Source of the DNA: Clostridiaceae bacterium
Lineage (GTDB): Bacteria; Bacillota; Clostridia; DUPQ01
NCBI GenBank assembly: GCA_012838235.1
Contig: DUPQ01000070.1
Coordinates: forward strand, 13,454-77,453
Direction: 5' to 3'
DNA: 64,000 nt
In this document: positions 1 to 64,000 of the stretch, piece by piece
How positions within the stretch are numbered: the first letter of the stretch is position 1
Layout of the letters: each line of letters opens with the position of its first letter
Program-made: the position numbers and the translations under genes
Notes under the pieces: generated by a model
The model's input: the letters and a program-made list of their open reading frames with translations, nothing else
Databases searched by the model: none
Told to the model about the DNA's origin: nothing

Positions 1-890
1 CTCATAACTCCGTTTCTCAACGGGAAGAACCATTTTTGAGTCTTAATTGCAGGAGAGAATTGAGAGATTACAAGACCTTTTTTTTCTATCTCCATTTGTA
101 CTTCCTTATTATCAATCGGATAATACTGATTTAAGTTTGTACCTATTACGGCAATTGTATTAAATCCGTATTCCAAAGCAGTTTTATGGGCTGTTACATC
201 AATCCCTCTTGCTAAGCCTGATATAATAGTAATTCCGTTATTACCTAATGCTATTGTTAAAAGGCGTGTATTCTCTTTTGCACTTTCTGTTGCGCGCCTT
301 GAGCCCACAAGTGCTACTGTTCTCTCTTCAAATAGCAGAGACTTGTTTCCTCTTAGATACAAAAACCTGGGAGCTTGTTGAGTTTCAGCTAAAAGCGGTG
401 AATAATCATGAGCACCTCTTTTTATAATCTCATCTGTCGGTTTTAAGTTGGAAAAAGCTCTACATGCTATATCAAATTCCTTTTTTAAACGCTCCACCCC
501 TACTTTAAAATATCCGGAATATTTTCCTAAAAGAGATTCATCATGTGTCATAAATACGGATACATCTGTCTCTTTACTGAAGTCTGTGAAAATAGGGTCC
601 AATCTCTGCTCCGTTATTTCTAAAGCATTTATTAAGGTTGAAAAGTTTAATGCCTCCCTTTTCTCTGTCGTGTCAAATTGAAACATTCCTTTTTTACCTC
701 CCGGACTGATTTTATCAAATATTTTTAATTCTTCTTTTCTTCTATCTAATTCATCAATATGAAAAACTGTTCCGGAAAGATTTTTTTTCAGCGGTTTGAC
801 CTTTCCTTCTTTTACCAATATATTTAACCTTTGTGTAGTTATATTAAGATATTCAGCTGCTTCTTTTGCAAAGAGCAACTTTTCCGCCAA
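1..890 (-). CDS. DprA/Smf-like Rossmann-fold protein with N-terminal excisionase/MerR-type HTH (partial, C-terminus beyond window edge)
   Basis: Absent from the ORF track because there is no stop codon inside the window. My own minus-strand translation from TTG at 890 (first start candidate after an in-frame TGA) gives AEKLLFAKEAAEYLNITTQRLNILVKEGKVKPLKK (HTH_17-like). It then gives ...RTVALVGSRRATESAKENTRLLTIALGNNGITIISGLARGIDVTAHKTALEYGFNTIAVIGTNL, which is the DprA GxARGID..AH signature. Confidence 0.7.
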   Translation of the reverse strand, partial: MAEKLLFAKEAAEYLNITTQRLNILVKEGKVKPLKKNLSGTVFHIDELDRRKEELKIFDKISPGGKKGMFQFDTTEKREALNFSTLINALEITEQRLDPIFTDFSKETDVSVFMTHDESLLGKYSGYFKVGVERLKKEFDIACRAFSNLKPTDEIIKRGAHDYSPLLAETQQAPRFLYLRGNKSLLFEERTVALVGSRRATESAKENTRLLTIALGNNGITIISGLARGIDVTAHKTALEYGFNTIAVIGTNLNQYYPIDNKEVQMEIEKKGLVISQFSPAIKTQKWFFPLRNGVM

Positions 891-1137
891 TTTTTCTATA
901 CCTCATTCACCCCTTTAGCCATATATTACATTATGAGGTTTAAGTTTGTCAACCCTTAAGAATCAATCAATGCTATAATATACCGTTTGATAGAATATGT
1001 GATAATATTTAAAATATACTTTGTATGTAGATCATCGATTGGAAGTGGAGAAGGCCTTGCGAGCGGTAGGTTTTAAGAGTGAGGATTTTTCCTCCCTCAG
1101 GTTCAGAAGATGAAATGGCTGATATATTTTGTATTGT

Positions 1138-1166
1138 AAAAAGCATAGCGGCCGCTATGCTTTTTT
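1138..1166. terminator. Bidirectional rho-independent terminator (perfect 20-bp palindrome)
   Basis: AAAA-AGCATAGCGGCCGCTATGCT-TTTTT. The stem is a perfect palindrome (1142-1161) with an A-run on the left and a T-run on the right. It lies about 95 nt downstream of the stop of the minus-strand gene 1260-2474. Confidence 0.7.
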
Positions 1167-1259
1167 ACTACTTGCCCGAGTATGAAAAGTTTTGTCGGGA
1201 TATATGAAATTGGTATAGTATTACAGTTTTACTGATACTATCGTTATAGGTTTATTCGC

Positions 1260-2474
1260 TTATCTTACCGGTGCTTTGGAATAAACAGTTAAATAGATAA
1301 TGTCTTTTGTTCTGAAACTTGTTTTCTCAATCGGTACACAGCTGTTTTTAACCCGACCCGGATCATCATACAATATTTCATATTGTCCTTTTGAATTAAT
1401 TCGGTATCCTATTGCTACCATTGCGTGCGTTCGTGTTCCATTCTTAAACTGAACAAAAACACCGCCATGATCTCTGTCTTTTTCATTCAAATATTGGATG
1501 ATTCTTAGGATTTTGTCATCATCGGACTTTCCTTCTACTTTTTCCGAGTTGTTTTTCTTAACTACTACTTTAAATCCCAACTGCTTTGAGTACTTATTAT
1601 TATAGTAATCAAAAACACGTCCTCTGTATAGATATGTGGTATTTCCATTTGCTTTATAGGTTTCATTCGGATTAGTCTCAAAACCTAAGTTGGACAGAAT
1701 CATACAACTACTTGTTATGTAGCATCCGGTACGTTTTAATTGGGGATAATTGATTTGGCTGAAATATGTGTGATTGGGTAGGATATATGCTTTTTGAACT
1801 TTTATCACACGTGTTGCCTTGTAGCCTTCCGCACAAGCCTCCACAACAATGGAGTCTCCCATTTTTGCAGAGGGTTTTACTATAATCACTCCTGTGCTTG
1901 TGTCTATAGTGACATTATTACCGTTACTTTTTGCAATTCTCCATTTGACAGGTGCTTTGTAAGGCGAGTTGGATTTAACAACTGCGGTTAATGTAGTTTT
2001 TTGACCTACAATAATTGTGCTTGGTCCTTTTATTTCAATACTTTTGATTGAAATGGGAGCGACCGTAAACTTAACGGTGTTTCCTTTCTGTCTGCGAGTA
2101 CCGTCGGAATTATGTGCTGTTACACTGATTGAATAGTTGCATCCGGGAGTCAAATCCGTAATCTCATATGTGCATTTCGGTGCATATATTTTTTTATTCA
2201 TATTAACACATATTTTTTTTGTAAGATTTAACAGTTCAATTGTGTAGTAAGCAGCTTTCCTGTCTGCTTGCCATTTTACCACTACTTTATCCGAAGGCTG
2301 ATATCTTTGCTTATCGGTAGAACATTTTACTGCAGGGGATATTTGTGCCGTTACTTTGGAATAGACCTTATTAGAGTTCCAACGGGGCATAATTGCTGCA
2401 TCTACATTCAGGTAGGATAAGCATAATACAAGAACTATCAGTGTGCAGATTGTTTGTTTAATAATCGTTTTCAT
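1260..2474 (-). CDS. Secreted multidomain protein: signal peptide, FN3-like, Big_2-like Ig domain, C-terminal papain/C39-like cysteine peptidase
   Basis: ORF track, 404 aa. Signal peptide MKTIIKQTICTLIVLVLCLSYLNVDAA. FN3-like KVVVKWQADRKAAYYTIELL...YSISVTAHNSDG. Big_2-like IKSIEIKGPSTIIVGQKTTLTAVV...VTIDTSTGVIIVKP. C-terminal peptidase-like region with candidate Cys (RTGCYITSSCMIL) and His (THAMVAIGY). AGGAGG lies 7 nt upstream of the ATG. Confidence 0.75.
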   Translation of the reverse strand: MKTIIKQTICTLIVLVLCLSYLNVDAAIMPRWNSNKVYSKVTAQISPAVKCSTDKQRYQPSDKVVVKWQADRKAAYYTIELLNLTKKICVNMNKKIYAPKCTYEITDLTPGCNYSISVTAHNSDGTRRQKGNTVKFTVAPISIKSIEIKGPSTIIVGQKTTLTAVVKSNSPYKAPVKWRIAKSNGNNVTIDTSTGVIIVKPSAKMGDSIVVEACAEGYKATRVIKVQKAYILPNHTYFSQINYPQLKRTGCYITSSCMILSNLGFETNPNETYKANGNTTYLYRGRVFDYYNNKYSKQLGFKVVVKKNNSEKVEGKSDDDKILRIIQYLNEKDRDHGGVFVQFKNGTRTHAMVAIGYRINSKGQYEILYDDPGRVKNSCVPIEKTSFRTKDIIYLTVYSKAPVR

Positions 2475-2568
2475 TTTCTTTCCTCCTTGTAATTTTAAAA
2501 ATATTTTGTCTTGAAGAACTGTTGCTCCGTATCTTCACATTTAGGATAGCATAAATAGTTTGTCAGCT

Positions 2569-2590
2569 TCCTAACAAAATCCTAACAAAA
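2569..2590 (-). promoter_or_regulatory. Tandem 11-bp direct repeat (TTTTGTTAGGA x2 read on the minus strand), candidate wHTH operator upstream of the peptidase gene
   Basis: The plus strand reads TCCTAACAAAATCCTAACAAAA. Its reverse complement is identical over 22 bp to 6512-6533. It lies 95 bp upstream of the ATG at 2474 and is co-oriented with that gene. Confidence 0.65.
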
Positions 2591-2682
2591 TCAACTCATC
2601 AATTATTGGTCAGATCAAAGAAACGACATCTAAAAGAGAGTTTGATTATATGGATGTGAAATAGCGTTTTTTATTATAAAAT

Positions 2683-3687
2683 CTACGAAAATCGGTTAAC
2701 AAAGTCATATATTGCATCAATAGTAGCCTTAATTTCCTGTAAATAATTAACCGGTTGGTTCAGTAACTTCGGGGTACTTGCAGAATCCTGATTTGGAATA
2801 TATCCGACTGTGTCAAAATTGACTGTGTGTTTTATTGCAAATGACAAAGCTCGAACTTGCTGATATGGACAATAAATCTGTGATGTGCAATTAATGATAT
2901 TTGAATGCGGTAGGACATTTAATCGTTTGAAAAAAAAGTCAAAGCAATCTACACTGTTGGCTCTTCTTATATCCGGTTCCGAAGAAGGAGCGGAAATTGC
3001 ATAAATATCATTGTTTCCATATTTTTCTGAGTACTTTCTTATTGTCCAATTTAAGTTATAGTTATCTTTCCTTTCCGTTTCTTCCGTATATGAACGAATG
3101 TCAAATGTAGTTGATAAACCCGATGCTATTGCTTCAAATTCAAAAACGGCATCTTTGGCAGGTGTGTTGCTATAAAAAGTAATCTCCTGTTCCGATAAAG
3201 GTCTCATTGTGGATAATGCAATAACTTTTGATTCAAAGTTATGAGTGTCTATAAGGGTTTTTGCTAATTCGCATCTTTTAAAGTTGGATATTAGAGCTCC
3301 ACCGAGAGGAAGAATGTAGTCGGGAGAATTTAGTACTGTGTCAGTAATTCCGATAAGTCCTAATTTTACCGATGCTTCAAGTACTAATTTACTGTATTTT
3401 TCCACTATCTCGTCATTCTTCAACAACCACCTTGCGGCTTCACCCTCATTGGTCATCGCTTCGGATTGTTTTTTGCGAAAATCCCATACAGCTACAAAAC
3501 TTTTCAGCCATTTTAAGTAATCATAATACGGTAAAGAAAGCGGCGGATTCTCGTTGTTATTATAAATCTTAATCAACTCAACTAACTCAGGTGTCATTAA
3601 CCAGTTATAAAATTCGTGGTGAATAATAGTTTTTATTCGTTCAGTTTCAGATATATCCGAAGGTGGGCAAAGGATACGATTATTCAT
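2683..3687 (-). CDS. Hypothetical protein, weakly DUF218/YdcF-like; translationally coupled to the STAND regulator
   Basis: ORF track, 334 aa. The start overlaps the stop of the upstream STAND gene by 8 nt. Only weak motif resemblance to DUF218 (YILPLGGA, IRRANSVDCFDFF, INCTSQIYCPYQQVRAL). The family assignment is tentative. Confidence 0.55.
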   Translation of the reverse strand: MNNRILCPPSDISETERIKTIIHHEFYNWLMTPELVELIKIYNNNENPPLSLPYYDYLKWLKSFVAVWDFRKKQSEAMTNEGEAARWLLKNDEIVEKYSKLVLEASVKLGLIGITDTVLNSPDYILPLGGALISNFKRCELAKTLIDTHNFESKVIALSTMRPLSEQEITFYSNTPAKDAVFEFEAIASGLSTTFDIRSYTEETERKDNYNLNWTIRKYSEKYGNNDIYAISAPSSEPDIRRANSVDCFDFFFKRLNVLPHSNIINCTSQIYCPYQQVRALSFAIKHTVNFDTVGYIPNQDSASTPKLLNQPVNYLQEIKATIDAIYDFVNRFS

Positions 3688-6289
3688 TACTACTTGTTTC
3701 CCTTATTTTAATCATACTCATTTCAGTCACTTTATCAATCATATCATAACAAATGGAAATAAACGACATATCAATACCGGGAATGGATGCTGCAACATCA
3801 ATAGTTTCAGTAATATTGGTCAATATACTCTTATCTACAATATTTCTGTTTTCTAAAATGGAAAGTAAATCTCTTGTTTTTCCTATACTGTCTTCAACTT
3901 CTTTTGTAAAAACTCCTACATCATGCATGTAAATAATACCTGCTTTAATTTTATCGGAAAAAAACGCAAGAGAATCCTTTATGCTTTCAAAAGGAGGAGT
4001 GACATCCTTTTTTTGCTCGCAAAGGTCAAAGTATAAATTTGTTAACATAATACCTGCACCTATAAGTCTGTTATTGGATATTATTGTTTCAATATGTTGA
4101 GCGGTATTTACTTTTTCAAAGATTGATGCGGATATCAGCTGGTTTTCATATGACAGCTTAAGATAGTTGTATTTTTCCTCATCCATACAGGACCTGGATA
4201 TATGAAAATAGTCGGATCCGATGTTTCTATAGGCAGTTGCCAGCAGATTCAAATTTACACTGTTAGGTTCAGATTGTACCAATGCTTCCCTGTATACTTT
4301 GGTTTTTTTATGATAGTCTAAAGCTTTAATATAATCCCTGCTTGCATAATGGTATGCTCCTAAATTGCCATTTATCACTGTAAGTAATCTATCACATTTA
4401 TTACTTATACTCTCCGGCTGGTTTAATTTGTTTTTTATACTTTCTGTTATTTGTTCCGCACAGCTTATTGCTTTGTATGCAATGGAAAGTCTGTCTTTTG
4501 CACTTGTATACTGTAGGACCGCATAACCGGCTTGATTCAAGCAACTTGCCTTTTCCAACTTATCATCTTCACTTAGAGCATCCATATCAAGCGAATCAAG
4601 CAACTCGATAGCATGTTTTCCGTATTTATACCCTAGCTGATTATTTGTAATAATACGATACACATTGGCTATACATGCTGTCAGTTTTGCATAAGATAAT
4701 GGTATTTGTCCGATTTTTTTTAATCCCGAATACAATGAGGTGGCAAGGGTTAAATTATTCGTTAAATCGGAGTCATAGGTGGCATTATCAATAATGTCGG
4801 TAATGTAAGAGACATATTTTTCTATATAGTTGAAGTCAAATCTATCTATTTTGGTTAATATTATCTCTCTGATAAACGGATGAATGGATATAGTTCCGTA
4901 ATGATTAAATGCATAATAACCGTTAAGCAGTTTATCAAATGCCGCTTTTAGTTGCTCTCTGTTTTCCATATCAAAAGAATTATCAAAGAAAGTATCATAG
5001 TTAAATCCGCTTATCGGTAATAAGGCTAAATTATACAATAGCTGCAGATCAATATCCGTATCGGTGATTCCGGAAATTTTGAATAAGCTGTAATAAAGGT
5101 TAATAATATTATCTTTTTTGTGCTCACCATCTTTAAATACGGAAACTGTGTCGTCGAGACTTTTTGTATTATCTGATGCAAGGGCTACAATGATATCATA
5201 CGGATCTTTTATCTGAGATAACTTTGCAACAAGAGTAACTAAATATGTGTTTCTCATCAATCGGTTATCTATTAAGTCGGTGATTGATTCAATAAAATCA
5301 TGGTACTCTCTATCGTGCTTTTGCATAAGATACTCTGCAATTTTTTTTGCAATGATATCCTGTGCTATATCGGAATCCTTTTCTTTTATATCAAACATGA
5401 TTTTAAAGAATAACTGTACTAGAATATCCATCTCAAGCGGCTTTATTTCCGTTTGCTCTATTGCATAACAATTCGACAAATTAGTTTTAGAAGTCATTAA
5501 AATGTGACATCCTGTATTGATTAAATCCATATAACACTCGGATTTGTCGGACAACTCGGATAAATCCTGATTATTTGAATAATCAATGTTGTCTATAATT
5601 AACAGGGAAGGTTTTTCTAATCCTTTAAGCAAGGATATGATAACCTTATAACGGTTATCTCTTTTGTTCAGTGCATTACACGGTAGAGAAATTATTGTAT
5701 CCTTTAAACCGCTATCTGAATAAGTTGTGAATATTATGTTTTTATAACCGTCTGTTATACATGAGTTTGCATATTCTTTTGCCAATTCCGTTTTTCCCAT
5801 ACCTCTCTCGCCGGATATGGCATGGACAGGACAACGTACAAAAGCTTCTTTATGCAACTTCTGTATCATGTTTTTTCTGTTTTCATAGAAAGGGCAGTTA
5901 TAGAAAGGAGTTATAGTATTATCGTTTTTATGACTGTATGAAGGCTTAAGCGAAGGAAGAGGAAAAGAATCGGTGAGTCGGTATCCTTTGTCATCTGTTT
6001 CAATACATCTTGAAAGGATACTATTGTTCCTAAGTTGAGAAATCAATCTTTGTATTTGTACTAAATTGTTATCACATCTACGAGGATCATATTCATATCC
6101 GAATAATTTCATATGTATATCATTTATACTTACAGTATGATTTAGATTTTGAACAAGAAGGGACAATGTATCCATATGTCTACGACTGAACTTTTTTTGT
6201 TCTCCGTTCTCGACAACACATTTGCCGTCAAAATCAATATAACAATTCTCATTTATATCATGTTTTCCTCTAGATTCTTTATTGCTCAT
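3680..6289 (-). CDS. STAND NTPase regulator: N-terminal OmpR/PhoB-type winged helix, NB-ARC-like P-loop, C-terminal TPR-like repeats (SARP/AfsR-like architecture)
   Basis: ORF track, 871 aa from TTG 6295. ATG at 6289 has GGAGGTG 8 nt upstream. wHTH: FSRRHMDTLSLLVQNLNHTVSINDIHMKLFGYEYDPRRCDNNLVQIQRLISQLRNN...DDKGYRLT. Walker A GERGMGKTELAKEYA. Walker B LLIIDNID. Long helical-repeat C-terminus (e.g. GAYHYASRDYIKALDYHKK). Confidence 0.85.
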   Translation of the reverse strand: MSNKESRGKHDINENCYIDFDGKCVVENGEQKKFSRRHMDTLSLLVQNLNHTVSINDIHMKLFGYEYDPRRCDNNLVQIQRLISQLRNNSILSRCIETDDKGYRLTDSFPLPSLKPSYSHKNDNTITPFYNCPFYENRKNMIQKLHKEAFVRCPVHAISGERGMGKTELAKEYANSCITDGYKNIIFTTYSDSGLKDTIISLPCNALNKRDNRYKVIISLLKGLEKPSLLIIDNIDYSNNQDLSELSDKSECYMDLINTGCHILMTSKTNLSNCYAIEQTEIKPLEMDILVQLFFKIMFDIKEKDSDIAQDIIAKKIAEYLMQKHDREYHDFIESITDLIDNRLMRNTYLVTLVAKLSQIKDPYDIIVALASDNTKSLDDTVSVFKDGEHKKDNIINLYYSLFKISGITDTDIDLQLLYNLALLPISGFNYDTFFDNSFDMENREQLKAAFDKLLNGYYAFNHYGTISIHPFIREIILTKIDRFDFNYIEKYVSYITDIIDNATYDSDLTNNLTLATSLYSGLKKIGQIPLSYAKLTACIANVYRIITNNQLGYKYGKHAIELLDSLDMDALSEDDKLEKASCLNQAGYAVLQYTSAKDRLSIAYKAISCAEQITESIKNKLNQPESISNKCDRLLTVINGNLGAYHYASRDYIKALDYHKKTKVYREALVQSEPNSVNLNLLATAYRNIGSDYFHISRSCMDEEKYNYLKLSYENQLISASIFEKVNTAQHIETIISNNRLIGAGIMLTNLYFDLCEQKKDVTPPFESIKDSLAFFSDKIKAGIIYMHDVGVFTKEVEDSIGKTRDLLSILENRNIVDKSILTNITETIDVAASIPGIDMSFISICYDMIDKVTEMSMIKIRETSSNE

Positions 6290-6511
6290 CTTCAAATCAC
6301 CTCCACTACATAAAAAAGCAAAATATACACATTTTCGAAAGCAGTTGCTAAATTCATAAGTAGCTAATTATTCTGGGTGGGTATATACATTGGAACAGCA
6401 TATCAATGTTCACGAAATACAACTGTGTTTAATTATACTCGATATAAGCTGAGCTAACAACAGATTTGTTGCAATGATTGAACACAGTAGCACAATATTC
6501 AGGATACCTTA

Positions 6512-6533
6512 TTTTGTTAGGATTTTGTTAGGA
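6512..6533 (+). promoter_or_regulatory. Tandem 11-bp direct repeat TTTTGTTAGGA x2, candidate wHTH operator upstream of the 13-gene operon
   Basis: 22 bp identical to the reverse complement of 2569-2590. Lies 93 bp upstream of the ClpP ATG (6626) in the divergent intergenic region shared with the STAND regulator. Confidence 0.65.
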
Positions 6534-6625
6534 ACCTTGTGTAAAAAATGTGGCAAAATTCAATTAGACAATCACTTGGTAAATTATGGGTGGATAACAT
6601 CATATTTTACGGAAAGGAATAAAAA

Positions 6626-7219
6626 ATGAATGAAAGATTTATACCCACAATAATAACGAATATTAACGGTGTTGAACAGATAACCGATTCAGTCAATATT
6701 GACTTTATGAGAAGAAGAATATATTTGGTCGGTGAAATAGACAGTACATCCTCTACAGCGATGCTGTCAATGCTCGGATATTTATCAAACAAGTCAAGTG
6801 ATGATATAGAATTATTCATAAACAGCCCCGGAGGAGCTATACAGGACGGTCTTGCCATATATGACACAATCAAATACGGGGTTAATTGTGATGTTGTAAC
6901 AGTTGCGTACGGAAGAGCCGCAAGTATGGGAGCTTTTCTTTTGGCTTGCGGGAAATCAGGGAAGCGCTATGCTTTACCCAATGCCGAAATAATGATTCAT
7001 CAACCTTTGGGTAGGGTTCAAGGGCAGGCAACGGATATAATATTGGCTGCTGATAATATTAAAAAGACCAAAGAACATATCGCATCTATTTTTGCCGGAA
7101 AGTGTAATAAGCCGGTAGATATACTGCTCAAAGATATGGAGAGAGATTATGTTATGACAAGTAAGGAAGCATTGTCATACGGATTGATTGACAATATAGG
7201 GTTTCCTAAATCGGTATAG
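6626..7219 (+). CDS. clpP: ClpP-family serine protease (paralogue, first gene of the operon)
   Basis: 197 aa. IYLVGEID...FINSPGGAIQDGLAIYDTI...GRAASMGAFLLACG (Ser), EIMIHQPLG (His), ERDYVMTSKEALSYGLID (Asp). GGAAAGGA RBS present. Confidence 0.9.
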   Translation: MNERFIPTIITNINGVEQITDSVNIDFMRRRIYLVGEIDSTSSTAMLSMLGYLSNKSSDDIELFINSPGGAIQDGLAIYDTIKYGVNCDVVTVAYGRAASMGAFLLACGKSGKRYALPNAEIMIHQPLGRVQGQATDIILAADNIKKTKEHIASIFAGKCNKPVDILLKDMERDYVMTSKEALSYGLIDNIGFPKSV

Positions 7220-7235
7220 AGAGGGGGTGAAAAAA

Positions 7236-7985
7236 ATGAGGGAGACATTGCTCTACGGCCATGAAGAAATAAAGAAAGCAATAAATGAAATATGCGTGAA
7301 CAGCAAAGCATATAGTATCGGAAGAGTCCGACCGAGCAACTATATTATCCATCTTGATAGGGGTAACGGTCGTACAACTCTTGCAAGATATATTACCGAG
7401 AAGTTTTATAAACACAGTATTATAAAGTTTAGTAGCAAAGACTTGTTTTTGGAAATTGATTTTGACGGTACTTTGAAACAGCTTCAAGAGTCTTTTGGTT
7501 ATATCAGTTTAGCAGCTTGTTATGCAAATAGTTATGAAGGGGTTCTGTTTTTTGGTATTGATTCATTAGGAGATTATATACATGAAACTCAAGTGGAATT
7601 ATTTTTGGATAATATTGCAAAAGTCAGTGAAACAGCAACATTGATTTTTTATGTTCCCGAGAATCCGTCTAGAAGCATCAGTCAACTGATAGATAAGATT
7701 CGTGATGTATTGAAAGACACTGTTCTAATAGAAAAAAGCGTATACACTGCAACTGAATTGACCTTAATAGTTGAGTCGATGCTAGAAAAGAGGGGAATTG
7801 AAATTGATCAAAAAGCTCAATTTCATGAACAATTAGTTAATCTGATTGCACATATGGAACTTAAAACAATTGATGATGTAAAAGAATTATCAAAAAGAAT
7901 AATACTCTTAACGGATTATAGCTCATTAATATCGAGAGTTGGCAGTTCTCAGTTGAGAAAAATGAGACATGATGTTTTGTCTTGA
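7236..7985 (+). CDS. Degenerate SpoVK/CbxX/EccA-like AAA+ domain protein (probable pseudo-ATPase)
   Basis: The track ORF starts at GTG 7227. ATG 7236 follows GAGGGGG by 8 nt. HLDRGNGRTTLARYI resembles the Walker A GNPGTGKTTVAR but has Lys replaced by Arg. GVLFFGIDSL sits where Walker B GVLFIDEA would be, so the DE is lost. Confidence 0.65.
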   Translation: MRETLLYGHEEIKKAINEICVNSKAYSIGRVRPSNYIIHLDRGNGRTTLARYITEKFYKHSIIKFSSKDLFLEIDFDGTLKQLQESFGYISLAACYANSYEGVLFFGIDSLGDYIHETQVELFLDNIAKVSETATLIFYVPENPSRSISQLIDKIRDVLKDTVLIEKSVYTATELTLIVESMLEKRGIEIDQKAQFHEQLVNLIAHMELKTIDDVKELSKRIILLTDYSSLISRVGSSQLRKMRHDVLS

Positions 7986-8003
7986 TGTTTGGAGGAAAAT
8001 AAG

Positions 8004-9863
8004 ATGATGAACCGCTATTCAAATGAGTACGAGATAGAAAGGAGTACAAGCCGGTTGGATAAAGAATCCTCTACCTGTGGTCCTGTTGTATATTATAACG
8101 GTAAGCCATATGTATATGATGGAGAAAGCCATGTTCTCTATATCGGTAAAAGTGGTAAGGGTAAAAGTAGATGCGGAACAATCTCTACAGTGCTATCAGT
8201 GCAGCAAGCCGGTGAATCCTACATTGTATCCGATCCTAAAGGGGAGATATACAATGCAACTTATTGTTTTCTGAAAGATAAATATATTGTTCATGTAATT
8301 GATTTCAGAAATATTTTAGAAAGTGAAACTTGGAATCCTTTAGAACTTGCATACAAACTATATTCTACCGGTGATAAGCATAAGATGGAAATAGCCTATG
8401 AATTGATTGTAGAATTGGCATTTTTATTATTTGCGGATTCTGTAGTTGCTGATCCGTTTTGGGCTCAAAGTGCACGTAGCTTATTTATCGGTATTGTCTA
8501 TTTACTTTTCAGTTTTGCTCCTGCTGATCAAATAAATATGAAGTCGGTATATATGCTTGCTGTTTTAGGAGAACAAAGGTTAGGGTCAACAAACTATTTG
8601 CGTCATCTTATTGATTTGTTGCCTAAAGACACAACTGCATCGATGAACCTGAATTCGTATATGGCTGCGCCTAATGAAACAAGAGGAAGTATAAAATGTG
8701 TTTTCTTAGATGGTATGGCAATATTTGCAAGAAGCGAAGGTCTTATTGAAATGTTGAGTTCTGATGGCTTGAACATTGCAGAAATGAATGGTGAAAAACC
8801 GGTTGCAATATATATTATTTTGCCGGATGAATCAATAATCTATGATAGGCTTTGCGGTGTGTTGATTAGTCAGTTAATGAAACACTATATGCGTCTTGCG
8901 CAAGATGAATACAAAGGCAGATTGCCGATACGTATGCATCTGATACTGGAGGAGCTTGCAAGTGTGGGAAGTTCCATATCCGGGTTGCCGGACTTAATGG
9001 CTACATCTCGAAGCAGAAATATTAAAATATATATTGTGCTTCAGTCATTATCTCAGTTGGACGATTTATATGGAAAAAGTAATGCATCTACAATACTTGC
9101 CAATATCGGTATCATCATTGCCTTTAGTACTAACGATTGGAAGACCTTAGAGGAGTTATCACAAAAATGCGGAGATAAGGAAATAGATTTCGGTACAAGA
9201 ATAGTTACAACAAGCCTTATTAAGCCGGAGCAGCTTGCTGGTATGGATGTAAAGCAAGCATTGGTAATGATAGACGGAAGTGTCAAGTATATAACTAAAT
9301 TACCGTTCTATGATGAAATATTTGACTTTAGCGAGTGGAAAGAACCGGCGCAATTAAAACATAAAAAAGAAAATAATCCGAAATACTTTGATATTACTAA
9401 ATATGTTCAAGAGGGTGGTGAAACTGATTTAAGAGTACCGATGATGTTGCAGAATGAAGATATATTCAGAACTTTCAACAAGCCCAAAATTAATGAAGAA
9501 ATTAAACTTCAAGAGTTAATAACGAAGATTGATAAAGCAATTGAGAGATTAGAGGGAACAGAAGAAATAGAGGAAATAGAGGAATTAAAAGAAATAGAGA
9601 AATTAATGGAATTAGATATGCAGGAGATGATAGATGAAGAGGATATTCCTGATAGCTATGATATAATACTCTATCGTTGCAATAGTTGTGAAAATGTTAT
9701 TGCTTTGGTTGTTGCCAAAATACTGGATGTAAGTTACAATGAAGCAGTCAATAAATTAAAAGAAGAGCCTCAGATATTTAAATTTGAAACAAGAATTGAA
9801 GCTGAAAGAGCAAAAGCTGATATACGCAATGTGGGTGGGGATGTTTATAATCTATTCGATTAA
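8004..9863 (+). CDS. Soluble VirD4/TraG-like (type IV coupling protein family) P-loop ATPase with acidic linker and C-terminal ribosomal L7/L12-CTD-like domain
   Basis: Track start is TTG 7989. ATG 8004 follows GGAGGA. Walker A YIGKSGKGKSRCG. SDPKGEIY, DPFWAQSARSLF, LILEELASVG (Walker B region), IVLQSLSQLDDLYG. No N-terminal TM helices. Acidic EEIEEIEELKEIEKLMELDMQEMIDEEDIP linker. C-terminus YDIILYRCNSCENVIALVVAKILDVSYNEAVNKLKEEPQIFKFETRIEAERAKADIRNVGGDV. Confidence 0.8.
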   Translation: MMNRYSNEYEIERSTSRLDKESSTCGPVVYYNGKPYVYDGESHVLYIGKSGKGKSRCGTISTVLSVQQAGESYIVSDPKGEIYNATYCFLKDKYIVHVIDFRNILESETWNPLELAYKLYSTGDKHKMEIAYELIVELAFLLFADSVVADPFWAQSARSLFIGIVYLLFSFAPADQINMKSVYMLAVLGEQRLGSTNYLRHLIDLLPKDTTASMNLNSYMAAPNETRGSIKCVFLDGMAIFARSEGLIEMLSSDGLNIAEMNGEKPVAIYIILPDESIIYDRLCGVLISQLMKHYMRLAQDEYKGRLPIRMHLILEELASVGSSISGLPDLMATSRSRNIKIYIVLQSLSQLDDLYGKSNASTILANIGIIIAFSTNDWKTLEELSQKCGDKEIDFGTRIVTTSLIKPEQLAGMDVKQALVMIDGSVKYITKLPFYDEIFDFSEWKEPAQLKHKKENNPKYFDITKYVQEGGETDLRVPMMLQNEDIFRTFNKPKINEEIKLQELITKIDKAIERLEGTEEIEEIEELKEIEKLMELDMQEMIDEEDIPDSYDIILYRCNSCENVIALVVAKILDVSYNEAVNKLKEEPQIFKFETRIEAERAKADIRNVGGDVYNLFD

Positions 9864-9901
9864 TAATAATAAGGATAATTGTATAAAGGAGGGAATGGTT
9901 T

Positions 9902-11215
9902 ATGAGTGGCTTTACTATTGGAGAATATGAATTAGCTAGAAGGGAGAAAGAGTGGTTAAGACTGATAGAGGAAGAAAACCGCAAAAGATTAAAAGAGGCT
10001 ACCGACAGATACAGGTCATGTTTGGCTAATGTTAAATCGGTTAAACACAGAATATCTGCTCATATGGTGGAACAGGAGAAAACACTGGAAGCATATTCTT
10101 ATATGAAGCAACCGTTTGACGAGCTTAAAAGTATAAAAAAGAAATATTGCGAGAAAATTGAACGACTTTGTACTGGCAATATCCCTTCCGAGGTTGTTGA
10201 GATAAACGAGTTATCTGACAAGTTGGAGGAGGATATAGGGGTAATAAGTGCGGAGTTTTTCAAAAAAACGGAAAAAGTGGAAAAAGCAATCAGAGAATAT
10301 ATGAGAATACATGCGGACAATATAGCTACTAAGCAAGTATCAGTTGAATTGGACAGGTTTTCAAAGAGAATTAAAGAAGCTGTCAGAGTGGATTATGCCG
10401 ACTTTATTGAACCTTCTTCAAATAAGACGGAGGAGGATTTGGTAAGCAAGTTTGCTGCTGTATTGCAATTAGCGGAAGAGTGCTTCAATATTTCACATAT
10501 GGATTCCGTCAAATCCAATGTAATTAACATCGTAACAACTCTGAACTCCGTTTCCGATAAGACTTATGATGAAAAAAAGGTTGTGTTGGATCAAATTTAC
10601 AGTAAATTAGTTTCGATCAAGAAGGAGGCAATAGCAAAGAGTAAAAGGTTTGATGCACTGTACACTCAATACCTGGCGGAATGTATTTTAGCTGGCAGTA
10701 AGCCGATGGTTGATTACAGTTTTACATCACTCGAAGCTTTGTCTGACGAGCTTAAATCGGTTAAGAAGAGAGCGGAAGAAAAAGCGGAACACAAATATAT
10801 AACCGAACAGATAAATGATGTTATGCGTAGTATGGGCTACAAATCCATAGACAGTCAGCTTCTTGAGTTACCCAAGGTCGGAACAAGACAGTTGTTCAGA
10901 ATAAAGGAAAATGTTGCACTGAATGTATATGCTTCCGAGAACAACGAAGTGAATACACAGCTTATTATTATCGGGGACAGTAAGAATATAACCGAAGAAG
11001 ATTACGAACAGTTTGAAGAAGAACAAAGAAGCTTCTGCAAGCGCAATCCGGAGTTAGTAAGAAGATTATCGGAAAGAGGTATTTTGATTAAGAACGGGAA
11101 GATAAAAGAGCAAGACAAAAATGATTTGGTTAAAGAAAAAATAGTGACCGATGCGAAGAGTGAAAATAGAAAAAGTAGAAAGAGAAAAATGGAAATAAGG
11201 ATGGAGAGGGAATAA
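9902..11215 (+). CDS. Coiled-coil protein, unknown function
   Basis: 437 aa, AAGGAGGG RBS. Charged heptad-like sequence over most of its length, Lys/Arg-rich tail. No family recognised. Confidence 0.7.
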   Translation: MSGFTIGEYELARREKEWLRLIEEENRKRLKEATDRYRSCLANVKSVKHRISAHMVEQEKTLEAYSYMKQPFDELKSIKKKYCEKIERLCTGNIPSEVVEINELSDKLEEDIGVISAEFFKKTEKVEKAIREYMRIHADNIATKQVSVELDRFSKRIKEAVRVDYADFIEPSSNKTEEDLVSKFAAVLQLAEECFNISHMDSVKSNVINIVTTLNSVSDKTYDEKKVVLDQIYSKLVSIKKEAIAKSKRFDALYTQYLAECILAGSKPMVDYSFTSLEALSDELKSVKKRAEEKAEHKYITEQINDVMRSMGYKSIDSQLLELPKVGTRQLFRIKENVALNVYASENNEVNTQLIIIGDSKNITEEDYEQFEEEQRSFCKRNPELVRRLSERGILIKNGKIKEQDKNDLVKEKIVTDAKSENRKSRKRKMEIRMERE

Positions 11216-11797
11216 ATGAAAGCATGTGATATATGCGGTGCGTCAAATGATGATAATTCAAGGATATGTAATGTTTGTGGTGGAAGGTTTGCAGAAAAAT
11301 CTGTTTCTTATGTTTACTATGTAAGGTGTAACACATGCAATGCCGATATTTTAGTGCAGAATGAAAAACAGGATAAGGTTTTCTGCAAAACCTGTGATAA
11401 AGAACTTGTGATAGACGGAATAGTACATTCGGTATCCAGGAGAGAAACGATTGCAGAAGAAGAACTATATGTAGAACCTACATTGATTTTGGAAGAGGTA
11501 AAATCCAAGCATAAATTCATCATCCCCAAAGAAGGCGGAGTATTTGGCAGATACGGACAATTTGATCCACACTTTTTTCAAGATGAACGTTTTTCCAGGG
11601 TATCAAGGCGTCATATTGTAATAAGTTATGACAGTGACAGTAATAAATGGTCGGTAAAACCCAACAGTGAGACCAATGACACATATATAGACGGAAGGAC
11701 ATTTAAACCGTCAATGAACAGTATTGCCGTTGAAATCAGAGATGGTCAGATGATAGGGCTTGCCGACATATATTTTAAAGTTATAATAAACGGGTAG
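11216..11797 (+). CDS. Double zinc-ribbon plus FHA domain protein
   Basis: 193 aa. CDIC...CNVC and CNTC...CKTC pairs. FHA signature FGRYGQ (GR), SRRHIVI (SxxH), NDTYIDG, and a C-terminal beta-strand region. The start abuts the upstream stop. Confidence 0.85.
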   Translation: MKACDICGASNDDNSRICNVCGGRFAEKSVSYVYYVRCNTCNADILVQNEKQDKVFCKTCDKELVIDGIVHSVSRRETIAEEELYVEPTLILEEVKSKHKFIIPKEGGVFGRYGQFDPHFFQDERFSRVSRRHIVISYDSDSNKWSVKPNSETNDTYIDGRTFKPSMNSIAVEIRDGQMIGLADIYFKVIING

Positions 11798-11802
11798 TAC
11801 AG

Positions 11803-12384
11803 ATGAATGTTGACAGAATCGCTTTTCCAATCAAATCACTCGGACCGGGTAACCGGATAGCAATTTGGACTGCAGGATGTAAAAAGCATTGCTATAATTG
11901 CATAACGCCAGAATTGTGGGAGCCCGATCCGATGAAAGAAATATCCGTACAAAGCCTTGTGCATATTATCACAACTGTTGTTTCCGATAATGGTATTACT
12001 GTTGACGGTATTACCATAACGGGAGGAGACCCTTTTGAACAGCTGGAGGACCTGTTGAACTTACTTCCTTATGTAAAAAATATGGTAAAAGACATTTTGG
12101 TTTATACAGGTTATGAGTACTCGCAATTTAAGAAAACTCTTAGCGAGTGGAAAATAGAATGCATAGAAAGTAATATTTCAGTTTTAATTGATGGGCAATA
12201 TGTAGATAAATTGAACGATAACAAAAGTGCATTGATAGGCTCAACCAATCAGAATATTATATTTTTTGACGAGAAACTTAAATCTAAATATTCGGAATAT
12301 ATGGAAAAAGGCAGAAGCATAGAGAATATAATACACGGGAAAAAGGTTTTTTCTGTAGGTATACATAATAGAGAGGAGAAATAA
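11803..12384 (+). CDS. NrdG-like radical-SAM activating enzyme (4Fe-4S CX3CX2C)
   Basis: 193 aa. The N-terminus MNVDRIAFPIKSLGPGNRIAIWTAGCKKHCYNCITPELW matches the NrdG/PflA-type activase pattern (SxxDGPGxR..F..GCxxxCxxCxN). GGDPFEQ SAM-binding motif. Confidence 0.8.
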   Translation: MNVDRIAFPIKSLGPGNRIAIWTAGCKKHCYNCITPELWEPDPMKEISVQSLVHIITTVVSDNGITVDGITITGGDPFEQLEDLLNLLPYVKNMVKDILVYTGYEYSQFKKTLSEWKIECIESNISVLIDGQYVDKLNDNKSALIGSTNQNIIFFDEKLKSKYSEYMEKGRSIENIIHGKKVFSVGIHNREEK

Positions 12385-12385
12385 A

Positions 12386-14251
12386 TTGGATAATCAATCA
12401 GTAAAGCCCAAATGGCAAAAGGAGATAGAGCTTTTCAGAGGTATAAAAAGTGCATATATAATTGAAGGCAATATAAATGACAACTATCCTATCTGCGAAG
12501 AGGGAGGTAGTGTATATTTTGCTAACCTTGATAAGACAATAATAAAGTTGTTTGATAAGGATGTATATGATTTCTGTTTCTGTAATCCTGCGGTAGGGTT
12601 ATATGATCCTCTTAACAGAAGTTTACAAAAAGAAACCGTTGAAGCATTGATAGGCAAGTTTAATAATAATGAATTATGTTCCCGTTATGATGATATATTC
12701 GGTCATGTTTATATGATTAGAGAAATAGGTTTACTTGCCGATATTATTAAAAAAGCATTGGTAGGAACAACAAACAATAACGAAGGAGAAAGAAAACCCG
12801 TTGCAGTCGTAGTAAATTTCGCATCAAAGTTTTTTTCGGACGTATCCAATATAAATAATGACGAGATGAAGGCATTGTTGAACATATTATTAGCTTCATT
12901 GAATTCCAGATATTACCGGAACAATGTCAATACATTGATACTGGTTGTGGAGAAATTCAATGACCTTCCCACATGGTTCTACTACAATAATCCCAAGGTA
13001 AAGACCGTTACTATACCCAATCCCGACAGGTTGGTCAGAACTGTGTATATCGAGAAAGAGTTCACCGAGTTTAACAGTATAGAAAAGGCGAAGGATGTAA
13101 TTGATAAGCTTGTAAGCGCCACGGAAGGATTAAAACTGATTGAGCTTAGAGAATTAAGACAACTTCACATGAAGAATAATGATGACATATCCAATATTAA
13201 TGAAACGGTGTCTGCATATAAATATGGTATTAAGGATAATTTATGGCAAAGTTTCAATAAAGGAACAATAGAGAGACTGGAAAGATATCTTAAAGAAAGA
13301 ATAATCGGTCAGGACTATGCATTGAATAAAGCAATAACGATAATAAAGCGCGCGGTGATGGGAATGACAGGTTTGCAACATTCATCTGCAGATAATAAAC
13401 CTCGCGGTGTACTGTTCTTAGCCGGTCCTACCGGTACCGGAAAAACGGAGCTGGCAAAAGCTATAACTGTAATCCTTTTCGGTGATGAGAGAAACTGTAT
13501 AAGATTTGACATGGCTGAATTCAGTGAACCACATTCGGATCAGAAACTAATCGGTGCACCTCCTGGTTATGTTGGTTATGAAGCGGGAGGGCAGCTGACT
13601 AACGAAGTGAGAAAAAGACCATATGCAACGGTACTATTTGATGAAATGGATAAAGCATGTCCGACAATTATGGATAAATTCTTAGAAATACTGGAAGATG
13701 GCAGGTTGACAGACGGACAAGGCAATACGGTATATTTCTCAGGGACACTGATAATTTTTACCAGTAACTACGGATATACGGAAATGAGAATTGATGAAAA
13801 CGGTAACGAGAAAAGAGAATGGATTATTAAACCCGGCGAGTTACCCTATGAAGAGGTAAGGAAAAAAGTGGTTGATTCTATTAAAAAATCCAAAGCGATG
13901 AAACCGGAAATAATAAACAGGATAGGGGAACACAACATAATTGTATTTGATTTTATCAGCAAAGAGGCCGCAGAAAAGATAATTAAAAAACAGATAAAAC
14001 AAGTGAACGAAGACTGCAAGAAGCAAAAGGGAATCTCAATGCATGTTTTAGATGAATGCTATGAGTTATTAAATAAGAAATCTCGGTCCGATGATGTGAT
14101 GATTTATGGAGGCAGGGGTATAGGAACATTGGTAGAAAATGAATACATCAACCCTCTTTCCAATTATTTGTTTGATAATGATTTTACCCATGAAGTAAAA
14201 ATAACTGCATTTGTAAAAGGGGATAAACTGGACTTCAGAGAGGAGGTATAG
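12386..14251 (+). CDS. Clp/Hsp100-family AAA+ ATPase (ClpB/ClpV-like D2) with degenerate N-terminal D1-like half
   Basis: 621 aa, TTG start 7 nt after GAGAGGAG. D2: IIGQDYALNKAI...GVLFLAGPTGTGKTELAKA...LIGAPPGYVGYEAGGQLTNEVRKRPYATVLFDEMDKA...LEDGRLTDGQGNTVYFSGTLIIFTSN...YGGRGIGTLVE (sensor 2). The N-terminal half has IIEGNINDNY at the Walker A position and VVVNFASKF at the Walker B position. Confidence 0.85.
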   Translation: MDNQSVKPKWQKEIELFRGIKSAYIIEGNINDNYPICEEGGSVYFANLDKTIIKLFDKDVYDFCFCNPAVGLYDPLNRSLQKETVEALIGKFNNNELCSRYDDIFGHVYMIREIGLLADIIKKALVGTTNNNEGERKPVAVVVNFASKFFSDVSNINNDEMKALLNILLASLNSRYYRNNVNTLILVVEKFNDLPTWFYYNNPKVKTVTIPNPDRLVRTVYIEKEFTEFNSIEKAKDVIDKLVSATEGLKLIELRELRQLHMKNNDDISNINETVSAYKYGIKDNLWQSFNKGTIERLERYLKERIIGQDYALNKAITIIKRAVMGMTGLQHSSADNKPRGVLFLAGPTGTGKTELAKAITVILFGDERNCIRFDMAEFSEPHSDQKLIGAPPGYVGYEAGGQLTNEVRKRPYATVLFDEMDKACPTIMDKFLEILEDGRLTDGQGNTVYFSGTLIIFTSNYGYTEMRIDENGNEKREWIIKPGELPYEEVRKKVVDSIKKSKAMKPEIINRIGEHNIIVFDFISKEAAEKIIKKQIKQVNEDCKKQKGISMHVLDECYELLNKKSRSDDVMIYGGRGIGTLVENEYINPLSNYLFDNDFTHEVKITAFVKGDKLDFREEV

Positions 14252-14255
14252 TCAA

Positions 14256-14975
14256 GTGTTACATGTTGTTGCTATTACCGATAAAGGTCCGAGTAATGAG
14301 AAAAATGACGACTGTATATTAGTTAATAATACTGTTATAACCGAAGGATCGTTTTATGGAGAATACCGTTCCTACCTGCTTGCATCGGTTTTTGACGGTG
14401 TCGGAGGCGAGCATTACGGAGACGAGGCGGCTAAAATTGCAGCGACAGGTTTTTCAACACTTGATGTTAAAGACAGATTAAGTGAACATGTTATAGTTGA
14501 TAGGATAAAGGCGGTGAATAGGGATATTCTTGATGCACAGAGGACCGATGTTTATCACAGCAAAATGGCAACTACAATAGCAGGGGTTTATATAAGTAAT
14601 GACAGCTTCATAGCCTTTAATGTCGGTGACAGTCGGGTGTATCGCTTAAGAGGCGAGTATATGTTGCAGATATCGAAAGATCATAGATATTCGGAAAAAG
14701 TTCACACAATATACCGATACTTAGGACACCCTACCGATTACCTACCGTATACTGATATGTTTGATAACTTGTTTTTTGACAATGACATTCTTGTTATTTG
14801 TACTGATGGTATCAGCGACTTTGTTTACAACAGTGTAATCAAGCGGGAACTTATGAAAGTTGAAGACAATTATTCTTTGACGGAATGTGCAGAGGAAATA
14901 ATGAATACTGCAATTAAGGAAGGGTGTAACGATAATTTAAGTATCATATTAATAAGGAAGTGCGAAAATGACTGA
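14256..14975 (+). CDS. PP2C-family Ser/Thr phosphatase
   Basis: 239 aa, GTG start after GAGGAGG. VFDGVGGEHYGDEAA, NVGDSRVY, CTDGISD, NDNLSIILI. Confidence 0.85.
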   Translation: MLHVVAITDKGPSNEKNDDCILVNNTVITEGSFYGEYRSYLLASVFDGVGGEHYGDEAAKIAATGFSTLDVKDRLSEHVIVDRIKAVNRDILDAQRTDVYHSKMATTIAGVYISNDSFIAFNVGDSRVYRLRGEYMLQISKDHRYSEKVHTIYRYLGHPTDYLPYTDMFDNLFFDNDILVICTDGISDFVYNSVIKRELMKVEDNYSLTECAEEIMNTAIKEGCNDNLSIILIRKCEND

Positions 14976-17139
14976 TTTAGAAGTGTCTAACTGTACTAAA
15001 AAAACAAGTAGTTTAATAAATACATTAAGTTATAACGGGCCGTCTACTCCGTTAATGACCGATGTGGAATTCAAGGGAAGAAACGGAAACACCTATAAGG
15101 TCTTGTCAGACGGGTTTATTCATCAAGGCGGAGAATCTGTTTTATACAAATGTATTTGTAATAATGAGGTTTATGTTGCAAAAATACTAAATTTTTCTGT
15201 TAGCTTGAGAAATGATGAACTAAGAGGACCTGTTTTAGATTTTTTAATAAGACATTCCGGTAAAGACTCACACCTCTTGCAACTACTTGATTACGGGACA
15301 ATCAGATATAATGACGGCAGATATGATGCGCTGAGATATATTGAAATATATCCGTTCTGCCCTAAAGGTGATTTGGGAAGATTAGGGAAAATTGATTATG
15401 ATACTTTGTGTGAAAAAGTTATACCTGCTATCAACACCGCTCTTAATACTTTGCACAATGCAAATCTGGTTCATAGAGATGTAAAACCCAATAATGTGTA
15501 TGAACTGGACGGCGAAATATATCTGGGGGATTTCGGACTCTTGACAAGCAGCATCATAGAAGATGGACATAGTAATGCACATGCATACACATTAACACAA
15601 AGAGGAACTGAGGGTTATATGGCTCCAGAAATATATAAAGGTTCTGTTTATAATATTTCCGATTACTATTCGTTCGGCCAGACCATTTCCACTTTATATC
15701 ATGGAAAACATATGTATGAACACCTTATGAATAATACCGACTATATAGCAAACAGAGACATAAATCTTTCTCTTCATCGGTGTATGATGGAGGGAATTTT
15801 ATATTTAAGTTTGGAAACAAAGCACAAGGAACTAGATAAATTACTCAGAGGCTTGTTGAAGTGCAATCATGAGTTAAGGTTCGGTTATGAGCATGTTTGC
15901 AGATGGCTTACCGGAGACAAGACTCTGACCGTACCGGAAGACAGAAACATAGATCAACTGAATCCGCCATTTATGATTAATGATGTCAAATGCAGAAACA
16001 TAGAAAGCATGGTTGAACAGCTATTATTAAACTGGGATATGGCAAAGGAATACTTATACGAGGGGATAATGAAAGACTTCTTCAGTGCTCAGAATACAGA
16101 GTTAAGTATGAAAGCACTGGAAATATCAAGAAAACAGGGAAATGAATTAGTTAATAATACCGGATTAAGTCAATTTATTCATTATTTAACGGAAGGGGAA
16201 GGGATATATTGGAAAGGAAGAAAATATAACGACCATGCGGAAATTTTCAGCGATTATACAGACAATCATAGTATTAATCCCGATGTCATAGAGTTGCTTT
16301 CCTCCGGTTTTTTATCCTGGAGAATGGAAGAACTGAATAAGAAAGATAATAAATATCAAAACCAAATTGAGCTTCTTAAGAGTATTGAAAAAGAATGTTT
16401 TTGCTATAGTTCAATAGGTTATCATTATGCAAGACACAAACTAAGAGGGGAAGAAATAAGTTATTCAGATTGCCAAAATGTTGCTGAATTAATAGATTAT
16501 TTTATTGAATCATTCGGAAAAACATATTTTACTGGAGAAACATGGTTGAGAGATGATAGGTTTTATGGATTTTTAATGGCATTAGGTCATGTTAAAATTG
16601 CAACTTCTTTATTCGAGGAAGTGAGATGGGCGCAACCTGCGAATGCCATAAGAGCATTATTCGGTACTTTAGAAGTTTTGATAGAAAGAGGAAACAGCAC
16701 TTCACTTCAAACTAAAAAAGAACTTTTAAACATCTACTTGTTATATGGTCCGCGGTCCTATCTCTGCTGGATAAAAGAGAATCTTAGTTGTTACGATTTT
16801 ATGGGTATGAACGCTTTTATTTTAAAAGAGAAAATTGAGGACATTAATTTGAGCAATAAAAAAAGTCTTGCAGATATCGATTCAGCATTTAATGAATTGG
16901 CCAAAAATCTTAATCAATTTAAGCTATACTTCTGTGACAATCCTATTCTATGTAAATTAGGGATTAGTAATAAGGAAGGGAATGATATTATTTATTCAAA
17001 AAGCCTTGACGGTTATTTTTTATCCGACTTCTATGGGAATAAAGTACCGGTCGGATTTTATAAGTATATTGATGCATACAGGAGTAAAAAGAAAATAGTT
17101 AAGAATTTAAATAACTCCGAAGACCTGTTTTCCTTCTAA
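14968..17139 (+). CDS. Hanks-type Ser/Thr protein kinase with about 430-aa uncharacterised C-terminal region
   Basis: 723 aa, overlaps the PP2C gene by 8 nt. VYVAKIL (Lys), HRDVKPNNV, LGDFGL, GTEGYMAPE. No motif recognised after about residue 300. Confidence 0.9.
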   Translation: MTDLEVSNCTKKTSSLINTLSYNGPSTPLMTDVEFKGRNGNTYKVLSDGFIHQGGESVLYKCICNNEVYVAKILNFSVSLRNDELRGPVLDFLIRHSGKDSHLLQLLDYGTIRYNDGRYDALRYIEIYPFCPKGDLGRLGKIDYDTLCEKVIPAINTALNTLHNANLVHRDVKPNNVYELDGEIYLGDFGLLTSSIIEDGHSNAHAYTLTQRGTEGYMAPEIYKGSVYNISDYYSFGQTISTLYHGKHMYEHLMNNTDYIANRDINLSLHRCMMEGILYLSLETKHKELDKLLRGLLKCNHELRFGYEHVCRWLTGDKTLTVPEDRNIDQLNPPFMINDVKCRNIESMVEQLLLNWDMAKEYLYEGIMKDFFSAQNTELSMKALEISRKQGNELVNNTGLSQFIHYLTEGEGIYWKGRKYNDHAEIFSDYTDNHSINPDVIELLSSGFLSWRMEELNKKDNKYQNQIELLKSIEKECFCYSSIGYHYARHKLRGEEISYSDCQNVAELIDYFIESFGKTYFTGETWLRDDRFYGFLMALGHVKIATSLFEEVRWAQPANAIRALFGTLEVLIERGNSTSLQTKKELLNIYLLYGPRSYLCWIKENLSCYDFMGMNAFILKEKIEDINLSNKKSLADIDSAFNELAKNLNQFKLYFCDNPILCKLGISNKEGNDIIYSKSLDGYFLSDFYGNKVPVGFYKYIDAYRSKKKIVKNLNNSEDLFSF

Positions 17140-17169
17140 ACTTGCAATATGTGAAGGGTAAATATTGAA

Positions 17170-18141
17170 ATGTATAAGGATATAAATATGGCAGGAATAA
17201 AAGAATTTGACGACAATATATTACAGGAATTTGAAAAAGATGCTAAAGACATTATTTATAAGCATCTTGTTGAGTTTAAAGACCTTTCAAATAAGCTACG
17301 GGAAGAAAACGGGAAATATATACTAAAAGCAAGGGTTATAATAAGCTTTATATTCTATATACTTCTTTTATCGGTTGTAATTCTATTCGCCTTTTTCATT
17401 CCCAATATTGTATATAACCTTAACCTTGCAGAAGAGTCTTTAATAATTTTCGGTATTGTGGCACTGTACGGTTGCTTTGCATACTTTTCGGTTTTATTGA
17501 TTGAACGAATACTGAAATGCTTGCATTATTACAAAATTTTTCTTCTTACTAATGAAATAGAAAATCTAATTGAAGATATAAAGAAGACTATTGCAGGATT
17601 GCCTGCGATTAGAGAAGATATTATTGCATCAATTAAAAAGAATCAAAGGGTAACAGTAAGTTCAGTCGCACAAAACAAAAATGTTATGTATACGAATATT
17701 AATGATTTTAAAAAAAGAAAAGAACGCTTGATTTACAGCAAGCCGGGATTCCTGGACGGAGCGGAAAAATCACTTTACTGGATAGCTTGTATTACTCTTT
17801 TATCCGTATTGTCCGCAATCGGTCCGAGCATAGGTTTAATGTTTTTCCCTGAGACAGAAGACTATTCTATATTCATTTTAGTTCAGTTTTTAATGAATCA
17901 TGGAGCATTAGTGGCATTGCATATTATTTTACATAAGAAGGGAATCAGAACAAGTTTTAAAACTTTTTTAGGTTCTGTTTTATGTGCCTTGGCAGGTGCA
18001 GGCGGAGCCCTAATACTGTATGTTCTTGTTTTAATGGTGATTGGTCTGTTTAAATTTATATGGAAAATTATTGTATATTTTCTTCTTGGAGTTTTTTTTA
18101 TCGGCGGACTAATCGGCCTTCTTTGTTCCAAGGAAAAGTGA
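17170..18141 (+). CDS. Polytopic membrane protein (2 TM, cytosolic helical linker, about 4 TM)
   Basis: 323 aa. Hydrophobic stretches ARVIISFIFYILLLSVVILFAFFI, LIIFGIVALYGCFAYFSVLLI, WIACITLLSVLSAIGPSIGLMFF, LCALAGAGGALILYVLVLMVIGLF, IIVYFLLGVFFIGGLIGLL. Confidence 0.7.
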   Translation: MYKDINMAGIKEFDDNILQEFEKDAKDIIYKHLVEFKDLSNKLREENGKYILKARVIISFIFYILLLSVVILFAFFIPNIVYNLNLAEESLIIFGIVALYGCFAYFSVLLIERILKCLHYYKIFLLTNEIENLIEDIKKTIAGLPAIREDIIASIKKNQRVTVSSVAQNKNVMYTNINDFKKRKERLIYSKPGFLDGAEKSLYWIACITLLSVLSAIGPSIGLMFFPETEDYSIFILVQFLMNHGALVALHIILHKKGIRTSFKTFLGSVLCALAGAGGALILYVLVLMVIGLFKFIWKIIVYFLLGVFFIGGLIGLLCSKEK

Positions 18142-18253
18142 TATCTTTCATTGCGGATTTAAACTGTTTATAGATAACATTGTTTTATATATTGGTATTA
18201 AAGAAGGGAAGAAAGCAACAGTTTGTTAAACAGTCGTGAAGGAGGAATATAAT

Positions 18254-19135
18254 ATGTCCCAAATACAGAAAGATGCATTAATATGTTACATAGATGAGGC
18301 ATTACCGCTTATTGATACCGAAATCGATCAGTCTATGAAAATTAAGAAGGATCTTCAAGAATTATGCCGAGGGTTTTCAAAAAACTATAAATTTAATACT
18401 ATACTGGTATCTATTCCGATTTTAGTACTGATTCTGCTGGTAATTACTATGATGATTATTTCGTTGAACATTGTTGTAGGCATTGATAAACTTCTTGGTA
18501 TTCCGAATGACAGTATCTCTATTGTGGTAGATGTTCTGCCGATAATTGCAACTCATGTTTACCTCTTCCTTTTGCTGCTCAGAAGAATAGTAAAAACATC
18601 ATTTGTCATTGAAGCGCAAAATTATATTAATAAAATAGAATATATCATAAGGCTGCTGAACGAAAATACTGAACGGTTAAATGCTCTTAAAAACAGACTC
18701 AACAGCAATTGTGATCATCGTGAAAGAGAGCAAGGTTTTATAAACTATCTTAAGTTACTGGGTTATAGAGAAGGAAGTTATGATGTTAGCCAAAGTCTAT
18801 ATCAGATAAGTACCAGGCATGAAGAAATGAAGAAGAAAATGGAAAAGAGTTACTACGATATACCGATTATTATCTGCTATTTTTTTGCACTATTGTCACT
18901 TCTGCCTGCATCGGCTCATCGTACTTATATGTATTTTTTTAATAGAAATATTATTTATGACTACGATACTTACTATACAGTATTCTTTATCATTGTTTCA
19001 TTTTTATTAATTTTGGCAAATCTGATAATTACAAACAAGGAAATAAAATTGAGTATATGGACTTTTTTGATTTCAGTAGTTTTTTTGTTGGTAATCATAG
19101 CAGTACTGATATTGTATGTAGTTTTTACTCAATAA
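18254..19135 (+). CDS. Polytopic membrane protein, same architecture as the preceding gene
   Basis: The track ORF starts at GTG 18236. ATG 18254 follows AGGAGG. TM stretches ILVSIPILVLILLVITMMIISL, VDVLPIIATHVYLFLLLL, IIICYFFALLSLLPA, VFFIIVSFLLILANLII, IWTFLISVVFLLVIIAVLILYVVF, with a helical linker between the TM pairs. Confidence 0.7.
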   Translation: MSQIQKDALICYIDEALPLIDTEIDQSMKIKKDLQELCRGFSKNYKFNTILVSIPILVLILLVITMMIISLNIVVGIDKLLGIPNDSISIVVDVLPIIATHVYLFLLLLRRIVKTSFVIEAQNYINKIEYIIRLLNENTERLNALKNRLNSNCDHREREQGFINYLKLLGYREGSYDVSQSLYQISTRHEEMKKKMEKSYYDIPIIICYFFALLSLLPASAHRTYMYFFNRNIIYDYDTYYTVFFIIVSFLLILANLIITNKEIKLSIWTFLISVVFLLVIIAVLILYVVFTQ

Positions 19136-19159
19136 GAACTGATATATGGAGGTATATAG

Positions 19160-20215
19160 ATGGATAAAGACTGTGCATATAAAAGGGAAGATAATCTTGT
19201 TTATCTGTATCTGGAGATAGATAACAGAAGATGCACCGAAAAGGAAACAAAGATACTAAAACAGTATGCCGGTGTAAAATATGGAGAAACTATCTCACGG
19301 TATATAGTTATGCCCCAAGACATGCATTTAGAAGCTTTACACTATGCAATTCAAAGATTATTCGGCTGGATAGACCGATATAGGTATGCATTCAAGCTCC
19401 CCGATGACGTGTTCTATTCCATAACAAAGGATAATGTATGCAAGTGGGCTTCGCTAACGGGAGATTTGTTTGCATATATATGGAGTGACAATGAGGCAGG
19501 GTACTTTAATCCTTTATTTCAGGATAATAAAGAAGTGGATATTGAAGAATTTTTTGCACAGCAATACACAGGTCCGTATATTGCCGGTTACAGGTTTTCT
19601 AAAATGCACAGTGTAATAAAAACGGCGGTTCAGATGGAATTGGAAAAACTTTCAGATAATAATGATTCAGTTGCTGCATTTAACATTGAAAATTTAAGTA
19701 CCTTTACATCCGGTGATGTAAAAAAAGATGATTTTTTGAAAGAGAATGCAAATACACTGTTGCCATGCATGTATGTGTCTTCGGTATTGGCTGCAAAAGG
19801 TGAAAAGGTAGGAACCGATCAGGAGATTCCGAAGCACGGTAGATATTATAGAAATATTGAAGATACTGAGGTCTTACCTTTGACACATAAACTCATATAT
19901 ACCTATGGCGGTGAAAGTAAGTGGGTTGTTAATATCGTAAGGTTGAAGAATTTCAGCTCACTTATTGAAGACGGTTTGGTATGTATGAGTCGGGTAAATG
20001 ATGCGGAAAATGCTGTAAAAGAAAAACATAGACCGTTTTGTGTTTTTAAAGACGGTGCAAATGTACTGGATGATGTAGATGATTTACCCGGTTACTGCGA
20101 GTTTCTCCATGATATATTTGAAGGTTGCAATATTGAAAAGATGAAAAAAGCTTTAAAATTCGGGCGCAGAAGAGATTGGCATATTGAAGAAATGAATGAA
20201 CCGATAATATTGTAA
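19160..20215 (+). CDS. MM3350/PRiA4-ORF3-like domain protein (paralogue 1)
   Basis: 351 aa. ISRYIVMPQDMHLEALHYAIQRLFGW matches the family pattern IWRR..VP...TL..LH..IQ...GW. YTYGGESKWVVNIV corresponds to Y.YDFGD.W.H.I. PFCVFKDGANVLDDVDDLPGYCEFL corresponds to P.C..G..A.PPED.GG..GY..FL. Confidence 0.65.
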   Translation: MDKDCAYKREDNLVYLYLEIDNRRCTEKETKILKQYAGVKYGETISRYIVMPQDMHLEALHYAIQRLFGWIDRYRYAFKLPDDVFYSITKDNVCKWASLTGDLFAYIWSDNEAGYFNPLFQDNKEVDIEEFFAQQYTGPYIAGYRFSKMHSVIKTAVQMELEKLSDNNDSVAAFNIENLSTFTSGDVKKDDFLKENANTLLPCMYVSSVLAAKGEKVGTDQEIPKHGRYYRNIEDTEVLPLTHKLIYTYGGESKWVVNIVRLKNFSSLIEDGLVCMSRVNDAENAVKEKHRPFCVFKDGANVLDDVDDLPGYCEFLHDIFEGCNIEKMKKALKFGRRRDWHIEEMNEPIIL

Positions 20216-20252
20216 TTTAAGTGGATAAAATAAATATATAAGGAGTCTTGTT

Positions 20253-21260
20253 ATGTATAACGAATTGAGAATGAAAAAAAGCCGTAATCCTATATATCTT
20301 CATCTGGAACTGGATACAAAATATTGTTCCAATGAAGACTTACATACACTGAAAAAATATGCCTGCATAAAATATGGTTCTACTATATCCAGAGATGTTT
20401 TAGTGCCTCACGATATAACTATCAGAGCATTACATTATACAATTATGAAACTCTTCGGATGGATGGGAAGACATGATTATACTATGAAGCTTCCCAGTCA
20501 AATATATGATAATGTGACCGAAACTGATTCGAATATAATAATCAGTTTGATGGGGGTTTTACTCAAATGTCCCGATGAGGTGAAAATCGATGATGATTTC
20601 CTTGTATCATTTGATGATACTGGTCCAAAAGACTTTGAGAACAGGTTTTCCGAGTATTACACGGGACCATATGCAAATTTTGCAAGTATAGAGGATTACA
20701 GCACATTATCGGGTATACTTACATTGTGTGATTCAATAAAAGATGAAATAATGGGAGTTGATTGTAACAAATTGTTGGGAAGACTTAAGGTGTCCTCCAT
20801 ATTGACATATGAAGGTGATAATATAAGCGGGAATGTTGAATATTTAAAAGGTGACTCAATAAAAGAATACAATATGAGAAGGGAACATTGCAAAGAGTGC
20901 GAAATGCAACCGGATGTTTTGCCTTTGACATATAAGCTGGTTTATTTGTATGACAGCGAAAGAAAATGGACAGTTAATATTACAATGCCTAAGGACTTTT
21001 CAGTATTGATTAATGATAGAGGTGTTTCAAAAGAAGATATAGATTTTGCAAAGAATAAAGTTTTGGACAGTTATAAGCCTTACTGTATTTTCCGTGACGG
21101 AGCAAATGTTATGGAGGATGTAGCCAACCTGCCCGGATTCTGTGATTTCTTAAGAGTTGTTTTTGAGAGAAGCGATACGAATAAAAAGAAAACTGCACTT
21201 AAATATGCCCGTAAAAGAGATTGGTATCCGGATGAAATCGGTGACTGTATAATGTTTTAG
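20253..21260 (+). CDS. MM3350/PRiA4-ORF3-like domain protein (paralogue 2)
   Basis: 335 aa, collinear with the previous protein (ISRDVLVPHDITIRALHYTIMKLFGW; YLYDSERKWTVNIT; PYCIFRDGANVMEDVANLPGFCDFL). Last gene of the operon. Confidence 0.65.
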   Translation: MYNELRMKKSRNPIYLHLELDTKYCSNEDLHTLKKYACIKYGSTISRDVLVPHDITIRALHYTIMKLFGWMGRHDYTMKLPSQIYDNVTETDSNIIISLMGVLLKCPDEVKIDDDFLVSFDDTGPKDFENRFSEYYTGPYANFASIEDYSTLSGILTLCDSIKDEIMGVDCNKLLGRLKVSSILTYEGDNISGNVEYLKGDSIKEYNMRREHCKECEMQPDVLPLTYKLVYLYDSERKWTVNITMPKDFSVLINDRGVSKEDIDFAKNKVLDSYKPYCIFRDGANVMEDVANLPGFCDFLRVVFERSDTNKKKTALKYARKRDWYPDEIGDCIMF

Positions 21261-21424
21261 CATAGAGTATCTCATAAAAGTTTATTAATTAAGCAAATAT
21301 TTATTAACTATATTACATATTATTCAATATGTTATAAATCGCATAAAAGATGGTGCAAAATTTGTGCATTAATATGATTGGTCCGTTTACATGCGGATAA
21401 ACCTGTGGTAGAATATGCCGCATA

Positions 21425-22678
21425 ATGAAAAGCATAATCGGGCTGAAAAGGGGAACGGTAAAACTTCATAAACATAAAAAGCAATGGAGAACGATTGCTG
21501 CCGAGACAATAGCCATGTTATATGAAATACTGGGGGATACCGCTTGCGATATACAGCATGTGGGAAGCACTTCCGTTGTGCATATAAAGGCAAAACCCGT
21601 TATAGATATAGCGGTAGCGGTAAACAGCTTTTCCGATTTTGATGGGTATATTCCCGCCCTGGAAGCCAGGGGTGTCAAATACAGACCGAAGGTTAATATA
21701 GGCAACGAGAGGTTTTTTGTTATCGGTGATGAAAGTGATTTTTTTACACATCATATACATGTGGTTCCCGTTACAAGTCGTGAATGGATAAACTATATAA
21801 ACTTCAGAAACTACTTAAATGCCAAACCCTTTGCAGCCGGGCAGTATGAAGAAGTGAAGATTAATCTTCTGAAGAAGTATAAGCACAACAGAAAGGCGTA
21901 TACGGACGGTAAAGCGGAGATAATAGCAAAATTATTGAAAGAAGCTTTTGCATGGTCATATCTGGGAAAGACAGTAACCGTAACCGTTTTAAAATCTCTG
22001 TCGGAGAAATGTGTTCCCGTTTACAGCGGGTATATAGAGGGGGTTACGGGTGATAATGAGTCTCAGGAAGTATATGTTATAGGGGTAAATAATCCAGGTT
22101 CCGTTTATACGGGTACCGTTACCGCTATAATATATGGGAAGGACAACACTCCGGGTAAATGGGTGGTAGCACCTGCTGAAGCTTCATTTAATCAGGCACA
22201 GATTGCGGAAGTGATATTACCCTTTGAGCAGGATACCGATGTATTTATCGACAGTGTACACCGTAAGTCGTGCGGTGTGGTAGTATACAGAATAGTGGAC
22301 GGGAATATAGAATACCTTCTGGTAAAAGAATATTACTGTTACGGATGGAGTATTCCCAAAGGACATATGGAAGCGGGTGAGAGTGAAGCCGATACGGCGA
22401 TAAGAGAAGCCTGGGAAGAAGTAGGTGTAAGAGTAACACCCGATATGGAGTTTATAAGGACAGTGGAGTATACAATACAGCCGGTGTATAAAAAAGAGGT
22501 TGTTTTCCGTATATCGGAATTTAAAGGAGAGAGCAGGGTTGTAAAACCGGGGATAGAAGAAACCGGATGGTTTGTACTCTCCGAAGCAAAGAAACTTTTA
22601 AAGTATCAAGAGACATGTGCCGTAATGGAAGATGCCGAAGTATATATAGCAGGTCTGCATAAGGGAGGGAAAGCATGA
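21425..22678 (+). CDS. GrpB (UPF0157) nucleotidyltransferase-fold domain fused to a central beta-rich region and a C-terminal NUDIX hydrolase
   Basis: 417 aa. GrpB-like IQHVGSTSVVHIKAKPVIDIAV. Nudix box GWSIPKGHMEAGESEADTAIREAWEEVGV. Extended -10 TGGTAGAAT upstream. Confidence 0.75.
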   Translation: MKSIIGLKRGTVKLHKHKKQWRTIAAETIAMLYEILGDTACDIQHVGSTSVVHIKAKPVIDIAVAVNSFSDFDGYIPALEARGVKYRPKVNIGNERFFVIGDESDFFTHHIHVVPVTSREWINYINFRNYLNAKPFAAGQYEEVKINLLKKYKHNRKAYTDGKAEIIAKLLKEAFAWSYLGKTVTVTVLKSLSEKCVPVYSGYIEGVTGDNESQEVYVIGVNNPGSVYTGTVTAIIYGKDNTPGKWVVAPAEASFNQAQIAEVILPFEQDTDVFIDSVHRKSCGVVVYRIVDGNIEYLLVKEYYCYGWSIPKGHMEAGESEADTAIREAWEEVGVRVTPDMEFIRTVEYTIQPVYKKEVVFRISEFKGESRVVKPGIEETGWFVLSEAKKLLKYQETCAVMEDAEVYIAGLHKGGKA

Positions 22679-23544
22679 AATACAAACAATATACATGTGT
22701 TCATGAATTTTATAACGACACCTATAGTATCTTATTGCGTGATGAGTCTCAGAACATGATTCAGTTGGGCAATCTCATAATCGGCAATACAGGTGCAGAC
22801 AAGACAGGCTGGCGGGATACTGCCAAATGGGTTATGGCAACAGTTTCCGAGAAGGAAAAAATTCTTTTAACCGCACTTATGACGCCTCCTCATAACATTA
22901 CCCTTTATTCAAAGGATAATGTCATGCGACCCGATGCGTTGGACTGCCTGATTGCAGGATTGGGTGATATATATGTACCCGGGGTTATTTCGGAAAAGCA
23001 GTTGGCAACGGCATTTGCGGAGAAATATTCTTCGTTAAAGGGAATGACATATTATACTCAGATGAACCAAAGGATATATGAGTTGGAGAAAGTAAATCCC
23101 GGTATAGAAAGAATAGGAACAATACGTCTTGTGAATAATAACGATATGCATTTCTTTCCCTATTGGCTGTCTGCTTTCTATGCATCCAATGTGTACGGAC
23201 AAACGGTAATGAATATACCCGAGAGCGAAAGAGAAGCACAATACCGGATAGATATGAAAAAAATATATATACTGGAAGTAAACGGAATACCCGTTTCCAT
23301 GGCGGGATATAACAGGGAACTGCCGGGATCCATAGGTGTGGCTTATGTTTATACACCACCGTATTTCAGGAATAAAGGATATGCAAGTTCCGCTGTGGCT
23401 CAGGTCAGTCAGCTGGCTTTAGACAAAGGGTATAAAAGGTGTGTATTGTATACAGATTTATCCAATCCCGTATCCAACAGTATTTACGGTAAGATCGGGT
23501 ATGTACCTGTATGCGATTCATTAATGCTGCAGTTCAATAATTAG
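22675..23544 (+). CDS. GNAT-family N-acetyltransferase
   Basis: 289 aa, ATGA overlap with the upstream gene. PPYFRNKGYASSAVAQVSQLALDKGYKRCVLYTDLSNPVSNSIYGKIGY (acetyl-CoA binding motif A region). Confidence 0.75.
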   Translation: MKYKQYTCVHEFYNDTYSILLRDESQNMIQLGNLIIGNTGADKTGWRDTAKWVMATVSEKEKILLTALMTPPHNITLYSKDNVMRPDALDCLIAGLGDIYVPGVISEKQLATAFAEKYSSLKGMTYYTQMNQRIYELEKVNPGIERIGTIRLVNNNDMHFFPYWLSAFYASNVYGQTVMNIPESEREAQYRIDMKKIYILEVNGIPVSMAGYNRELPGSIGVAYVYTPPYFRNKGYASSAVAQVSQLALDKGYKRCVLYTDLSNPVSNSIYGKIGYVPVCDSLMLQFNN

Positions 23545-23676
23545 AGACGGAAACAATAAATATTTGGTTGGAAATCGGAAGAGATGAAAACAAAACTGCA
23601 AAAGCAATCGGATAAACTGCTTAAGGTTTAGATAACCGACAAATATCTTCAAAGTGTTCTATAACTGAAAATCGCA

Positions 23677-23704
23677 TTGATTATACTTGCAGTAATGGTA
23701 TAAT
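23677..23704 (+). promoter_or_regulatory. Sigma-70-type promoter (TTGATT, 16 nt spacer, TGgTATAAT)
   Basis: TTGATT at 23677-23682, TG at 23696-23697, TATAAT at 23699-23704. About 38 nt upstream of the lipoprotein ATG. Confidence 0.5.
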
Positions 23705-23741
23705 GACTTTGTCAATTTTTTATCACTAATAGGAGGAAAGA

Positions 23742-24062
23742 ATGAAAAAAAGAATAATAAAGGGAATTATACTGTCCGTGCTGTGTCTTATATTGCTTGC
23801 ATCGCTGACATCGTGTGCAATGGGGCTTAGCGGAACATACAAGAAAGGTACCGATTTGGCATACGAAACCTACAGATTCAGCGGTAATAAATTTTACTAT
23901 GAAGTGGGTGCACTGGGTGTAAAAGTAGGCGGTCACGAAGGCACGTATAAGATAAAAGACGGGAAGATTACTTTTATCTATGACGACAGTGAGCATAGTT
24001 ATAAATTTGAGAAAGGCAAAGACTATATAATAATCAACGGTGCTTCCTATGACAAGAAGTAG
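23742..24062 (+). CDS. Small lipoprotein
   Basis: 106 aa. Signal peptide with lipobox LLASLTSC. AGGAGGAAAG RBS. Confidence 0.7.
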   Translation: MKKRIIKGIILSVLCLILLASLTSCAMGLSGTYKKGTDLAYETYRFSGNKFYYEVGALGVKVGGHEGTYKIKDGKITFIYDDSEHSYKFEKGKDYIIINGASYDKK

Positions 24063-24112
24063 GGAAGAGGAGTAATTGATTTAAACAGAATACAAAAGTA
24101 AATTCAGTTAAC

Positions 24113-24141
24113 AAAAAAAGAGCTTTTATAAGCTCTTTTTT
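24113..24141. terminator. Bidirectional rho-independent terminator
   Basis: AAAAAAAGAGCTT-TTAT-AAGCTCTTTTTT. Near-identical to the hairpin at 24422-24447. Confidence 0.7.
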
Positions 24142-24421
24142 GTAAGCAGATTAGTCTTAAAATCTTCTTCTGCAATCTCCATTTCCTCAGTAATCTATCC
24201 GATTGTCGGCAAGTGCTTTCCGATACAATTTGCCGCTTAAGTGCGTAGCCGTTTTCTCCTTGTATAACTTAAATCTTAAACTTACCCATTAACTCTCCCA
24301 TTAACTTACCCATAGCATATCAAATGAACGGTTAAAGGCAATACTTTTGATATCATTAAAAACCTGATTTTTAGTATATAGTACATATTATTGTATTTTT
24401 TGTTCAGAATGAAATGCTGAC

Positions 24422-24447
24422 AAAAAGAGCTTATATAAGCTCTTTTT
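24422..24447. terminator. Bidirectional rho-independent terminator
   Basis: AAAAAGAGCTT-ATAT-AAGCTCTTTTT. Lies just downstream of the stop of the minus-strand gene ending at 24489. Confidence 0.7.
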
Positions 24448-24488
24448 GCGGAGGGAGTTATCCTTTCGGATATGAGCTGTTCTGTGTA

Positions 24489-25799
24489 CTATTTGTCTTC
24501 TGTGACAAGATTAAAGCCCATTATCTTGAAGAGGTAAATAAATTCTTTAGTGTAGTTTCCGAATACGGTAACTCTGTGCCATTGAGGCATCCAGTTGTTA
24601 AGTATTTCTTCGGATTTACAAAGTGCGGCTAACTTGCTTCTGCAACCGGCATCTCCTCCGTAATTGCCTACCGATACTGCCGAATGTATACATGCAGTCT
24701 TATCAACGTTATTTATATTCACCGTTGTCAGTTGTTCGTTGGCGGGGAATATGACTTGTACCGCAGCTCCTTTTTTATCTTCAGCATGACTCCTTATATA
24801 GTACTTACATAACCTTTTATCCTGCTCTCCGAAAAGCTTTCTGCAGGAGACGCAATGAGCATAAATAATCTGGTCGGATGATGTATCTATAACGGGATCG
24901 GATACAAAACCGTATCTTCCGGTTATGGCTTTTGTAAATATTGAGGTTATTGTGGAATCAATGTCCGCTTCGCATACTCCTACATAACCGTCTTCGCACA
25001 TCTGGAAAAATGCCAGGCAGGGATACATATGTAAGTTGTTGCCATATATATCGTTATATGACAGACTTAAACAGTCTATTGTTACGGCATCCGCCTTCTT
25101 TTCTTTGTACATTTCCATGATTGCAAGATAGAGTTTTGCACTTTCCGAAACATCCTGATTTGTCGCTTCCAATACACCTTCGGATTGTGAAATCCATTTA
25201 TCTTTTATAACTTCAGCATCAATGTCCTTGATATTCTTATAACGCTTCATCAATTCTTCGGAATTACAATTGATAAAGGTGCAGCCCCATATTTTTTCAG
25301 CAGCAGCTTGTGTCTCTTTATCAATATTGTTACTAACCACTAATATTCTTGATTGTTTAACCTTCTTTATTCCGACAAATACTCTTACGGCTTTTGCTAT
25401 ATCATTAAAGTTTGCAGATGCAATAACCGGAACGGGAAGGTGTTCTTCACGTACCGTGTGTATAGATCTTACCAACACCGAACCGCTACCGCAAAAAGGT
25501 ATATCCGCTATAATGCACGGTAACCCTTCTTTTGCTTTTCTTGCATAAAAAACATCTAAATTAATCCAGTTGGTCATAAGTAAAACAAGAACGCCGTCAT
25601 ACTTTTTTAAATCATCGGGATAGGCAGTTTCCGCTTGTGATACATGCGTATACTTGAATACATCAAACTCCATATCTGTATTTTGGGAGAGTACATTAAG
25701 AACCGACTGTGTCTCTTTTTCGTAATCATAGTTAATATGCGGCCATCCCGGAACATCTTTCTTTTTTGTCTGTACAACCACTTTTATCTTTGTTTTCAT
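24489..25799 (-). CDS. Putative sugar isomerase (L-fucose/L-arabinose isomerase-like)
   Basis: Track ORF is 440 aa from 25811. The second ATG (MKTKIKVVV, 25799) follows GAGGTGG. GVCEADIDSTITSIF resembles the (A/V)CE(G/A)D metal-site motif. QWHRVTVFGNY resembles the HH..x.GD tail of this family. Divergent AraC regulator next door. The functional call is tentative. Confidence 0.55.
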   Translation of the reverse strand: MKTKIKVVVQTKKKDVPGWPHINYDYEKETQSVLNVLSQNTDMEFDVFKYTHVSQAETAYPDDLKKYDGVLVLLMTNWINLDVFYARKAKEGLPCIIADIPFCGSGSVLVRSIHTVREEHLPVPVIASANFNDIAKAVRVFVGIKKVKQSRILVVSNNIDKETQAAAEKIWGCTFINCNSEELMKRYKNIKDIDAEVIKDKWISQSEGVLEATNQDVSESAKLYLAIMEMYKEKKADAVTIDCLSLSYNDIYGNNLHMYPCLAFFQMCEDGYVGVCEADIDSTITSIFTKAITGRYGFVSDPVIDTSSDQIIYAHCVSCRKLFGEQDKRLCKYYIRSHAEDKKGAAVQVIFPANEQLTTVNINNVDKTACIHSAVSVGNYGGDAGCRSKLAALCKSEEILNNWMPQWHRVTVFGNYTKEFIYLFKIMGFNLVTEDK

Positions 25800-25940
25800 T
25801 TTCCACCTCATAGATTATTCATTCTCGGAAATGCAACTGATATCCTCTTTATTTAATCACTTTAATATCCCGTATCCTATTCACTTATACGGCTGATTAT
25901 TGTATTATTACGTCATAAATACTTTTTAGGGGCTTTTGCA

Positions 25941-26735
25941 ATGTTGGATATCGAAAATTATGATATAAGTATAAATTCCTGTGCGTTTACAAAATGTGAT
26001 GAACATTGGAACTGGGTTACCGCAAAACAGGGATTCAAAGATTATGACCTTTGGTTTATAACGGGGGGAAAGGGATATATAGAATACCTCGGTAATAAAT
26101 ATGAACTGCATGAAGGAAAATGTTTTTTACTGGCTCCCAATGTTCAATATGTCGCATATCATGATATAGCCGATATGTTATCCGTTATACATATACATTT
26201 TGATTTTGTTAAGAACGGAATGAAAGCATATCCTTTCGGAGTAATTGATTCTCATACCGGTAGCACAAACCTTATTATCCGGTCATTGGAGTATGTTATG
26301 TTTTTATACAACATCAAAGATTATCAAAGAGCATATATCTGGTTTAAAGCGGTATTGTGCGATCTGTTCGGAGAATGTGCATCAGCAAATGACGGTATCG
26401 ATAAAGGTATTCATGAAGTCATCTACTCAATATGCAGGGTAATAGGCAACTCGGTAAACATACCCAATCTTGCGGAGTTTGCAGAGCAATACAGTTATTC
26501 GGTTTCTTACTTAGGTAAGATGTTTACTAAGATTACCGGTATGTCCTACACAGATTATGTCAATCACACAAAATTGAACAAGGCAAAGGTATTGCTCTGT
26601 TCCACAAACAAAAGTCTTAGCCGGATTGCCGAAAAAACCGGCTACTACGATGCCAGTTACTTTTCCAGGCAGTTCAAAAAGAGTACCGGAATATCACCCG
26701 GTAAGTTCAGAAAAAACAGTACCGGATTGGAGTAA
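25941..26735 (+). CDS. AraC-family transcriptional regulator (cupin plus HTH_18)
   Basis: 264 aa. C-terminal SVSYLGKMFTKITGMSYTDYVNHTKLNKAKVLLCSTNKSLSRIAEKTGYYDASYFSRQFKKSTGISPGKFRK. Confidence 0.9.
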   Translation: MLDIENYDISINSCAFTKCDEHWNWVTAKQGFKDYDLWFITGGKGYIEYLGNKYELHEGKCFLLAPNVQYVAYHDIADMLSVIHIHFDFVKNGMKAYPFGVIDSHTGSTNLIIRSLEYVMFLYNIKDYQRAYIWFKAVLCDLFGECASANDGIDKGIHEVIYSICRVIGNSVNIPNLAEFAEQYSYSVSYLGKMFTKITGMSYTDYVNHTKLNKAKVLLCSTNKSLSRIAEKTGYYDASYFSRQFKKSTGISPGKFRKNSTGLE

Positions 26736-26853
26736 TTGTTTATAAATATTGAAGTATGCTATATGACTTATGCTTAAGTATATTTTTCGACCGGTTGCTA
26801 AAAAACTGCTTTGAATTAATAACTCGTAACTATGTTGAGACAATCTGTTTAAA

Positions 26854-27372
26854 TTATCTTCTATGCTTAAGCTTAATTTTTTCTCCGTCATTCTCGAATA
26901 TGGAATACTTATTCCTTGCTTTCCTGGACCAAAATTTTTCTATATTAAAACTATGTTTCACCAAACAATCAGTAACATTATTGCATTTACAAAAGTCTCT
27001 TTTAAAATCCTTATTGGATTTTGATTGTAATAAATCTTTAATTTCACTTATATCAGTTGCATATTTTATTTCATCTTCAAGGTTGTTAACTTGCGGTATA
27101 AGGATAACGTCCTTTACATGGGAAGATTTCTTTAATTTCCCAGTATTGTCCTTTAGCCTTTCGACCAATTTCATATCATCAACATCCGTATCGAAAACAA
27201 TAATCAATATTGTAAAAGGCTTAATTGTTTTAATAAAACCGGAAGGAATATCTTTTTCCAGCAAATTGATTTTAGTAATCCTTCCCGATTGAATGTATTT
27301 CTGTCTTATTGCGCGAATTAAACATGCTTCCGTTTCTCCCTCTACAAAATAGTTATAGTTTATGTTACTCAT
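26854..27372 (-). CDS. RloB/AbiLii-like small TOPRIM-type protein
   Basis: 172 aa, overlaps the upstream ATPase gene by 8 nt. YFVEGETEACLI (TOPRIM Glu) and ILIIVFDTDVDD (DxD). Confidence 0.65.
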   Translation of the reverse strand: MSNINYNYFVEGETEACLIRAIRQKYIQSGRITKINLLEKDIPSGFIKTIKPFTILIIVFDTDVDDMKLVERLKDNTGKLKKSSHVKDVILIPQVNNLEDEIKYATDISEIKDLLQSKSNKDFKRDFCKCNNVTDCLVKHSFNIEKFWSRKARNKYSIFENDGEKIKLKHRR

Positions 27373-28465
27373 CGCAAAACTCTCCTAAATCCCATAACTG
27401 ACTTAAGTCGGGTGTAGTTCCGAATACATCATTTACAAAAGCATTTCTGATGGAAATATCGTTTTTCTTTATAAAGTCACTCGGATATACAGCTTCTATA
27501 TTTTCATCCTTTTTTAAGAAAGTAAAAGAATGCACCGGTAAATCCATGTCCAGTAGATCAAGGTTATGAGAAGTAAAAAACAGTTGTTCAAGGGGGCCCA
27601 GTTTGTCAATCATTATTCCCAGTAGAAATTGCTCTATATCGGTCTGTATAAAAGTAAACTTCTCATCAACATAATAAAAACCGTGCATGCCTTTGCATAT
27701 TGAACTTATCACATAAGATATATCTATTCCCATTTTTGTTCCGCTGGATAAAATATCTTCAATTATTTTCCCGTTTTGAATAAAAACATCCCCGTTACGA
27801 CTTCTTATAACATAAGAATTTTCTACTTCATCGCTTTTTTGAACATCGGTTATTGAAGTATCCAAAGTTTTTAAGACTCGTTTAAGTATATCCAATGAAA
27901 GCACATCTTTATCAATCCTTATATCGGTGTTACCGATATCGGGAAAAGTAAAATGCCATCCGAAGCTTTTAATAGAATCCAATACATCCAATGAACTCTT
28001 GTTATCGTCTTTTACTTTAACCTGTTCCAACTTTCTTACACAAATCTCATATGAATCTCTCCTGCCTATAGGGGCAGTGTAAACTTCCAATGACAGTTTC
28101 GGTTCCGCTTCTTTCTTGTCGCTGCGTTCTAAACTGCAATTAACGCGGTACAGCATTTCCTCATCACGTAAAAAATCGATTGAAAAAAATGCTTTCCTTT
28201 TTTTGTCTTTTACTGATTCAAAAAGTCTACCGGGGCTTTTATATGCGATAAAATTAAATATATGCATCATGGCTTTACCTAATGTAGTTTTACCTGAAGC
28301 ATTCACACCGAGGAGAATGTTTACTTTTTTGAACCGAAAATTAGTTTTGTTCGGTAAAAATTCACCTTTAATTGTGGAATTTACAATTTTACGCGGATAG
28401 GAAAAATTAATCTTAAAATCATCGAAACCCAGTAAATTATCTAACTCAAGATTCATTACTACCAT
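27365..28465 (-). CDS. AAA_21/ABC-type ATPase (AbiLi-like)
   Basis: Track ORF is 372 aa from 28483. ATG at 28465 (MVVMNLELDN) lies 8 nt after AGGAGG. Walker A LLGVNASGKTTLGKAM. C-terminal LFFTSHNLDLLDMDL (D-loop/H-motif region). Confidence 0.8.
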   Translation of the reverse strand: MVVMNLELDNLLGFDDFKINFSYPRKIVNSTIKGEFLPNKTNFRFKKVNILLGVNASGKTTLGKAMMHIFNFIAYKSPGRLFESVKDKKRKAFFSIDFLRDEEMLYRVNCSLERSDKKEAEPKLSLEVYTAPIGRRDSYEICVRKLEQVKVKDDNKSSLDVLDSIKSFGWHFTFPDIGNTDIRIDKDVLSLDILKRVLKTLDTSITDVQKSDEVENSYVIRSRNGDVFIQNGKIIEDILSSGTKMGIDISYVISSICKGMHGFYYVDEKFTFIQTDIEQFLLGIMIDKLGPLEQLFFTSHNLDLLDMDLPVHSFTFLKKDENIEAVYPSDFIKKNDISIRNAFVNDVFGTTPDLSQLWDLGEFCDE

Positions 28466-28481
28466 AAAATTGACCTCCTGC

Positions 28482-28516
28482 ATGATATAAGTTCCAATTA
28501 TTAGAACTTATATCAT
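28482..28516 (-). promoter_or_regulatory. 13-bp perfect inverted repeat immediately upstream of the ATPase RBS
   Basis: ATGATATAAGTTC-(9 nt)-GAACTTATATCAT. Candidate operator or 5-prime UTR hairpin. Confidence 0.45.
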
Positions 28517-28692
28517 TTTAATACTGTTTTTTTCCTTTGTCAAGTTTTTAATCTATCGTTTTTGTTACTATTCACTGCCATTGCACCGCACCCCAAAAGG
28601 GTAACACTTTTCAACGAAAAATTACGCACATAAAAAACAACCAAGATTTATCCTGATTGTCTTGCTTATTTTGAATTACCTGAAATATTTGA

Positions 28693-28861
28693 CTTCCACT
28701 TCGCTTTACTTTTGAACGCATTTTTGCTATCATACTTTCAGATAACAGATAGGAGAAAGCCTATGTTCTTCTCCATCTGTTCCGAAAGAAAACACAGAAA
28801 ACTCCTCGCCGGGAGATTTAAAAAGCTAAGACAAAACAATCGGATTGCAGAAAAGTGGTGA
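28693..28861 (+). pseudogene. Decayed Gp49/HigB-like (RelE superfamily) toxin remnant
   Basis: My own translation gives, in one frame, LPLRFTFERIFAIILSDNR*EKAYVLLHLFRKKTQKTPRREI*. The LLH.F.KKTQKTP..EI motif is typical of phage Gp49-like toxins that pair with this class of XRE antitoxin. The frame is interrupted by TAG and a premature TAA. The tail continues in another frame (KKLRQNNRIAEKW*), ending 6 nt before the antitoxin ATG. Confidence 0.55.
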
Positions 28862-28867
28862 CAAACT

Positions 28868-29173
28868 ATGACTACTTGGGCAGATTATAAAAATAATGTA
28901 AGAGAAACTAATCCTGAAATCGGAAAAGATATTGACGAAGTTGAAGCGATTTCAAAAATTGTCGGTGCTATGATTGAGCGCCGCCATGACCTTGAACTTT
29001 CTCAAAGAGAACTTGCCGATATGTGCGGCATACCGCATTCTTCCGTTGCCAGAATTGAATCCGGGAGCAGTACTCCGAATCTTCGGACACTTTTGAAAAT
29101 ATTCCGAGAACTCGGTTTAAATTTAGTTGCAGAACCCGCAGTAGGTTCTTCTCCTAACGATGTGAGCCTGTAA
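28868..29173 (+). CDS. XRE-family HTH antitoxin (HigA-like)
   Basis: 101 aa. LSQRELADMCGIPHSSVARIESGSSTPNLRTLLKIFRELGLNL, with the N-terminal W.DYK extension typical of antitoxins partnered with Gp49-like toxins. Confidence 0.8.
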   Translation: MTTWADYKNNVRETNPEIGKDIDEVEAISKIVGAMIERRHDLELSQRELADMCGIPHSSVARIESGSSTPNLRTLLKIFRELGLNLVAEPAVGSSPNDVSL

Positions 29174-29257
29174 TAATATTGCAAAATTATTTAACCAAAC
29201 ATGGAATTTGCTAATAATAAGTTTTTCTGCTTTTTCATAGCATTTATTAAAAAACTG

Positions 29258-29286
29258 TTGACAACAGGAATAACAGGTGGTATTCT
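29258..29286 (+). promoter_or_regulatory. Sigma-70-type promoter of the feo operon (TTGACA, 17 nt spacer, TATTCT)
   Basis: TTGACA at 29258-29263, a 17-nt spacer, TATTCT at 29281-29286. Confidence 0.5.
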
Positions 29287-29292
29287 TTAACA

Positions 29293-29310
29293 GGTTAGCG
29301 ACTGCTAACC
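29293..29310 (+). promoter_or_regulatory. Palindrome GGTTAGC-GACT-GCTAACC at the feo transcription start region (operator or RNA hairpin)
   Basis: Perfect 7-bp arms, starting 7 bp downstream of the predicted -10. A second copy lies at 29795-29811. Confidence 0.5.
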
Positions 29311-29329
29311 ATGTGTGAAAGAGGGTGCT

Positions 29330-29548
29330 ATGATGCCGTTGATATCAGTTAAGAACGGGGAAAAAGCGGTTATAAAAAAGGTTACCGGAAGTAATGAAGT
29401 AAGGAAGTATTTAACCGACTTGGGATTCGTTGAGGGGTCGGATATTTGCGTTATTACGGAAATAATGGGTAATATGATTGTAAACATAAAAGAATGCAGA
29501 ATTGCCTTAAACAGGGAATTGGCTTCGAAAATAATGGTGGAGGTTTAA
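29330..29548 (+). CDS. feoA: FeoA-family protein
   Basis: Track ORF starts at GTG 29315; ATG 29330/29333 follows GAGGG. MPLISVKNGEKAVIKKVTGSNEVRKYLTDLGFVEGSDICV. Confidence 0.85.
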   Translation: MMPLISVKNGEKAVIKKVTGSNEVRKYLTDLGFVEGSDICVITEIMGNMIVNIKECRIALNRELASKIMVEV

Positions 29549-29554
29549 AGAAAT

Positions 29555-29776
29555 ATGGAAACATTGGATAAGGTAAAGGCGGGACAAAGCGTTACTGTCA
29601 GAAAAATACGCGGCACGGGCCCGGTAAAGAAGCGACTGATGGATATGGGGATAACTCAGGGGACAGAAATAACGGTAGTAAAATTGGCACCGTTGGGTGA
29701 TCCGATTGAAATGAAGTTAAGAGGATATGATCTTTCTATCAGAAAAGCCGATGCCGAGCTGGTAGAGGTGGAATAG
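29555..29776 (+). CDS. feoA: FeoA-family protein
   Basis: 73 aa. LDKVKAGQSVTVRKIRGTGPVKKRLMDMGITQGTEITVVKLAPLGDPIEMKLRGYDLSIRKADA. Confidence 0.85.
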   Translation: METLDKVKAGQSVTVRKIRGTGPVKKRLMDMGITQGTEITVVKLAPLGDPIEMKLRGYDLSIRKADAELVEVE

Positions 29777-29794
29777 TAAATTTTTTTAACATAA

Positions 29795-29811
29795 GGTTAG
29801 CAAACGCTAAC
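29795..29811 (+). promoter_or_regulatory. Second copy of the GGTTAGC-N4-GCTAAC palindrome, between feoA2 and feoB
   Basis: GGTTAGC-AAAC-GCTAAC(T), immediately upstream of the feoB RBS AAAGGAGGG. Confidence 0.45.
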
Positions 29812-29826
29812 TAAAGGAGGGAAAAG

Positions 29827-31962
29827 ATGAAAATAGCGATAGCAGGTAATCCCAACAGCGGTAAAACAACTTTATTCAATGCGCTTACGGGATTAAATCA
29901 GTTTGTGGGTAACTGGCCCGGAGTTACCGTAGAGAAAAAAGAAGGTAAGCTGAAAAAGAAGAAAAATGTACACATTATGGATCTTCCGGGAATATATTCA
30001 CTGTCACCTTATTCATTGGAAGAAATAATTGCAAGAGATTATCTGGTCAATGAAAGACCCGATGTGATAATTAATATTATTGACGGAACCAATCTGGAGC
30101 GCTCATTGTATCTTACAACTCAGTTGGCAGAACTGGGCATACCCATGGTCATAGCCGTCAATATGATGGATTCTGTGGATAAGGCGGGAGATAAGCTGGA
30201 TACGAAAAAATTGTCGGAACAGTTAGGTTATCCTGTTGTAGGGATATCCGCACTGAAAAAGCGTAATATTCAGCAACTGATAAAGGAAACCTTAAAAGCC
30301 GGGGAAGATAAAGGGTCCGTACCCGTTATGAAGTTCAACAGTGTAGCGGAAGAGGCTATTACAGGTATTAAAGAGATTGTAGGTAGTAAAGCCGACGGCA
30401 TAAATGACAGATGGCTGGCAGTAAAATTCTTTGAAAGAGATGAAAAAGTATCCGATACGTATAAATTGAACAAAAGTGAAGCGGAAGCAGTAGAAAAGTA
30501 TATCAAAAAGTGTGAAGAGAAACTGGATGACACCTCGGAAAGTATAATTGCAAATGAAAGATATAAATATGCGGCAAAAGTTGCATCTTCCAGTTTTGTA
30601 AAGAAGGATAAAGGGGCACTTACGGTAACCGATAAGATAGATAAAGTGGTTACCAACAGATTTCTTGCCCTCCCCATATTTGTAGTTGTTATGTTTATCG
30701 TGTACTTCGTATCGGTTACAACCGTAGGCGCAATTGTTACCGACTGGACCAACGAAGTGTTATTCGCTGAACTGATAGCTCCGGGAGTGGAAGATTGGCT
30801 TGTAAGTATAAATACCGCAGACTGGCTGACAGGCCTTATAGTAGACGGTATTATAGGGGGTGTAGGTGCGGTATTGGGATTTGTTCCCCAGATGTTTGTA
30901 CTGTTCTTATTCCTTGCTTTTTTGGAAGCTTGCGGATATATGGCAAGAATTGCCTTTATACTGGACAGATTATTCAGAAAATTCGGCTTGTCCGGTAAGT
31001 CTTTCATACCCATGCTTATAGGTACGGGCTGTTCGGTACCGGGTATAATGGCAAGCAGAACCATTGAGAATGAAAGAGACAGAAAGATGACGATTATAAC
31101 AAGCATTTTCATGCCGTGCGGTGCCAAACTCCCCATAATCGCCCTTATAGCCGGTGCTTTGTTCAACGAGGCATGGTGGGTAGCTCCCAGTGCATATTTT
31201 ATGGGAATAGCAGCGGTAATAATCTCCGGTATAATACTTAAAAAGACCAAGCCGTTTGCAGGAGATCCTTCACCTTTCGTAATGGAACTTCCGGCATATC
31301 GTTGGCCTACAGTGGGAAATGTTCTGAAATCCATGTGGGAAAGAGGCTGGTCCTTTATTAAAAAGGCCGGTACCGTAGTACTGTTATCCAGCATATTCAT
31401 ATGGTTTACCTCTTCATTCGGTATTATTGAAGGTAAATTTACAATGGTGGAAGACCTTTCCGACGGTTTTCTTTCCAAGATAGGTACAGCCTTGGCATGG
31501 ATATTTAAGCCTTTAGGATTCGGTGAATGGAGATTAACCGTAGCTACCATTATGGGATTGGTAGCAAAAGAAAATGTAGTATCCACAATCGGAATACTTT
31601 ACGGATTTGCCGAAGTTTCCGAAAGCGGAGAAGAAATATGGGAGCTTTTAGCAGCTTCATATACACAAATAGCCGCCTACTCATACTTGGCATTCAACCT
31701 TCTGTGTGCTCCCTGTTTTGCGGCAATCGGTGCTACAAAAAGAGAGATGAACAGCGGCAAATGGACATGGTTTGCAGTAGGATATCAAACCGTATTTGCT
31801 TATGCGGTAGCCTTGATTATTTATCAGATAGGAACATTGATATCCACAGGCGCATTCGGTTTATGGACCGTAATAGCATTTATTGTATTAGGTTTAATGC
31901 TGTACTTACTGTTCAGGCCTCAACCTAAAAGAAGTTTAACGGGTGAAAGGATAACGGCATGA
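29827..31962 (+). CDS. feoB: Ferrous iron transporter FeoB
   Basis: 711 aa. G-domain IAIAGNPNSGKTTLFNALTG, DLPGIYSL, NMMD. Polytopic C-terminal permease. Confidence 0.95.
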   Translation: MKIAIAGNPNSGKTTLFNALTGLNQFVGNWPGVTVEKKEGKLKKKKNVHIMDLPGIYSLSPYSLEEIIARDYLVNERPDVIINIIDGTNLERSLYLTTQLAELGIPMVIAVNMMDSVDKAGDKLDTKKLSEQLGYPVVGISALKKRNIQQLIKETLKAGEDKGSVPVMKFNSVAEEAITGIKEIVGSKADGINDRWLAVKFFERDEKVSDTYKLNKSEAEAVEKYIKKCEEKLDDTSESIIANERYKYAAKVASSSFVKKDKGALTVTDKIDKVVTNRFLALPIFVVVMFIVYFVSVTTVGAIVTDWTNEVLFAELIAPGVEDWLVSINTADWLTGLIVDGIIGGVGAVLGFVPQMFVLFLFLAFLEACGYMARIAFILDRLFRKFGLSGKSFIPMLIGTGCSVPGIMASRTIENERDRKMTIITSIFMPCGAKLPIIALIAGALFNEAWWVAPSAYFMGIAAVIISGIILKKTKPFAGDPSPFVMELPAYRWPTVGNVLKSMWERGWSFIKKAGTVVLLSSIFIWFTSSFGIIEGKFTMVEDLSDGFLSKIGTALAWIFKPLGFGEWRLTVATIMGLVAKENVVSTIGILYGFAEVSESGEEIWELLAASYTQIAAYSYLAFNLLCAPCFAAIGATKREMNSGKWTWFAVGYQTVFAYAVALIIYQIGTLISTGAFGLWTVIAFIVLGLMLYLLFRPQPKRSLTGERITA

Positions 31963-32123
31963 AAGAGTTTATATTAGAAAACCTTGCAACCGTTATTATC
32001 TCCCTTGTACTGTTATCGGTTGTAACCTTAATTGTTGTAAGTATGATAAGAAACAAAAAGAAAAACAAGAGCATATGTGCAGGTTGCCCCATGGCGGGTA
32101 ACTGCTCAAAAGGTAAAGGATAA
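31959..32123 (+). CDS. FeoB-associated Cys-rich small membrane protein
   Basis: Not in the track (54 aa). My own translation is MKEFILENLATVIISLVLLSVVTLIVVSMIRNKKKNKSICAGCPMAGNCSKGKG. ATGA overlap with the feoB stop. Confidence 0.7.
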   Translation: MKEFILENLATVIISLVLLSVVTLIVVSMIRNKKKNKSICAGCPMAGNCSKGKG

Positions 32124-32159
32124 TATTCTCCGATATAGTAAACATGTACAATCCTAAGA

Positions 32160-32183
32160 CAATCTCCTTGCGGAGGTTGTTTT
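32160..32183 (+). terminator. Rho-independent terminator of the feo operon
   Basis: CAATCTCC-TTGC-GGAGGTTG followed by TTTT. Confidence 0.6.
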
Positions 32184-32278
32184 AGTAAGAAAATTTTTTT
32201 ACTTTTAGATGATAATATGATAGTTTTAAGAAGTGAATATGCATGTTTAGGAGAAAGACATTAAAAATTATTGCAATG

Positions 32279-32320
32279 TAGGGAACATTATAGTAATATT
32301 TAATCATAAAATGTTCCCTA
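32279..32320 (+). promoter_or_regulatory. Perfect 11-bp inverted repeat flanking a -10-like TATAGTAAT, immediately upstream of the Fic-like gene RBS
   Basis: TAGGGAACATT-(20 nt)-AATGTTCCCTA, then TGGAGG and ATG at 32331. Confidence 0.45.
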
Positions 32321-32330
32321 TGGAGGCGTT

Positions 32331-33269
32331 ATGAACAATAACTATTCAAGTATACAAAATTTACTTCATCAAAAAGCGGATTGCCAGGCAAGACTGAATC
32401 TTTTACCTTATGACGGAAATCCCGAGATAAAAGAACGTGACGGAAGGAAGTATTTGTATGTACGCAAACGAGTGGGTTCAAGACTTTCCTCAACCTATGC
32501 GGGTATTTATTCCGATGAGCTGTATCAGCTTCTTGTTCGCAATGCCCGTGAAGCAAGGGAGATACGAAGAAATATCCGAAGACTGGACAAAGAGCTGGCG
32601 CTGCTCGGATATTCCGACAGAGGGCTTACACCTAAAGTTCAGCTTAATTTGGATTTTGCCAGAATAAACATTAAATCCAGTATCTTTGATCAGGCAATAC
32701 TTGAAGGGGTTGCAACAAGTTTTTCTCAGGTTGAGGATATAATTGAAGATAATACTGTCAGCGGTATGACTGCAAGCGATGTGCAAAAGATATTGAATCT
32801 GAAACATGCCTGGGAGTTTATTCTTGATAAGGATGTAATAGCTTATCCCTCGGATTATTCTATTCTTTGCCATATAGCCAAACTTGTTAATGAGGGATTC
32901 TTTCAGGATGGCGGACGTATTCGCGGTGTTCCTGTAACAATAGGGGGCTCAAACTATATTCCTCCCATGCCGATCGAATCGGTTGTTAAGGAAAATATAC
33001 AGGCTATATTGCAAGCGGATATACCGTCCGATGAAAAGGCAATAAAACTTTGTCTTTATTGCATGAAAGCACAGATATTCAATGACGGTAATAAAAGAGC
33101 GGCTATTATCTTTGCAAACCATTATCTCATATCCCAAGGCGGCGGAATTATTATAGTGCCGGAAAAGAATGTTCCCCAATTTAAGACATTACTTATTGCC
33201 TACTATGAAGACAGAGATAAAGGTGAGATTACCGAATTCATGAAAAAGCAGTGTATTAAAACCTTCTAA
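32331..33269 (+). CDS. Fic/Doc-family protein with His-less active-site motif
   Basis: 312 aa. GGRIRGVPVTIGGSNYIPP (Fic core) and QIFNDGNKRAAIIFANHYL where the canonical motif is H-x-F-x-(D/E)-(A/G)-N-(G/K)-R. Confidence 0.7.
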   Translation: MNNNYSSIQNLLHQKADCQARLNLLPYDGNPEIKERDGRKYLYVRKRVGSRLSSTYAGIYSDELYQLLVRNAREAREIRRNIRRLDKELALLGYSDRGLTPKVQLNLDFARINIKSSIFDQAILEGVATSFSQVEDIIEDNTVSGMTASDVQKILNLKHAWEFILDKDVIAYPSDYSILCHIAKLVNEGFFQDGGRIRGVPVTIGGSNYIPPMPIESVVKENIQAILQADIPSDEKAIKLCLYCMKAQIFNDGNKRAAIIFANHYLISQGGGIIIVPEKNVPQFKTLLIAYYEDRDKGEITEFMKKQCIKTF

Positions 33270-33366
33270 TCTTAAGCGGGCATTCTTAATTTAAAAGGTA
33301 TACAAAAACAACTTATATTCATGTCAGTGCAGAGTATGCATTTTTTATCACTTAAAGAATACCGAA

Positions 33367-33445
33367 ATGCAACGAATAGCATATATTTGCTTTAAAAGTG
33401 CAACGCAAATGCAACGAATAATTATTTGTTGCATATTTGTTGCAT
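33367..33445. repeat. Cluster of five ATGCAAC(G/A)A motifs (three direct, two inverted) in the promoter region of the downstream gene
   Basis: ATGCAACGAATA at 33367 and 33409, TGCAACGCAA at 33400, TTGTTGCAT at about 33426 and 33437. Confidence 0.5.
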
Positions 33446-33476
33446 TATTTATATAATACTTCATAGAAAGTGTCGC

Positions 33477-34394
33477 ATGAAAGAAGGTAAGATAATGGAA
33501 GGTTCCAATTTGTTTTATGATCAATTACTGTCCGGTGATGAGCAGCTTAGTTTTACATATCTTGAAAAGAAATTAAGGGAAATTATTAAAATTCCCGCCC
33601 TGGATAATGATATACTGCGTTCTTTAGGTTTTTATACAAAAGATATGAAGTATAACAATGCAGCTTCAATATTTGCAGATAAGAATAATATGTTCGGTGT
33701 GGATATCGTCCGTTTCGGCAATTCAATTAATGAGATTCTTGACAGAGAAACAATTTATAAAAACTGCATTCTGGAACAGTATGACAGAGCATTGGTATTG
33801 TACAGAAAATATTATCAATATGAAGTGATTGAGGGAGCATTACGTGAAAGACGTGAACGACTTCCCGAATCCGCATTCAGGGAAGCACTTGCAAATGCTT
33901 TGGTACACAGAGATTTTGATGTAAATGCACATATAAGGATAGCAATGTTTAAGAATAAAATAGAGATTTCTTCCCCCGGAGGTCTTCCTTCTTCAATTAA
34001 AAAGGAAGATTATCTGAACGGCACTATCTCTGTTTTAAAGAATCCTATAATTGGTAATATCTTTTTCAGATTGGATTTAATTGAAACTCTGGGAACGGGA
34101 ATAAGGCGCATAAACCAGGCATACAGAGATTATGATATAAAGCCGGATTATATGATATTTGATACCAGTATTACGGTTGAACTTCCGACAACTACCGTAG
34201 AGTACGAGATTACCGGCGAAGAATCGGATATTGTTGATGCTCTGAGAGGCGGTAGGATTTTAACATGTAGCGAAATCACGGATAAGACGGGGTATAATAA
34301 AAGCAAGGTTCTGAGGTTAATGAAAAATTTAACCGATAAGAAATATGTCTCCGTTATCGGTGGCGGAAGAAGTACAAAGTATAAACTGAGATAA
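33477..34394 (+). CDS. HATPase_c_4-type putative transcriptional regulator with C-terminal wHTH (AlbA_2-family relative lacking the N-terminal AlbA_2 domain)
   Basis: The track ORF starts at TTG 33426; ATG 33477 or 33495 is more likely. LPESAFREALANALVHRDFDVNAHIRIAMFKNKIEISSPGGLP and LGTGIRRINQAY. C-terminal wHTH-like LTCSEITDKTGYNKSKVLRLMKNLTDKKYV. Confidence 0.7.
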   Translation: MKEGKIMEGSNLFYDQLLSGDEQLSFTYLEKKLREIIKIPALDNDILRSLGFYTKDMKYNNAASIFADKNNMFGVDIVRFGNSINEILDRETIYKNCILEQYDRALVLYRKYYQYEVIEGALRERRERLPESAFREALANALVHRDFDVNAHIRIAMFKNKIEISSPGGLPSSIKKEDYLNGTISVLKNPIIGNIFFRLDLIETLGTGIRRINQAYRDYDIKPDYMIFDTSITVELPTTTVEYEITGEESDIVDALRGGRILTCSEITDKTGYNKSKVLRLMKNLTDKKYVSVIGGGRSTKYKLR

Positions 34395-34414
34395 GTATTT
34401 AAAAGGATGATAAT

Positions 34415-34448
34415 AAAAAGACAGCCTCTTTTGAAAGGCTGTCTTTTC
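34415..34448. terminator. Bidirectional rho-independent terminator
   Basis: AAAAAGACAGCC-TCTTTTGAA-AGGCTGTCTTTT between convergent genes. Confidence 0.7.
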
Positions 34449-34480
34449 GAGAAGTATGAGATTGCTTTTTAAGCAGACAA

Positions 34481-36019
34481 TCATTTACCCAATCCGAACA
34501 GATTTAAGAAGCGCTGCCAGAAGGTAATTTTAGCCTGTCCGTTAGTAGGTGTTTTGGCTTCTTTTTCCAATTCTATTGCTTTGGTCTTTATTATAAACTG
34601 AACCGATTCTACCGATTTATTCTTGTCGGAGACATAAGATTTCACTATATCCGCATCTCCGAATATCTCGTCTATCATATTGTCTATTTCTTTTCTTATC
34701 TTGGAATCCAGTCCCATGGTTTCGTAATGCAAGGTTCTTACACCGTCTCTGTACTTAAGGAGACCTTCCTTCAACTCGACCGAAGCACTCTGGAGGGTGG
34801 CTGCCGATTCGGTGAGAGTATCCGCATATTGTTTTATTGTAGCCGCCGATGTGTTTATTTTGCATATTCCGTTTTTAAGTTCCGTTGCGGCCTGACTTAC
34901 TTGAGTAACCGATCCGGTGTACATATCCATTCCGGCTTTCAGTTGTATAACACCGTCCAGTTCGGCTTTTAAAGGTGCCAGTTCCGGTACATTCTCCAGT
35001 ATTGCGGCATAGTTCTGCTCGTTAAGTTCGGGAAGAGGTAAACCCATCTGCTGTATCGTGCCGTTTGCCGTCTGGAATGTTTTAAGTACGATACCGTGTA
35101 TAGCCTGTGCTAAAGGTGCTCCCTGTCGGCTTAATGCATCCAGCCCGCCTGCCAGTTGCGATGCTCCCTGATATACCTGACTGATACCCTGTGATAACTG
35201 TGCTATACCGTCTCTGAAGCTTGCCTGTGCCTCCGTGTACTGTGTTAAACCCGATACATATTCTTCGAAACCGTCGGTAAGTTCCTCAGCTCCGTCATCT
35301 AATTTCTTTATGGCATCGGTAAGCTCGTTGAATCTTTCGGTTATGGAATGGGTATCCACCGGCATATCCATAATCATTCTTACACCGCCGAAGGTAACGG
35401 AATCCAATTCAAAGTTCTTTGCGTCGGCTTTAATATTAATGTCGGCATTTTTGCCGGGCAGTACCGTATAGGTTATCTGTTTGTACATACCGGCTGTGGC
35501 AATAACGCCGTTCTGTGTCTGTATATCGCTGAATATTCTTTCGTCCAACTTTACAGTTATTGATAACGTGTAATTGCTGTAAAAGAACTTATCGCTTTTT
35601 GTATCGGGCTTCACCGATATCCTTATTTCCGCTTTTCCGCTCTTTCCGACTATTTCGTCTGCTTTAAGCTCTTTACCGTCCATCAGATACTTAACCTCTA
35701 TTATCCAGGGTAAGTTTTTGGTATCCAATGTACCCTGATAATGCAGTTTTTGTGCTTTGGAATCTATTGTTATCAAGTCGTCTTGCACGGTTACTTTATC
35801 GTTTGTGGTTAAGTTCTTAACCGAATCGTATGTACCGTAATCGGTAATGCTTCCCTGATTAAAGGAATTAATAACATAAACTTGTTGAATTTGTCCGTAT
35901 TCGTCCAGTATGCCGTAAATTACTTCTTCTTTTTTTGAAGATTCCGGTGCTGCCGATACCGGTAATATCGAAGCCGCTAAAAGGGCTATTATAAGAAGGA
36001 TACTAATCAGTTTTTTCAT
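34481..36019 (-). CDS. Secreted YhgE/Pip-N-terminal-like protein with x-x-x-Leu-x-x-Gly heptad repeats
   Basis: 512 aa. Signal peptide MKKLISILLIIALLAASILPVSAA. Repeats LTDGFEEYVSGLTQY...GIAQLSQGISQVYQGASQLAGGLDAL. Overlaps the upstream MMPL gene stop. Confidence 0.7.
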   Translation of the reverse strand: MKKLISILLIIALLAASILPVSAAPESSKKEEVIYGILDEYGQIQQVYVINSFNQGSITDYGTYDSVKNLTTNDKVTVQDDLITIDSKAQKLHYQGTLDTKNLPWIIEVKYLMDGKELKADEIVGKSGKAEIRISVKPDTKSDKFFYSNYTLSITVKLDERIFSDIQTQNGVIATAGMYKQITYTVLPGKNADINIKADAKNFELDSVTFGGVRMIMDMPVDTHSITERFNELTDAIKKLDDGAEELTDGFEEYVSGLTQYTEAQASFRDGIAQLSQGISQVYQGASQLAGGLDALSRQGAPLAQAIHGIVLKTFQTANGTIQQMGLPLPELNEQNYAAILENVPELAPLKAELDGVIQLKAGMDMYTGSVTQVSQAATELKNGICKINTSAATIKQYADTLTESAATLQSASVELKEGLLKYRDGVRTLHYETMGLDSKIRKEIDNMIDEIFGDADIVKSYVSDKNKSVESVQFIIKTKAIELEKEAKTPTNGQAKITFWQRFLNLFGLGK

Positions 36020-38097
36020 TTAATGTCACCTCCTGTTTTTTTACTTAAATGAAATCCGTTTTTATAGGTTGTTTTTCTTATTACTTTATCAAACAGTATC
36101 AACAGAGCGGGAAGTACCGTGGATACCATTACAAAGGACAATATAGTTCCTCTTGCAAGCAAGCCTCCGAGCTCCCTTACAATAGGATTGGATGATGTCA
36201 GTGTCAGTGCAAATCCGGCAGAGGCCAGTATACCCGCCGATATCATTACCGCAACTATATTGTTTGCCAGTGTCTTGGCCATAGCCTCTTTTGCGGGTAG
36301 CAAGGTACGATTGTGCATATACCTGTCGGTGATAAGTATCGCATAGTCAATGGTAGCTCCCAGCTGCACGGTATTAATTACAAGGTAACCTATATAGTTT
36401 AAAGAGCTGCCTTGGAAATATGTGAATGCCAGGTTTATCCATATTGCCGCCTCAATGGTAAAGACCAATATAAAGGGCAGGGATAACGATTTGAAAGATA
36501 TAAGTATGACAAGGAATATGCCCAATACCGCAATGAGTGTGACAAGGGTATTGTCAGCCGTTATTGAATCCTTTATGTCATACACCGATGCACTTTCTCC
36601 CACTAAGTAGACCTCGTCGTAATACTGCTCTGCGGTAGCGCGAATCTTCTCTATGGCTGCAAAAGTTTCTTTACTTTCTATTTCATAGTCGGTATACAGT
36701 ATTATTCTGGAATAGTTTTCCGAATTGAACATACTGTCCTGTCCTTCCACAAAACCTTCCGGAATAGCCGGGCCTATATAGCTTGCGTAGGAAATTACAG
36801 CAGAAATTCCCTCGATATCCTCCAGTTCATTACTCAGCATATTCAACGAACCGTTACCGCCTTTAGGAACTATTATCGCCATCTGATTAATCTTTCCGAA
36901 TTGCTCCTCTATAGCCAATTTGTCCTCTTCCGCTCTGGATGCCTTTATACCGGCGCCGGAGCCGTATTCAAATGGAATCTTATCCTTTGCAAGAAAACAG
37001 GGGATAATAACCAAAATGGATATTATTAAAAGAGGTATTCTCAGCTTCATCAGCCACTGTCCCACCCTCTTTAAATCCATACGGACGGTTTTGTGTTGTG
37101 TCTTATCCATTATGCGCACGAAAGAAAGAGCCAGTGCGGGCAGGAATATCATTACACTTATAAAGCTCAACGCAACCCCCTTAACTAAGTTGATACCCAA
37201 ATCCGCACCTATCTGGAATCTCATGAATAACAAAGCCAAAAAACCGATAACCGTGGTGGCTGCACTGGCAGCTACCGAAGTAAAGGATTTCTTTATTGCG
37301 CGTTTCATAGCTTCTTCCGGTTCATACTGTTCCCGGTATTCTTTAAAGCTGTGCATTAAAAATATTGCATAGTCCAGTGAGACCGCCATCTGCAAAATGG
37401 GACTGACGGTGTAAGTAATAAAGGAAATGTCGTCAAATAACAGATTGGTGCCCATGTTAATCAATATTGCGACACCCAATGCCGCAAGATAGAGCAGAGG
37501 CTCTATATATGACGATGTGGTCAGAAGTAAAACAATGATAATGAGAGGAACCAGTATGAGCAGCGACCTCAATGTTTCGGTAGCCGAAAGCTTTTGTACA
37601 ACCGCTTTACTAACCGAAGAGCCCGATGCCGCATTTTCTTCTCCTATCAACTCATATATACCGTCTACCGCTTCCACCTCGAAACCGGGAGCTATGGAAA
37701 CGGAAAACAGGGCATTGCCGTTTTTGTAGTATGCTTCCGTTACCGAACTGTCCAGAAACTCCAAAGGTGTGGAATGTAAGATATCCTGTCCTATCACATC
37801 ATCCAGCCATGTAACCGCAGTGACACCGGATATATTTTCCAAATCCTCTTTATACTCCAACGCCTGATGAACCGATACATTCCTTACCATAATACTTGCA
37901 GTAGGGAAGTCCTCATCAAATTCTTTTTCCATTAAACTCATACCTTCGGTGGAATTACTGTCCTTGGGAAGATAGTCTTCCAGATTATAGTTTACCGGGA
38001 CACCCATCGCCATTACCCCGCATAACACCGCAAGAGTAATGAATATGATTATTATGAGTTTTCTTCGTTTAACAATACCGCTTGTAAATTTTTCCAT
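36016..38097 (-). CDS. MMPL/RND-superfamily membrane transporter
   Basis: The track ORF starts at 38121; the second ATG (MEKFTSGIVKRRK, 38097) follows GGAAGGAG. Two sets of about six TM helices separated by large extracytoplasmic loops. Confidence 0.85.
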   Translation of the reverse strand: MEKFTSGIVKRRKLIIIIFITLAVLCGVMAMGVPVNYNLEDYLPKDSNSTEGMSLMEKEFDEDFPTASIMVRNVSVHQALEYKEDLENISGVTAVTWLDDVIGQDILHSTPLEFLDSSVTEAYYKNGNALFSVSIAPGFEVEAVDGIYELIGEENAASGSSVSKAVVQKLSATETLRSLLILVPLIIIVLLLTTSSYIEPLLYLAALGVAILINMGTNLLFDDISFITYTVSPILQMAVSLDYAIFLMHSFKEYREQYEPEEAMKRAIKKSFTSVAASAATTVIGFLALLFMRFQIGADLGINLVKGVALSFISVMIFLPALALSFVRIMDKTQHKTVRMDLKRVGQWLMKLRIPLLIISILVIIPCFLAKDKIPFEYGSGAGIKASRAEEDKLAIEEQFGKINQMAIIVPKGGNGSLNMLSNELEDIEGISAVISYASYIGPAIPEGFVEGQDSMFNSENYSRIILYTDYEIESKETFAAIEKIRATAEQYYDEVYLVGESASVYDIKDSITADNTLVTLIAVLGIFLVILISFKSLSLPFILVFTIEAAIWINLAFTYFQGSSLNYIGYLVINTVQLGATIDYAILITDRYMHNRTLLPAKEAMAKTLANNIVAVMISAGILASAGFALTLTSSNPIVRELGGLLARGTILSFVMVSTVLPALLILFDKVIRKTTYKNGFHLSKKTGGDIK

Positions 38098-38123
38098 AAC
38101 ACTCCTTCCAATAAACAACATTG

Positions 38124-38210
38124 TGTTGACAAATCACCACTGTTATAGGATAATATCATTGGGTTGATAAGTCAACAGACAGATGTTTAATAAATGTTTG
38201 TTGACAAACA
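38124..38210. promoter_or_regulatory. Divergent MMPL/TetR control region with repeated TGTTGACAAA and two palindromes
   Basis: TGTTGACAAA at 38124 and 38199. TTGACA-17-GATAAT (38126-38154). Palindromes GTTGA-TAAG-TCAAC (38163-38176) and TGTTTG-TTGA-CAAACA (38195-38210). Confidence 0.5.
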
Positions 38211-38257
38211 GAAAAGAGGGAAATGTGGTTTATCAGACAAAAACGGGGGAGATGATT

Positions 38258-38830
38258 ATGAAGAAGCAAAAGAAAGAAGACAGAAGGGTGAAGTACACCA
38301 AAATGGTGTTAAAGGAAAGTCTTATTGACCTTTTATCACAGAAGGATATATCGGCAATCACCATTAAAGAGATATGCGAAGAGGCGGACGTAAACAGAAC
38401 GACATTTTATGCTCATTACGCCGATCAGTATGATTTGTTGCGACAGATTGAAGATGAGTTACTGCAAAATCTGAAGGCATATATAACGGTATTCAAACAG
38501 AAAAAAGCCGATGCCATATTTGTGGATATTCTGGAAGAAATGTTTGAATACATAAAGGCCAATGCGAAACTGTGTAAACTGCTGTTATCCAAAGAGGGCA
38601 ATCTGGACTTCCAGAAACGTATTATGATGCTGGTATACGATACCAATCTTGTGGCAAAACCCAATGAGACTCTGAAAAAGGGAGAAGAGGAATATGTATA
38701 CTCCTTTGTCATAACGGGGTGTGTGGGAGTTATACATAAGTGGCTGGAAGAGGGAATGAAACACTCATCCCGTATAATGGCGGGAATGATTATCAATTCG
38801 GTAAAGAATCTGCCTGTGACATTTGAGTAA
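38258..38830 (+). CDS. TetR/AcrR-family transcriptional regulator
   Basis: The track ORF starts at 38183; ATG 38252/38258 follows GGGGGAG. TKMVLKESLIDLLSQKDISAITIKEICEEADVNRTTFYAHY. Confidence 0.85.
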   Translation: MKKQKKEDRRVKYTKMVLKESLIDLLSQKDISAITIKEICEEADVNRTTFYAHYADQYDLLRQIEDELLQNLKAYITVFKQKKADAIFVDILEEMFEYIKANAKLCKLLLSKEGNLDFQKRIMMLVYDTNLVAKPNETLKKGEEEYVYSFVITGCVGVIHKWLEEGMKHSSRIMAGMIINSVKNLPVTFE

Positions 38831-38861
38831 ATGAGTCACAAAACTTTTCAGCTGAAGGCGG

Positions 38862-39575
38862 CTATTTTTTCCTTATGTATATAAGCTTGATATTATTCAG
38901 GTTTACGGACTTTATGTCGAATTTTTTCAGCGACGACACAAACGGCGTGAGTTTGCTGAATCCGTAGTTTCGTACATCAAAATCGGGAAACATTTTGGAC
39001 AGTATATTGCCCACATCGCTTAACGGGCTCCAACCGTCATCATCGGATATATCATCGGCTATTGTTTCAATAGCTTTTATTACCTTCTCCAGAGGAGTAA
39101 TGGAATCCTCCATGTCTTTTTGCTTGTTATTGTTCTCTTCCTGACCCAGTATCTCCAAGTATTTGAATTGGTTGCAGGATGCTATGAAGGGGGCGGGGGT
39201 TTTCTTTTCTCCCATACCTACAACATATTTACCCGCTTCACGAAGCCTGGTTGCCAGTCTTGTAAAGTCCGAATCGGAAGAAACTATACAGAATCCTTCA
39301 ACATTATCGTCATACAGTATATCCATGGCATCTATAATCATTGCCGAATCGGTGGCATTTTTACCTGTCGTATATCCGTACTGCTGTATAGGTGTAATGG
39401 AATAGTCTAAGAGTATTTTTTTCCAGGAACTCAGTTCCGGTCTGGTCCAGTCTCCGTATATCCTTTTATAGGTTATCGTTCCCGATCTTGCCAGTTCATC
39501 GAATATATATTTTATATATTTTTCCGATACATTCTCGGCATCTATAAGTACTGCAAATCGCTTATCTTCATTCAT
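38862..39575 (-). CDS. NYN-domain (LabA-like) protein with C-terminal OST-HTH/LOTUS-like domain
   Basis: 237 aa. FAVLIDAENV...YGDW...IVSSDSDFTRLATRLREAGKYVVGMG. Confidence 0.8.
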   Translation of the reverse strand: MNEDKRFAVLIDAENVSEKYIKYIFDELARSGTITYKRIYGDWTRPELSSWKKILLDYSITPIQQYGYTTGKNATDSAMIIDAMDILYDDNVEGFCIVSSDSDFTRLATRLREAGKYVVGMGEKKTPAPFIASCNQFKYLEILGQEENNNKQKDMEDSITPLEKVIKAIETIADDISDDDGWSPLSDVGNILSKMFPDFDVRNYGFSKLTPFVSSLKKFDIKSVNLNNIKLIYIRKK

Positions 39576-39622
39576 ATTTTTTTACCTCATTATATATAAT
39601 ATCATAACATCCGTTTTTTCCG

Positions 39623-39916
39623 TTATTTGTGTCTTGATTGGGTTATTTCCTCTTTGTATATCTTATCTCTGTGTCCTATATCGATAAGTACCAGTATAAG
39701 TATATTATCCCGTATATCCGCTAAAATACGATACTTACCTACTCGGTACCTCCAATAACCGGTTTTTTCCGATGTAAGTCCTTTGCCGTGTATGCGGGGA
39801 TTTTCACAATTAACCAGGTTTTTATCAATCCAGGATTGGATAATCTTTTGTGTCTGTCTGTCAAGCTTTTTGAAAGCTTTATCGAATTTCTCAGTAGTGA
39901 TTATACTGTAAGTCAT
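39623..39916 (-). CDS. relE: RelE/ParE-family toxin
   Basis: The track ORF starts at 39934. ATG 39916 (MTYSIITTEKF) forms an ATGA overlap with the antitoxin stop. YWRYRVGKYRILADIRDNILILVLIDIGHRDKIY. Confidence 0.85.
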   Translation of the reverse strand: MTYSIITTEKFDKAFKKLDRQTQKIIQSWIDKNLVNCENPRIHGKGLTSEKTGYWRYRVGKYRILADIRDNILILVLIDIGHRDKIYKEEITQSRHK

Positions 39917-40137
39917 AATTGCAACTCTTCCCAAAGCTTATTAACAGGTCGAGTTTTCAATTTACCTTCCGATTTCTCTTTTTCGTATTCGGCAAATACC
40001 TGCATATCAAATTGGTCTTCAATATGCTCCATCATGACATTTCTGACAACTTCCGATAAACTCTTGCCATTTATTTTTGCATAAGCTTTCAGAATGTCAA
40101 GTTCCTCATCGGTTATCCGCAAACTGATGGTTGCCAT
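39913..40137 (-). CDS. Ribbon-helix-helix antitoxin
   Basis: 74 aa. MATISLRITDEELDILKAYAKINGKSLSEVVRNVM. Confidence 0.8.
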   Translation of the reverse strand: MATISLRITDEELDILKAYAKINGKSLSEVVRNVMMEHIEDQFDMQVFAEYEKEKSEGKLKTRPVNKLWEELQL

Positions 40138-40198
40138 AATGCACCTCCTCGTGTCCGGGTTTATTGTAATACGATTGTATTACATGTATGTCCCTTTG

Positions 40199-41119
40199 TC
40201 AACAACTACCGATAGCATCTTTCATCAGCAGTACCATTATTGCCTTTTGTGCATGAATACGGTTTTCCGCCTGCTCGAATATTTCCTTTGCATGTTGTTC
40301 AAATACCTCTTCGGTTATTTCCTGCTCCCTGTGAGCGGGAAGGCAGTGTAATACTATGGCATCGGGTTTGGCAGAAGCTGTTACTTTACGGTTTATCTGA
40401 TATCCTTTGAATGCTTCCGTTCTTATCTGTACTTCCTTTTCATGACCCATGGATGCCCAGACATCGGTATACAATACATCGGCATCTTTTGCGGCTTCAA
40501 AAACATCGGTTGTACATAAAAAGTCGGGATTCGGTGCTGCCCATTGCATTACTGTATTGTGCGGCTCATAACCTTCAGGGCAGGCTACACTAATTCTCAT
40601 TCCCGTCTTCAAAGCGCCCGCTATCAAAGAGTTGGCCATATTGTTGCCGTCTCCTATATAGCACATTTTAAGTCCGGCAAGTGTTCCTTTATACTCCCTT
40701 ATTGTCATAAGGTCAGCCAACACCTGGCAGGGATGTTCAAAATCCGTAAGTCCGTTAATTACCGGTATGGTTGCATATTTTGCAAGCTTTTCCACTTCTT
40801 CCTGTGCGAAAGTTCTAATCATTATACAGTCAAGGTATCTCGACAGTACTCTTGCGGTATCCTGTATAGGTTCGCCTCTTCCTATCTGAAGGTCATTGCT
40901 GCTTAAAAACAGAGCATGTCCTCCCAATTCATACATGCCTGCTTCAAAAGATACCCTTGTTCTCGTGGAGGATTTTTCAAATATCATACCGAGTTTTTTG
41001 CCTTCCAAGTATTTTTTGTTAAGGTTATTCTTTCTTTCATATTTAAGCTGGTCGGCCAGATTCAATATCTTTGTTATTTCCTCTTTGCCAAGATCCATAA
41101 GTTTCAACAGATGTTTCAT
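40199..41119 (-). CDS. argF: Ornithine carbamoyltransferase
   Basis: 306 aa. STRTRVSFE, HPCQVLADL, HCLPAHR. Confidence 0.95.
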   Translation of the reverse strand: MKHLLKLMDLGKEEITKILNLADQLKYERKNNLNKKYLEGKKLGMIFEKSSTRTRVSFEAGMYELGGHALFLSSNDLQIGRGEPIQDTARVLSRYLDCIMIRTFAQEEVEKLAKYATIPVINGLTDFEHPCQVLADLMTIREYKGTLAGLKMCYIGDGNNMANSLIAGALKTGMRISVACPEGYEPHNTVMQWAAPNPDFLCTTDVFEAAKDADVLYTDVWASMGHEKEVQIRTEAFKGYQINRKVTASAKPDAIVLHCLPAHREQEITEEVFEQHAKEIFEQAENRIHAQKAIMVLLMKDAIGSC

Positions 41120-42279
41120 TATTCACATGCCTCCTTCAGCACTTTTACGGCTTTTGCCAGCGATTTTTTACATATATTCAACGGCGGCAGCATACGTATC
41201 TTATCCTTTGCCGTAAGGAATAATACGCCGTTTGCCATACATTTTTCCACTATTTCTTTGGCATCTTTTTCGGTTTTAACCGCAAGCATCAATCCCGTTC
41301 CGCTTATCGATTGCACCCCTTTTGCGCCTTGTAACAGTTCCCTTACTATTTTTTCCTTTTCAAGTACATCCTTTAAAAGTTTGTTGTTTATTCTGCTTAC
41401 GACACTTATTGCTCCGGCACAGCAAACGGGGTTACCTCCGAAAGTGGAGCCGTGAGAGCCGTAGTCCAGAACATTGTGTGTTTTCTCGTTGAACAGGGTA
41501 GCACCTATGGGTAAACCTCCGCCCAATCCCTTTGCCGAAGTCACTATATCCGGTTGTATTTCGTAACGCATATATGAGTAAAATGCACCGGTTCTGCCTA
41601 TACCTGTCTGAACTTCATCGATAATCAAAAGTACATCATTCTCTTTACACAGTTTTTCCGTATTAGCAACATAATCTTTATCCAGCGGTATAACACCGCC
41701 TTCTCCCTGTATAAGTTCCAGCATTACGGCACAGACATGTCCTGATTTGATATGCTTTTCCATCTCTTTTGTATCATTCACTTTTACGTGTAGGAATCCT
41801 TGAGTAAAAGGTCCGAAATGCTTATGGAAAACATCCTGTCCCGTTGCGGATAATGTAGTGACGGTTCTTCCGTGAAAACTGTTTTCCAATGTGATTATCG
41901 TATGTCTGTCCTGTCCGTATTTGTCGGAACTGTATTTTCTTGCCGTTTTGATGGCACACTCGTTTGCTTCGGCGCCGGAATTGGCAAAGAATACTTTACT
42001 CATACCGGACTTTTTGCACAGAAGCTTTGCCAGTTCCACCTGCGGGTAGGTGTAATAGAGATTGGATGTGTGCTGCAGTTTATCCAGCTGAGCGATTATT
42101 GCCTGTTTCCATTGCTCATCCGCAACACCGAAACTGTTTACCGCTATGCCGCTTCCCATATCTATGTATTGCTTACCGTTGGAATCATAAAGAAATTGCT
42201 TGTGTCCTCTTACAAGGTCCAAATCAAACCTTTTGTATGTATTGGCTATATATTGCTTGTCCAGTGCTTTAATATCCAT
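41119..42279 (-). CDS. argD: Acetylornithine aminotransferase
   Basis: The track ORF starts at GTG 42291; ATG 42279 (MDIKALDKQY) follows GAGGCGGG. Class-III aminotransferase motifs LLIIDEVQTGIGRTG and TSAKGLGGG. Confidence 0.9.
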   Translation of the reverse strand: MDIKALDKQYIANTYKRFDLDLVRGHKQFLYDSNGKQYIDMGSGIAVNSFGVADEQWKQAIIAQLDKLQHTSNLYYTYPQVELAKLLCKKSGMSKVFFANSGAEANECAIKTARKYSSDKYGQDRHTIITLENSFHGRTVTTLSATGQDVFHKHFGPFTQGFLHVKVNDTKEMEKHIKSGHVCAVMLELIQGEGGVIPLDKDYVANTEKLCKENDVLLIIDEVQTGIGRTGAFYSYMRYEIQPDIVTSAKGLGGGLPIGATLFNEKTHNVLDYGSHGSTFGGNPVCCAGAISVVSRINNKLLKDVLEKEKIVRELLQGAKGVQSISGTGLMLAVKTEKDAKEIVEKCMANGVLFLTAKDKIRMLPPLNICKKSLAKAVKVLKEACE

Positions 42280-42287
42280 TACCCGCC

Positions 42288-43139
42288 TCACGCAAACATT
42301 GTTCCTATACCTTCATCGGTAAGTGTTTCTATAAGTATGGAGTGGGGGATTCTTCCGTCTATTATGAATACCCTTTTTACGCCCCTTCTTACTGCTTCTA
42401 TACAGCATTGTACTTTGGGAATCATGCCGCCCTCAATTGCACCTTCCCGTATCAGCCTGCTTGCATCGGATACCGAGATTTTGGATATTAATGATTTCTG
42501 ATCGTTCTTATCCGACAAAAGACCCGGTGTGTCGGTCATGGAGATAAGGCATTCGGCATTTAAGGCCGATGCTATAGCCGAAGATGCCGTGTCTGCATTT
42601 ATATTATAGGTATTCATGTCGTCATCGCAGCCTACCGTGGATATTACGGGAATATATCCCTTTTCCAGAAGGTCCTCAATAACCGATTTGTTTATGTCGG
42701 TTATCTCTCCTACAAAACCCAATTGCTCACTAATCTTCCTGGCCTTTATCAAGCTTCCGTCGTGTCCGCATATACCTATTGCTTTTCCGCCGTATGATTG
42801 CAGCATGGATACCAGATTCTTGTTTATCCTGCCGCACAGCACCATCTGTACGATATCGGCGGTTTCCCGGTCGGTCACTCTCAGTCCGTTTACAAACTCG
42901 GTTTTCTTGCCTATCTTGTTGAGCATTCCGGTTATTTCCGGACCTCCGCCGTGTACCAGTACCACTTTCATGCCTATGGAAGACATGAGTACAATATCTC
43001 TCATTACATCTTTTTTTAGATGCTCTTCGGTCATTGCGGCACCGCCGTATTTGACTACCACAATCTTGTTGTTGTATTTCTGTATATACGGCAGGGCTTC
43101 TACCAGTATATGTGCCCTTTGGGCATTGGAAAGTGTCAT
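42288..43139 (-). CDS. argB: Acetylglutamate kinase
   Basis: 283 aa. VVKYGGAAM, VLVHGGGPEI, NINADTAS. Confidence 0.95.
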   Translation of the reverse strand: MTLSNAQRAHILVEALPYIQKYNNKIVVVKYGGAAMTEEHLKKDVMRDIVLMSSIGMKVVLVHGGGPEITGMLNKIGKKTEFVNGLRVTDRETADIVQMVLCGRINKNLVSMLQSYGGKAIGICGHDGSLIKARKISEQLGFVGEITDINKSVIEDLLEKGYIPVISTVGCDDDMNTYNINADTASSAIASALNAECLISMTDTPGLLSDKNDQKSLISKISVSDASRLIREGAIEGGMIPKVQCCIEAVRRGVKRVFIIDGRIPHSILIETLTDEGIGTMFA

Positions 43140-43152
43140 GTCAATTCTCCTT

Positions 43153-44370
43153 TTAAGTACGGTAATCTCCGTTTATCTTTACATAGTCATATGTAAGGTC
43201 ACATCCGTATGCCGTCGCCTGAGCATCTCCCGAGTTCAGATTTATTAATACGGTTATTTCTTCATAGCTCAATATTGTTTTTGCAAGTTGTTCGGAAAAC
43301 TGCACTCCGAATCCTTTTTCGCAGACTTTAACGGTAGTTTCCTTGTCATTTGAAAAAGAAACATCAATCTTACCTATATCCACATCCGCCCCGGAATAGC
43401 CTATTGCACAAAGTATCCGTCCCCAATTGGCATCGGCTCCGAACATGGCGGCTTTTACTAAAGAGGAAGATATTACCGATTTGGCAACGGTTTTACATAT
43501 ATCCTTTGTTTTGCCGTTTATTACCTTACATTCAATAAGTTTGGTTGCACCTTCTCCGTCCTTGACTATCATGCGGCTTAAATACGATGTTACGGCATTC
43601 AAGGCTTTTTTAAATATTTCATATTCTTTGTTTTTTTCTTTTATTTCACTGTTTTTTGCCTGACCGTTTGCAAGTACCGATACCATATCGTTTGTGGAAG
43701 TATCGCCGTCAATACTTATCATGTTGAATGTATCTTTTACATCTTCCGACAATGCTTTTTGCAGCAGTTCTTTTGATATATTCACATCGGTGGTTATAAA
43801 TGCCAGCATTGTGGCCATATCGGGATGAATCATGCCGGATCCTTTGGCAATGCCTCCCATCTTGCAGGTTTTTCCGTTTATCTTAAAACTTACCGCCACT
43901 TCCTTAACCCTTGTATCGGTGGTCATTATGGCTTCGGTGCAGTGTATGCCGTTTTCTTTACTCAATCCGTCACACAGCTCTTTCATATGCGAAGCAATAG
44001 GGTCTAATGACAGTTTCTGCCCTATAACCCCGGTGGATGCCACTATTACATCGGCAGGATTAATGTTTAACTCCTTTGCCGCGAGATTACACATGCCCCG
44101 TGCTATCTCCATACCGTTTTCATTGCAGGTATTGGCATTGCCGCTGTTGCATATGATGGCTTTTGCATATCCGTCCGCCACATTCTGTTGTGTGACCGTT
44201 ATTGGTGCTCCCTTTACAAGATTTTTTGTATAGACGCAAGCTGCGGTACATATAGTATCGGAAACAATAAGGGCGAGATCCCTTTTGGTCTTATTCTTCC
44301 TTATACCGCAGTGTATACCGTTTGCTCTGAACCCGACGGGTGCGGTTATTGAACCTTTTATATATTCCAT
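43153..44370 (-). CDS. argJ: Bifunctional ornithine acetyltransferase / N-acetylglutamate synthase
   Basis: 405 aa. Autoprocessing site region MLAFITTDV, typical ArgJ length and motifs. Confidence 0.95.
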   Translation of the reverse strand: MEYIKGSITAPVGFRANGIHCGIRKNKTKRDLALIVSDTICTAACVYTKNLVKGAPITVTQQNVADGYAKAIICNSGNANTCNENGMEIARGMCNLAAKELNINPADVIVASTGVIGQKLSLDPIASHMKELCDGLSKENGIHCTEAIMTTDTRVKEVAVSFKINGKTCKMGGIAKGSGMIHPDMATMLAFITTDVNISKELLQKALSEDVKDTFNMISIDGDTSTNDMVSVLANGQAKNSEIKEKNKEYEIFKKALNAVTSYLSRMIVKDGEGATKLIECKVINGKTKDICKTVAKSVISSSLVKAAMFGADANWGRILCAIGYSGADVDIGKIDVSFSNDKETTVKVCEKGFGVQFSEQLAKTILSYEEITVLINLNSGDAQATAYGCDLTYDYVKINGDYRT

Positions 44371-44385
44371 TCTGTTATTTCTCCT

Positions 44386-45315
44386 TTATACCTTCAAACC
44401 GTAAGTTTCTTCTTTTCCGGTTATGACATTCAATATCTGTACCGCCGCACCCGATGCTCCTTTACCGAGATTGTCGTAAAGTGCGATTAGCGATATTCTT
44501 TCATCGTTTCCCGTAACAACTATTTTTATAGAATCCTTATCTTTGAAATCATCGGAAGGTATGTAACCGTTATAGCTTTCTCCTTTTATGTCCGAAATAT
44601 CAAACAGCGGTCTGTTGCCGTATTTCTTTACAAAAATATCGCATATATCGTCAATCGTTACACCCTTTATTGATATATTGACCGTTACACACATCATACT
44701 GTATATGTCGCATACAACGGGATTGAAAAGGGGATAGTCGGATATGGAAGAATAGTGTTTCATTTCCTTCAGATGCTTATGTGACTGGGTAAGTGCATAT
44801 ATACGCGGTACCGACAGCGAACAGTCTCTGTTTTGGTCGGTATAATCGCTTATCATGGCTTTTCCTCCTCCCGAATAACCGGTGAGGGAAGTGCAGGAAA
44901 AAGGATAGTTCTTTTGTACTATATTGTTTTCTATCAGCGGTCTTACCAATGCTATGAATCCCGTGGCATGGCAGCCGGGAACACAGATACGCTTGCTTTG
45001 CTTAACTTTATCGTATATATCCTCTCCCATCTCCAAAAAACCGTATGTCCAGCCGGGAGCTGTCCTGTGCGCGGTGGAAGCGTCTATTACCACGGTATCG
45101 GGGTTGTTAATAAGGGAGACCGACTCTATAGCCGCCCGGTCGGGAAGACACAAAAAAGCTATGTCGGCACTGTTTAAGGCTTTTGCCCTTTTGTTTACAT
45201 CTTTCCTTTGCTGTTCGGGAAGGGTAATGAACTGTATATCCGCCCTTGTTGCAAGCCTTTCATGTATTCTTAATCCCGTGGTGCCGTAAGAGCCGTCAAT
45301 GAAAACCTTAACCAT
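44386..45315 (-). CDS. argC: N-acetyl-gamma-glutamyl-phosphate reductase (short form)
   Basis: 309 aa. DGSYGTTGLRI, VPGCHATG active-site Cys. Confidence 0.9.
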   Translation of the reverse strand: MVKVFIDGSYGTTGLRIHERLATRADIQFITLPEQQRKDVNKRAKALNSADIAFLCLPDRAAIESVSLINNPDTVVIDASTAHRTAPGWTYGFLEMGEDIYDKVKQSKRICVPGCHATGFIALVRPLIENNIVQKNYPFSCTSLTGYSGGGKAMISDYTDQNRDCSLSVPRIYALTQSHKHLKEMKHYSSISDYPLFNPVVCDIYSMMCVTVNISIKGVTIDDICDIFVKKYGNRPLFDISDIKGESYNGYIPSDDFKDKDSIKIVVTGNDERISLIALYDNLGKGASGAAVQILNVITGKEETYGLKV

Positions 45316-46684
45316 TCACAGCCTCCCTGATATGCTCTATCTGTAGGAGTACCGATTGTGCCGAAGGACCTCCGTAAGATATCCTTCTTTCCACACATGT
45401 ATCCAACGATATCTCCTTATACACATCCTGCTCGAACAAAGACGAGTGGCTTTTGTAGATTTCCAAAGGCAGAGTTTCCAGTGTGTAATCGTTTTGTATG
45501 CAATAAGCCACTAACTGTCCCGTAATTTTGTATGCATCCCGAAAAGGCAGAGATTTCTTTACCAGATAATCGGCACAATCGGTTGCGTTTATGAACCCTT
45601 TATTTGCGGCTTTTTTCATATTATCTTTAAGGAAGACCGTCTCTTTCAACATAGCGGTAAAAACTTTCAGACAGGAGCTTACCGTATCGAAACTGTCGAA
45701 TACCGCCTCTTTGTCTTCCTGCATATCCTTGTTGTATGCCAAAGGCAAGGATTTTTGCATAACCAACAGAGTATTCAGATCGGAAAAAGTCCTTGCACTC
45801 TTTCCCCGTATAAGCTCCGCTATGTCGGGGTTTTTCTTCTGAGGCATTACGGAAGAGCCGGTGGAAAAACCGTCGGATAGCTCCACAAACTTAAACTCCC
45901 ACGAAGCCCACAGTATCAGTTCTTCGCAGAAACGCGAAAGATGCAACATTACCATGCTGTTGGCATAACAGGCATCTGTCGCGAAATCCCGGTCGGATAC
46001 GCCGTCAATACTATTGAGTGAAGGCATTTCAAAGCCTAAAGCAGCAGCGGTCATATGCCTGTCGGTGTTATATGTGGTTCCGGCAAGGGCACCGCTACCC
46101 AGCGGACAGGTATTCATCATGGAATCGAAAGACATATATCTTTTCAAATCACGGTAAAACATCATCGCATATGCCATAAGGTAATGACCCAATGTAACCG
46201 GTTGTGCTCTTTGCAAATGGGTATAGCCGGGCATTACGGTGTGGATATTATCCGATGCATGATCAGCCAATACACCCAGCAGTTCTTTGATGTATTCAAT
46301 CACATCGGATATCCGCTCTTTTACATACATCTTGAAATCGGTGGCGACCTGATCGTTTCTGGAGCGCGCGGTATGCAGCATCTTACCTGTATCACCCAAC
46401 CTTTTTGTAAGCTCGTATTCCACAAAGGTATGTATATCTTCAAAACCCCTATCTATATCCAAACTGCCGTCATCTGTTTCTTTTAATATTTCTTTAAGAC
46501 ATTTTGATATTTTCTTTGCATCGGAAAACGGTATTATACCGGTTTTACCCAGCATTTCCGCATGAGCTATTGAGGCGGTTATGTCCTGTTTGTATAGGAT
46601 ATGGTCAATATCTATGGAAGAGTTGAACTTATCCGCCAGTTTGTCCGTATCGCTGTTTAAACGTCCTTTCCAAAGTTTTTCCAT
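45308..46684 (-). CDS. argH: Argininosuccinate lyase
   Basis: The track ORF starts at TTG 46699; ATG 46684 (MEKLWKGRL) follows GGAGG by 5 nt. GSSVMPQKKNPD signature. Confidence 0.95.
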   Translation of the reverse strand: MEKLWKGRLNSDTDKLADKFNSSIDIDHILYKQDITASIAHAEMLGKTGIIPFSDAKKISKCLKEILKETDDGSLDIDRGFEDIHTFVEYELTKRLGDTGKMLHTARSRNDQVATDFKMYVKERISDVIEYIKELLGVLADHASDNIHTVMPGYTHLQRAQPVTLGHYLMAYAMMFYRDLKRYMSFDSMMNTCPLGSGALAGTTYNTDRHMTAAALGFEMPSLNSIDGVSDRDFATDACYANSMVMLHLSRFCEELILWASWEFKFVELSDGFSTGSSVMPQKKNPDIAELIRGKSARTFSDLNTLLVMQKSLPLAYNKDMQEDKEAVFDSFDTVSSCLKVFTAMLKETVFLKDNMKKAANKGFINATDCADYLVKKSLPFRDAYKITGQLVAYCIQNDYTLETLPLEIYKSHSSLFEQDVYKEISLDTCVERRISYGGPSAQSVLLQIEHIREAVNG

Positions 46685-46685
46685 T

Positions 46686-47909
46686 TTAACCTCCGGCAAG
46701 CGCTTTTACCTTTATGGGCAGTCCGAACAGATTTATGAAACCCTCCGCATCTTTCTGGTTGTAAACATTGTCTTCTTCGAATGTGGCAAAATCCATATTG
46801 TAAAGGGAATAGTCGGAAACCGTTCCCGCATTGATAATATTGCCCTTATACAGTTTGAGTTTTACCTGTCCCGTTACATTTTCCTGAGTCTTGTCTACAA
46901 ATGCCGACAGAGCTTCTCTTAATGGGGTGTACCACTGGCCGAAATATACCAGCTCTGCGAATTTCTCCGCCACAAGCGCCTTATAGTGCGAGGTGTCGCG
47001 GTCTAAAGTGAGCGATTCCAGCACCTCATGTGCATGATACAGTATGGTTCCTCCCGGTGTCTCGTATACGCCTCTGGATTTCATTCCCACAAGACGGTTT
47101 TCCACCATATCTACCAATCCTATTCCGTGCTTTCCGCCAATTGTATTGAGTGTTTTTATTACATCCGGTCCGCTCATCCTGTTACCGTTTACCGCTACCG
47201 GAATTCCTTTTTCAAAATCTACCGTTATATATTCCGCTTTATCGGGAGCCTGTTCCGGAGAGACGCACATCTCCAGAAAACCCTCCTTGTTATACTGAGG
47301 CTCATTGGAGGGATCTTCCAGATCCAGTCCTTCATGCGAAAGATGCCAGAGATTCTTATCTTTGGAGTAGCTGGTTTCTCTGGATACCTTAAGCGGGACA
47401 TTATGCGCTATGGCATAATCTATTTCCTGGTTCCTCGACTTTATGTCCCAGATTCTCCACGGTGCTATTATCTTCATCTTAGGTGCGAAGGCTTTGATGG
47501 TCAGTTCGAAGCGTACCTGGTCGTTGCCTTTTCCGGTACAGCCGTGACATATGGCATCGGCATTTTCCTTTAATGCAATTTCCGCTATTCTTTTGGCGAT
47601 AACCGGGCGCGCAAAAGATGTGCCCAATAAATATTTCTTCTCATATACCGCACCGGCTTTTAAGGTGGGGAATATGAAGTCATATACAAACTCTTCGGTA
47701 AGATCTTCTATATATAGTTTTGAAGCTCCGGTAGCAAGTGCTCTTGCTTCCAGTCCTTCGGTTTCGGCTCCTTGTCCGACATCTCCGCAGACCGCTATTA
47801 CTTCGCAGCCTTCATAGTTCTCTTTCAGCCACGGTATTATTACCGATGTGTCCAATCCTCCCGAATATGCCAGTACTATTTTCTTTATTTTCTCATCAAA
47901 TTTATTCAT
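46686..47909 (-). CDS. argG: Argininosuccinate synthase
   Basis: 407 aa. [22 protein letters not shown]. Confidence 0.95.
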
Positions 47910-47970
47910 TGCACAGCCTCTTTCTGTTTAATTAGCATAATTATACAGCAAAATTGCATAAAGTCAATAT

Positions 47971-48022
47971 ATAAATGAATAAATATATTAAAATATGCAT
48001 AAATATGAATATTTTCATATGC
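47971..48022 (-). promoter_or_regulatory. AT-rich palindromic ARG-box-like sequences upstream of argG
   Basis: ATATGAATATTTTCATAT (48003-48020, 7-bp arms ATATGAA/TTCATAT) and AAATGAATAAATATAT (about 47973-47988). These resemble but do not exactly match TGAAT-N4-ATTCA. Confidence 0.35.
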
Positions 48023-48058
48023 TGATATATAGACGCGACAGGTGTTGAATAACCATAT

Positions 48059-48790
48059 CTACTTTTTCTTAAGCCAGCCTCTGAAAAGACCGCCCTGAAA
48101 GAGGGAGAGTAATGTAAAGAAGATATTTGCAATCAGGATGAATATAAAGGAGGGGAGCAATATACGGGTATAGTGTTTACCTGAAACGGAGCACTTATTG
48201 ACAGCCGATCCCATCCGGATAAGAAAGAACAGTACTCCGGAATTAAAAAACAGGAGAAGTCCGGCGTTCTGTAAAAAAGCATAAAGAAGACCGGTGTTTA
48301 AGAAAAGTCCCGTTTGTATAATGCCGATTATGTACTGTATAAAGAAAATCGCCGTCTGAATCACAAAAACTATGCGGGTGATATTAAGCATGACACCGCC
48401 TCCTATCCCTACACCTCCGCACCAGTTAATACCGGCTCTATGACAGAAGTTTTCCATGACCTGCATCAGCGCTTCATTCTGTCGTCCTTCTATGAACCCG
48501 TTATTGGCAATACAATAAAGATTGGGATGCAGATTGTTCTTTAAGAAGAATAGTTCCGCCTCCTCCAAAAAAGCCGATACATGTGAAGGGGGACCGTCCG
48601 CGTATAAAGGAAGACAAAGCACTAACGAGTCCGCATCTTTCAGTTGCTCAAAAACAGGGGTATAATCCTTTTTGCTTCTTAAGTTTTTTGTGACCTTTTT
48701 ACCCTTCAGAAAAAAACTCTGCAATGCCGCAAGGTATGCTGATGCACTGAAGCGCTTTTTGGGGCTGCAATTAACGAGTACGGTTTTCAT
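48059..48790 (-). CDS. Flavodoxin-like fold protein with C-terminal TM helices
   Basis: 243 aa. MKTVLVNCSPKKR...DSLVLCLPLYADGPPS, then hydrophobic IVFVIQTAIFFIQYIIGII etc. Confidence 0.6.
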   Translation of the reverse strand: MKTVLVNCSPKKRFSASAYLAALQSFFLKGKKVTKNLRSKKDYTPVFEQLKDADSLVLCLPLYADGPPSHVSAFLEEAELFFLKNNLHPNLYCIANNGFIEGRQNEALMQVMENFCHRAGINWCGGVGIGGGVMLNITRIVFVIQTAIFFIQYIIGIIQTGLFLNTGLLYAFLQNAGLLLFFNSGVLFFLIRMGSAVNKCSVSGKHYTRILLPSFIFILIANIFFTLLSLFQGGLFRGWLKKK

Positions 48791-49275
48791 ACGGCACGCT
48801 CCGCTTCCGCAGCCGAGTGGAAAAACAGCACCTCGGATTTATTGTATCCGTCATTTACGGCATTTCTTTTTACCATGTAAATGAAAGTAGCCTTTTCCCG
48901 TTCCGTGATGTCGCCATATACAAGCACTTTCAGAAGAGCATGCTTTCCGTAGCGCAGTGTATGGTGCATCTCCCGTTGCCGATAAACGCAAAGGGGCGTG
49001 GAAGTCCCTATAGTGCGATCCATTACATTTTTAATCTTGGTACTGTAAGTCCCGTAAAGGTTTTTTGTTATAATAACCAGCTGGTCCGCACGCCCTAAAA
49101 TGCGGCATGCCGTCTGAAGCTTATCTTTTATAAAGCATTCCGCCGGGTGTTTGACCCAGCAACCGAAACAACCTTTGCAGGGGGCATATTTTCCGTCCGC
49201 TTCCACTATCGCATCGCATTTTGTCAATAGCCGTTGGCTGTATTGCCAATCCAAGTCGTGCAGTATAACTTTCAT
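48787..49275 (-). CDS. Flavodoxin/FMN-reductase-like (iron-sulfur flavoprotein-like) protein
   Basis: 162 aa. CKGCFGCWVKHPAEC motif, ADQLVIITKNLYG. Confidence 0.6.
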   Translation of the reverse strand: MKVILHDLDWQYSQRLLTKCDAIVEADGKYAPCKGCFGCWVKHPAECFIKDKLQTACRILGRADQLVIITKNLYGTYSTKIKNVMDRTIGTSTPLCVYRQREMHHTLRYGKHALLKVLVYGDITEREKATFIYMVKRNAVNDGYNKSEVLFFHSAAEAERAV

Positions 49276-49402
49276 AAGTACCGTGTCCCGTTTCTTTATA
49301 CTGTCTAAATTTTACTATGACTTGATATGATTGTCTGCAAATTCTATGTAAAAGATGAAATGACAACACTGAAAACTCAATACATACATTTAAATACTAA
49401 AA

Positions 49403-49463
49403 TCAACCGTTAGTTGAGTAAATACACAACCGCAGGTTGTGAAAAAACAATAAAAACAACCGC
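49403..49463. repeat. Three ACAACCG-type motifs including palindrome CACAACC-GC-AGGTTGTG, upstream of the XRE gene
   Basis: TCAACCGT at 49403, CACAACCGCAGGTTGTG at 49425-49441, ACAACCGC at 49456. Confidence 0.4.
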
Positions 49464-49584
49464 TGATAAGTTCAATACCTGTATCGGCGATACTAAAATT
49501 TAATCATGAAAGGTGCCGGTATTCAGCTTTGTAAGTGTTGAATACGGGCAAAGAAAAATATATATTATATAAGGAGAAGAAAAG

Positions 49585-50076
49585 ATGAGAACATTAGGAA
49601 ACAGAATTGCGGAATTAAGAAGAGGAAAAAACATCACTCAGGATGAGATGGCGGAAAAGCTCAATGTAACAGCTCAGGCGGTATCCAAATGGGAGAACGA
49701 TATATCCTGTCCGGATATTATGCTGTTGCCCAAGATAGCACAAATGCTGTCGGTTACAGTGGACGAGTTGTTGTCCGATCAGCCGAAGAAAAGTGTGGAG
49801 CTTGTACCGGAAGAAAAGAGAAAGAGTATAGACGATCTGGTATTAAGAATTTATGTCAACTCCAAAGACGGTGATAAGGTAAAAGTCAACCTGCCCATGC
49901 CGCTGGTTAAAGCGGGATTGGAGATGGGACTCAAGATGCCGGAAGTATCGGGAAATGAAGCATTGAAAGATGTGGATTTTGCTCAACTGATAGCGCTTGC
50001 GGATAAAGGTGTGGTAGGTAAACTTGTGGAAGTGGAAAGTGTAGACGGAGATACCGTGGATATAGTGGTAGAATGA
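49585..50076 (+). CDS. XRE-family HTH regulator with C-terminal beta-rich domain
   Basis: 163 aa. LGNRIAELRRGKNITQDEMAEKLNVTAQAVSKWENDISCPDIMLLPKIAQMLSVTVDELL. Confidence 0.85.
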   Translation: MRTLGNRIAELRRGKNITQDEMAEKLNVTAQAVSKWENDISCPDIMLLPKIAQMLSVTVDELLSDQPKKSVELVPEEKRKSIDDLVLRIYVNSKDGDKVKVNLPMPLVKAGLEMGLKMPEVSGNEALKDVDFAQLIALADKGVVGKLVEVESVDGDTVDIVVE

Positions 50077-50077
50077 C

Positions 50078-50335
50078 ATGCGTATAAAGGTGAAATCGGA
50101 TGACGGTAAAAAGATAAATCTTATTTTCCCCACATGGTTTGTTTTTTCCGACTTAGGTGCCAAAATAGCCGTTAAAGCCATCAGCAGGAATGCCGAGCCG
50201 CACGAGTTTAACCTATCAGGTAAGGATTTAAGCAGGCTGATGGCTGAAGTGAGGAAGATTAAAAAGAAATACGGACGGTTTGAACTGGTGGATGTACAAA
50301 GTGCTGAAGGAGACATTGTTAAGATAGTGCTGTGA
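50078..50335 (+). CDS. Small protein homologous to the C-terminal domain of the preceding XRE regulator
   Basis: 85 aa. MRIKVKSDDGKKINLIFP...GRFELVDVQSAEGDIVKIVL parallels LRIYVNSKDGDKVKVNLP...GKLVEVESVDGDTVDIVVE. Confidence 0.6.
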   Translation: MRIKVKSDDGKKINLIFPTWFVFSDLGAKIAVKAISRNAEPHEFNLSGKDLSRLMAEVRKIKKKYGRFELVDVQSAEGDIVKIVL

Positions 50336-50346
50336 TAAAGAGTACA

Positions 50347-50520
50347 ATGAGAAAAAAAAGATTAAGCTTTACTATATTGCTACTCATATGTTTACAGATG
50401 TTTGTATTGTGGAATAATGCTTTTGCCTGCCATGCATCGGATGATTTTGTTTATCGCAGGAATAAGAGCATGCTCTTTGAGCAAGCCGTGAATACAGATG
50501 ATTATATTTTAAGAAAATGA
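50347..50520 (+). CDS. Possible small secreted peptide
   Basis: 57 aa from ATG 50347. MRKKRLSFTILLLICLQMFVLWNNAFA / CHASDDFVY.. looks like a signal peptide with an AFA cleavage site. Weak RBS, so coding status is uncertain. Confidence 0.35.
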   Translation: MRKKRLSFTILLLICLQMFVLWNNAFACHASDDFVYRRNKSMLFEQAVNTDDYILRK

Positions 50521-50617
50521 ATAGATAAGATACCTGATGCTGCATTTATGGTTTAGAAAAATCTACCCTGTGAACAGTAACGAAAATTATTTTTATGCAT
50601 ATTTTTTCACAAAACGC

Positions 50618-50646
50618 TTGACAACTCAGGGGGTTAAATGATATAA
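50618..50646 (+). promoter_or_regulatory. Sigma-70-type promoter upstream of rex (TTGACA, 17 nt spacer, ATATAA)
   Basis: TTGACA at 50618-50623, a 17-nt spacer, ATATAA at 50641-50646. Confidence 0.5.
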
Positions 50647-50649
50647 AGA

Positions 50650-50691
50650 TATCGATACAAATATATCGATACAAATATATCAATATCTTTG
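50650..50691 (+). repeat. 14-bp tandem repeat TATCGATACAAATA (two perfect copies plus one degenerate), immediately downstream of the -10
   Basis: TATCGATACAAATA TATCGATACAAATA TATCAATATCTTTG. Each unit starts with the 8-bp palindrome TATCGATA. Candidate operator. Confidence 0.55.
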
Positions 50692-50786
50692 TATTGAAAC
50701 GGGATGTAAGATACTGTCTGCAAAATTCAAAGCACAGAATATGGCTTGCAAACCTGACTACTTACATGAAAGGAGTTGAAATATAA

Positions 50787-51416
50787 ATGAAGCAACCTAT
50801 ATCACTGCAGCTCTACAACCGATTGACAAAATATCTCTACTATCTGGAAGGCTTAGGAGCTGATGCACCGGAGAACATATCCGCTACTACAATCGCAAAG
50901 GCACTTGAGCTTAACGATGTACTGGTTAGGAAGGATTTGGCAAGTGTCAGTAATGGAGGAAGACCTAAAACGGGATACGTTACAAAGGAGCTTATGGCCG
51001 ATATTTCACATTTTCTCGGACACGACAACACTTCGGACGCCGTGCTGGCGGGTGTGGGCAATCTCGGCAAAGCACTTATGAGCTACGATAATTTCAAGAA
51101 TTACGGTTTGGATATAGTGGCTGCCTTTGATATCTCCCCGGAACTTGTGGGCACTGAAATTAACGGCAAAAAAATATTTGCATGCGAGAAAATGAAAAAC
51201 CTGTGTGAACGCCTTAATATTAAGATCGGCATTATTACAGTACCTGCGGAACATGCTCAATCGGTATGTGACATGATGATTGAATGCGGAATAAAGGCAA
51301 TATGGAATTTTGCACCGGTAAATTTGAAGTTACCCGATGATGTAGTAGTTAAAAACGAGAATATGGCTGCGTCACTTGCAGTGCTGATAAAAAGGCTTGA
51401 CCAAAAGGAGAAATAA
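50787..51416 (+). CDS. rex: Redox-sensing transcriptional repressor Rex
   Basis: 209 aa. wHTH YNRLTKYLYYLEGL...SATTIAKALELNDVLVRKDL, Rossmann AVLAGVGNLGKAL. Confidence 0.9.
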   Translation: MKQPISLQLYNRLTKYLYYLEGLGADAPENISATTIAKALELNDVLVRKDLASVSNGGRPKTGYVTKELMADISHFLGHDNTSDAVLAGVGNLGKALMSYDNFKNYGLDIVAAFDISPELVGTEINGKKIFACEKMKNLCERLNIKIGIITVPAEHAQSVCDMMIECGIKAIWNFAPVNLKLPDDVVVKNENMAASLAVLIKRLDQKEK

Positions 51417-51494
51417 GTATGGCAAAGCTGCCTCAGCTTGATTTTGAAGATATATACCGAAATACATACTACGGAGAAAGGACGGTTTTTAAGA

Positions 51495-52004
51495 ATGGGA
51501 AATGACAGAAATACTTTTTCGATAAAATTTGATAAGGTTTGCGAGGTTCTGGATAAACACGAATGTTCGCCCAACAAACTTATAGCGATTCTGCAGGAGA
51601 TTCAGGAAGAGTACAAATATCTCCCGGAAGACATAATGACATATATTGCAACGGCATTGGGAATATCGCCTGGCGTAGTATTCGGAGTTGCGACGTTCTA
51701 TTCGCATTTTGCCCTTGAACCTAAGGGTAAATATGTGATAAAGGTATGCGACGGCACTGCCTGTCATGTCAGGAAATCCAAAGACATTCTGCAAACGCTG
51801 GAAAAGGAGCTTGGATTATCCGGTAAAAAGAAAACCTCCGATGATATGCTCTTTACTCTTGAAACCGTTGCGTGTCTCGGAGCATGCGGACTTGCGCCCG
51901 TAGTTGTAGTAAATGATGAAGTACACGGCTCTATGACAAAAGAGAAAACGATAGAACTGATAAGCCGTATCCGTGAACAAGAAAGACAGGAGATGAATAA
52001 ATGA
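51495..52004 (+). CDS. hydC: NuoE-like [2Fe-2S] subunit of the electron-bifurcating [FeFe] hydrogenase
   Basis: The track ORF starts at TTG 51438; ATG 51495 (MGNDRNTF) is more plausible. LIAILQEIQEEYKYLPED, VCDGTACHV, ACLGACGLAPVVVVN. Confidence 0.85.
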   Translation: MGNDRNTFSIKFDKVCEVLDKHECSPNKLIAILQEIQEEYKYLPEDIMTYIATALGISPGVVFGVATFYSHFALEPKGKYVIKVCDGTACHVRKSKDILQTLEKELGLSGKKKTSDDMLFTLETVACLGACGLAPVVVVNDEVHGSMTKEKTIELISRIREQERQEMNK

Positions 52005-53968
52005 ACGCTTCAATGTTGACAAAACAGATTATAGATCTTGAAAAGACCAGAGAAAATTATAACAAAGCATGCACAGCATATAAGATGCGGATAGTTATTT
52101 GCGCCGGAACCGGTTGTATGGCAAACGGTGCAATGTCGATTTACAACAAATTCAGAGAAGTTATTGCAGAGCGCGGTCTAAAAGCGGATGTTGTACTTGA
52201 AAAGGAAGAACATCATCACGTTGCGCATAACGATAAACATGCCGCAGCGGGCGAATCACAGACTGTCAATAACAATTTCCTGTTGGTGCAAAGCGGCTGT
52301 CAGGGTTTCTGTCAGATGGGACCGCTTGTAACCATTTATCCGCAGAACATTCTGTATACAAAAGTTAAAGTGTCGGACGTGGAAGAGATTGTCGACAGAA
52401 CTCTTCAAAAAGGTGAGTCTGTGGACAGACTGCTCTATGAGTGTCACGATACAAAGCATCACGTAAAGGATATGAATAAGATACCTTTTTATGAGAGACA
52501 GAAACGAATTATGCTAAAGCTTTGCGGACATATCAATGTCAATGATGTGGATGAATATATCGCCAACGGCGGATATTTTATGGCACGCAAGGCAGTGCTT
52601 GAAATGACCGCGGAACAGATATGCAAGGAAATTCTGGATTCGGGGCTTCGGGGCAGAGGAGGCGGCGGGTTTCCGACAGGAAGAAAATGGGAACTGACGC
52701 GCATCAATGAAAGTGACACCAAATATATCATATGCAACGGCGATGAGGGAGATCCCGGAGCATTCATGGATCGATGTGTAATGGAAGGTAATCCTCACAG
52801 TGTTCTGGAAGGAATGATAATTGCCGCCATGGCGGTAAATGCCAGCATAGGTATGGTCTATGTAAGAACCGAATATCCTCTGGCTGTCCAAAGGCTGAAA
52901 AAAGCTATCAAATCCGCAAGGGAAAACGGAATACTGGGTGAAAATATTTTCGGTTCGGGTAAGAAATTTGACATTGAGGTAATTGAGGGCGCAGGAGCAT
53001 TCGTTTGCGGTGAGGAAACCGCACTGATTGCGTCTATTGAAGGCCACCGAGGTATGCCGACCATGAAACCGCCGTTTCCCGCGGAAAAAGGATTGTTCGG
53101 AAAACCTACCGTTATAAATAACGTTGAAACACTTGCCACTATTCCCGTTATTCTTGAAATGGGAGCCGCCAAGTACCGGGAATTGGGAACGGAAACATCC
53201 AAGGGAACAAAAACCTTTGCACTTACCGGTCATGTCGCAAACACCGGGCTGATAGAGGTTCCGTTCGGGACAACTCTCAGAGAAATTGTAGGTGATATAG
53301 GCGGCGGAGTACTTGATGATGAGGGAAATAACTGCGGAGTGGATTTCAAAGCCGTGCAGATCGGCGGACCATCGGGCGGTTGTCTGACAAAAGAGCATCT
53401 TGACCTTCCTCTGGATTACGATAATCTCCGTAATGTAGGAGCCATGGTCGGTTCAGGCGGACTTGTCGTAATGAATCAAAATACTTGCATGATACAGATT
53501 GCAAGATTTTTCATGCAGTTTACACAGAATGAATCCTGCGGAAAGTGCGTTGTGTGTCGTGAAGGCACGCGGCAGATGCTTGCTTTATTGGATGAAATAA
53601 TCGAAGGTAGGGCGGATGCACAGACGCTTGAACTTCTTGAAGAGCTGGCTGAAACCGTAAGAATAGGTTCACTGTGCGGGCTTGGCAAAACCGCTCCGAA
53701 CCCCGTTCTTTCTACGCTTGAGTATTTCAGAGATGAATACAATGCCCATGTTTTTGACAAGAGATGCCCAACGGGTAATTGTGAAGCTCTCAAGACGTAC
53801 AGAATAATAGCAGAGAAATGCAAAGCCTGCGGACTATGTGCGAAAAAGTGCCCTGTGGAGGCGATTGAAGGGGCAAAAGGTGTTCCGTATGTTATTGATG
53901 CGGAAAAATGTATAAAGTGCGGAGCGTGCATTAACGCCTGCAGATTTAATGCTGTTGTGAAAGGATGA
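52001..53968 (+). CDS. hydB: NuoF-like FMN/NAD(H)-binding subunit of the electron-bifurcating [FeFe] hydrogenase
   Basis: 655 aa. GLRGRGGGGFPTGRKW, ICNGDEGDPGAF, ESCGKCVVCREG. C-terminal 2x[4Fe-4S] ferredoxin CKACGLCAKKCP / CIKCGACINAC. N-terminal Trx-like 2Fe-2S domain. Confidence 0.9.
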   Translation: MNASMLTKQIIDLEKTRENYNKACTAYKMRIVICAGTGCMANGAMSIYNKFREVIAERGLKADVVLEKEEHHHVAHNDKHAAAGESQTVNNNFLLVQSGCQGFCQMGPLVTIYPQNILYTKVKVSDVEEIVDRTLQKGESVDRLLYECHDTKHHVKDMNKIPFYERQKRIMLKLCGHINVNDVDEYIANGGYFMARKAVLEMTAEQICKEILDSGLRGRGGGGFPTGRKWELTRINESDTKYIICNGDEGDPGAFMDRCVMEGNPHSVLEGMIIAAMAVNASIGMVYVRTEYPLAVQRLKKAIKSARENGILGENIFGSGKKFDIEVIEGAGAFVCGEETALIASIEGHRGMPTMKPPFPAEKGLFGKPTVINNVETLATIPVILEMGAAKYRELGTETSKGTKTFALTGHVANTGLIEVPFGTTLREIVGDIGGGVLDDEGNNCGVDFKAVQIGGPSGGCLTKEHLDLPLDYDNLRNVGAMVGSGGLVVMNQNTCMIQIARFFMQFTQNESCGKCVVCREGTRQMLALLDEIIEGRADAQTLELLEELAETVRIGSLCGLGKTAPNPVLSTLEYFRDEYNAHVFDKRCPTGNCEALKTYRIIAEKCKACGLCAKKCPVEAIEGAKGVPYVIDAEKCIKCGACINACRFNAVVKG

Positions 53969-53972
53969 ATCA

Positions 53973-55970
53973 ATGTATATGAAAACTCAAACTGCCGTAA
54001 TAGATAACTTTACAATTCAGATCGAGGATGAGAAAAACCTTTTGGAGCTGATTCGCAAAGCGAATATAGAGCTTCCGACATTTTGCTACCATTCGGAAAT
54101 CAGCGTATATGGCGCGTGCCGTATGTGTATGGTTGAAATAGAGGGGAGAGGAATTGTACCTGCCTGCTCGACCAAGCCTGAGGGCGGTATGGTAGTACAT
54201 ACCAATACTGCGCAGATACGCAAGATGCGCAAGATGATAATTGAACTTATGCTTGCAAGTCATGATCAAAGTTGCACCACATGTCCCAAGAGCGGTGACT
54301 GCAAACTACAGAACATTGCCAAACAGCTTGGCGTGGATAAAATCCGATTTAAGCAAATGAAGACGCACCAAGAACTTGACTTGTCTTCTGATGCAATCAT
54401 ACGGGATCCGGGTAAGTGTATTCTTTGCGGTGATTGCGTACGTGTCTGCAATGAGATACAGTCCGTAGGCGCTCTGGATTTCGCTTATCGCGGCGCGGAG
54501 GCCAAAGTGGTCACCCCGTTCAATAAAGGGATTGGAGAAGTGGAATGCGTCAATTGCGGTCAATGCGTAAAAGTTTGCCCTGTCGGCGCCCTGATGCCCA
54601 AGTATCATATAAACGATGTGTGGGAAGCCATACATGATAAAAGTAAAACCGTTGTTGCGCAGATAGCTCCTGCCGTAAGAGTCTCACTTGGTGAATATTT
54701 CGGATACAAACCCGGCACGACAACCACCGGTCAAATAATTGCAGCACTTCGCAGAATGGGCTTTGATAAAGTTTATGACACATCTTTCAGCGCAGATCTT
54801 ACGGTGATAGAGGAAGGTAGGGAATTTCTTGACAGATACTCCAAAAACGAGAATCTGCCTTTGTTTACCTCCTGTTGCCCGGCATGGGTAAAATATGCCG
54901 AGCAATATTACCCTGATTTGCTGTCAAATCTTTCTACTTGCCGTTCTCCACAGCAAATGTTCGGAGCGGTGTGTAAGGAGCAACTTGTGAAAGATCTTAA
55001 AATTTCTCGCGAGGATCTGGTAGTTGTTTCAATAATGCCGTGTACTGCCAAAAAATTTGAAGCACGCAGGGATGAATTTAAAACAAACGGCAATCCGGAT
55101 GTCGACTATGTAATAACAACTAAGGAACTGTCGATTATGATTAAGGAAAGCGGAATTGAATTTGGCAAACTTGAACTTAGTTCTTTCGATATGCCTTTCG
55201 GATTTACCACCGGAGCAGGCGTTATTTTCGGAGCTTCCGGAGGAGTAAGCGAGGCGGTATTGAGATTTGCCGCATATTCGCTTCAGAAAGGTTTTGTCGG
55301 CGAGTTCAGGCAATTCAGAACCGGTGACAGGACTAAGGTTTCGGAAATCGAGATTGGCGATAAGAAACTTCGTCTTGCTGTAGTAAGCGGACTTGCCAAC
55401 GCAAAAAAAGTAATTGATAAAATAAGGAAAGGCGAAGAACATTATGATCTTGTGGAGGTTATGGCGTGCTGCGACGGTTGTATAAACGGAGGGGGACAGC
55501 CGGTATCAAACGCAAGTAATGCGGTTGCTGACCGCGCAAAAGGATTGTATGACAATGATAAAATGCTTCAATTCCATGTGTCGTCGGAGAATCCGTATAT
55601 AAAGCAGCTCTATAACGAAACACTGGTTGATGATAAGGCACACAGATTGCTGCATACTACGTATGAAAACAGAAGACGTATACTTCAGGATGATATAATA
55701 ATCAACGAAGTTCCTGAAAACAAGAAACTGGAGATAACCATTTGTTTCGGAACAAGTTGTTTTCTGAGAGGAGCACAAACCCTCTACACTCAGTTAATGG
55801 AATATCTTTCAGAGAGGGAGTTGCTTGGAAAAACTGAGTTTACCGCTTCATTCTGCGGAAAACAGTGTAAAAAAGGACCCGTAATATCTATCAACGGAAA
55901 GAATATTGAGCACTGCACTTTGGAAATGGCTGTGGCGGAGATAGAAGCGGTTCTTCGATTAAAGATGTAG
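53973..55970 (+). CDS. hydA: [FeFe] hydrogenase catalytic subunit with C-terminal Trx-like [2Fe-2S] domain
   Basis: 665 aa. H-cluster motifs FTSCCPAW, MPCTAKKFE, EVMACCDGCINGGGQP. N-terminal 2Fe-2S/4Fe-4S domains. C-terminal ITICFGTSCFLRG...FCGKQCKKGP. Confidence 0.95.
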   Translation: MYMKTQTAVIDNFTIQIEDEKNLLELIRKANIELPTFCYHSEISVYGACRMCMVEIEGRGIVPACSTKPEGGMVVHTNTAQIRKMRKMIIELMLASHDQSCTTCPKSGDCKLQNIAKQLGVDKIRFKQMKTHQELDLSSDAIIRDPGKCILCGDCVRVCNEIQSVGALDFAYRGAEAKVVTPFNKGIGEVECVNCGQCVKVCPVGALMPKYHINDVWEAIHDKSKTVVAQIAPAVRVSLGEYFGYKPGTTTTGQIIAALRRMGFDKVYDTSFSADLTVIEEGREFLDRYSKNENLPLFTSCCPAWVKYAEQYYPDLLSNLSTCRSPQQMFGAVCKEQLVKDLKISREDLVVVSIMPCTAKKFEARRDEFKTNGNPDVDYVITTKELSIMIKESGIEFGKLELSSFDMPFGFTTGAGVIFGASGGVSEAVLRFAAYSLQKGFVGEFRQFRTGDRTKVSEIEIGDKKLRLAVVSGLANAKKVIDKIRKGEEHYDLVEVMACCDGCINGGGQPVSNASNAVADRAKGLYDNDKMLQFHVSSENPYIKQLYNETLVDDKAHRLLHTTYENRRRILQDDIIINEVPENKKLEITICFGTSCFLRGAQTLYTQLMEYLSERELLGKTEFTASFCGKQCKKGPVISINGKNIEHCTLEMAVAEIEAVLRLKM

Positions 55971-55996
55971 CAAAATACAATGGAGATATTAAACCG

Positions 55997-57700
55997 ATGA
56001 GACAAAATACGATATATACCGTAACTGCAGATTGTCAGGACTGTTACCGATGTGTAAGCTCATGCTCTGTCAAAGCGATTAAAGTCAGTGGCGGTCAAGC
56101 TCAAATTCAGGACGATTTATGTATCAAATGCGGGACTTGTGTAAGAGAATGCCCACAACATGCTAAGGTAATACGTTCAAGTATTAACGAAGCCAAAGAA
56201 TTGATTGCTTCAGGCAGAAAAGTTTCAGTCAGCATTGCGCCTTCATTTGCCGCTCTTTTTAGCGGAAAACTTGCGGCACGACTGCCTTCCGCACTCAGGC
56301 AGCTCGGATTTAACATGGTTTTTGAAACAGCCGAAGGTGCAAGCTACATTACAGATAAATCTTTTGCAAAAAGCGAGAAAGGTACCATATGTACGGCGTG
56401 TCCCGTGGTAGTGAGTTATATCGAGAAGTACAAGCCTGAACTTATCAATCTCCTTATAAGAGTAACATCACCGATGATTGCTCACGGCAGGATGATTAAA
56501 GAAAAATATCCTGATAATGCGGTGGTTTTTATCGGACCGTGCGCAGCAAAAAAAGAGGAAGCTCTGCGTCCTGAAAACGCAGGCGTTATTGATGTTGTTC
56601 TTACTTTTACCGAGATCAGGAAATGGTTCGAAGATGAGGATATTCACCTTGAGAATTGTTCGGAAAGTGATTTTGAATGCATTGGTGAAATTGGAGACAG
56701 CAGGCTTTTTCCTCTTGAAGGCGGGATGTTCAAGACCGGCGGTATACACAGTGATGTTACGGCCGCTGATGTTCTGCATGTCAGCGGTGCCGAAGACGTG
56801 ATGACGCTTCTGGACAGCCCCGAAACATTGCTTCGTTATAGCAAGATTGAGCCGCTTTTCTGCAAAGGCGGGTGTGTAAACGGTCCCGGTTTTGAGAGTG
56901 ATAAAAATGTTTTTGAAAGAAGACTGGATATAATTGAGTACACGGAGAAAGCTAAAAGAAAAAAACAAACCGATAGCATTGGAGATATCGCTTATTTCAC
57001 GGAATTTTCCGATGCTGAGGTCAATGAAGACACGGTTACTGAAGAGCAGATATACAAGGTGTTTGAACACACGGGTAAGGCCGATCCCAAATTTCAGCTT
57101 GACTGCGGAGCCTGCGGGTATAAGAGTTGTGTTGAGAATGCAAAGGCTGTGGTTCGCGGTATGGCGGAACCCGAGATGTGCATTCCCTATATGCGAAGGC
57201 TTGCTCAACAGAGGTCTGACAGGATAATTGAGACCTCTCCGAACGGGGTAGTGATACTCAACAAGGAACTTTGTATAATAAAAATGAACCCTGCCTTTCA
57301 GAAGATGTTTATGTGCAACAACGGGCTGCTCGGGAGAAGAATCTCTTATCTTATAAATGCCGACGGATTTGAGAAACTGCTGGCCGGAACGATTGAGCAC
57401 CATGAATCCATACAAGTTAAATATGGGATAAAATATCATGAGATTTTATATGCATTACGTGATGAGGAACAGTTTGTAGGCATTTTCTCGAATATATCAA
57501 AAATAAAGTTCGATGATAGTCAGCTTGATCTTATCAAGGCTCAGACAGTTGCACATGCGCGGGAGTTTCTTGAGCATCAGGTCAAATTTGCACAGGAGAT
57601 GGCTCATTATCTCGGTAAAAGTACAGCACAGAGTGAAGAGATAGCACAACGTCTTATTGATTTGTATAAAAGCGATGCAAATATTAGTGACAACAAATGA
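55997..57700 (+). CDS. hydS: Sensory-type [FeFe] hydrogenase-like protein with C-terminal PAS domain (HydS / group C)
   Basis: 567 aa. Ferredoxin CQDCYRCVSSC / CIKCGTCVRECP. Variant H-cluster motifs ICTACPVVV, FIGPCAAKKEE, FCKGGCVNGPG. Extra Cys motif CGACGYKSC. PAS-like ETSPNGVVILNKELCIIKMNPAFQKMF. Confidence 0.85.
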   Translation: MRQNTIYTVTADCQDCYRCVSSCSVKAIKVSGGQAQIQDDLCIKCGTCVRECPQHAKVIRSSINEAKELIASGRKVSVSIAPSFAALFSGKLAARLPSALRQLGFNMVFETAEGASYITDKSFAKSEKGTICTACPVVVSYIEKYKPELINLLIRVTSPMIAHGRMIKEKYPDNAVVFIGPCAAKKEEALRPENAGVIDVVLTFTEIRKWFEDEDIHLENCSESDFECIGEIGDSRLFPLEGGMFKTGGIHSDVTAADVLHVSGAEDVMTLLDSPETLLRYSKIEPLFCKGGCVNGPGFESDKNVFERRLDIIEYTEKAKRKKQTDSIGDIAYFTEFSDAEVNEDTVTEEQIYKVFEHTGKADPKFQLDCGACGYKSCVENAKAVVRGMAEPEMCIPYMRRLAQQRSDRIIETSPNGVVILNKELCIIKMNPAFQKMFMCNNGLLGRRISYLINADGFEKLLAGTIEHHESIQVKYGIKYHEILYALRDEEQFVGIFSNISKIKFDDSQLDLIKAQTVAHAREFLEHQVKFAQEMAHYLGKSTAQSEEIAQRLIDLYKSDANISDNK

Positions 57701-58851
57701 GTAAAAAAATGAGATTTTACGAGGATAAAATATCACAAAAAATTAAGACCGGCGAAATTGTATGCGGCGATCATACTAAATGTCACAGGTCAGTTAACGG
57801 TACTGTTTTTGCTCTGTGTGATGGTATCGGCTCGGGCATATATGCAAATATCTCCGCTATTTCCTGTTCCGACAGGATAGTTGAATTGTTTAAGCTCGGT
57901 GTCTCATTACGTTCGACAGTGGAGACGGTTGCAGCGTCCATGCAAAGAGCAAGAACGGAAGATCATCCTTTTTCAGCATTTTCTGCAGTGGCAATCTTGC
58001 CTGACGGACAGTTTTCCATATATACCTACGAGGCTCCGCAAGCTATTATTATCAAGAACGGAACGTCATCTGTTCTGAAACCGGAGTTTTTTACCACAGG
58101 GTATGAAGTCGTGGGAGAAACAGTAGGTGTATTGGACATAGGTGATTCGTTAGTTCTGTGCTCAGACGGTGTAACACAGGCAGGACTGGGGCATGGGTAC
58201 GGATTTGGGATCGGTATTGAGAATATTTCAGATTATATAAACAAGTTGTTGCAATCTGGAACAGATATACATGACCTGCCGGAAAAGATAACCGATATGT
58301 GTGCAAGACTTATGAACGGCAGATATGAGGATGATACTACTCTGGCCGTATTGCATTGCCAAGAGGCAAACGAACTTACCGTGATGACCGGTCCTCCATC
58401 GAAAGTTTCGATGGATAAGGAATATGTAGAAAGATTCATTTCCATGCCCGGCAAAAAAGCAATCTGCGGATCAACCACTGCGGATATAGTCGCACGTGAG
58501 ACAGGAAGAAAAGTAGAAACACTCAAAATGGGCACCGCCTTCGGAATTCCTCCTGAATATGCCATAGAAGGAATAGATTTTACCGGCGAAGGTGCTATTA
58601 TACTTAATCAGGTATATAACATACTCGATGAACCCGTTGAAAATTTTACCGCTAACTCTGCGGCTGAACGTTTATGCATGATGATGCTTGAGGCAGATGT
58701 GATCCATATGATGATCGGCAATGCTATGAATGATGCTCACGAAGTTCTGCTGTTTAAACAGGTTGGAGTGAGAGTAAGACGAACTGCGATCAAGCTTATA
58801 GCGGAAAAGCTCCGGGAAAAGGGAAAACTGGTTATAGAAACCTATTATTGA
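57697..58851 (+). CDS. SpoIIE/PP2C-type serine phosphatase with uncharacterised C-terminal domain
   Basis: 384 aa, ATGA overlap with hydS. GEIVCGDH...FALCDGIGSGIYAN...LVLCSDGVTQAG...DDTTLAVL. Confidence 0.8.
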   Translation: MSKKMRFYEDKISQKIKTGEIVCGDHTKCHRSVNGTVFALCDGIGSGIYANISAISCSDRIVELFKLGVSLRSTVETVAASMQRARTEDHPFSAFSAVAILPDGQFSIYTYEAPQAIIIKNGTSSVLKPEFFTTGYEVVGETVGVLDIGDSLVLCSDGVTQAGLGHGYGFGIGIENISDYINKLLQSGTDIHDLPEKITDMCARLMNGRYEDDTTLAVLHCQEANELTVMTGPPSKVSMDKEYVERFISMPGKKAICGSTTADIVARETGRKVETLKMGTAFGIPPEYAIEGIDFTGEGAIILNQVYNILDEPVENFTANSAAERLCMMMLEADVIHMMIGNAMNDAHEVLLFKQVGVRVRRTAIKLIAEKLREKGKLVIETYY

Positions 58852-59071
58852 TTATCGTGACATAAATATATGGAAGTATATACTTTCGGAGTTATTCTAT
58901 GTTAATAACTTTATCATAGCCCTTTTTGTTCTCATCAATTATGAGATGATTTATATTGAATAGTGTTAGACTGTCCCGGGGTGAGAATAGTTTTTTCGAT
59001 TTGCTCCGTTCAAGGCTGTATGCATCCGTTTGGTATGCTGAAATGAATGTTGTAGGTAGGAGGTATTGTAC

Positions 59072-59734
59072 ATGACGATATCAAAAGCATGGGATTGGAA
59101 CAAGGAATTGAATTCCGTTTGGCTGCAACCGAGTGAAGAAAGCTATTATGTGGCACAGCTTTGGAAAGATAGGAATATAAAGAGGGTTTTGGATTTTGGT
59201 TGCGGATTGGGCAGACATTCAATATTTTTTGCAAAACAGGGGTTTTCAGTCAGTGCTTTTGATTTATCCCTTGAGGCAACGGAGTACCTGAAAGCATGGG
59301 CGGAAAGAGAAAACCTGTCTATTGAGGTTATAAATGCCGATATGATGAAAATTCCGTACGAAGATAACTTCTTTGATGCGATTTTTGCATATCATGTTAT
59401 ATCTCATACCGATTCTTCGGGGATTAAAGAAATAATTAAAGAAATTTCAAGGATATTGAAAATCGGCGGTGAAATATACGTTACACTGTGTTCAAAAGAG
59501 TCGGCATCTTTTAAGGATACCGATAATCCCAAACGGGATGCCAATACCGTAATCAAGACAAAAGAAGGACCGGAGAAAGGCATACCGCACTTTTATGTGG
59601 AACTTGATGATATTTTTTCTTTGTTTGACAATTACGGTATAGATAGAATCCGGCATACTGATGACTGCTATTTCGACGGTAAAAAGCAGAACAGTAAACA
59701 TTACTTTATAAGTGCATCTTTAAGAAAGAAATAA
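59072..59734 (+). CDS. Class I SAM-dependent methyltransferase
   Basis: The track ORF starts at TTG 59066; ATG 59072 lies 8 nt after TAGGAGG. VLDFGCGLGRHSIFFAKQGFSVSAFDLS. Confidence 0.85.
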   Translation: MTISKAWDWNKELNSVWLQPSEESYYVAQLWKDRNIKRVLDFGCGLGRHSIFFAKQGFSVSAFDLSLEATEYLKAWAERENLSIEVINADMMKIPYEDNFFDAIFAYHVISHTDSSGIKEIIKEISRILKIGGEIYVTLCSKESASFKDTDNPKRDANTVIKTKEGPEKGIPHFYVELDDIFSLFDNYGIDRIRHTDDCYFDGKKQNSKHYFISASLRKK

Positions 59735-59963
59735 CAGGTTGCTTTGTGTTTAAATAATTTTTCACATTCAAGCTGCAATACAAGATTACTGTAACTGCAT
59801 CCGGAGGCTATAATGCAACTCCCTTATGTAATCGTCATATCAGTGTTTTTCAACTTGTACCCTATTACTAATAATCTATTGAACAAAAAAATTGTATAGA
59901 TGCCATAAATTTCATAGAAAAGAATATGGCAGTATTTTTAAAAAGTCAGAGAAAACGCTGCAA

Positions 59964-60014
59964 AATATGTTTGAAATGTCATAAAAACTGTTAAGGAATA
60001 TGTTTGAAATGTCA
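59964..60014 (+). repeat. 18-bp perfect direct repeat AATATGTTTGAAATGTCA (two copies, 33-bp period)
   Basis: Copies at 59964-59981 and 59997-60014, in a 320-bp non-coding gap between convergent genes. Confidence 0.6.
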
Positions 60015-60054
60015 GAGCTACGTCGTATTTGTCCAAGTACTCTTTCAAATTACA

Positions 60055-60282
60055 TTAAGATTTCTTACCGGCTTTTCTGTTAAAGATTATCGCTAATACT
60101 ATGAGTATGACAATACCTGCGGCATAAGGGATAGCAAGTGCTAAGGCTGCACCCGGAGGTGCGCTGTATCCGGCATATTTTGCTCCCCATTCAAGAGAGC
60201 AATAGTTATATGCGACTACGGCACACATAACGTTTGACAGTAAAATTGCCAGAATTATAAATATTTTAGATAAAACTTTCAT
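60055..60282 (-). CDS. Small two-TM membrane protein
   Basis: 75 aa, overlaps the upstream acyl-CoA synthetase stop. IFIILAILLSNVMCAVVAY and AAGIVILIVLAIIF. Confidence 0.55.
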   Translation of the reverse strand: MKVLSKIFIILAILLSNVMCAVVAYNYCSLEWGAKYAGYSAPPGAALALAIPYAAGIVILIVLAIIFNRKAGKKS

Positions 60283-61979
60283 TTGCTACCTTCCTTATCG
60301 CTGTTCCTTATCTCGCCCCTCTTTATTTTCCCGCCTATGGTTTTGGGCAACTCTTCCGTAAACTCTATAATCCTGGGGTATTTATACGGTGCTGTTACTT
60401 TCTTTACATGGTTCTGAAGCTCTTTTATGAGCTCTGCCGACGGTGTATAACCTTTTTTCAGTACTACCGTGGCTTTAACTATCTGGCCTCTCAATTGATC
60501 GGGAACCGCGGTTACGGCACATTCCACAACGGCCTCATGTTCCAGGAGGGCGCTTTCCACTTCAAAGGGACCTATTCTGTATCCCGAACATTTTATAACA
60601 TCATCATGTCTTCCTACAAACCAGTAATATCCCTGGTTGTCGCGCCATGCCACGTCTTTAAGGTTATACACTCCGTTCTGAATGTGCTGCTTTGTAAGCT
60701 CCGTATCTTTATAATACCCTAAGAACAATCCTACCGGATGCTCGCTTTCCATATTGCGTACGGTTATTTCTCCTTCTTCACCGTCTTCACAGGCAATACC
60801 GTCCGCATTTATAAGCTGTATGTCATAGAGGGGAGCGGGTTTTCCCATGGAGCCGGGCTTGGGTTCAATCCACTTAAAATTGGCTATCATTACGGAAGAT
60901 TCCGACTGACCGAAGCCTTCGGTAAGAGGTTTTCCGGTAATCTCTTTCCACTTTCTGAATATTTCCGGATTGAGCGGTTCCCCTGCGATACAGAAACGTT
61001 TTATGGAAGAAAGATCATATTGCTTTACATCTTCCTGAAGCATAAACCGAAACATGGTAGGGGGAGCACAGAATGTGGTCAGTCTGTACTTTTCCATCAT
61101 TTTAAGAAGATTGGCGGGTATGAACTTTTCCATGTCATATGCGAATATGACGGCACCGCATATCCATTGCCCGTAAATCTTGCCCCAACCGAACTTTGCC
61201 CAGCCGGAATCGGATACGCTCATATGCAGTTTTCCTTTTTCCACGCACTGCCAGTACTTTGCCGTAACTATATGTCCTAAAGGGTAGGAGTAATCGTGAT
61301 GTACCATCTTGGGCATTCCCGTTGTACCGGAAGTGAAGTACAAAAGCATGGTGTCTGTAGTTTTTGTAGCCTCTTTTCCTGCAGGTCTTTTGAATACATC
61401 GGAGCATTTGAAAGCCTCTTCAGAAAAATCCTTCCATATCTCACTTACAGTACTTCCCTTGTTTCTATCAGTGTTGTTATCCCTGTTTACAAGTATAAGG
61501 TTCTTAACCGTAGGACAATCGGGAAAAGCGCCTTCGGTCTGTGCTATTACGAAATCATCGTTTAAGCAAATGATTGCTTGCACATCGGCGGCATTTGCCC
61601 TGTAAGTTATGTCTTTTTTGGTAAGCTGTAACGAAGCGGGTATGAGTACGGCACCTATCTTGTGTAATGCCACGGCTATTATCCAGTATTCCCATCTTCT
61701 TCTCAAGATGACAAGTACCGTAGATCCTTTTTTTATACCTAAACTTATGAAGTAATTGGCCGCCCGGTTGGACAGTTTCTTAATGTCGGCAAAAGTAAAA
61801 TGCATCTCGTTTTGCAAGTCGTCACACCAGACCAATGCCGGCATGTCTTTATCCTGCTCTGCCCATGCATCCACTATATCAAATCCGAAATTGAAATTGT
61901 CCGGAACAATTACCTTGTAATTTTGCTTGAAGTCTTCATAGGAGGCAAATTCCGTTCTGGGAAGGTATTTTTCTAACAT
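60279..61979 (-). CDS. AMP-forming acyl-CoA synthetase (medium-chain/ACSM-like)
   Basis: 566 aa. LYFTSGTTGMPKMV, GEPLNPE, GYYWFVGRHDDVIKCSGYRIGPFEVE, LPKTIGGKIKR. Confidence 0.9.
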   Translation of the reverse strand: MLEKYLPRTEFASYEDFKQNYKVIVPDNFNFGFDIVDAWAEQDKDMPALVWCDDLQNEMHFTFADIKKLSNRAANYFISLGIKKGSTVLVILRRRWEYWIIAVALHKIGAVLIPASLQLTKKDITYRANAADVQAIICLNDDFVIAQTEGAFPDCPTVKNLILVNRDNNTDRNKGSTVSEIWKDFSEEAFKCSDVFKRPAGKEATKTTDTMLLYFTSGTTGMPKMVHHDYSYPLGHIVTAKYWQCVEKGKLHMSVSDSGWAKFGWGKIYGQWICGAVIFAYDMEKFIPANLLKMMEKYRLTTFCAPPTMFRFMLQEDVKQYDLSSIKRFCIAGEPLNPEIFRKWKEITGKPLTEGFGQSESSVMIANFKWIEPKPGSMGKPAPLYDIQLINADGIACEDGEEGEITVRNMESEHPVGLFLGYYKDTELTKQHIQNGVYNLKDVAWRDNQGYYWFVGRHDDVIKCSGYRIGPFEVESALLEHEAVVECAVTAVPDQLRGQIVKATVVLKKGYTPSAELIKELQNHVKKVTAPYKYPRIIEFTEELPKTIGGKIKRGEIRNSDKEGSK

Positions 61980-61987
61980 ATTTACTC

Positions 61988-62536
61988 CTATTCCGCTATA
62001 ACCGTAAGAAATACTACAGGCACATCCGATGCGCAGGCCTGACCGTGAGAGTGAGTTGCATTGAAATAAATGCAGTCTCCTTCGTCTAATATTATCTGTT
62101 GATCATCAAAAGAAAATGCCATTTTACCTTTGATAACGTAGTTGAATTCCTGACCGGTATGGCTTACAAGAGCGGCCGGTTCATCCGAAGGATCCAGTGT
62201 TACCAACAGCGGTTGCATTATCTTTTTCGAATAGCGAAAAGCCAGATCGGTATAGTTGTACCCGGGATATCTGTCCACTTCCTTGCCGTGTCCGGCTTTT
62301 ACCATATGGTATGTATCCAGTTTTGCCGATGTTCCGGTAAGTATCTCGGAAAGATCCACTCTGAACTTATTGGCTATATGGAATATGACGGAAATGGGTA
62401 TGTTCTGTCCGTTTTTCTCATATTCGCGATATGTTTCAATATCGATATTCAACTCTTTTGCCATATCTTCCTGTGAATATCCGCAGGCATCTCTTATACC
62501 AGCAATCCTTCTTGCAATCTCCATTGTCTCTTCCAT
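61988..62536 (-). CDS. XRE-family HTH plus cupin-domain transcriptional regulator
   Basis: 182 aa. IAGIRDACGYSQEDMAKELNIDIETYREYEKNGQNIPISVIFHIANKFRVDLSEIL. C-terminal cupin GDCIYFNATHSHG. Confidence 0.85.
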   Translation of the reverse strand: MEETMEIARRIAGIRDACGYSQEDMAKELNIDIETYREYEKNGQNIPISVIFHIANKFRVDLSEILTGTSAKLDTYHMVKAGHGKEVDRYPGYNYTDLAFRYSKKIMQPLLVTLDPSDEPAALVSHTGQEFNYVIKGKMAFSFDDQQIILDEGDCIYFNATHSHGQACASDVPVVFLTVIAE

Positions 62537-63069
62537 TACAGTTCACTCCCGATCTTAAGCGCTTTTCTGTTCAGTTCCATCATGTCCGCTTTTCTTGGCG
62601 GGACACATTTCAATAAAGCTTCCTCCAATGCGTTTTCCGTGCAGAATTTTGTTTCTTTCAGCATTTTACCCAGCATTATCATATTGGCCAGTCCCGGTAA
62701 TCCGTTATCAGCCGCCAGGCGTGTTGCAGGTACATAGAAGACATTTATATCTTCTCTGTGCACTTTTTTGTCTATTATTGAGCAATCCACTAAAACGGTG
62801 CCTCCGGGTACTACCTTATCAATAAATTTCTCCAAAGAGGGAAGATTCATGGCCACCAATATGTCGGGATTTATAACCAGCGGCGACCCTATCAGGTCGT
62901 CGGATATGCAGACCGAACAGTTTGCCGTTCCGCCTCTCATTTCCGGACCGTAGGAGGGAAGCCAGGTTATCTGCCTGTTATCCATAAGTCCCGCATACGC
63001 CGCCATCTTACCTAAGAACAATATGCCCTGACCTCCGAAACCTGCCAGAAGAATATTCAGTGTACTCAT
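62536..63069 (-). CDS. 2-oxoacid:ferredoxin oxidoreductase gamma subunit
   Basis: 177 aa. ILLAGFGGQGILFLGKMAAYAG, SYGPEMRGG. Confidence 0.9.
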   Translation of the reverse strand: MSTLNILLAGFGGQGILFLGKMAAYAGLMDNRQITWLPSYGPEMRGGTANCSVCISDDLIGSPLVINPDILVAMNLPSLEKFIDKVVPGGTVLVDCSIIDKKVHREDINVFYVPATRLAADNGLPGLANMIMLGKMLKETKFCTENALEEALLKCVPPRKADMMELNRKALKIGSEL

Positions 63070-63815
63070 TTTGTTGTACCTCCGACATCCTTATATACTC
63101 CCAAAGGATAGTAGGGAATCATGTTATCTCTCAGCCATTGTAAAGATTCCTGTGCATCCAATCCCCAGTTGGTGGGGCAGGTGGATAACACTTCCACTAT
63201 GGAAAAACCTCTTTTTTCTATCTGGTAGGTAAAAGCCTTTTTTATTGCTTTTTTAGCATTTTGAACATTCTTTACGTTATCTACCGAGACTCTTTGTGCC
63301 AGTGCCGTCCCTTCCAGTGTTGCCAGCATCTCACATACTCTTATGGGATGACCGGAATAAGAAGTATCTCTTCCGTACGGAGTGGTCTGTGTTACCTGAT
63401 TGGGTAAACTGGTGGGAGCCATCTGACCTCCGGTCATACCGTATATGGCATTATTCACGAATACCACCGTGATGTTTTCACCCCTTACGGCTGCATGAAC
63501 GGTTTCCGCCGTTCCTATTGCCGCCAGATCTCCGTCTCCCTGATATGTGAACACTATATTTTCCGGTATGGCTCTTTTTAAGCCGGTTGCAACCGCAGGA
63601 GCCCTGCCGTGCGGAGCCTGTACCATATCACAGGCAAAAAAGTTATAGTTCATGACCGAACAGCCTACGGGAGCCACTCCCACGGTATGACCTTCTATTC
63701 CCAGTTCGTCTATAGTTTCCGCTACCAGTCTGTGTATTATTCCGTGAGTACATCCCGGACAATATGTAAAGGGTACATCCAACAGTGCTTGGGGTTTTTG
63801 AAATACTACAGCCAT
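63066..63815 (-). CDS. 2-oxoacid:ferredoxin oxidoreductase beta (TPP-binding) subunit
   Basis: 249 aa. YCPGCTHG, GDGDLAAIG, NNAIYGMTGGQ. Confidence 0.9.
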   Translation of the reverse strand: MAVVFQKPQALLDVPFTYCPGCTHGIIHRLVAETIDELGIEGHTVGVAPVGCSVMNYNFFACDMVQAPHGRAPAVATGLKRAIPENIVFTYQGDGDLAAIGTAETVHAAVRGENITVVFVNNAIYGMTGGQMAPTSLPNQVTQTTPYGRDTSYSGHPIRVCEMLATLEGTALAQRVSVDNVKNVQNAKKAIKKAFTYQIEKRGFSIVEVLSTCPTNWGLDAQESLQWLRDNMIPYYPLGVYKDVGGTTK

Positions 63816-64000
63816 TACTTGACACCTCCCGTTAATTTCCTTATCTCATTCAATACCTCGTCGGGAGCGGGTATTATACCGCCCGTCCGTCCGTAAAAGG
63901 CAACCGGTTTTCTTCCGTTGACACAAAGCCGGACATCATCCACCATCTGTCCCATGCTCATTTCCACGCATAAGAAGGCTTTTGCATGAGCGATATGTTT
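63815..64000 (-). CDS. 2-oxoacid:ferredoxin oxidoreductase alpha subunit (partial, N-terminus beyond window edge)
   Basis: Not in the track. My own translation is ...KHIAHAKAFLCVEMSMGQMVDDVRLCVNGRKPVAFYGRTGGIIPAPDEVLNEIRKLTGGVK*, with a TAATG overlap with the beta subunit start. Confidence 0.8.
   Translation of the reverse strand, partial: KHIAHAKAFLCVEMSMGQMVDDVRLCVNGRKPVAFYGRTGGIIPAPDEVLNEIRKLTGGVK

Follow-up and report, generated by a model that had tools for sequence, protein, structure and literature searches.

Identical tandem 11-bp repeats on both sides of a winged-helix STAND gene in a Clostridiaceae bacterium as its putative operators

In the DNA of a Clostridiaceae bacterium, two identical 22-bp tandem repeats bracket a gene pair, one facing a 13-gene operon and the other a gene for a secreted peptidase. 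Are they operators for the regulator encoded between them? The window, that is, the whole stretch of 64,000 nucleotides (64 kb) that was analysed, contains the following features.

Site 1, 6512 to 6533, plus strand: TTTTGTTAGGA twice in tandem, 93 nt before the ClpP ATG; the identical 24-mer is 6511-6534.
Site 2, 2569 to 2590, minus strand: 22-mer identical to site 1, 95 nt before the peptidase ATG; the 24-mer is 2568-2591.
Proposed regulator, 3680 to 6289, minus strand: 869 aa, with a winged helix (about residues 15-110), a STAND/NB-ARC-type ATPase and TPR-like helical repeats (about residues 485-865).
Partner gene, 2683 to 3687, minus strand: 334 aa, precomputed annotation Rv3785_N, 8-nt overlap with the regulator stop.
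Target 1, 6626 to 21260, plus strand: 13-gene operon, tightly packed from ClpP on.
Target 2, 1260 to 2474, minus strand: secreted protein with signal peptide, fn3 and Peptidase_C39_2.

The repeat TTTTGTTAGGATTTTGTTAGGA occurred in exactly two copies in the window, at 6512-6533 (+) and 2569-2590 (−), both by exact search and with up to 3 mismatches allowed; the original prediction had given the same positions and had noticed no third copy. Nor was there an extra copy in the 6.3 kb beyond the window start (loci L001-L004), which brings the sequence covered to about 70 kb. Dinucleotide-preserving shuffles gave 0 matches to the 22-mer in 100 of 100 cases, so that none is expected by chance. The sole other near-match to the single 11-mer in the window was TTTTGTTAAGA at 26204. 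Sites 1 and 2 were identical over 24 nt (A, the 22-mer and A), followed by a match to N-C-T, and the flanks past this shared stretch were unrelated; the sites are therefore a motif and not a duplicated segment. As regards a dispersed or mobile repeat, the roughly 70 kb covered contained two copies, and their flanks are unrelated. Both copies are oriented toward the downstream gene, and the recomputed distances to the start codons (6626 − 6533 = 93; 2569 − 2474 = 95) equalled those predicted. A unit of 11 bp is one helical turn, and the direct repeat, in tandem and in phase with the helix, is of the type that OmpR/PhoB winged helices bind, as the original prediction had said. Within 4 kb the two sites enclose the regulator and its partner gene, and as cis-elements they are of a conventional, ordinary kind.

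The locus was 99.99% identical in six metagenomes or MAGs and therefore offered nothing varying to exploit. A full-text literature search for the motif returned primers only. A prophage or ICE origin was rejected, as the 22-mer had only two matches in viral contigs, both unrelated. An RNA element was also rejected: the window gave no match to an Rfam family and contained no tRNA.

The N-terminal OmpR-type winged helix predicted for the protein at 3680-6289 was borne out by the family profile of this domain, which matched DrrD at E = 9e-7 and also SaeR, ArlR, WalR (YycF), RpaA and ToxR. The protein gave Trans_reg_C and NB-ARC/AAA matches, the former at 18.6 bits in single-sequence Pfam, under the threshold of 26.2. 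A leave-one-out family profile scored the winged helix of the window protein at 33.6 bits, and precomputed PF00486 annotations were present in the homologues P0003, P0004, P0008, P0010 and P0015. By sequence profile, the domain belongs to the OmpR/PhoB-type winged helices. The AlphaFold model placed strands at 16-18 and 24-27, helices at 36-47, 55-66 and 69-85, and short strands after these, which is the strand-helix-helix-helix-hairpin order expected of an OmpR-type fold, at a pLDDT of only 50-69. The P-loop GERGMGKTE and the Walker B motif LLIIDN were both invariant in the family alignment, matches to NB-ARC, NACHT and AAA_22 were weak, and Foldseek retrieved 6mfv (STAND with TPR) at 1e-10 as well as CED-4, Avs4 and AVAST5. 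By P-loop, Walker B and fold matches the protein is a STAND NTPase. It gave no Response_reg (receiver) match and has its winged helix at the extreme N-terminus, and is thereby set apart from the response regulators.

SARPs are defined by the BTAD, which makes most of their RNA polymerase contacts. No BTAD was detected in the regulator at E <= 0.01, and only about 35 mostly unstructured residues connect the winged helix to the P-loop. Because it is without this domain, the regulator is not SARP/AfsR-type in the strict sense; of the kinship proposed originally, the OmpR/PhoB-type winged helix stands and the SARP assignment falls. The winged-helix profile matched no other ORF of the window, which makes the regulator the only protein there with such a domain, as had been stated. 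To name it the binder on that ground is weak logic, the core of the repeat being common elsewhere. Its family, in which the STAND ATPase is joined directly to a winged helix, is uncharacterised.

The partner gene is retained beside homologous regulators, with a conservation above that of the regulators themselves. No relative of solved structure was found for its product, and no PADLOC model matched it or the regulator. The peptidase gene follows on the same strand, 208 nt downstream of the partner, and the interval held no terminator-like site. Its fn3 and Peptidase_C39_2 domains and signal peptide agree with the secreted FN3/C39-like peptidase of the original prediction, by which the peptidase would be a functional part of the system. 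The thirteen packed genes starting with ClpP at 6626 were present as well. They encode ClpP, an unknown protein of 252 aa, a VirD4/TraG-like ATPase, an orphan unknown of 437 aa, a Zn-ribbon and FHA protein, an NrdG-like radical SAM protein, a ClpX/ClpB-like AAA_2 protein, a PP2C, a Ser/Thr kinase, two unknowns and two PRiA4_ORF3 proteins. The operon ends at 21260, before a 165-nt gap with a separate promoter-like site. A homologue search with the 437-aa protein returned only itself, the operon had no recognisable orthologue elsewhere, and it is uncharacterised. A known defence system was rejected, with no PADLOC or NCBIfam match to one; among ten proteins tested with PADLOC, two gave weak generic ATPase matches (mad8, PDC-M37B, DolB).

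The candidate promoter elements were located as follows.

6542 to 6547, plus strand: TAAAAA, option A for the −10 of clpP, 8 nt beyond the repeat in a SARP/pho-box-like arrangement.
6551 to 6559, plus strand: TGgCAAAAT, option B (extended −10) of clpP, 17 nt beyond the repeat.
2555 to 2560, minus strand: AACTAT, option A for the −10 of the peptidase gene, 8 nt beyond the repeat.
2543 to 2551, minus strand: TGcTATCCT, option B (extended −10) of the peptidase gene, with the offset seen at clpP.
6432 to 6460, minus strand: sigma-70-like promoter of the regulator, TTGTTA-17-TATAAT, 10/12 matches, without tandem repeat.
2702 to 2673, minus strand: sigma-70-like site for the peptidase gene, TTGTTA-18-TATAAT, 10/12 matches, 83 nt upstream of site 2.

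Under option A both hexamers begin 8 nt past the repeat, and an equally co-phased extended −10 follows 12 nt further, which makes the promoter assignment ambiguous; an extended −10 at a shared offset was seen in 378 of 200000 shuffles. A good −35 was absent from both promoters under either reading, in agreement with what is expected of activator-dependent promoters. At SARP sites the direct repeats are spaced by 11 or 22 bp, and 8 bp separate the 3′ repeat from the −10 (PMC10936776); two 11-bp units were present at both sites here. The promoters of the window can be read by the 8-bp rule in the manner of the afs box, the target of AfsR in Streptomyces coelicolor, a 22-bp element that likewise pairs two direct repeats of 11 bp at a poor −35 and has its 3′ repeat 8 bp from the −10 (PMC10936776). 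An ECF-type sigma-factor reading was rejected because the −35 GGAAC was present at clpP only (GGAAG at the peptidase site) and because it leaves the duplicated unit unexplained.

Relatives of the regulator were collected and their loci inspected. A metagenome profile search with the family alignment yielded no more than five loci, all distant and of the kinase-STAND kind, and a renewed search with this alignment added no family members; an exhaustive representative search gave many more relatives, of which four were taken up. In the intergenic region upstream of the regulator gene, six of the nine relatives with an intact winged helix had a perfect repeat of at least 8 nt recurring at a distance of 10-12 or 20-23 bp, compared with 1-5% per region in shuffles, and in four of these six loci it was the only such repeat. 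These repeats, all upstream of the regulator gene, were:

L008: TTGTTGCAA, two copies.
L130: TGTTGATT, two copies.
L132: TCTTATTG, two copies, 21 bp apart.
L141: TGTTGCAAT, three to four copies.
L009: TTCGACTGATT, three copies.
L131: TCGACGGATT, three copies.

The remaining three had weak 7/8 repeats only. Phased repeats were absent in P0005, in which the winged helix is missing, and in P0002 (56% identical, L007), in which it is degenerate (1.6 bits); GTTAGGA repeats were expected in the latter and none was found, which makes it a negative control. The repeat sequence also followed the recognition helix. The core TGTTGCAA is common to P0003 and P0010, whose helices are similar; P0004 has TGTTGATT, the window protein TGTTAGGA and the P0006/P0007 clade TCGAC; between P0006 and P0007 (62% identical) a T to G change occurred in both aligned units together. 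At L141 the last unit stops 4 nt before a good −10, TATATT, a layout by which the promoters of the window may be read too. The repeats of the relatives precede the regulator's own gene and not cargo genes, and the analogy therefore holds only in the sense that the family uses phased repeats.

The two 22-mers are probably operators to which the winged-helix STAND protein binds, the product of the gene that they flank. The strongest support comes from the relatives, where the repeats accompany an intact winged helix and are absent when it is degenerate or missing. The ATPase/TPR part, which may sense a signal, would first bring protomers together. Two winged-helix domains would then occupy the two 11-bp units in head-to-tail arrangement on the same DNA face, overlap or abut the poor −35 and recruit RNA polymerase to two outward-facing promoters, at both of which transcription would start. 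One would drive the 13-gene ClpP/VirD4-like/FHA-kinase-phosphatase operon and the other would boost the secreted peptidase gene. For its own expression the regulator appears to depend on an ordinary promoter of the sigma-70 type.

An unlikely but serious alternative is that a classical OmpR/PhoB response regulator (WalR-, SaeR-, PhoP- or ArcA-like) encoded elsewhere binds the repeats, and that the STAND protein uses other DNA or is no binder. The 20-mer core TTGTTAGGANNTTGTTAGGA was found in at least 119 stretches of other phyla in a scan of genome contigs, with unrelated flanks and in promoter positions; the source organism was not among these matches listed. Some exact copies adjoin classical Response_reg and Trans_reg_C genes, in Bdellovibrionales (L026) and Gastranaerophilales (L077, L112), and others lie upstream of many unrelated genes. 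By this recurrence the 20-mer is a generic OmpR-family site type, and since the core is common to many phyla with unrelated regulators, its sequence alone does not identify the binder. ArcA sites are TGTTA repeats and the pho box is a tandem direct-repeat site. The sites of the window resemble those of PhoB, SaeR, WalR and ArcA in the 11-bp centre-to-centre half-sites, the A/T-rich linker, the TGTTA core and the position at or just upstream of the −35. The generic half-site arrangement TGTTA-N6-TGTTA differs by one mismatch per half-site from the consensus sequences of WalR (TGTWAH-N5-TGTWAH) and SaeR (GTTAA-N6-GTTAA; PMC5083920), and the Pfam score of the window protein's winged helix is weak. 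Against a distant response regulator, the two identical 24-mers flank a winged-helix gene that has no second of its kind in about 70 kb, whereas the sites of a global regulator usually differ from target to target, and the phased repeats of the STAND relatives co-vary with the recognition helix and vanish with the loss of the winged helix.

It is quite improbable that the STAND protein binds the repeats as a repressor or roadblock, with the true promoters upstream (e.g. 2702-2673) or read-through from the regulator-partner pair. The sigma-70-like site upstream of site 2, if used, would place the peptidase repeat in a transcribed leader, and no terminator-like site intervenes between partner and peptidase; moreover, the repeats of L008 and L130 start 7-10 nt past a −10-like hexamer of the regulator gene and look like autorepression operators. 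A comparable upstream promoter for clpP was not found, however; −10-like elements follow both sites in the same phase, a usable −35 is absent from each, and the geometry of L141 is activator-type. Activation is also the mode of the known STAND transcription factors MalT and GutR. The same is true of AfsR (PMC10936776). That the pair arose by chance, or is what a short duplication left behind without any function, is hardly credible given the shuffles without even one match, the sharp end of identity at the motif edges, the agreement in orientation and distance to both start codons and the helical-turn unit length.

The regulator can be compared with several known systems. In MalT and GutR, a STAND ATPase and a helical-repeat sensor govern a DNA-binding domain that switches on an adjacent operon; theirs is a C-terminal LuxR-type helix-turn-helix, whereas an N-terminal OmpR-type winged helix is present here. 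The response regulators differ in that the proposed binder is without a receiver, and an ATPase/TPR module instead of aspartate phosphorylation would set its activity. AfsR, a 'large SARP', has the same order of N-terminal OmpR-type domain, STAND domain and TPR (PMC10936776). It is tied to Ser/Thr phosphorylation, and the target operon here encodes a kinase, a PP2C and an FHA protein. Unlike AfsR, the window regulator has no BTAD, its host is a low-GC Clostridia MAG and not an actinomycete, the half-site is TGTTAGGA instead of a TCGAG-like one, the target genes do not form an antibiotic cluster, and a conserved partner protein, coupled to it in translation, accompanies the regulator.

Should the link be real, it would provide a handle on a family in which an OmpR-type winged helix is fused straight to a STAND ATPase without BTAD, with site, regulator and both promoters defined, and would join an orphan 13-gene operon and a secreted peptidase into one co-regulated unit in an abundant anaerobic-digester Clostridium. 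AfsR-type logic, from sensor ATPase to tandem-repeat-binding domain, would then extend outside the actinomycetes, and operators of this family could be sought as an 11-bp-phased repeat beside the gene. The surprise lies in the regulator architecture and the cargo.

A more speculative and rather unlikely extension is that the regulator belongs to an NLR-like STAND sensor family with an interchangeable N-terminal output module, whose winged-helix members would oligomerise on an invader or stress ligand, align their DNA-binding domains on tandem 11-bp repeats and switch on a variable cargo island, here the unprecedented ClpP/VirD4-like ATPase/ClpX-like/radical-SAM/FHA-kinase-phosphatase operon and the secreted peptidase. 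The regulator has the ATPase-plus-repeat scaffold of Avs and other NLR-like STAND proteins (Foldseek: Avs4, AVAST5); such an inducible conflict system would differ from them in having transcription and not a direct toxic effector as output. Within the family the N-terminal module was found to be swappable, with a winged helix in the window protein and a protein kinase in P0011, L133 and L134.

The 22-mer TTTTGTTAGGATTTTGTTAGGA occurs twice in the window, each copy oriented toward its downstream gene and at a nearly equal distance from the ATG, as the gene starts at 6626 and 2474 bear out. The sites and the genes around them are:

1260-2474, − strand: secreted protein with a signal peptide, fn3 and Peptidase_C39_2
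2569-2590, − strand: site 2, TTTTGTTAGGATTTTGTTAGGA, 95 nt before the peptidase ATG (2474)
2683-3687, − strand: partner, 334 aa, precomputed annotation Rv3785_N, 8-nt overlap with the regulator stop codon
3680-6289, − strand: regulator, 869 aa
6512-6533, + strand: site 1, TTTTGTTAGGATTTTGTTAGGA, 93 nt before the ClpP ATG (6626)
6626-21260, + strand: thirteen tightly packed genes, preceded by site 1

An exact search and a search allowing up to three mismatches confirmed the two copies of the original prediction on these strands and found no other in the 64-kb window. None of 100 dinucleotide-preserving shuffles contained a match, and the single 11-mer had its sole other near-match in the window at 26204. 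The locus is 99.99% identical across six independent metagenome/MAG contigs, including the Clostridia MAG GCA_035371685.1, and the 6.3 kb past the window start read in those contigs held no additional copy. Alignment of the two upstream regions showed 24 identical nt (A, the 22-mer and A), then N-C-T; the flanks on both sides are unrelated. Since the identity is confined to the motif, the 22-mer represents a conserved motif and not a duplicated block. No Rfam family or tRNA was detected in the window.

The thirteen genes following site 1, all on the + strand, encode ClpP (starting at 6626), a 252-aa protein without assignment, a VirD4/TraG-like ATPase (near the CD1115 family, under its cut-off), an orphan of 437 aa, a protein with zinc-ribbon and FHA domains, an NrdG-like radical-SAM protein, a ClpX/ClpB-like AAA_2 ATPase, a PP2C, a Ser/Thr kinase, two proteins without assignment and two PRiA4_ORF3 proteins. 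Between these genes and the GrpB-NUDIX and GNAT genes lie 165 nt that include a separate promoter-like site. The 13-gene operon stands as originally described, as does the description of the peptidase as secreted and FN3/C39-like. The gap between the partner and peptidase genes is 208 nt long, includes site 2 and contains no terminator-like structure. PADLOC gave no match to a defence system at the locus. Translation of the partner is coupled to that of the regulator, and of the two proteins the partner is the better conserved, with identities of 79% versus 56% at L007, the locus of the closest relative, and 48% versus 33% at L008. Partner copies are located at 2683-3687 in the window, L007:12648-13673, L008:3906-4928 and L140:2464-3435, and the gene is kept even at loci whose winged helix is lost; no relative of solved structure was found for it.

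Searched singly against Pfam, the regulator gave sub-threshold matches only (Trans_reg_C at 18.6 bits, NB-ARC and several AAA families). The N-terminus of a family profile, made from the window protein and seven homologues, matched solved DNA-binding domains of the OmpR/PhoB family (DrrD, E = 9e-7; also SaeR, ArlR, YycF/WalR, RpaA and ToxR), and the window regulator scored 33.6 bits against a leave-one-out N-terminal profile, which substantiates the OmpR-type winged helix proposed for the 3680-6289 protein. The AlphaFold model (mean pLDDT 78.7, N-terminus 50-69) has its N-terminal secondary-structure elements in the order expected of a winged helix, followed by a P-loop ATPase and about 380 residues of helical repeats. 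Foldseek against the PDB placed the STAND-TPR protein 6mfv on top (1e-10), then CED-4, TPR proteins and Avs4. The BTAD, the domain defining SARPs, was tested for in the regulator without a match, and only about 35 residues separate winged helix and ATPase; the protein was therefore rejected as a SARP, and the SARP/AfsR-type assignment originally made does not hold in the strict sense. It was rejected as a two-component regulator for having no receiver domain. In its proposed working the system is like AfsR with the afs box, the regulator having an AfsR-like layout minus the BTAD. MalT and GutR are alike in logic, but the DNA-binding domain of the window protein is of another type and at the opposite protein end.

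The DNA of eleven relatives was examined by one uniform criterion: the intergenic region ahead of the regulator gene had to contain a perfect 8-mer, not of low complexity, that recurs after 10-12 or 20-23 bp. Of the nine relatives whose winged helix is intact, six have such a phased repeat, as listed here.

Phased repeats upstream of regulator genes (homologue / locus; repeat; spacing)
P0003 / L008; TTGTTGCAA x2; 12 bp
P0004 / L130; TGTTGATT x2; 11 bp
P0008 / L132; TCTTATTG x2; 21 bp
P0010 / L141; (G/T)GTTGCAAT x3-4; 11 bp
P0007 / L009; TTCGACTGATT x3; 11 and 10 bp
P0006 / L131; TCGACGGATT x3; 11 bp

The chance rate was 1-5% per region in shuffles, and 10 of 255 window tiles of 250 bp contained such a repeat. 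At L008, L009, L131 and L132 the repeat is unique within the locus, and P0015, P0014 and P0035 have 7-of-8 repeats only, individually non-significant. By the same criterion the repeat was absent in both relatives without a working winged helix: P0002, where the domain is degenerate (1.6 bits), and P0005, which has no such domain and whose gene follows a terminator and a plain promoter. P0003 and P0010 resemble each other in the recognition helix and share the repeat core TGTTGCAA; the helix of P0004 is partly different (repeat TGTTGATT), and that of the window regulator more so, its repeat being TGTTAGGA. The P0006/P0007 clade has TCGAC, and the loci of these two proteins (62% identical) retain the repeat block, with T changed to G in both aligned units together. 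The repeat sequence tracks the recognition helix across the family, and this tracking, with the joint change of units, is the chief reason for assigning the 22-mer to the neighbouring protein. In the relatives the repeats are directed at the gene of the regulator itself, hinting at autoregulation, whereas those of the window precede two neighbouring transcription units.

The regulator's own candidate promoter is of an ordinary sigma-70-like type (TTGTTA-17-TATAAT, 6460-6432). No usable −35 was found at site 1 or site 2, and two readings give −10-like elements at equal offset in both promoters. In option A, candidate −10 elements TAAAAA (clpP) and AACTAT (peptidase) start 8 nt past the repeat; in option B, candidate extended −10 elements TGgCAAAAT (clpP) and TGcTATCCT (peptidase) start 17 nt past it, a shared offset reached in 378 of 200000 shuffles in a post hoc test. 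Two 11-bp repeats make up the afs box, and in SARP promoters the −10 and the 3′ repeat are 8 bp apart (PMC10936776). By analogy, the geometry of option A would match that rule. At L141 a TATATT lies 4 nt beyond the end of the last unit, in agreement with option A, and at 15 Ignavibacteria sites among the matches listed the start of a TAnnTTTG box lies exactly 8 nt past the repeat. Under option B the repeat would span about −33 to −54, likewise a usual position for activators of the OmpR family.

The core TTGTTAGGANNTTGTTAGGA was scanned against one genome per species, giving at least 119 stretches where about 17 are expected (an estimate for uniform base composition). Among the matches listed, most have TT at both free positions, and they belong mainly to Ignavibacteria and Bacteroidota, and also to Lentisphaeria, Desulfobacterales, Colwellia, Gastranaerophilales, Patescibacteria and others. 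These sites are intergenic with unrelated flanks, and 12 of them have a third in-phase unit; given such flanks, and two copies in the roughly 70 kb searched around the window, the 22-mer is probably not a mobile or dispersed repeat. No homologue of the window regulator was found near the listed sites, and the radical-SAM protein was the sole operon protein with a homologue there (27% identity, L085). In Bdellovibrionales and Gastranaerophilales the 20-mer core directly adjoins a classical OmpR-family response-regulator gene (L026:2069-2088, L077:80-99, L112:7973-7992). Elsewhere it lies upstream of genes for a PHO4 phosphate transporter, a low-molecular-weight phosphatase, pfkB kinases and others (further sites in other phyla are L065:4942-4961, L099:6693-6712 and L095:3389-3408), and given the transporter and phosphatase genes some sites may be pho-box-like. 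In Ignavibacteria and Bacteroidota, genes for large proteins with a signal peptide have a TTGTTAGGATTTTGTTAGGA repeat 50-350 nt upstream, at several places in each genome (loci within L012-L129, for example L022:2668-2687, L042:6912-6931, L015:4633-4652, L036:4557-4576, L104:1471-1490, L127:2509-2528). Six of seven downstream proteins tested in Ignavibacteria have a type IX secretion C-terminal sorting domain and count as cargo of that system, and the sites look like a secretion-cargo regulon under an OmpR-type regulator. We know of no description of such a regulon, and a full-text literature search for the core motif returned primers only.

The 22-mer is accordingly not private to the window regulator; its half-site class (TGTTA, 11-bp phasing) is common to many OmpR-family proteins, which confirms the class of binder and at the same time keeps alive the alternative of a response regulator, encoded at another locus of this genome, as the true binder. 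The core is one base per half-site off the SaeR and WalR consensus sequences. The original prediction of a sole candidate regulator nearby holds in that no other window ORF matched the winged-helix profile, and is weakened by this generic site class. On balance we regard the distant response regulator as unlikely and consider it probable that the STAND protein binds these sites and activates through them: two perfect copies flank the sole winged-helix gene within about 70 kb, phased repeats accompany intact winged helices across the family, recognition helix and repeat sequence co-vary, and the geometry is activator-like. The generic site class and the ambiguous −10 elements count against it. 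The peptidase gene may also have a promoter further upstream, which would make site 2 a leader element, and this too counts against it; binding by the STAND protein with repression as its outcome is rather improbable, and 22-mers without function are scarcely credible.

As a cis-element the 22-mer pair is conventional. Word-based homologue searches yielded only eight clusters of regulator relatives, and an exhaustive search 89 representatives at E <= 1e-30; about 20 of the retrieved relatives have an N-terminal winged helix. A protein kinase takes its position in the close relative P0011, L133:3134-5962 and L134:2882-5821, and other relatives have N-terminal regions of 150-350 aa matching no known family, so the N-terminal module on the same ATPase-repeat body is interchangeable. 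The module can be swapped (winged helix or kinase), the neighbouring cargo varies, and the partner is conserved and coupled to the regulator in translation. These are hallmarks of NLR-like conflict systems, and as a candidate reading the family may be one.

L007:1-10000 shares its upstream neighbours (PHP, AAA_14/DUF4143) with the window locus and differs in cargo, which comprises a Peptidase_C11 protein, small proteins and a secreted protein of 1037 aa; the L007 regulator has a decayed winged helix. In the P0003/P0004/P0008/P0010 clade, a conserved gene of about 290 aa, of no Pfam family, is divergent from the regulator (L141:4920-5837, L008:320-1201, L130:129-971, L132:3-395); the ClpP operon occupies its place in the window. 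A block of about 90 nt beside a divergent small-gene operon is near-identical between L009:9675-9775 and L131:3385-3485, whose regulators are just 62% identical, and may be a structured leader.

Five GTTGCAT/ATGCAAC copies lie at 33370-33450 of the window, two as tandem 11-bp units (TATTTGTTGCA x2) and three in opposite orientation, followed by TATAAT upstream of a HATPase_c_4 gene (33426-34394). Their core is that of the repeats beside P0003 (L008) and P0010 (L141), and the window encodes no second winged-helix protein. The regulator-clpP intergenic region contains a single TTTGTTGCAAT at 6465-6475, the unit type of P0003 and P0010, and at 6563-6576 the 14-nt string ATTAGACAATCACT, which equals the start of the TAGACAA repeat beside P0014 (L144:4954-4975; chance about 4e-4, a rough estimate before allowing for multiple looks). 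The unit and the string may be relics of an ancestral operator, extra half-sites or coincidence.

Follow-up and report, generated by a model that had tools for sequence, protein, structure and literature searches.

The window, by which we mean the whole 64-kb stretch of DNA analysed, carries on its reverse strand two adjoining genes, one for a large STAND-type regulator and one for a 334-aa protein that we call its partner. The pair is divergent from a 13-gene operon led by clpP, from which a 330-nt spacer separates it. The earlier note on this DNA had described these reading frames (871 aa and 334 aa), their 8-nt stop/start overlap and their divergence from the neighbouring operon, and we found all of this to be so; the two genes are tightly coupled. 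The features used below are as follows.

1260..2474, (-): gene for a 404-aa secreted protein with FN3 and a C39-like peptidase domain (Pfam, translation), candidate target of box 2
2568..2591, (-): box 2, the same 24-mer as box 1 on the opposite strand, 93 nt ahead of where the 404-aa gene has its ATG
2683..3687, (-): partner gene, assigned by homology to the PF27209 (Rv3785_N) family, 334 aa; helical N-terminal domain and Rossmann-like alpha/beta core
3680..3687, (-): overlap of the STAND stop and the partner start, 8 nt, ATGAATAA, read directly from the sequence
3680..6289, (-): STAND regulator gene, 869 aa from the ATG at 6289 (ORF list, ribosome-site spacing)
3680..6295, (-): longest STAND ORF, 871 aa from the TTG at 6295 (ORF list)
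3686..4822, (-): helical repeats of TPR-like kind, residues about 490-868, presumably the arm for sensing or docking
4850..5878, (-): ATPase module of the STAND protein, NB-ARC type, made up of nucleotide-binding, helical and winged-helix domains, residues about 138-480
5582..5605, (-): Walker B, LLIIDNID, L229-D236
5789..5812, (-): Walker A, GERGMGKT, G160-T167
5975..6265, (-): OmpR/PhoB/ToxR-type winged-helix domain, predicted to bind DNA, STAND residues about 9-105 (profile, model)
6432..6460, (-): sigma-70-like promoter of the STAND-partner operon, TTGTTA, 17-nt spacer, TATAAT (consensus scan, 10/12)
6511..6534, (+): box 1, ATTTTGTTAGG ATTTTGTTAGG AA, a perfect direct repeat of two 11-nt units and a candidate operator for the winged helix
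6626..21260, (+): divergent cargo operon, 13 genes, clpP-led, candidate target of box 1

There are two possible starts for the STAND gene. A GGAGG is separated by 10 nt from the ATG at 6289 but by just 4 nt from the TTG at 6295, and because of this spacing we consider the ATG the likelier start. For the partner, residues C7, P8, R17 and W29 are conserved across 50 homologues. Since the N-terminus is conserved in this way, we take the 334-aa start to be correct and the public annotation (304 aa) to begin 30 codons too late.

Every match in a single-sequence Pfam search of the STAND protein fell below the curated thresholds: Trans_reg_C reached 18.6 bits (cut-off 26.2), NB-ARC 18.6 bits (cut-off 23.5) and NACHT 17.6 (cut-off 26.7). 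Relatives do carry these domains, with Trans_reg_C above threshold in L003 (33.8 bits), PF00486 in P0123 and P0124, and precomputed NACHT or NB-ARC assignments in P0126-P0134. When a profile of the family was searched against PDB sequences, residues 10-110 matched OmpR/ToxR-type DNA-binding domains at E about 5e-5 (those of DrrD, ToxR, AdeR and ArlR, E 5e-5 to 6e-4) and residues 141-319 matched plant NB-ARC domains (Roq1, ZAR1, NRC3), also at E about 5e-5. The AlphaFold model of the whole protein has a pLDDT of 81. At residues 9-105 it shows a four-strand N-terminal sheet, three helices and a C-terminal beta-hairpin wing, followed by only about 30 low-confidence residues before the ATPase. Helices at 303-372 and a winged-helix region at 393-480 come after the nucleotide-binding domain, and the repeat region is all-helical, with pLDDT mostly 85-97. 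Foldseek with this model found the solved STAND-TPR protein 6mfv (E 1.2e-10), CED-4, Dark and LGN TPRs; the repeat region found the LGN/Pins TPR at a TM of about 0.5 on the target, as well as RapI/RapF. Profile, model and fold matches thus agree on a wHTH-NB-ARC-TPR architecture, as had been proposed earlier.

The ATPase is a divergent member of the NB-ARC (AP-ATPase) type. Both Walker motifs are intact, as the note had said, and in family alignments of 19 and 14 members G160, G163, G165 and K166 of Walker A and D233 and N234 of Walker B are invariant. The second acidic residue of Walker B is replaced by Asn, giving DN vs the usual NB-ARC DD. Other NB-ARC motifs are also kept in the family: a TSK/R after a strand, ALLP (GLPL-like) and LHP (MHD-like), in the last of which H470 is present at 90% or more and P471 is invariant. 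From profile and model together, the output domain is predicted to be DNA-binding and not catalytic, which is in line with the earlier view that it is not a nuclease or protease effector. The Pfam search found no BTAD domain in the protein at E 0.01 or below; with only about 30 residues between winged helix and ATPase, this rules out an ordinary SARP (AfsR/DnrI/RedD), a finding that the note had named as one that would refute it. The PADLOC v2 models gave no relevant match for the STAND protein or for the partner, and we found no relative in IMG/VR viral contigs.

We found 139 homologues of the partner, nearly all of them with a precomputed PF27209 assignment, and a profile search extended this to 1117 cluster representatives. 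The partner itself can probably be placed in PF27209 Rv3785_N by its homology to carriers of that assignment that are 34-100% identical to it. The family is uncharacterised; the literature we searched does not mention PF27209, and Rv3785 itself appears there only within SNP lists. The AlphaFold model of the partner is confident (pLDDT 93.7, pTM 0.92), with helices at residues about 1-110 and the Rossmann-like core at about 120-300. Invariant residues include G129, G130, A131, R138, R162, A233, P234, S235, R242, D247, Y272 and Q276, and the model places the invariant residues at the C-terminal ends of strands. Foldseek with this model returned no significant neighbour in PDB or BFVD. The DUF218/YdcF-like character once suggested for this protein had to be dropped: none of 50 family members matched DUF218 even at E 10, hhalign against E. 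coli YdcF gave a probability of 0.2, and in Foldseek no YdcF-type structure was among the top 50 of PDB, the sole DUF218 protein being one from a phage at E 0.15.

The association of the two genes recurs, although not everywhere the partner occurs, which answers the question of whether its homologues always sit beside a STAND gene. A large STAND/TPR gene lies directly upstream of the partner homologue in about 26 of the 44 informative low-GC loci, and no partner-linked STAND was recognised in roughly 35 actinomycete loci. The partner stands alone in L092 and beside AMP-binding enzymes in L048 and L051. Given these stand-alone, AMP-binding-linked and actinomycete members, its ancestral role may therefore be metabolic. 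Where the two genes are paired, the 8-nt overlap has the identical length in L089 and L091, other relatives range from a 50-nt gap to a 46-nt overlap, and L025 is an outlier with a 232-nt gap. The partner is the better conserved of the two (79% vs 54% identity in L089; 45% vs 27% in L001).

The STAND proteins linked to this partner exchange their N-terminal domains, which can be a winged helix, TIR, SIR2, nucleoside phosphorylase (PNP) or kinase. The SIR2 domains of these siblings are ThsA/LmuA-like and the PNP domains CBASS-like, and PADLOC v2 matches sibling STAND proteins only via SIR2 or PNP effector domains. At least 13 proteins of 1190-1540 aa are fusions in which Walker A falls around residues 195-290 and the partner domain is C-terminal, which supports the co-sensor idea that the earlier note had raised; TPR-partner fusions also occur. 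In the P0173 fusion the partner domain is N-terminal, the usual effector position. The window pair is one of a larger group of STAND-plus-partner modules, a group that neither PADLOC v2 nor the literature searched contains. The STAND-linked, low-GC branch of PF27209 and its recurrent pairing with such switches are previously undescribed; the STAND switch and its layout are of a known kind, and the pairing is the new part.

The locus lies in an anti-phage defence island. Immediately to its left are a Shosta-like pair (ShosA 2.2e-67) and PDC-S01 genes. The 404-aa protein has fn3 (1.4e-7), Peptidase_C39_2 (24.1 bits) and, in its translation, a hydrophobic, signal-peptide-like N-terminus. On the other side, the cargo operon encodes in order ClpP, a degenerate AAA-like protein, a VirD4-like coupling ATPase, a 437-aa unknown, a Zn-ribbon-FHA protein, an NrdG-like radical-SAM activase, a ClpX/ClpB-like ATPase, a PP2C, a Ser/Thr kinase, two unknowns and two PRiA4_ORF3 proteins. 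Three distant loci have ClpP among their cargo. When we compared the window with L089, the flanking core genes were 94-95% identical, whereas the STAND allele and the cargo differ.

The perfect 24-nt box is present in exactly two copies in the window, each on the coding strand of its candidate target, and it is the strongest non-coding repeat of the 26-kb region. None of 100 shuffles gave two box matches, even with 3 mismatches allowed, and identity between the two boxed promoter regions does not reach beyond the box. At clpP, a -10-like TAAAAAAT follows 8 nt after the end of the 3' repeat of box 1. A consensus scan found no good sigma-70 match downstream of the box at either candidate target, which fits dependence on an activator. 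A sigma-70-like site does lie upstream of box 2, where the geometry between box and -10 is ambiguous, and repression or a roadblock may operate there. In the spacer, the part with the STAND-partner promoter is conserved with the closest relatives, L089 and L091, and the box-bearing part is not. Homology with both stops about 50 nt before box 1 and neither has a box, so we regard the boxes as part of cargo-side promoters and not as ends of the conserved module. Self-BLAST found no comparable repeated box in eight other STAND-family loci (seven winged-helix, one kinase-headed); a looser duplicated promoter-like element was seen in L121, alone among the loci examined. Identical boxes before genes on both sides, 91 nt from the clpP ATG and 93 nt from that of the peptidase gene, suggest that the STAND pair turns those genes on upon a signal, and the earlier proposal that the STAND protein drives the neighbouring operon gains support from them.

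AfsR, a large SARP-type STAND activator, is linked to Ser/Thr kinases, and the products of the boxed operon in the window include a kinase, a PP2C and an FHA protein. The likeness extends to the protein, in which the same order of N-terminal OmpR-type domain, NB-ARC-type ATPase and TPR is found. The afs box has 22 bp made of two 11-bp direct repeats and is bound by two OmpR-type domains with the protomers side by side (PMC10936776); the window boxes have the same arrangement of repeats. Unlike AfsR, the window STAND has no BTAD between winged helix and ATPase, comes from a Firmicute and not an actinomycete (Streptomyces), and has a translationally coupled PF27209 partner. The targets differ as well: AfsR acts on antibiotic biosynthesis, whereas the candidate targets here are located in a defence island and comprise the ClpP/coupling-ATPase operon and the gene of a secreted peptidase.

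MalT and GutR are, like AfsR, metabolic STAND transcription factors (PMC10936776; PMC12803255), and the window STAND would resemble them in that its activation of nearby promoters depends on a signal and on ATP. MalT is held in check by the bound enzymes MalY, Aes and MalK, according to work as cited in PMC12803255, so that gating of a STAND protein by an enzyme-like partner has a precedent. However, MalT has a C-terminal LuxR-type HTH in place of an N-terminal OmpR-type domain, and its inhibitors are encoded elsewhere, whereas partners of the window type are in the same operon or fused. With Avs/AVAST and bNACHT proteins the window STAND shares the tripartite layout of output, ATPase and repeats, the exchange of N-terminal domains (including TIR and SIR2) among STANDs linked to the same partner, and a location in a defence island. 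Kibby et al. list winged-helix 'adaptor' outputs of antiviral STANDs that might trigger a transcriptional response. The window differs from those systems in that its output is predicted to be DNA binding at candidate specific operators and that a conserved second gene belongs to the module, neither protein of which has a PADLOC v2 match. WYL-domain CapW and BrxR are defence-adjacent transcription factors that convert a danger signal into expression of adjacent immune operons; they are small, ligand-released repressors without an ATPase, in contrast to a large, ATP-driven STAND that is probably an activator and has a separate partner.

We infer that the pair drives the flanking cargo genes, the STAND protein as a transcription activator that responds to a signal and the partner as an obligate subunit on its sensor side, and we rate this reading somewhat above even. 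By analogy with MalT, GutR and AfsR, the ADP-bound form would be the inactive one. A signal would lead the STAND protein to bind ATP, change conformation or oligomerise, and present its N-terminal winged helices to DNA, with a pair of adjacent protomers occupying the two 11-bp repeats of each box. Once bound, it would activate rather than repress two outward-facing promoters, those of the clpP-led operon and of the FN3/C39-like peptidase gene. Translational coupling would keep the partner in fixed proportion to the STAND protein. The partner would most likely be a sensor-side subunit docked on the TPR arm, where the conserved Arg/Ser/Asn/Asp/Tyr/Gln pocket on its Rossmann-like core may bind or act on a phosphorylated small molecule, and it would gate the switch as a co-sensor or as a MalY/Aes-like anti-activator. 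For this winged-helix variant the output would then be that swap-in cargo genes of a defence island are transcribed, with a putative role in defence.

We weighed this against a regulator of metabolism or the envelope, a MalT/GutR-like activator of a housekeeping pathway with the partner as a pathway enzyme or product sensor and no role in conflict. The known STAND transcription factors just discussed would make it natural, as would the stand-alone family member in L092, others beside AMP-binding or acyltransferase genes, the large actinomycete branch named after Rv3785, and the polysaccharide-synthesis genes that border the pair in L089-L091 and L003. However, sibling STANDs with the same partner carry defence-type TIR, SIR2 and PNP effector domains, the pair is flanked by a Shosta-like system and a ClpP/coupling-ATPase/kinase operon, none of the boxed targets represents a metabolic pathway, and alleles and cargo vary across near-identical genomic backgrounds. 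We consider such a regulator unlikely. We give about the same low credence to the partner being the effector, a toxic enzyme (acting, e.g., on a nucleotide or cofactor) that STAND activation switches on, with the winged helix accessory or autoregulatory. Its strongly conserved, catalytic-looking pocket at the strand ends, with Gly-Gly-Ala, Arg-Arg-Ala-Asn-Ser and Thr-Ser motifs, its slower evolution than the STAND protein and the P0173 arrangement are what one would expect of an enzyme effector. But most fusions place the partner after the repeats, on the sensor side, and sibling proteins combine it with dedicated N-terminal effectors (TIR, SIR2, PNP); stand-alone members in many genomes are also hard to square with a toxin.

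A third alternative concerns the boxes, which might instead be inverted terminal repeats or scars of recombination around a mobile STAND-partner cassette, or sites of another factor; we think this quite improbable. The inverted copies bracket exactly the two-gene module in a 3967-bp segment (2568-6534), and the neighbourhood of the module differs among genomes. The 22-mer of the box is also found in 27 metagenome stretches, only one of which is from the window's own organism; it turns up in unrelated metagenomes, and in a Bacteroidetes locus among the other stretches it precedes two paralogous genes. The box sequence is thus not unique to the window regulator. Against this, the homology with L089 and L091 ends before box 1 is reached, with no box there, and the bracketed segment contains no transposase or recombinase. 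Tandem 11-bp repeats characterise OmpR/SARP-type sites (PMC10936776), and both boxes point to a start codon from nearly equal distance (91 and 93 nt).

The ORF list and a reading of the sequence bore out the gene pair described in the earlier note: two ORFs with an overlapping junction, diverging from a long plus-strand operon headed by clpP at 6626.

STAND and partner ORFs (ORF list).
3680..6295, minus strand: STAND protein, 871 aa counted from a TTG
2683..3687, minus strand, co-directional with the STAND ORF: partner protein, 334 aa

The octamer ATGAATAA (3680-3687) is common to the STAND stop and the partner start. A GGAGG lies 10 nt before an ATG at 6289 but only 4 nt before the TTG, so the ATG, which gives 869 aa, is the likelier start of the STAND gene, and the end coordinate of 6289 given earlier is favoured. 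The STAND promoter (TTGTTA, 17-nt spacer, TATAAT; 6460..6432) and the leader are kept in two related loci, L089 (a JGI metagenome contig, the closest relative) and L091. The leader had no Rfam match, and its folding stability was unremarkable (z = +1.35).

Searched against Pfam as a single sequence, the STAND protein gave sub-threshold matches to AAA_22, NB-ARC (18.6 bits) and Trans_reg_C (18.6 bits), while its relatives exceed the threshold for Trans_reg_C, NACHT or NB-ARC. With a 19-member profile, residues 10-110 matched OmpR/ToxR-type DNA-binding domains and residues 141-319 matched plant NB-ARC domains (Roq1, ZAR1), each at E about 5e-5. The AlphaFold model (pLDDT 81) has four parts.

Parts of the STAND model.
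Part 1, residues 9-105: four-strand sheet, three helices and a hairpin wing
Part 2: P-loop domain
Part 3, residues 138-480: helical domain and winged-helix domain
Part 4: helical repeats reaching the C-terminus

Foldseek placed this model beside 6mfv, a solved STAND-TPR protein (E 1.2e-10), with further matches to CED-4, Dark and LGN-type TPRs. The family keeps Walker A, a Walker B with DN instead of DD, TSK/R, ALLP (GLPL-like) and LHP (MHD-like). We are close to certain that the architecture is a wHTH domain, an NB-ARC-type ATPase and repeats. Membership of the SARP family was considered and ruled out, since neither the Pfam search nor the model shows a BTAD domain and the model leaves no space where one could fit.

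Each of the two transcription units flanking the pair carries a copy of the same 24-mer.

Twin boxes.
6511-6534: box 1, ATTTTGTTAGG ATTTTGTTAGG AA, two perfect 11-nt direct repeats in the STAND-clpP intergenic spacer
2591-2568, other strand: box 2, the identical 24-mer, between the partner stop and the gene of a 404-aa secreted FN3/C39-like peptidase

Box 2 is the sole further copy in the 64-kb window, and no non-coding repeat across a 26-kb region is stronger than the pair of boxes. None of the shuffled sequences yielded two box matches, even with three mismatches allowed. The likeness of the two promoter regions is confined to the box. Both boxes are directed at their genes, with 91 nt and 93 nt left between the box and the start codon. 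At clpP, a -10-like TAAAAAAT comes 8 nt after box 1; the geometry at the second promoter is ambiguous. In having two 11-nt direct repeats, the boxes are like the afs box of AfsR, which is 22 bp long with two 11-bp direct repeats and one OmpR-type domain contacting each; at SARP sites, 8 bp separate the end of the site from the -10 element (PMC10936776). We think it probable that the boxes are the operators of the STAND protein.

The spacer segment that bears the box is not conserved with L089 and L091. Both relatives lack the box and have a strongly diverged STAND N-terminal region, and we therefore believe that the boxes go together with this DNA-binding domain and with the promoters on the cargo side. 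The unconserved segment and the boxless relatives also spoke against the boxes being the ends of a mobile cassette. A less likely rival explanation is that the boxes are unrelated to the STAND protein. As a caution, eight other loci of this STAND family showed no equivalent repeated box, and a survey of all loci by tandem-repeat scanning, k-mer sharing, self-BLAST and pattern searching gave no convincing one outside the window. A metagenome-wide scan placed the 22-mer of the box in 26 unrelated stretches, and most of what it returned was AT-rich sequence. One of these is a Bacteroidetes contig (L113:1041-1062 and 4968-4989) with the same 22-mer, TTTTGTTAGGATTTTGTTAGGA, upstream of two paralogous type-IX-secretion cargo genes; these copies sit inside a longer duplicated upstream region. 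The 22-mer has an unrelated use there, which warns against interpreting the motif by itself. Suggestive 11-nt periodic repeats are present in two other loci, L003 and L006. The one other locus with a duplicated, looser promoter-like element on both sides of the pair is L121. There, two copies of roughly 55 nt (AAAAATGGCGGnAAnTTTTT...TGCGAyGT...AAGTGTAArGrATATAAAA; L121:6860-6920 and 11545-11600) flank the STAND and partner genes, and the element is also present after the partner in L012.

The partner sequence matched nothing in the local copies of Pfam, NCBIfam and PADLOC or among PDB sequences. Almost all of its 139 homologues are tagged with a newer Pfam family, PF27209 (Rv3785_N). A profile search with the partner family gave 1117 cluster representatives, and PF27209 spans about 1100 sequence clusters, M. 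tuberculosis Rv3785 included; no partner relative was found among IMG/VR viral contigs. In the literature searched, PF27209 is not mentioned and Rv3785 appears in SNP lists only. In the very confident AlphaFold model of the partner (pLDDT 93.7), the N-terminal domain is helical and the core is Rossmann-like. Against PDB and BFVD, Foldseek returned nothing at E 0.001 or below, and its best match was MccB (TM-score 0.27). The DUF218/YdcF resemblance suggested earlier failed every test run (family profile search, hhalign and Foldseek), and we ruled out a DUF218 identity from the searches and the alignment. The invariant residues (GGA after the first strand, R162, APS, RRANS-D, TS, Y272 and Q276) are placed by alignment and model at the C-terminal strand ends, the usual ligand crevice of Rossmann-like folds. 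A deposited annotation from a Clostridia bacterium MAG (P0001) has 304 aa, with Met31 as its start. Because residues 1-30, a Cys-Pro motif among them, are kept across the family, the long start is the right one and the 304-aa annotation begins too late.

That the partner belongs beside a STAND gene held in part. About 26 of 44 informative low-GC partner loci have a co-directional gene of 600-1100 aa directly upstream, which overlaps the partner homologue or leaves a gap of no more than about 50 nt, except for 232 nt in L025. The arrangement is not universal: one homologue is a lone gene (L092) and two come after AMP-binding enzymes (L048 and L051). In roughly 35 actinomycete loci no partner-linked STAND was recognised, with gene calls that are unreliable because of high-GC ORF noise. 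The upstream genes encode P-loop/TPR proteins with differing N-terminal domains.

N-terminal heads of partner-linked proteins, by locus.
Trans_reg_C: the window; L003 (above threshold); L001, L006, L012 and L121 (assigned from N-terminal homology)
SIR2: L022, L030
TIR: L023, L064
Nucleoside phosphorylase (PNP) with NB-ARC and TPR: L025
Protein kinase: L123
NACHT, KAP or unassigned: L040, L038, L014, L028, L031, L032

The SIR2 and PNP heads are similar to effector domains of ThsA/LmuA and CBASS. The TIR and SIR2 siblings were out of range of an iterative HMM built from the window ATPase, their cores being too divergent to align. Natural fusions join the two proteins: in at least 13 proteins of 1190-1540 aa, a Walker A lies near residues 195-290 and the partner domain is at the extreme C-terminus. 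Other fusions are TPR-partner proteins, and one has the partner domain N-terminal. In a Solobacterium MAG (L064:7091-10915), a 1274-aa ORF has a TIR domain and a C-terminal partner domain; a second TIR protein, of 658 aa, precedes it. Conservation is higher for the partner than for the STAND protein, both in L089 (79% vs 54% identity to the window) and in L001 (45% vs 27%).

The clpP-led operon has 13 genes (6626-21260, plus strand) and an unusual composition.

Genes of the clpP-led operon, all on the plus strand.
Genes 1-2: ClpP; 252-aa AAA-like protein with a degenerate Walker A (GNGRTT)
Genes 3-4: VirD4-like coupling ATPase (CD1115-type, below cut-off); 437-aa unknown
Genes 5-6: Zn-ribbon-FHA protein; NrdG-like radical-SAM activase with no obvious glycyl-radical partner
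Genes 7-9: ClpX/ClpB-like ATPase; PP2C; 723-aa Ser/Thr kinase
Genes 10-13: two unknowns; two PRiA4_ORF3 proteins

PADLOC gave only generic domain matches on this operon (mad6, mad8, PDC-M37B, DolB), and no catalogued PADLOC model matched the STAND protein or the partner. The left end of the window (1-890, minus strand) is part of a DprA-like gene that PADLOC matched to ShosA (2.2e-67). A metagenome contig 99.97% identical to window 1-3244 extends the map leftwards (L103:1-7446). Left of the window it carries a phosphoribosyltransferase (ShosT/PsyrT-like), a PHP protein and then two PDC-S01 candidates, which are AAA_14-DUF4143 genes; a PRiA4_ORF3 gene is also there. Judged by these sequence matches, the ShosA-like, ShosT/PsyrT-like, PHP, PDC-S01 and PRiA4_ORF3 genes together make up a defence island. 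On the other side, a GrpB-NUDIX fusion and a GNAT gene (21425-23544, plus strand) match L089:716-2835 with 94-95% amino-acid identity and mark one edge of a variable island. They lie about 4.5 kb from the STAND gene in L089 vs about 15 kb in the window; the whole clpP operon and the 404-aa gene are missing from L089, which carries the divergent STAND allele. Other loci have other cargo, and ClpP is present in three cargo sets of this STAND family.

Cargo in other loci.
L001: ClpP, VirD4-like ATPase and metallophosphatase
L091: 1037-aa protein and C11 peptidase
L121, and partly L003: small ORFs, ThiF, transglutaminase-core, Band-7 and ClpP
L006: ABC transporter and Sel1 protein

In L121:11648-18333 and L003:15041-20954 the partner is followed by a string of small ORFs and by genes for a ThiF/E1-like enzyme, a transglutaminase-core protein, a Band-7 protein and ClpP, a cargo that looks like a ubiquitin-like conjugation conflict system.

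By a small margin of belief, we favour a picture in which the STAND switch drives the clpP operon and the peptidase gene and is gated by the partner. The STAND protein would be an ATP-dependent switch with the winged helix as its output; once activated, two protomers would sit on the two repeats of each box and turn on both transcription units. The partner, made stoichiometrically by coupling, would most likely dock on the repeat arm and gate the STAND protein via its ligand pocket, either as a co-sensor or as a restraint, as the enzymes MalY and Aes act on MalT. We put the chance that the partner acts on the sensor side at about even. Less probably it would instead be the effector, and the conserved crevice could serve that role too; to be set against this, the one conserved partner accompanies STANDs that have TIR, SIR2 and phosphorylase killing domains. 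It is also found with STANDs that have an OmpR-type DNA-binding domain as the only output.

STAND proteins are usually sorted into two groups: immune receptors, which directly kill the cell or arrest it, and activators of metabolic genes. In its proposed way of working the window protein is like AfsR, MalT and GutR. That it is a metabolic regulator is the remaining rival, which we think less likely; a recent survey still classes transcriptional STANDs as non-immune (PMC12803255). The variable cargo, however, has the pattern of a hypervariable conflict locus and not of a fixed metabolic regulon. In layout and context the STAND protein is also like Avs and bNACHT, as judged from sequence, structure model and gene context. 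Winged-helix "adaptor" outputs were foreseen by Kibby et al. On balance, a conflict function of the module seems to us an evenly poised proposition.

The locus bridges the two groups: its STAND is OmpR-headed, and the transcription units on either side of the pair carry matching boxes that look like operators. Three things appear new with respect to the literature searched: the conserved PF27209 partner and its fusions, one partner across TIR, SIR2, PNP, kinase and winged-helix STANDs, and the twin boxes on flanking cargo. More speculatively, and we rather doubt it, the PF27209 partner may define an unrecognised family of STAND immune modules, with a Rossmann-like trigger subunit, swappable STAND outputs and a wHTH-driven effector regulon. 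The partner would then be a small-molecule sensor, or a bait copy of a host enzyme targeted by invaders, and the wHTH variant would turn detection into transcription of swap-in effector operons, in the window a ClpP/coupling-ATPase/kinase machine and a secreted peptidase. This would be an inducible, modular immune regulon and not a self-contained suicide protein. If confirmed, this bridge between the two groups would be a tractable case of transcriptional, inducible immunity by an NLR-like switch in bacteria, would give a first functional handle on PF27209, including M. tuberculosis Rv3785, and would allow new effector operons to be found from the flanks of such regulators.

We found no DNA near-identical to the window in plasmid and phage collections. 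The GC content is about 0.34-0.37 in the first 30 kb and 0.41-0.45 at about 30000-64000, and this rise is consistent with horizontal acquisition of the first part as an island. Two copies of a 26-nt palindromic terminator-like element, AAAAAGAGCTTATATAAGCTCTTTTT, are spaced about 300 nt apart (24115-24140 and 24422-24447), both downstream of a 106-aa ORF.

Follow-up and report, generated by a model that had tools for sequence, protein, structure and literature searches.

A thirteen-gene array of an uncultured Clostridia species comprises three modules, including a conserved and apparently undescribed system of Hanks kinase, Hsp100-type ATPase and radical SAM enzyme

The window (the whole analysed stretch, 64,000 nucleotides of contig DUPQ01000070.1 from a Clostridiaceae bacterium) carries thirteen open reading frames on the plus strand between positions 6626 and 21260. 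The initial annotation described thirteen co-directional, tightly packed genes, which was confirmed: all ends coincide, and start-codon choice alone shifts the beginning of gene 2 (GTG at 7227 versus 7236), gene 3 (TTG at 7989 versus 8004) and gene 11 (GTG at 18236 versus 18254). The genes are real, and conserved families stand behind each one that has homologues.

Gene 1, 6626..7219, + strand: ClpP paralogue, first gene of the trio (Pfam CLP_protease, 201 bits)
Gene 2, 7227..7985, + strand: trio-specific protein without the Walker A lysine
Gene 3, 7989..9863, + strand: third trio gene; T4CP (VirD4/TraG)-like soluble ATPase bearing a C-terminal tail
Gene 4, 9902..11215, + strand: core; novel protein whose N-terminus (MSG…) is near-invariant, with a long helical half
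Gene 5, 11216..11797, + strand: core; double zinc-ribbon and FHA phosphothreonine reader (Pfam FHA, 34 bits; DZR)
Gene 6, 11803..12384, + strand: core kernel; small NrdG/PflA-type glycyl-radical-activase-like radical SAM enzyme (Pfam Fer4_12, 100 bits)
Gene 7, 12386..14251, + strand: core kernel; two-tier Hsp100/Clp-type AAA+ protein, D1 degenerate, D2 intact
Gene 8, 14256..14975, + strand: core; PP2C Ser/Thr phosphatase (Pfam PP2C_2, PP2C)
Gene 9, 14968..17139, + strand: core kernel; cytosolic Hanks kinase (Pfam Pkinase, 76 bits)
Gene 10, 17170..18141, + strand: core; polytopic membrane protein, about 5 TM segments, candidate effector or anchor
Gene 11, 18236..19135, + strand: paralogue of gene 10
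Gene 12, 19160..20215, + strand: PRiA4_ORF3/MM3350-like protein (Pfam PF07929, 42 bits)
Gene 13, 20253..21260, + strand: PRiA4_ORF3/MM3350-like protein (Pfam PF07929, 49 bits)

Nearly all earlier domain calls were recovered by Pfam and NCBIfam profile searches: ClpP, T4SS-DNA_transf/TraG-D_C, zinc-ribbon with FHA, NrdG-like Fer4_12, AAA_2 with ClpB_D2-small, PP2C, Pkinase and two PRiA4_ORF3 proteins. Likewise, about five TM segments are predicted in each of the two polytopic membrane proteins (genes 10 and 11). The same array recurs in further samples of this uncultured Clostridia species. Promoter and terminator scans of the array gave the numbers expected from shuffled sequence. The half of the window that bears the array is low in GC (34–37% versus 42–45%); an AbiLi-like gene also lies in this half.

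Comparison with other genomes divides the array into three modules. In module A (genes 1–3), a mobile trio, ClpP is joined by a degenerate AAA-like protein and a T4CP-like ATPase that is soluble. Module B (genes 4–11), the main finding, is a conserved seven-gene system, the membrane gene of which is duplicated here. Module C (genes 12–13) is a tandem MM3350 pair. Genes 4–9 together with a polytopic membrane protein (genes 10/11 here) occur in the same order in about 35 loci of other species, and this order is kept even among members at 27–35% identity. No ClpP, gene 2, T4CP or MM3350 gene lies within about 10 kb of these loci. When all window proteins were compared with 36 loci by tblastn, genes 4–9 were found in order in about 28 of the 31 species loci, and genes 1–3 and 12–13 in none; genes 10/11 gave no tblastn match there, and their counterparts were recovered by clustering. 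The trio is found together in six other loci (L037–L042), each time beside different cargo and never with core genes (0/6). The MM3350 pair (gene 13 is 40% identical to gene 12) was found again on L047, and PRiA4_ORF3/MM3350 genes are missing from all core and trio loci examined.

The proposal that all thirteen genes form one system is not supported by these neighbourhoods, since the set does not co-occur outside this species. A single integrated unfoldase/protease or export machine, in which the core and the MM3350 proteins would work together with ClpP and the T4CP-like ATPase, is thus unlikely. Co-directionality, gaps of 0–94 nt, a scan with no terminator-like site at any junction and the stability of the array across samples of the species speak for it, as do the occurrence of a trio and a core on a single Ruminococcus UBA3665 contig (about 14 kb from each other), the vWA–PP2C–kinase triad adjoining trio locus L040 and the FtsK-like ATPase adjoining distant core variants. 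However, trio companions change from locus to locus, and the FtsK similarity is confined to the generic ATPase domain. A partnership of ClpP with a ClpB-like unfoldase, implied earlier, is unsupported, because the loop check of gene 7 revealed no ClpP-docking IGF/LGF loop. The packing of all thirteen genes and their within-species stability leave room for a functional link between the modules in this species.

Within the trio, the sequence of gene 1 contains Ser, His and Asp motifs (GRAASMG, MIHQP, ERDY), is 40–56% identical to the ClpP proteins of L037–L042 and scores under all NCBIfam ClpP equivalog cut-offs (185 versus 308.6). Gene 2 probably encodes a degenerate AAA+-like adaptor. Its family is kept in 6/6 trio loci at 27–36% identity. 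The earlier AAA+ assignment received no significant hit (the Pfam search was blank), and what agrees with it is a degenerate Walker-A-like motif, GNG(R/Q)T, and sub-significant matches to PDB profiles (EccA1, E = 0.17).

Gene 3 (Pfam T4SS-DNA_transf, 141 bits, plus TraG-D_C) shares the ATPase fold families of VirD4-like conjugal CD1115 proteins; plasmid homologues show 25–28% identity, and two trio loci include relaxase and MobC genes. It differs from them in its score (213.7 bits for conju_CD1115, the best NCBIfam model, with a cut-off of 250), in the ClpP paralogue and degenerate AAA-like protein that always precede it, and in the ribosomal L12 C-terminal-like tail of many family members. 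An L7/L12-like tail had been ascribed to gene 3 itself. It was detected in the window protein neither by Pfam (E<=0.01) nor by BLASTP against an approximate E. coli L7/L12 sequence; among the more than 370 homologues, PF00542 is precomputed on many. No N-terminal membrane anchor is predicted, the sole hydrophobic segment being marginal and internal (residues 135–153, score 1.85). Neither relaxase nor mating-pair genes were detected in the window by a relaxase/MobC homologue search or by Pfam on the scanned ORFs.

The core begins with gene 4, for which neither Pfam nor PDB relatives were found. Its C-terminal domain is conserved alpha/beta with invariant F378-C379 and R392-G393, followed by a basic tail (family alignments A2 and A3), and a counterpart is present in every Firmicute variant (hhalign 97.7–99.9%). 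In gene 5, the FHA residues GR…S..H…N.T are conserved across 25 sequences. Gene 6 is found in all variants, Rhizobium included, at 30–52% identity, with the invariant motifs CX3CX2C, GGDP and SVGIH. A cognate glycyl radical enzyme (NrdD, PflB or any other) is not encoded near it in any locus, and the canonical glycyl-radical motif RVxG[FWY] was not seen in conserved columns of any of its partners.

Gene 7, to judge from its AF2 model (pLDDT 75.7), is a double-ring Hsp100 protein with a dead D1. Foldseek aligned the model with ClpC/ClpB/ClpA over 650–710 columns (E ~1e-25), and Pfam AAA_2 (160 bits) covers residues 339–514 only. In D1, an invariant EGNIND replaces Walker A; D2 keeps Walker A/B and the GYVGY pore loop. 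The protein lacks an N-domain and an M-domain, and its D1-like N-terminal domain, present in 373 clusters, is family-specific, with no sequence relative found in the PDB. The phosphatase of gene 8 (NCBIfam Stp1, 110 bits, under the cut-off) retains DGVGG, GDSR, DG..D and DN. Gene 9 has intact HRD, DFG and APE motifs, conserved N-terminal threonines T13 and T19, and no predicted TM segments; its C-terminal domain, about 400 aa long, is novel, and the profile of this domain has no PDB relatives. Thus, the core enzymes (genes 6–9) look active by their conserved motifs.

In nearly every locus, the gene after the kinase encodes a membrane protein. Gene 10 falls in one cluster with the genes that come after the kinase in L006 and L026 and is related to a family of about 460 aa found after the kinase in 12 loci (hhalign 95.7%, E 1e-8); the two post-kinase membrane families are homologous. 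Gene 11 belongs to the BLASTP cluster of gene 10 with L006 and L026 and is a duplication of gene 10 in the lineage of the window.

The kernel of the core is the dead-D1 Hsp100 AAA+ protein, the activase-like radical SAM enzyme, the Hanks kinase and the novel 'MSGPK' coiled-coil protein. The first three extend to Rhizobium and Caballeronia. The fourth probably does as well: a protein with the same MSGPKV start is a probable homologue of gene 4, with a similarity that is not statistically secure (hhalign probability 15–16%, E ~0.002). The kernel lies on plasmids in A. lactis, Rhizobium and Caballeronia, and in the latter two genera its kinase is fused to a DUF4011-helicase-nuclease resembling PADLOC Hhe and PDC-S37. 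The core occurs in 31 of 185,579 species representatives (Clostridia, Fusobacterium, Bacilli, Spiroplasma), to which the plasmid collection adds Proteobacteria; neither viral contigs nor phage records contain it. Its chromosomal context varies between loci, and plasmid or integrase-bearing contexts occur too.

The best reading of the core is that of a phospho-regulated module of conflict or defence type. It is suggested by the rare and patchy distribution, by the differing contexts, by the matches of the partner protein to PDC-S37, Hhe and MkoA, by the exchange of effectors between variants, and by the low GC of the array half with its AbiLi-like gene. Taken as a whole, an interpretation of the array as a lineage-specific juxtaposition of three modules, each inherited independently elsewhere, with a core acting as a phospho-gated conflict or abortive-infection-type system, is considered marginally probable. 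The phosphothreonine-gated conflict system suggested initially is retained for part of the array and not for all thirteen genes.

Alternatively, the core could serve the physiology of anaerobes as a signalling, proteostasis or redox module, for instance in envelope or membrane-protein quality control. Here the kinase/FHA/PP2C switch would control the Hsp100 remodeller, and a dedicated partner enzyme would receive its radical from the activase. We regard this as possible but doubtful. The Clostridial core is not demonstrably located in defence islands, because only about 5–7 of 125 pooled flanking ORFs match any PADLOC model (1e-10) and many neighbours are ordinary chromosomal genes (BacA, GGDEF, SbcCD, glycosidases, surface proteins); related Ruminococcus loci are syntenic, with BacA on the upstream side and an SbcCD-like pair on the downstream side. 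The absence from viral and phage records, a Clostridial form in which no recognisable toxin or nuclease was found, and hosts that are mostly strict anaerobes, as glycyl-radical chemistry would predict, point in the same direction. The scattering of so few carriers across phyla, the neighbours that vary between lineages, the plasmid-borne kernels and their operonic helicase-REase protein argue against it, and the presence in aerobic Rhizobium counts against an obligately O2-labile glycyl radical role.

For the conflict-type reading, we infer a defence role, a client and an order of events as follows. The kinase could sense a trigger (e.g., infection or damage) via its novel C-terminal domain and autophosphorylate the conserved N-terminal threonines. 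The phosphothreonine would be read by the zinc-ribbon-FHA protein, and the switch would be reset by PP2C. The AAA+ ring, thereby licensed, could engage a protein client and hand it over, so that the radical SAM enzyme can abstract a hydrogen atom from it. The gene 4 protein would be the likeliest client, with its invariant N-terminal tag, Cys379 and Gly393 as candidates. Output could be realized via a swappable effector, which is assumed to be the polytopic membrane protein in Clostridia; in A. lactis, Rhizobium and Caballeronia, a DUF4011-SF1 helicase-REase nuclease could take this role.

A novel export machine had also been proposed. Read as a secretion apparatus of T4SS, T6SS or T7SS type, with either the MM3350 proteins or a secreted C39-like peptidase encoded nearby as clients, this is highly improbable. 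Such an apparatus would accommodate an ATPase of the FtsK/HerA superfamily, the CbxX/EccA-like hint in gene 2, FHA, kinase and PP2C genes adjoining a ClpV-like ATPase, polytopic membrane proteins and an upstream secreted protein with fn3 and Peptidase_C39-like domains. Nevertheless, VirB4/B6, TssB/C, Hcp, VgrG, WXG100, EssB and EccC-type multi-ATPase families were unmatched in the thirteen proteins and their flanks, no N-terminal membrane anchor is predicted in the T4CP-like protein, and most core loci have no FtsK or T4CP gene. In the MM3350 proteins, no hydrophobic segment able to serve as a signal peptide is predicted, and these proteins never lie beside the core elsewhere.

In the T6SS threonine-phosphorylation pathway, the PpkA kinase, the PppA PP2C and Fha1 act with the ClpB-like ClpV/TssH. 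The core operon has the same parts: its Hanks kinase, PP2C and FHA reader accompany a Clp/Hsp100-family ATPase. It differs in lacking T6SS structural genes, in a cytosolic kinase without TM or periplasmic sensor, and in gene 7, which scores 201 bits with the TssH model (far under the cut-off of 885), has a dead D1 and misses the ClpV N-domain. The radical SAM and gene 4 partners, obligatory in the core, have no equivalent in that pathway.

The cluster had been judged not to be a described system, and this view stands: no PADLOC (2023) or NCBIfam (2026) model names such a system, nor does a full-text literature search, and genes 4 and 6 match no PADLOC model. Partial likenesses exist. D2 of gene 7 matches Dodola DolB (79 bits) and PDC-M37B (99 bits), the match being confined to the AAA_2 domain; among the window proteins scanned against PADLOC, a set without gene 11, no protein corresponding to DolA or PDC-M37A was found. 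In TerY-P, PD-T4-6, Stk2, MADS mad6 and KKP, a Ser/Thr kinase with PP2C switches a conflict system. Gene 9 matches the mad6, PD-T4-6, MkoA and Stk2 kinase models through the generic kinase domain only; the core has no TerY/vWA protein, and its FHA, AAA+, radical SAM and gene 4 components are foreign to those systems. The DUF4011 + AAA_11/12 + REase_MTES_1575 protein, operonic with the kernel in A. lactis, Rhizobium and Caballeronia, scores 462 bits with PDC-S37, 217 with Hhe and 157 with Mokosh MkoA, PADLOC entries modelled as single proteins or other systems; in contrast, the window and other Clostridial loci have a membrane protein at the terminal position instead of the helicase-nuclease.

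Among the glycyl-radical activases, NrdG is the best family for gene 6, which is also alignable to PFL-AE structures (3c8f) across the activase-type N-terminal signature GPGxR…GCxxxCxxC and shares the GGD/E SAM motif. Gene 6 is distinguished from NrdG and PflA by a score under the NrdG equivalog cut-off (99.8 versus 126.1 bits), by about 40 additional, family-specific residues at the C-terminus that end in SVGIH, and by its constant pairing with an Hsp100-like ATPase.

Thirteen consecutive forward-strand ORFs fill positions 6626–21260 of the window. They encode a ClpP paralogue, a degenerate AAA-like protein and a soluble T4CP-like ATPase (genes 1–3, the trio); gene 4, a Zn-ribbon-FHA protein, a radical SAM enzyme, an AAA+ protein, a PP2C phosphatase, a Hanks kinase and two membrane proteins (genes 4–11, the core); and two MM3350-like proteins (genes 12–13). 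All stop coordinates agree with the initial annotation, and three starts differ only by alternative start codons. The domain calls for genes 1, 3, 5, 6, 7, 8, 9, 12 and 13 were borne out by Pfam and NCBIfam, and genes 10 and 11 are polytopic membrane proteins, as had been called. The assignment of gene 2 to the AAA+ class is weaker: its GNG(R/Q)T motif is degenerate, and its PDB profile matches fall short of significance (EccA1, E = 0.17). The L7/L12-like tail described for gene 3 is undetectable in the window protein (no BLASTP alignment to an approximate E. coli L7/L12 query sequence), while PF00542 is recorded on many of its homologues. Counts of promoter and terminator patterns equal the shuffled expectation and have no bearing on transcript structure. 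Further samples of this uncultured Clostridia species show the identical 13-gene order; it is stable in the species and confined to that lineage in all evidence gathered.

Homologues of gene 7, the AAA+ protein, number more than 120 full-length proteins of about 50% identity from Clostridia MAGs, and their neighbourhoods contain a recurring block (uncharacterized protein, FHA, radical SAM, AAA+, PP2C, kinase, uncharacterized protein). The N-domain of gene 7 is specific to the family; a profile built on it and scanned against one genome per species in 185,579 species retrieved 31 loci. Most of them belong to uncultured Ruminococcus, Lachnospiraceae and Oscillospiraceae, with single MAGs of Fusobacterium, Bacilli and Muribaculaceae and distant matches in Roseburia, Coprococcus and Spiroplasma. 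When every window protein was compared with all loci in a tblastn matrix, genes 4, 5, 6, 7, 8 and 9 occurred in the same order in about 28 of the 31 species loci; genes 1, 2, 3, 12 and 13 and the genes flanking the array in the window occurred in none. Members with an N-domain identity of only 27% and 35% retain this order. The gene following the kinase encodes a polytopic membrane protein in almost all loci. It belongs to a family of ~460 aa in 12 loci and to a family of ~296 aa, which clusters with window genes 10 and 11, in L006 and L026; the two families are homologous over the N-terminal ~170 residues (hhalign 95.7%, E 1e-8). The recurrent block and the homology of the membrane families thus mark genes 4–11 as the conserved unit in the window, and the core consists of seven genes, the last of which is duplicated here. 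The gene 7 N-domain forms 373 clusters at 50% identity among 1.84 billion representatives, with matches in nine plasmid or chromid records.

The surroundings and composition of the core vary between loci. One or two extra kinase paralogues (556–661 aa) stand ahead of gene 4 in some of them (L009, L010, L016, where they lie 5′ of the core, and L045). In Ruminococcus-type loci (L001, L002, L007, L008, L017, L020) an SbcD-like gene lies directly 3′ of the membrane gene, followed in at least L001, L002 and L007 by an SbcC-like ATPase, which could reflect either shared synteny or a recurrent partner. Roseburia and Coprococcus (L032, L033) possess a rearranged core (radical SAM, kinase, gene-4-like, FHA, AAA+) with no BLAST-detectable PP2C; a 1,236–1,270-aa protein with a Zn-ribbon and an FtsK/SpoIIIE-like ATPase is encoded upstream, and a YARHG or response-regulator gene downstream. 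The kinase of the Fusobacterium MAG (L025) has 1,109 aa and is followed, in place of a membrane protein, by a soluble TPR and DUF4037 protein, which may be a third type of terminal component, and then by DUF4125. In L007 and L012, very large ORFs lie upstream of the core; they were considered as DUF4011 helicases and rejected, since they are LRR or Big_2 surface proteins.

The kernel also occurs in cultured strains. The rumen bacterium Aristaeella lactis WTE2008 (L051, NZ_CP069422.1), cultured and sequenced, has the complete system on a 44-kb record, which also encodes integrases, a WYL-domain regulator, ClpX and an ion transporter. The gene order there is DUF4011-SF1 helicase-REase_MTES_1575, kinase, gene-4 homologue, FHA, radical SAM, AAA+, PP2C, DUF6273 and kinase, so that this operon holds two kinases and a DUF6273 protein. 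Plasmid pRLgr12_2 of Rhizobium leguminosarum carries a block of AAA+, radical SAM, a 2,086-aa fusion of kinase, DUF4011, SF1 helicase and REase_MTES_1575, and a 452-aa protein, and Caballeronia sp. M1242 has the same four genes. The fusion protein matches the PADLOC models PDC-S37 (462 bits), Hhe (217) and MkoA (157). The last proteobacterial gene starts with MSGPKV, like the gene 4 family, and its C-terminal domain matches the gene 4 domain motif by motif (LGYEV/HGYNV, VGF/VGIGF, EFC…L…G). In hhalign the pair gave weak statistics, with E of about 0.002, against 0.17–0.25 for controls, at a probability of ~15%; this protein is probably homologous to gene 4. The kernel is therefore composed of the AAA+ protein, the radical SAM enzyme and the kinase, probably together with the MSGPK protein. 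In Firmicutes, FHA and PP2C are added to it, and a membrane protein or a helicase-nuclease takes the terminal position.

The AF2 model of gene 7 (40 sequences, pLDDT 75.7) aligns over 650–710 columns to ClpC, ClpC1, ClpB and ClpA (E about 1e-25). The alignment to these double-ring Clp chains makes gene 7 a two-tier Hsp100 with stacked D1 and D2. D1 has an invariant IIEGNIND.YP in place of Walker A GxxGxGK[ST], with the AAA-type ‘IPNPD…R’ motif kept, and D2 has intact Walker A/B, GYVGY pore loop and sensor motifs. Pfam and NCBIfam matches are limited to the D2 half (residues ~234–617), so that no Clp N-domain or M-domain is detected. The segment from sensor-1 to KPE..NR (52–56 aa) has the length seen in ClpB, and the score against the ClpB model is 257.6 bits with a cut-off of 1232. 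A search for the ClpP-docking tripeptide (IGF/LGF/VGF) in gene 7 revealed none, only the TSN-LG sensor motif.

Gene 6 contains GPGNR…GCKKHCYNC (CX3CX2C with the activase GxGxR) and GGDP, a GGE-type SAM motif, both invariant in 25 sequences. It aligns to PFL-AE (3c8f), has a family-specific C-terminal extension with the terminus SVGIH, and is best matched by the NrdG model (99.8 bits, equivalog cut-off 126.1). Neither a glycyl radical enzyme family (NrdD/PflB-type) nor a conserved RVxG[FWY] glycyl-radical motif was found in the operon partners. Gene 6 was rejected as a housekeeping NrdG on three counts: a score under the cut-off, the lack of an NrdD gene nearby and constant linkage to gene 7. 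To our knowledge, every activase-type radical SAM enzyme described so far is the dedicated partner of a metabolic glycyl radical enzyme.

The gene 9 kinase has intact HRD, DFG and APE motifs, conserved N-terminal threonines (T13, T19) and no TM segment; its C-terminal domain (~400 aa) has no PDB relatives in a profile search. Genes 8 and 5 retain the catalytic (PP2C) and phosphothreonine-binding (FHA) residues. Gene 4 has no Pfam or PDB relatives. Its N-terminus hardly varies, reading MSGPK in most family members and MSG in the window, and half of the protein is a long helical stretch; a conserved C-terminal domain of ~150 aa carries the invariant pairs F378-C379 and R392-G393, and the tail is basic. 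A gene 4 counterpart is present in every Firmicute variant, including those missed by BLAST (hhalign 97.7–99.9%). PDB profile searches with the gene 4 C-domain and the gene 7 N-domain were empty, full-length gene 4 gave only coiled-coil noise, and the single-sequence AF2 model of gene 4 (pLDDT 51) was left out of the fold search.

The MSGPK start (window 9902–9916; also L031, L043–L046 and L055) recurs almost throughout the gene 4 family, which extends from Clostridia as far as Rhizobium and Caballeronia, with MSS as a variant in Roseburia and Coprococcus. It could serve as a tag recognized by the AAA+ pore or as a site of modification. In cluster P0241, the gene 4 call is split in two (235 aa and 169 or 210 aa). 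The split copies come from one lineage of the same species, on ~15 contigs of up to 192 kb, and the cause is either decay of the gene after a frameshift or an artefact of assembly.

Genes 1–3 have a distribution of their own. Gene 3 has more than 370 relatives, and the three genes occur together, in the same order, in six neighbourhoods of different lineages (L037–L042), with identities to the window of 40–56% for ClpP, 27–36% for gene 2 and 40–50% for the T4CP-like protein. No core gene was found in these six loci, and none of their companion genes in the window.

Genes neighbouring the trio in other genomes
L037/L038: FtsK, JAB, ThiF, transglutaminase, M50-like protein, sigma factor
L039: ThiF, Band_7, sigma factor
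L040: vWA-PP2C-kinase, second HerA-like ATPase, transglutaminase, three SPASM radical SAM genes
L041: HerA-like ATPase, colicin-DNase/WHH toxin, relaxase, NikA/MobC-like protein
L042: divergent NB-ARC STAND protein, M50-like protein, relaxase, MobC

Gene 1 scores 201 bits with Pfam CLP_protease, and Ser-His-Asp triad motifs are seen in its translation; its score stays under the ClpP equivalog cut-offs, which marks it as a paralogue distinct from the housekeeping ClpP. Gene 3 carries T4CP domains (T4SS-DNA_transf 141 bits, TraG-D_C 78 bits) and Walker A GKSGKGKS, without a predicted N-terminal TM segment or membrane anchor, and scores 213.7 bits against the CD1115 model (cut-off 250). No relaxase or MobC homologue was found in the window, and no ClpP-docking tripeptide in gene 3. 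The initial annotation had also implied a ClpP/unfoldase partnership within the array; since gene 7 has no ClpP-docking loop, nothing ties the ClpP of the trio to the core unfoldase. In itself, the trio looks like a conserved mobile module that has not been described before.

A small ORF of 67–83 aa usually precedes the trio, four such ORFs sharing ‘GILIA.K’; the window copy is without it. Five of the seven gene-2 family members (L037–L041) have an N-terminal PIGL, reminiscent of the ClpP-docking IGL/IGF and missing in the window protein and L042.

Genes 12 and 13 belong to PRiA4_ORF3 (PF07929; 42.4 and 49.1 bits, cut-off 26.6). The pair is absent from all other loci compared and recurs on an unrelated short contig; a metagenome scan gave four loci, mostly on short contigs, which show only the recurrence of the tandem pair.

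An integrated 13-gene machine, as originally proposed, would accord with the stable order within the species, and one hint of linkage is provided by a 32-kb contig of Ruminococcus sp. UBA3665, where trio and core lie ~14 kb apart. In the neighbourhood comparison, genes 1–3 and 12–13 are without the company of the core, and such a machine is unlikely; the 13-gene ‘system’ as proposed is not a unit. Operon-like tight packing in one genome can join independently mobile modules, and comparative genomics ought to set the limits of a candidate ‘system’ before it receives a name. The interest lies first in the conserved core with its cross-phylum kernel and second in the ClpP/T4CP-like trio, rather than in the combination of 13 genes.

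What is established for the core is its parts list, the conservation of this list and the intact catalytic motifs; its best explanation is a phospho-gated module of conflict or abortive-infection type. For the trigger, client, chemistry and defence role the following scheme is inferred. The kinase would sense the trigger and autophosphorylate, the FHA protein would read the phospho-mark, and PP2C would reset the system. The Hsp100 ring could engage a client, for which the MSGPK protein is the prime candidate, and hand it to the activase-like radical SAM enzyme, after which the membrane protein or nuclease would execute the response. The core displays several of the hallmarks usual for conflict systems: a conserved kernel for sensing and regulation with swappable terminal components, a rare and patchy distribution across phyla, varied chromosomal contexts with plasmid carriage in several hosts, and a link to a protein with relatives among the known or candidate helicase-nucleases of defence.

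The genes around the array in the window include the following:

1260–2474 (−): secreted protein with fn3 and Peptidase_C39-like domains
2683–3687 (−): 334-aa protein (Rv3785_N in the gene caller’s precomputed Pfam for other samples)
3680–6295 (−): 871-aa protein, N-terminal Trans_reg_C and STAND/NB-ARC-like NTPase, divergent from gene 1, no PADLOC match
26854–27372 (−): 172-aa ORF immediately downstream of the AbiLi-like gene
27365–28483 (−): AbiLi-like ATPase (PADLOC AbiLi 99 bits, Pfam AAA_21)
32331–34394 and 34481–36019 (−): Fic/DOC protein; HATPase_c_4 and HTH protein, weak PADLOC matches to pAgo-associated (Aga) models; 512-aa protein, weak ZorA and DruC matches

The 172-aa ORF could be the AbiLii partner, which would place a known abortive-infection system ~6 kb from the array. 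The divergent STAND gene has no BLAST similarity to the divergent NB-ARC gene of L042 and was rejected as its counterpart. The secreted-peptidase neighbours mentioned in the initial annotation (1260–2474, 2683–3687) are absent from all related loci. The half of the window that holds the array (1–34000) has a GC content of 34–37%, versus 42–45% in 34000–64000, with a step near 34 kb; it looks like acquired DNA, and no tRNA gene is present in the window. The low-GC half, together with the AbiLi-like ATPase, the Fic protein and the divergent STAND NTPase, lends circumstantial support to a conflict role.

A physiological role in anaerobes, e.g., in signalling or proteostasis, is a serious rival, although not a probable one. 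In the pooled flanks of the core loci only ~5–7 of 125 ORFs match any PADLOC model at 1e-10, two of them ThiF-like, which is no clear defence-island signal, and many core neighbours are ordinary genes. No relative of the core was found in the viral contigs and phage records searched, and no partner has a canonical glycyl-radical motif; for these reasons this rival has to be taken seriously.

A more far-reaching version of the conflict reading, rather doubtful as a whole, regards the kernel, with its Hsp100-like unfoldase whose D1 ring is dead, as a new class of immune or stress machine with protein-radical chemistry; the adjoining trio may be a second undescribed unit. Once the kinase is activated, the unfoldase would feed a polypeptide, either gene 4 or a protein of the invader, to the activase. 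A backbone radical installed there would switch the target on or destroy it, and a membrane protein or helicase-nuclease would act as interchangeable downstream effector. In the trio, ClpP would be served by an FtsK/HerA-superfamily ring instead of a Clp ATPase. If the core does act in defence or stress, no earlier system would have paired an activase-type radical SAM enzyme with an Hsp100 unfoldase under Ser/Thr phosphorylation control, and the part of radical SAM enzymes in immunity would reach past viperin-type nucleotide modification. Roles would follow for four families without annotation: the MSGPK coiled-coil protein, the degenerate D1, the kinase C-terminal domain and the membrane protein. 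The kernel is present in cultured A. lactis WTE2008, R. leguminosarum and Caballeronia sp. M1242, which makes it directly testable, and A. lactis WTE2008 is a practical starting point for experiments.

The cluster had been placed outside named systems, and this holds: PADLOC v2 (2023), NCBIfam release 20 (2026), Pfam and full-text searches gave no name for either core or trio. The PADLOC-DB v2.0.0 scan covered 12 of the 13 proteins (all except gene 11); matches in the array were limited to the generic kinase (mad6, PD-T4-6) and the AAA_2 domain (PDC-M37B, DolB), with nothing for genes 1, 2, 4, 6, 8, 10, 12 and 13. This gene set is not in the eLife 2020 paper on conflict systems (PMC7159879). 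Overall, the initial observation is confirmed and its interpretation partly supported.

A secretion apparatus would be suggested by the regulatory logic of the T6SS threonine-phosphorylation pathway, which resembles that of the core. However, TssA-M, Hcp and VgrG families have no Pfam or NCBIfam matches in the 13 proteins and the scanned flanking ORFs. The FtsK/SpoIIIE protein of T7SS is multi-domain, with TM and FHA, whereas window gene 3 is a single-domain T4CP-like protein with no predicted anchor; WXG100 and EssB have no matches in the window, and the similarity of gene 2 to EccA1 is not significant. An export role is thus very unlikely. In comparison with the TerY-P triad, no vWA domain is present in the window array, and vWA-PP2C-kinase occurs only beside the trio in L040. 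Gene 6 resembles NrdG/PflA but differs in the missing cognate glycyl radical enzyme and the unreached cut-off. Gene 7 shares two stacked AAA+ modules with Hsp100/Clp proteins in its model, but differs in the missing D1 Walker A, the lack of an N-domain and the low ClpB score. The kernel combination of an Hsp100 with an activase-type radical SAM enzyme is one for which no precedent was found, and the core as a whole is rated as kin to kinase/phosphatase-regulated multi-gene conflict modules.
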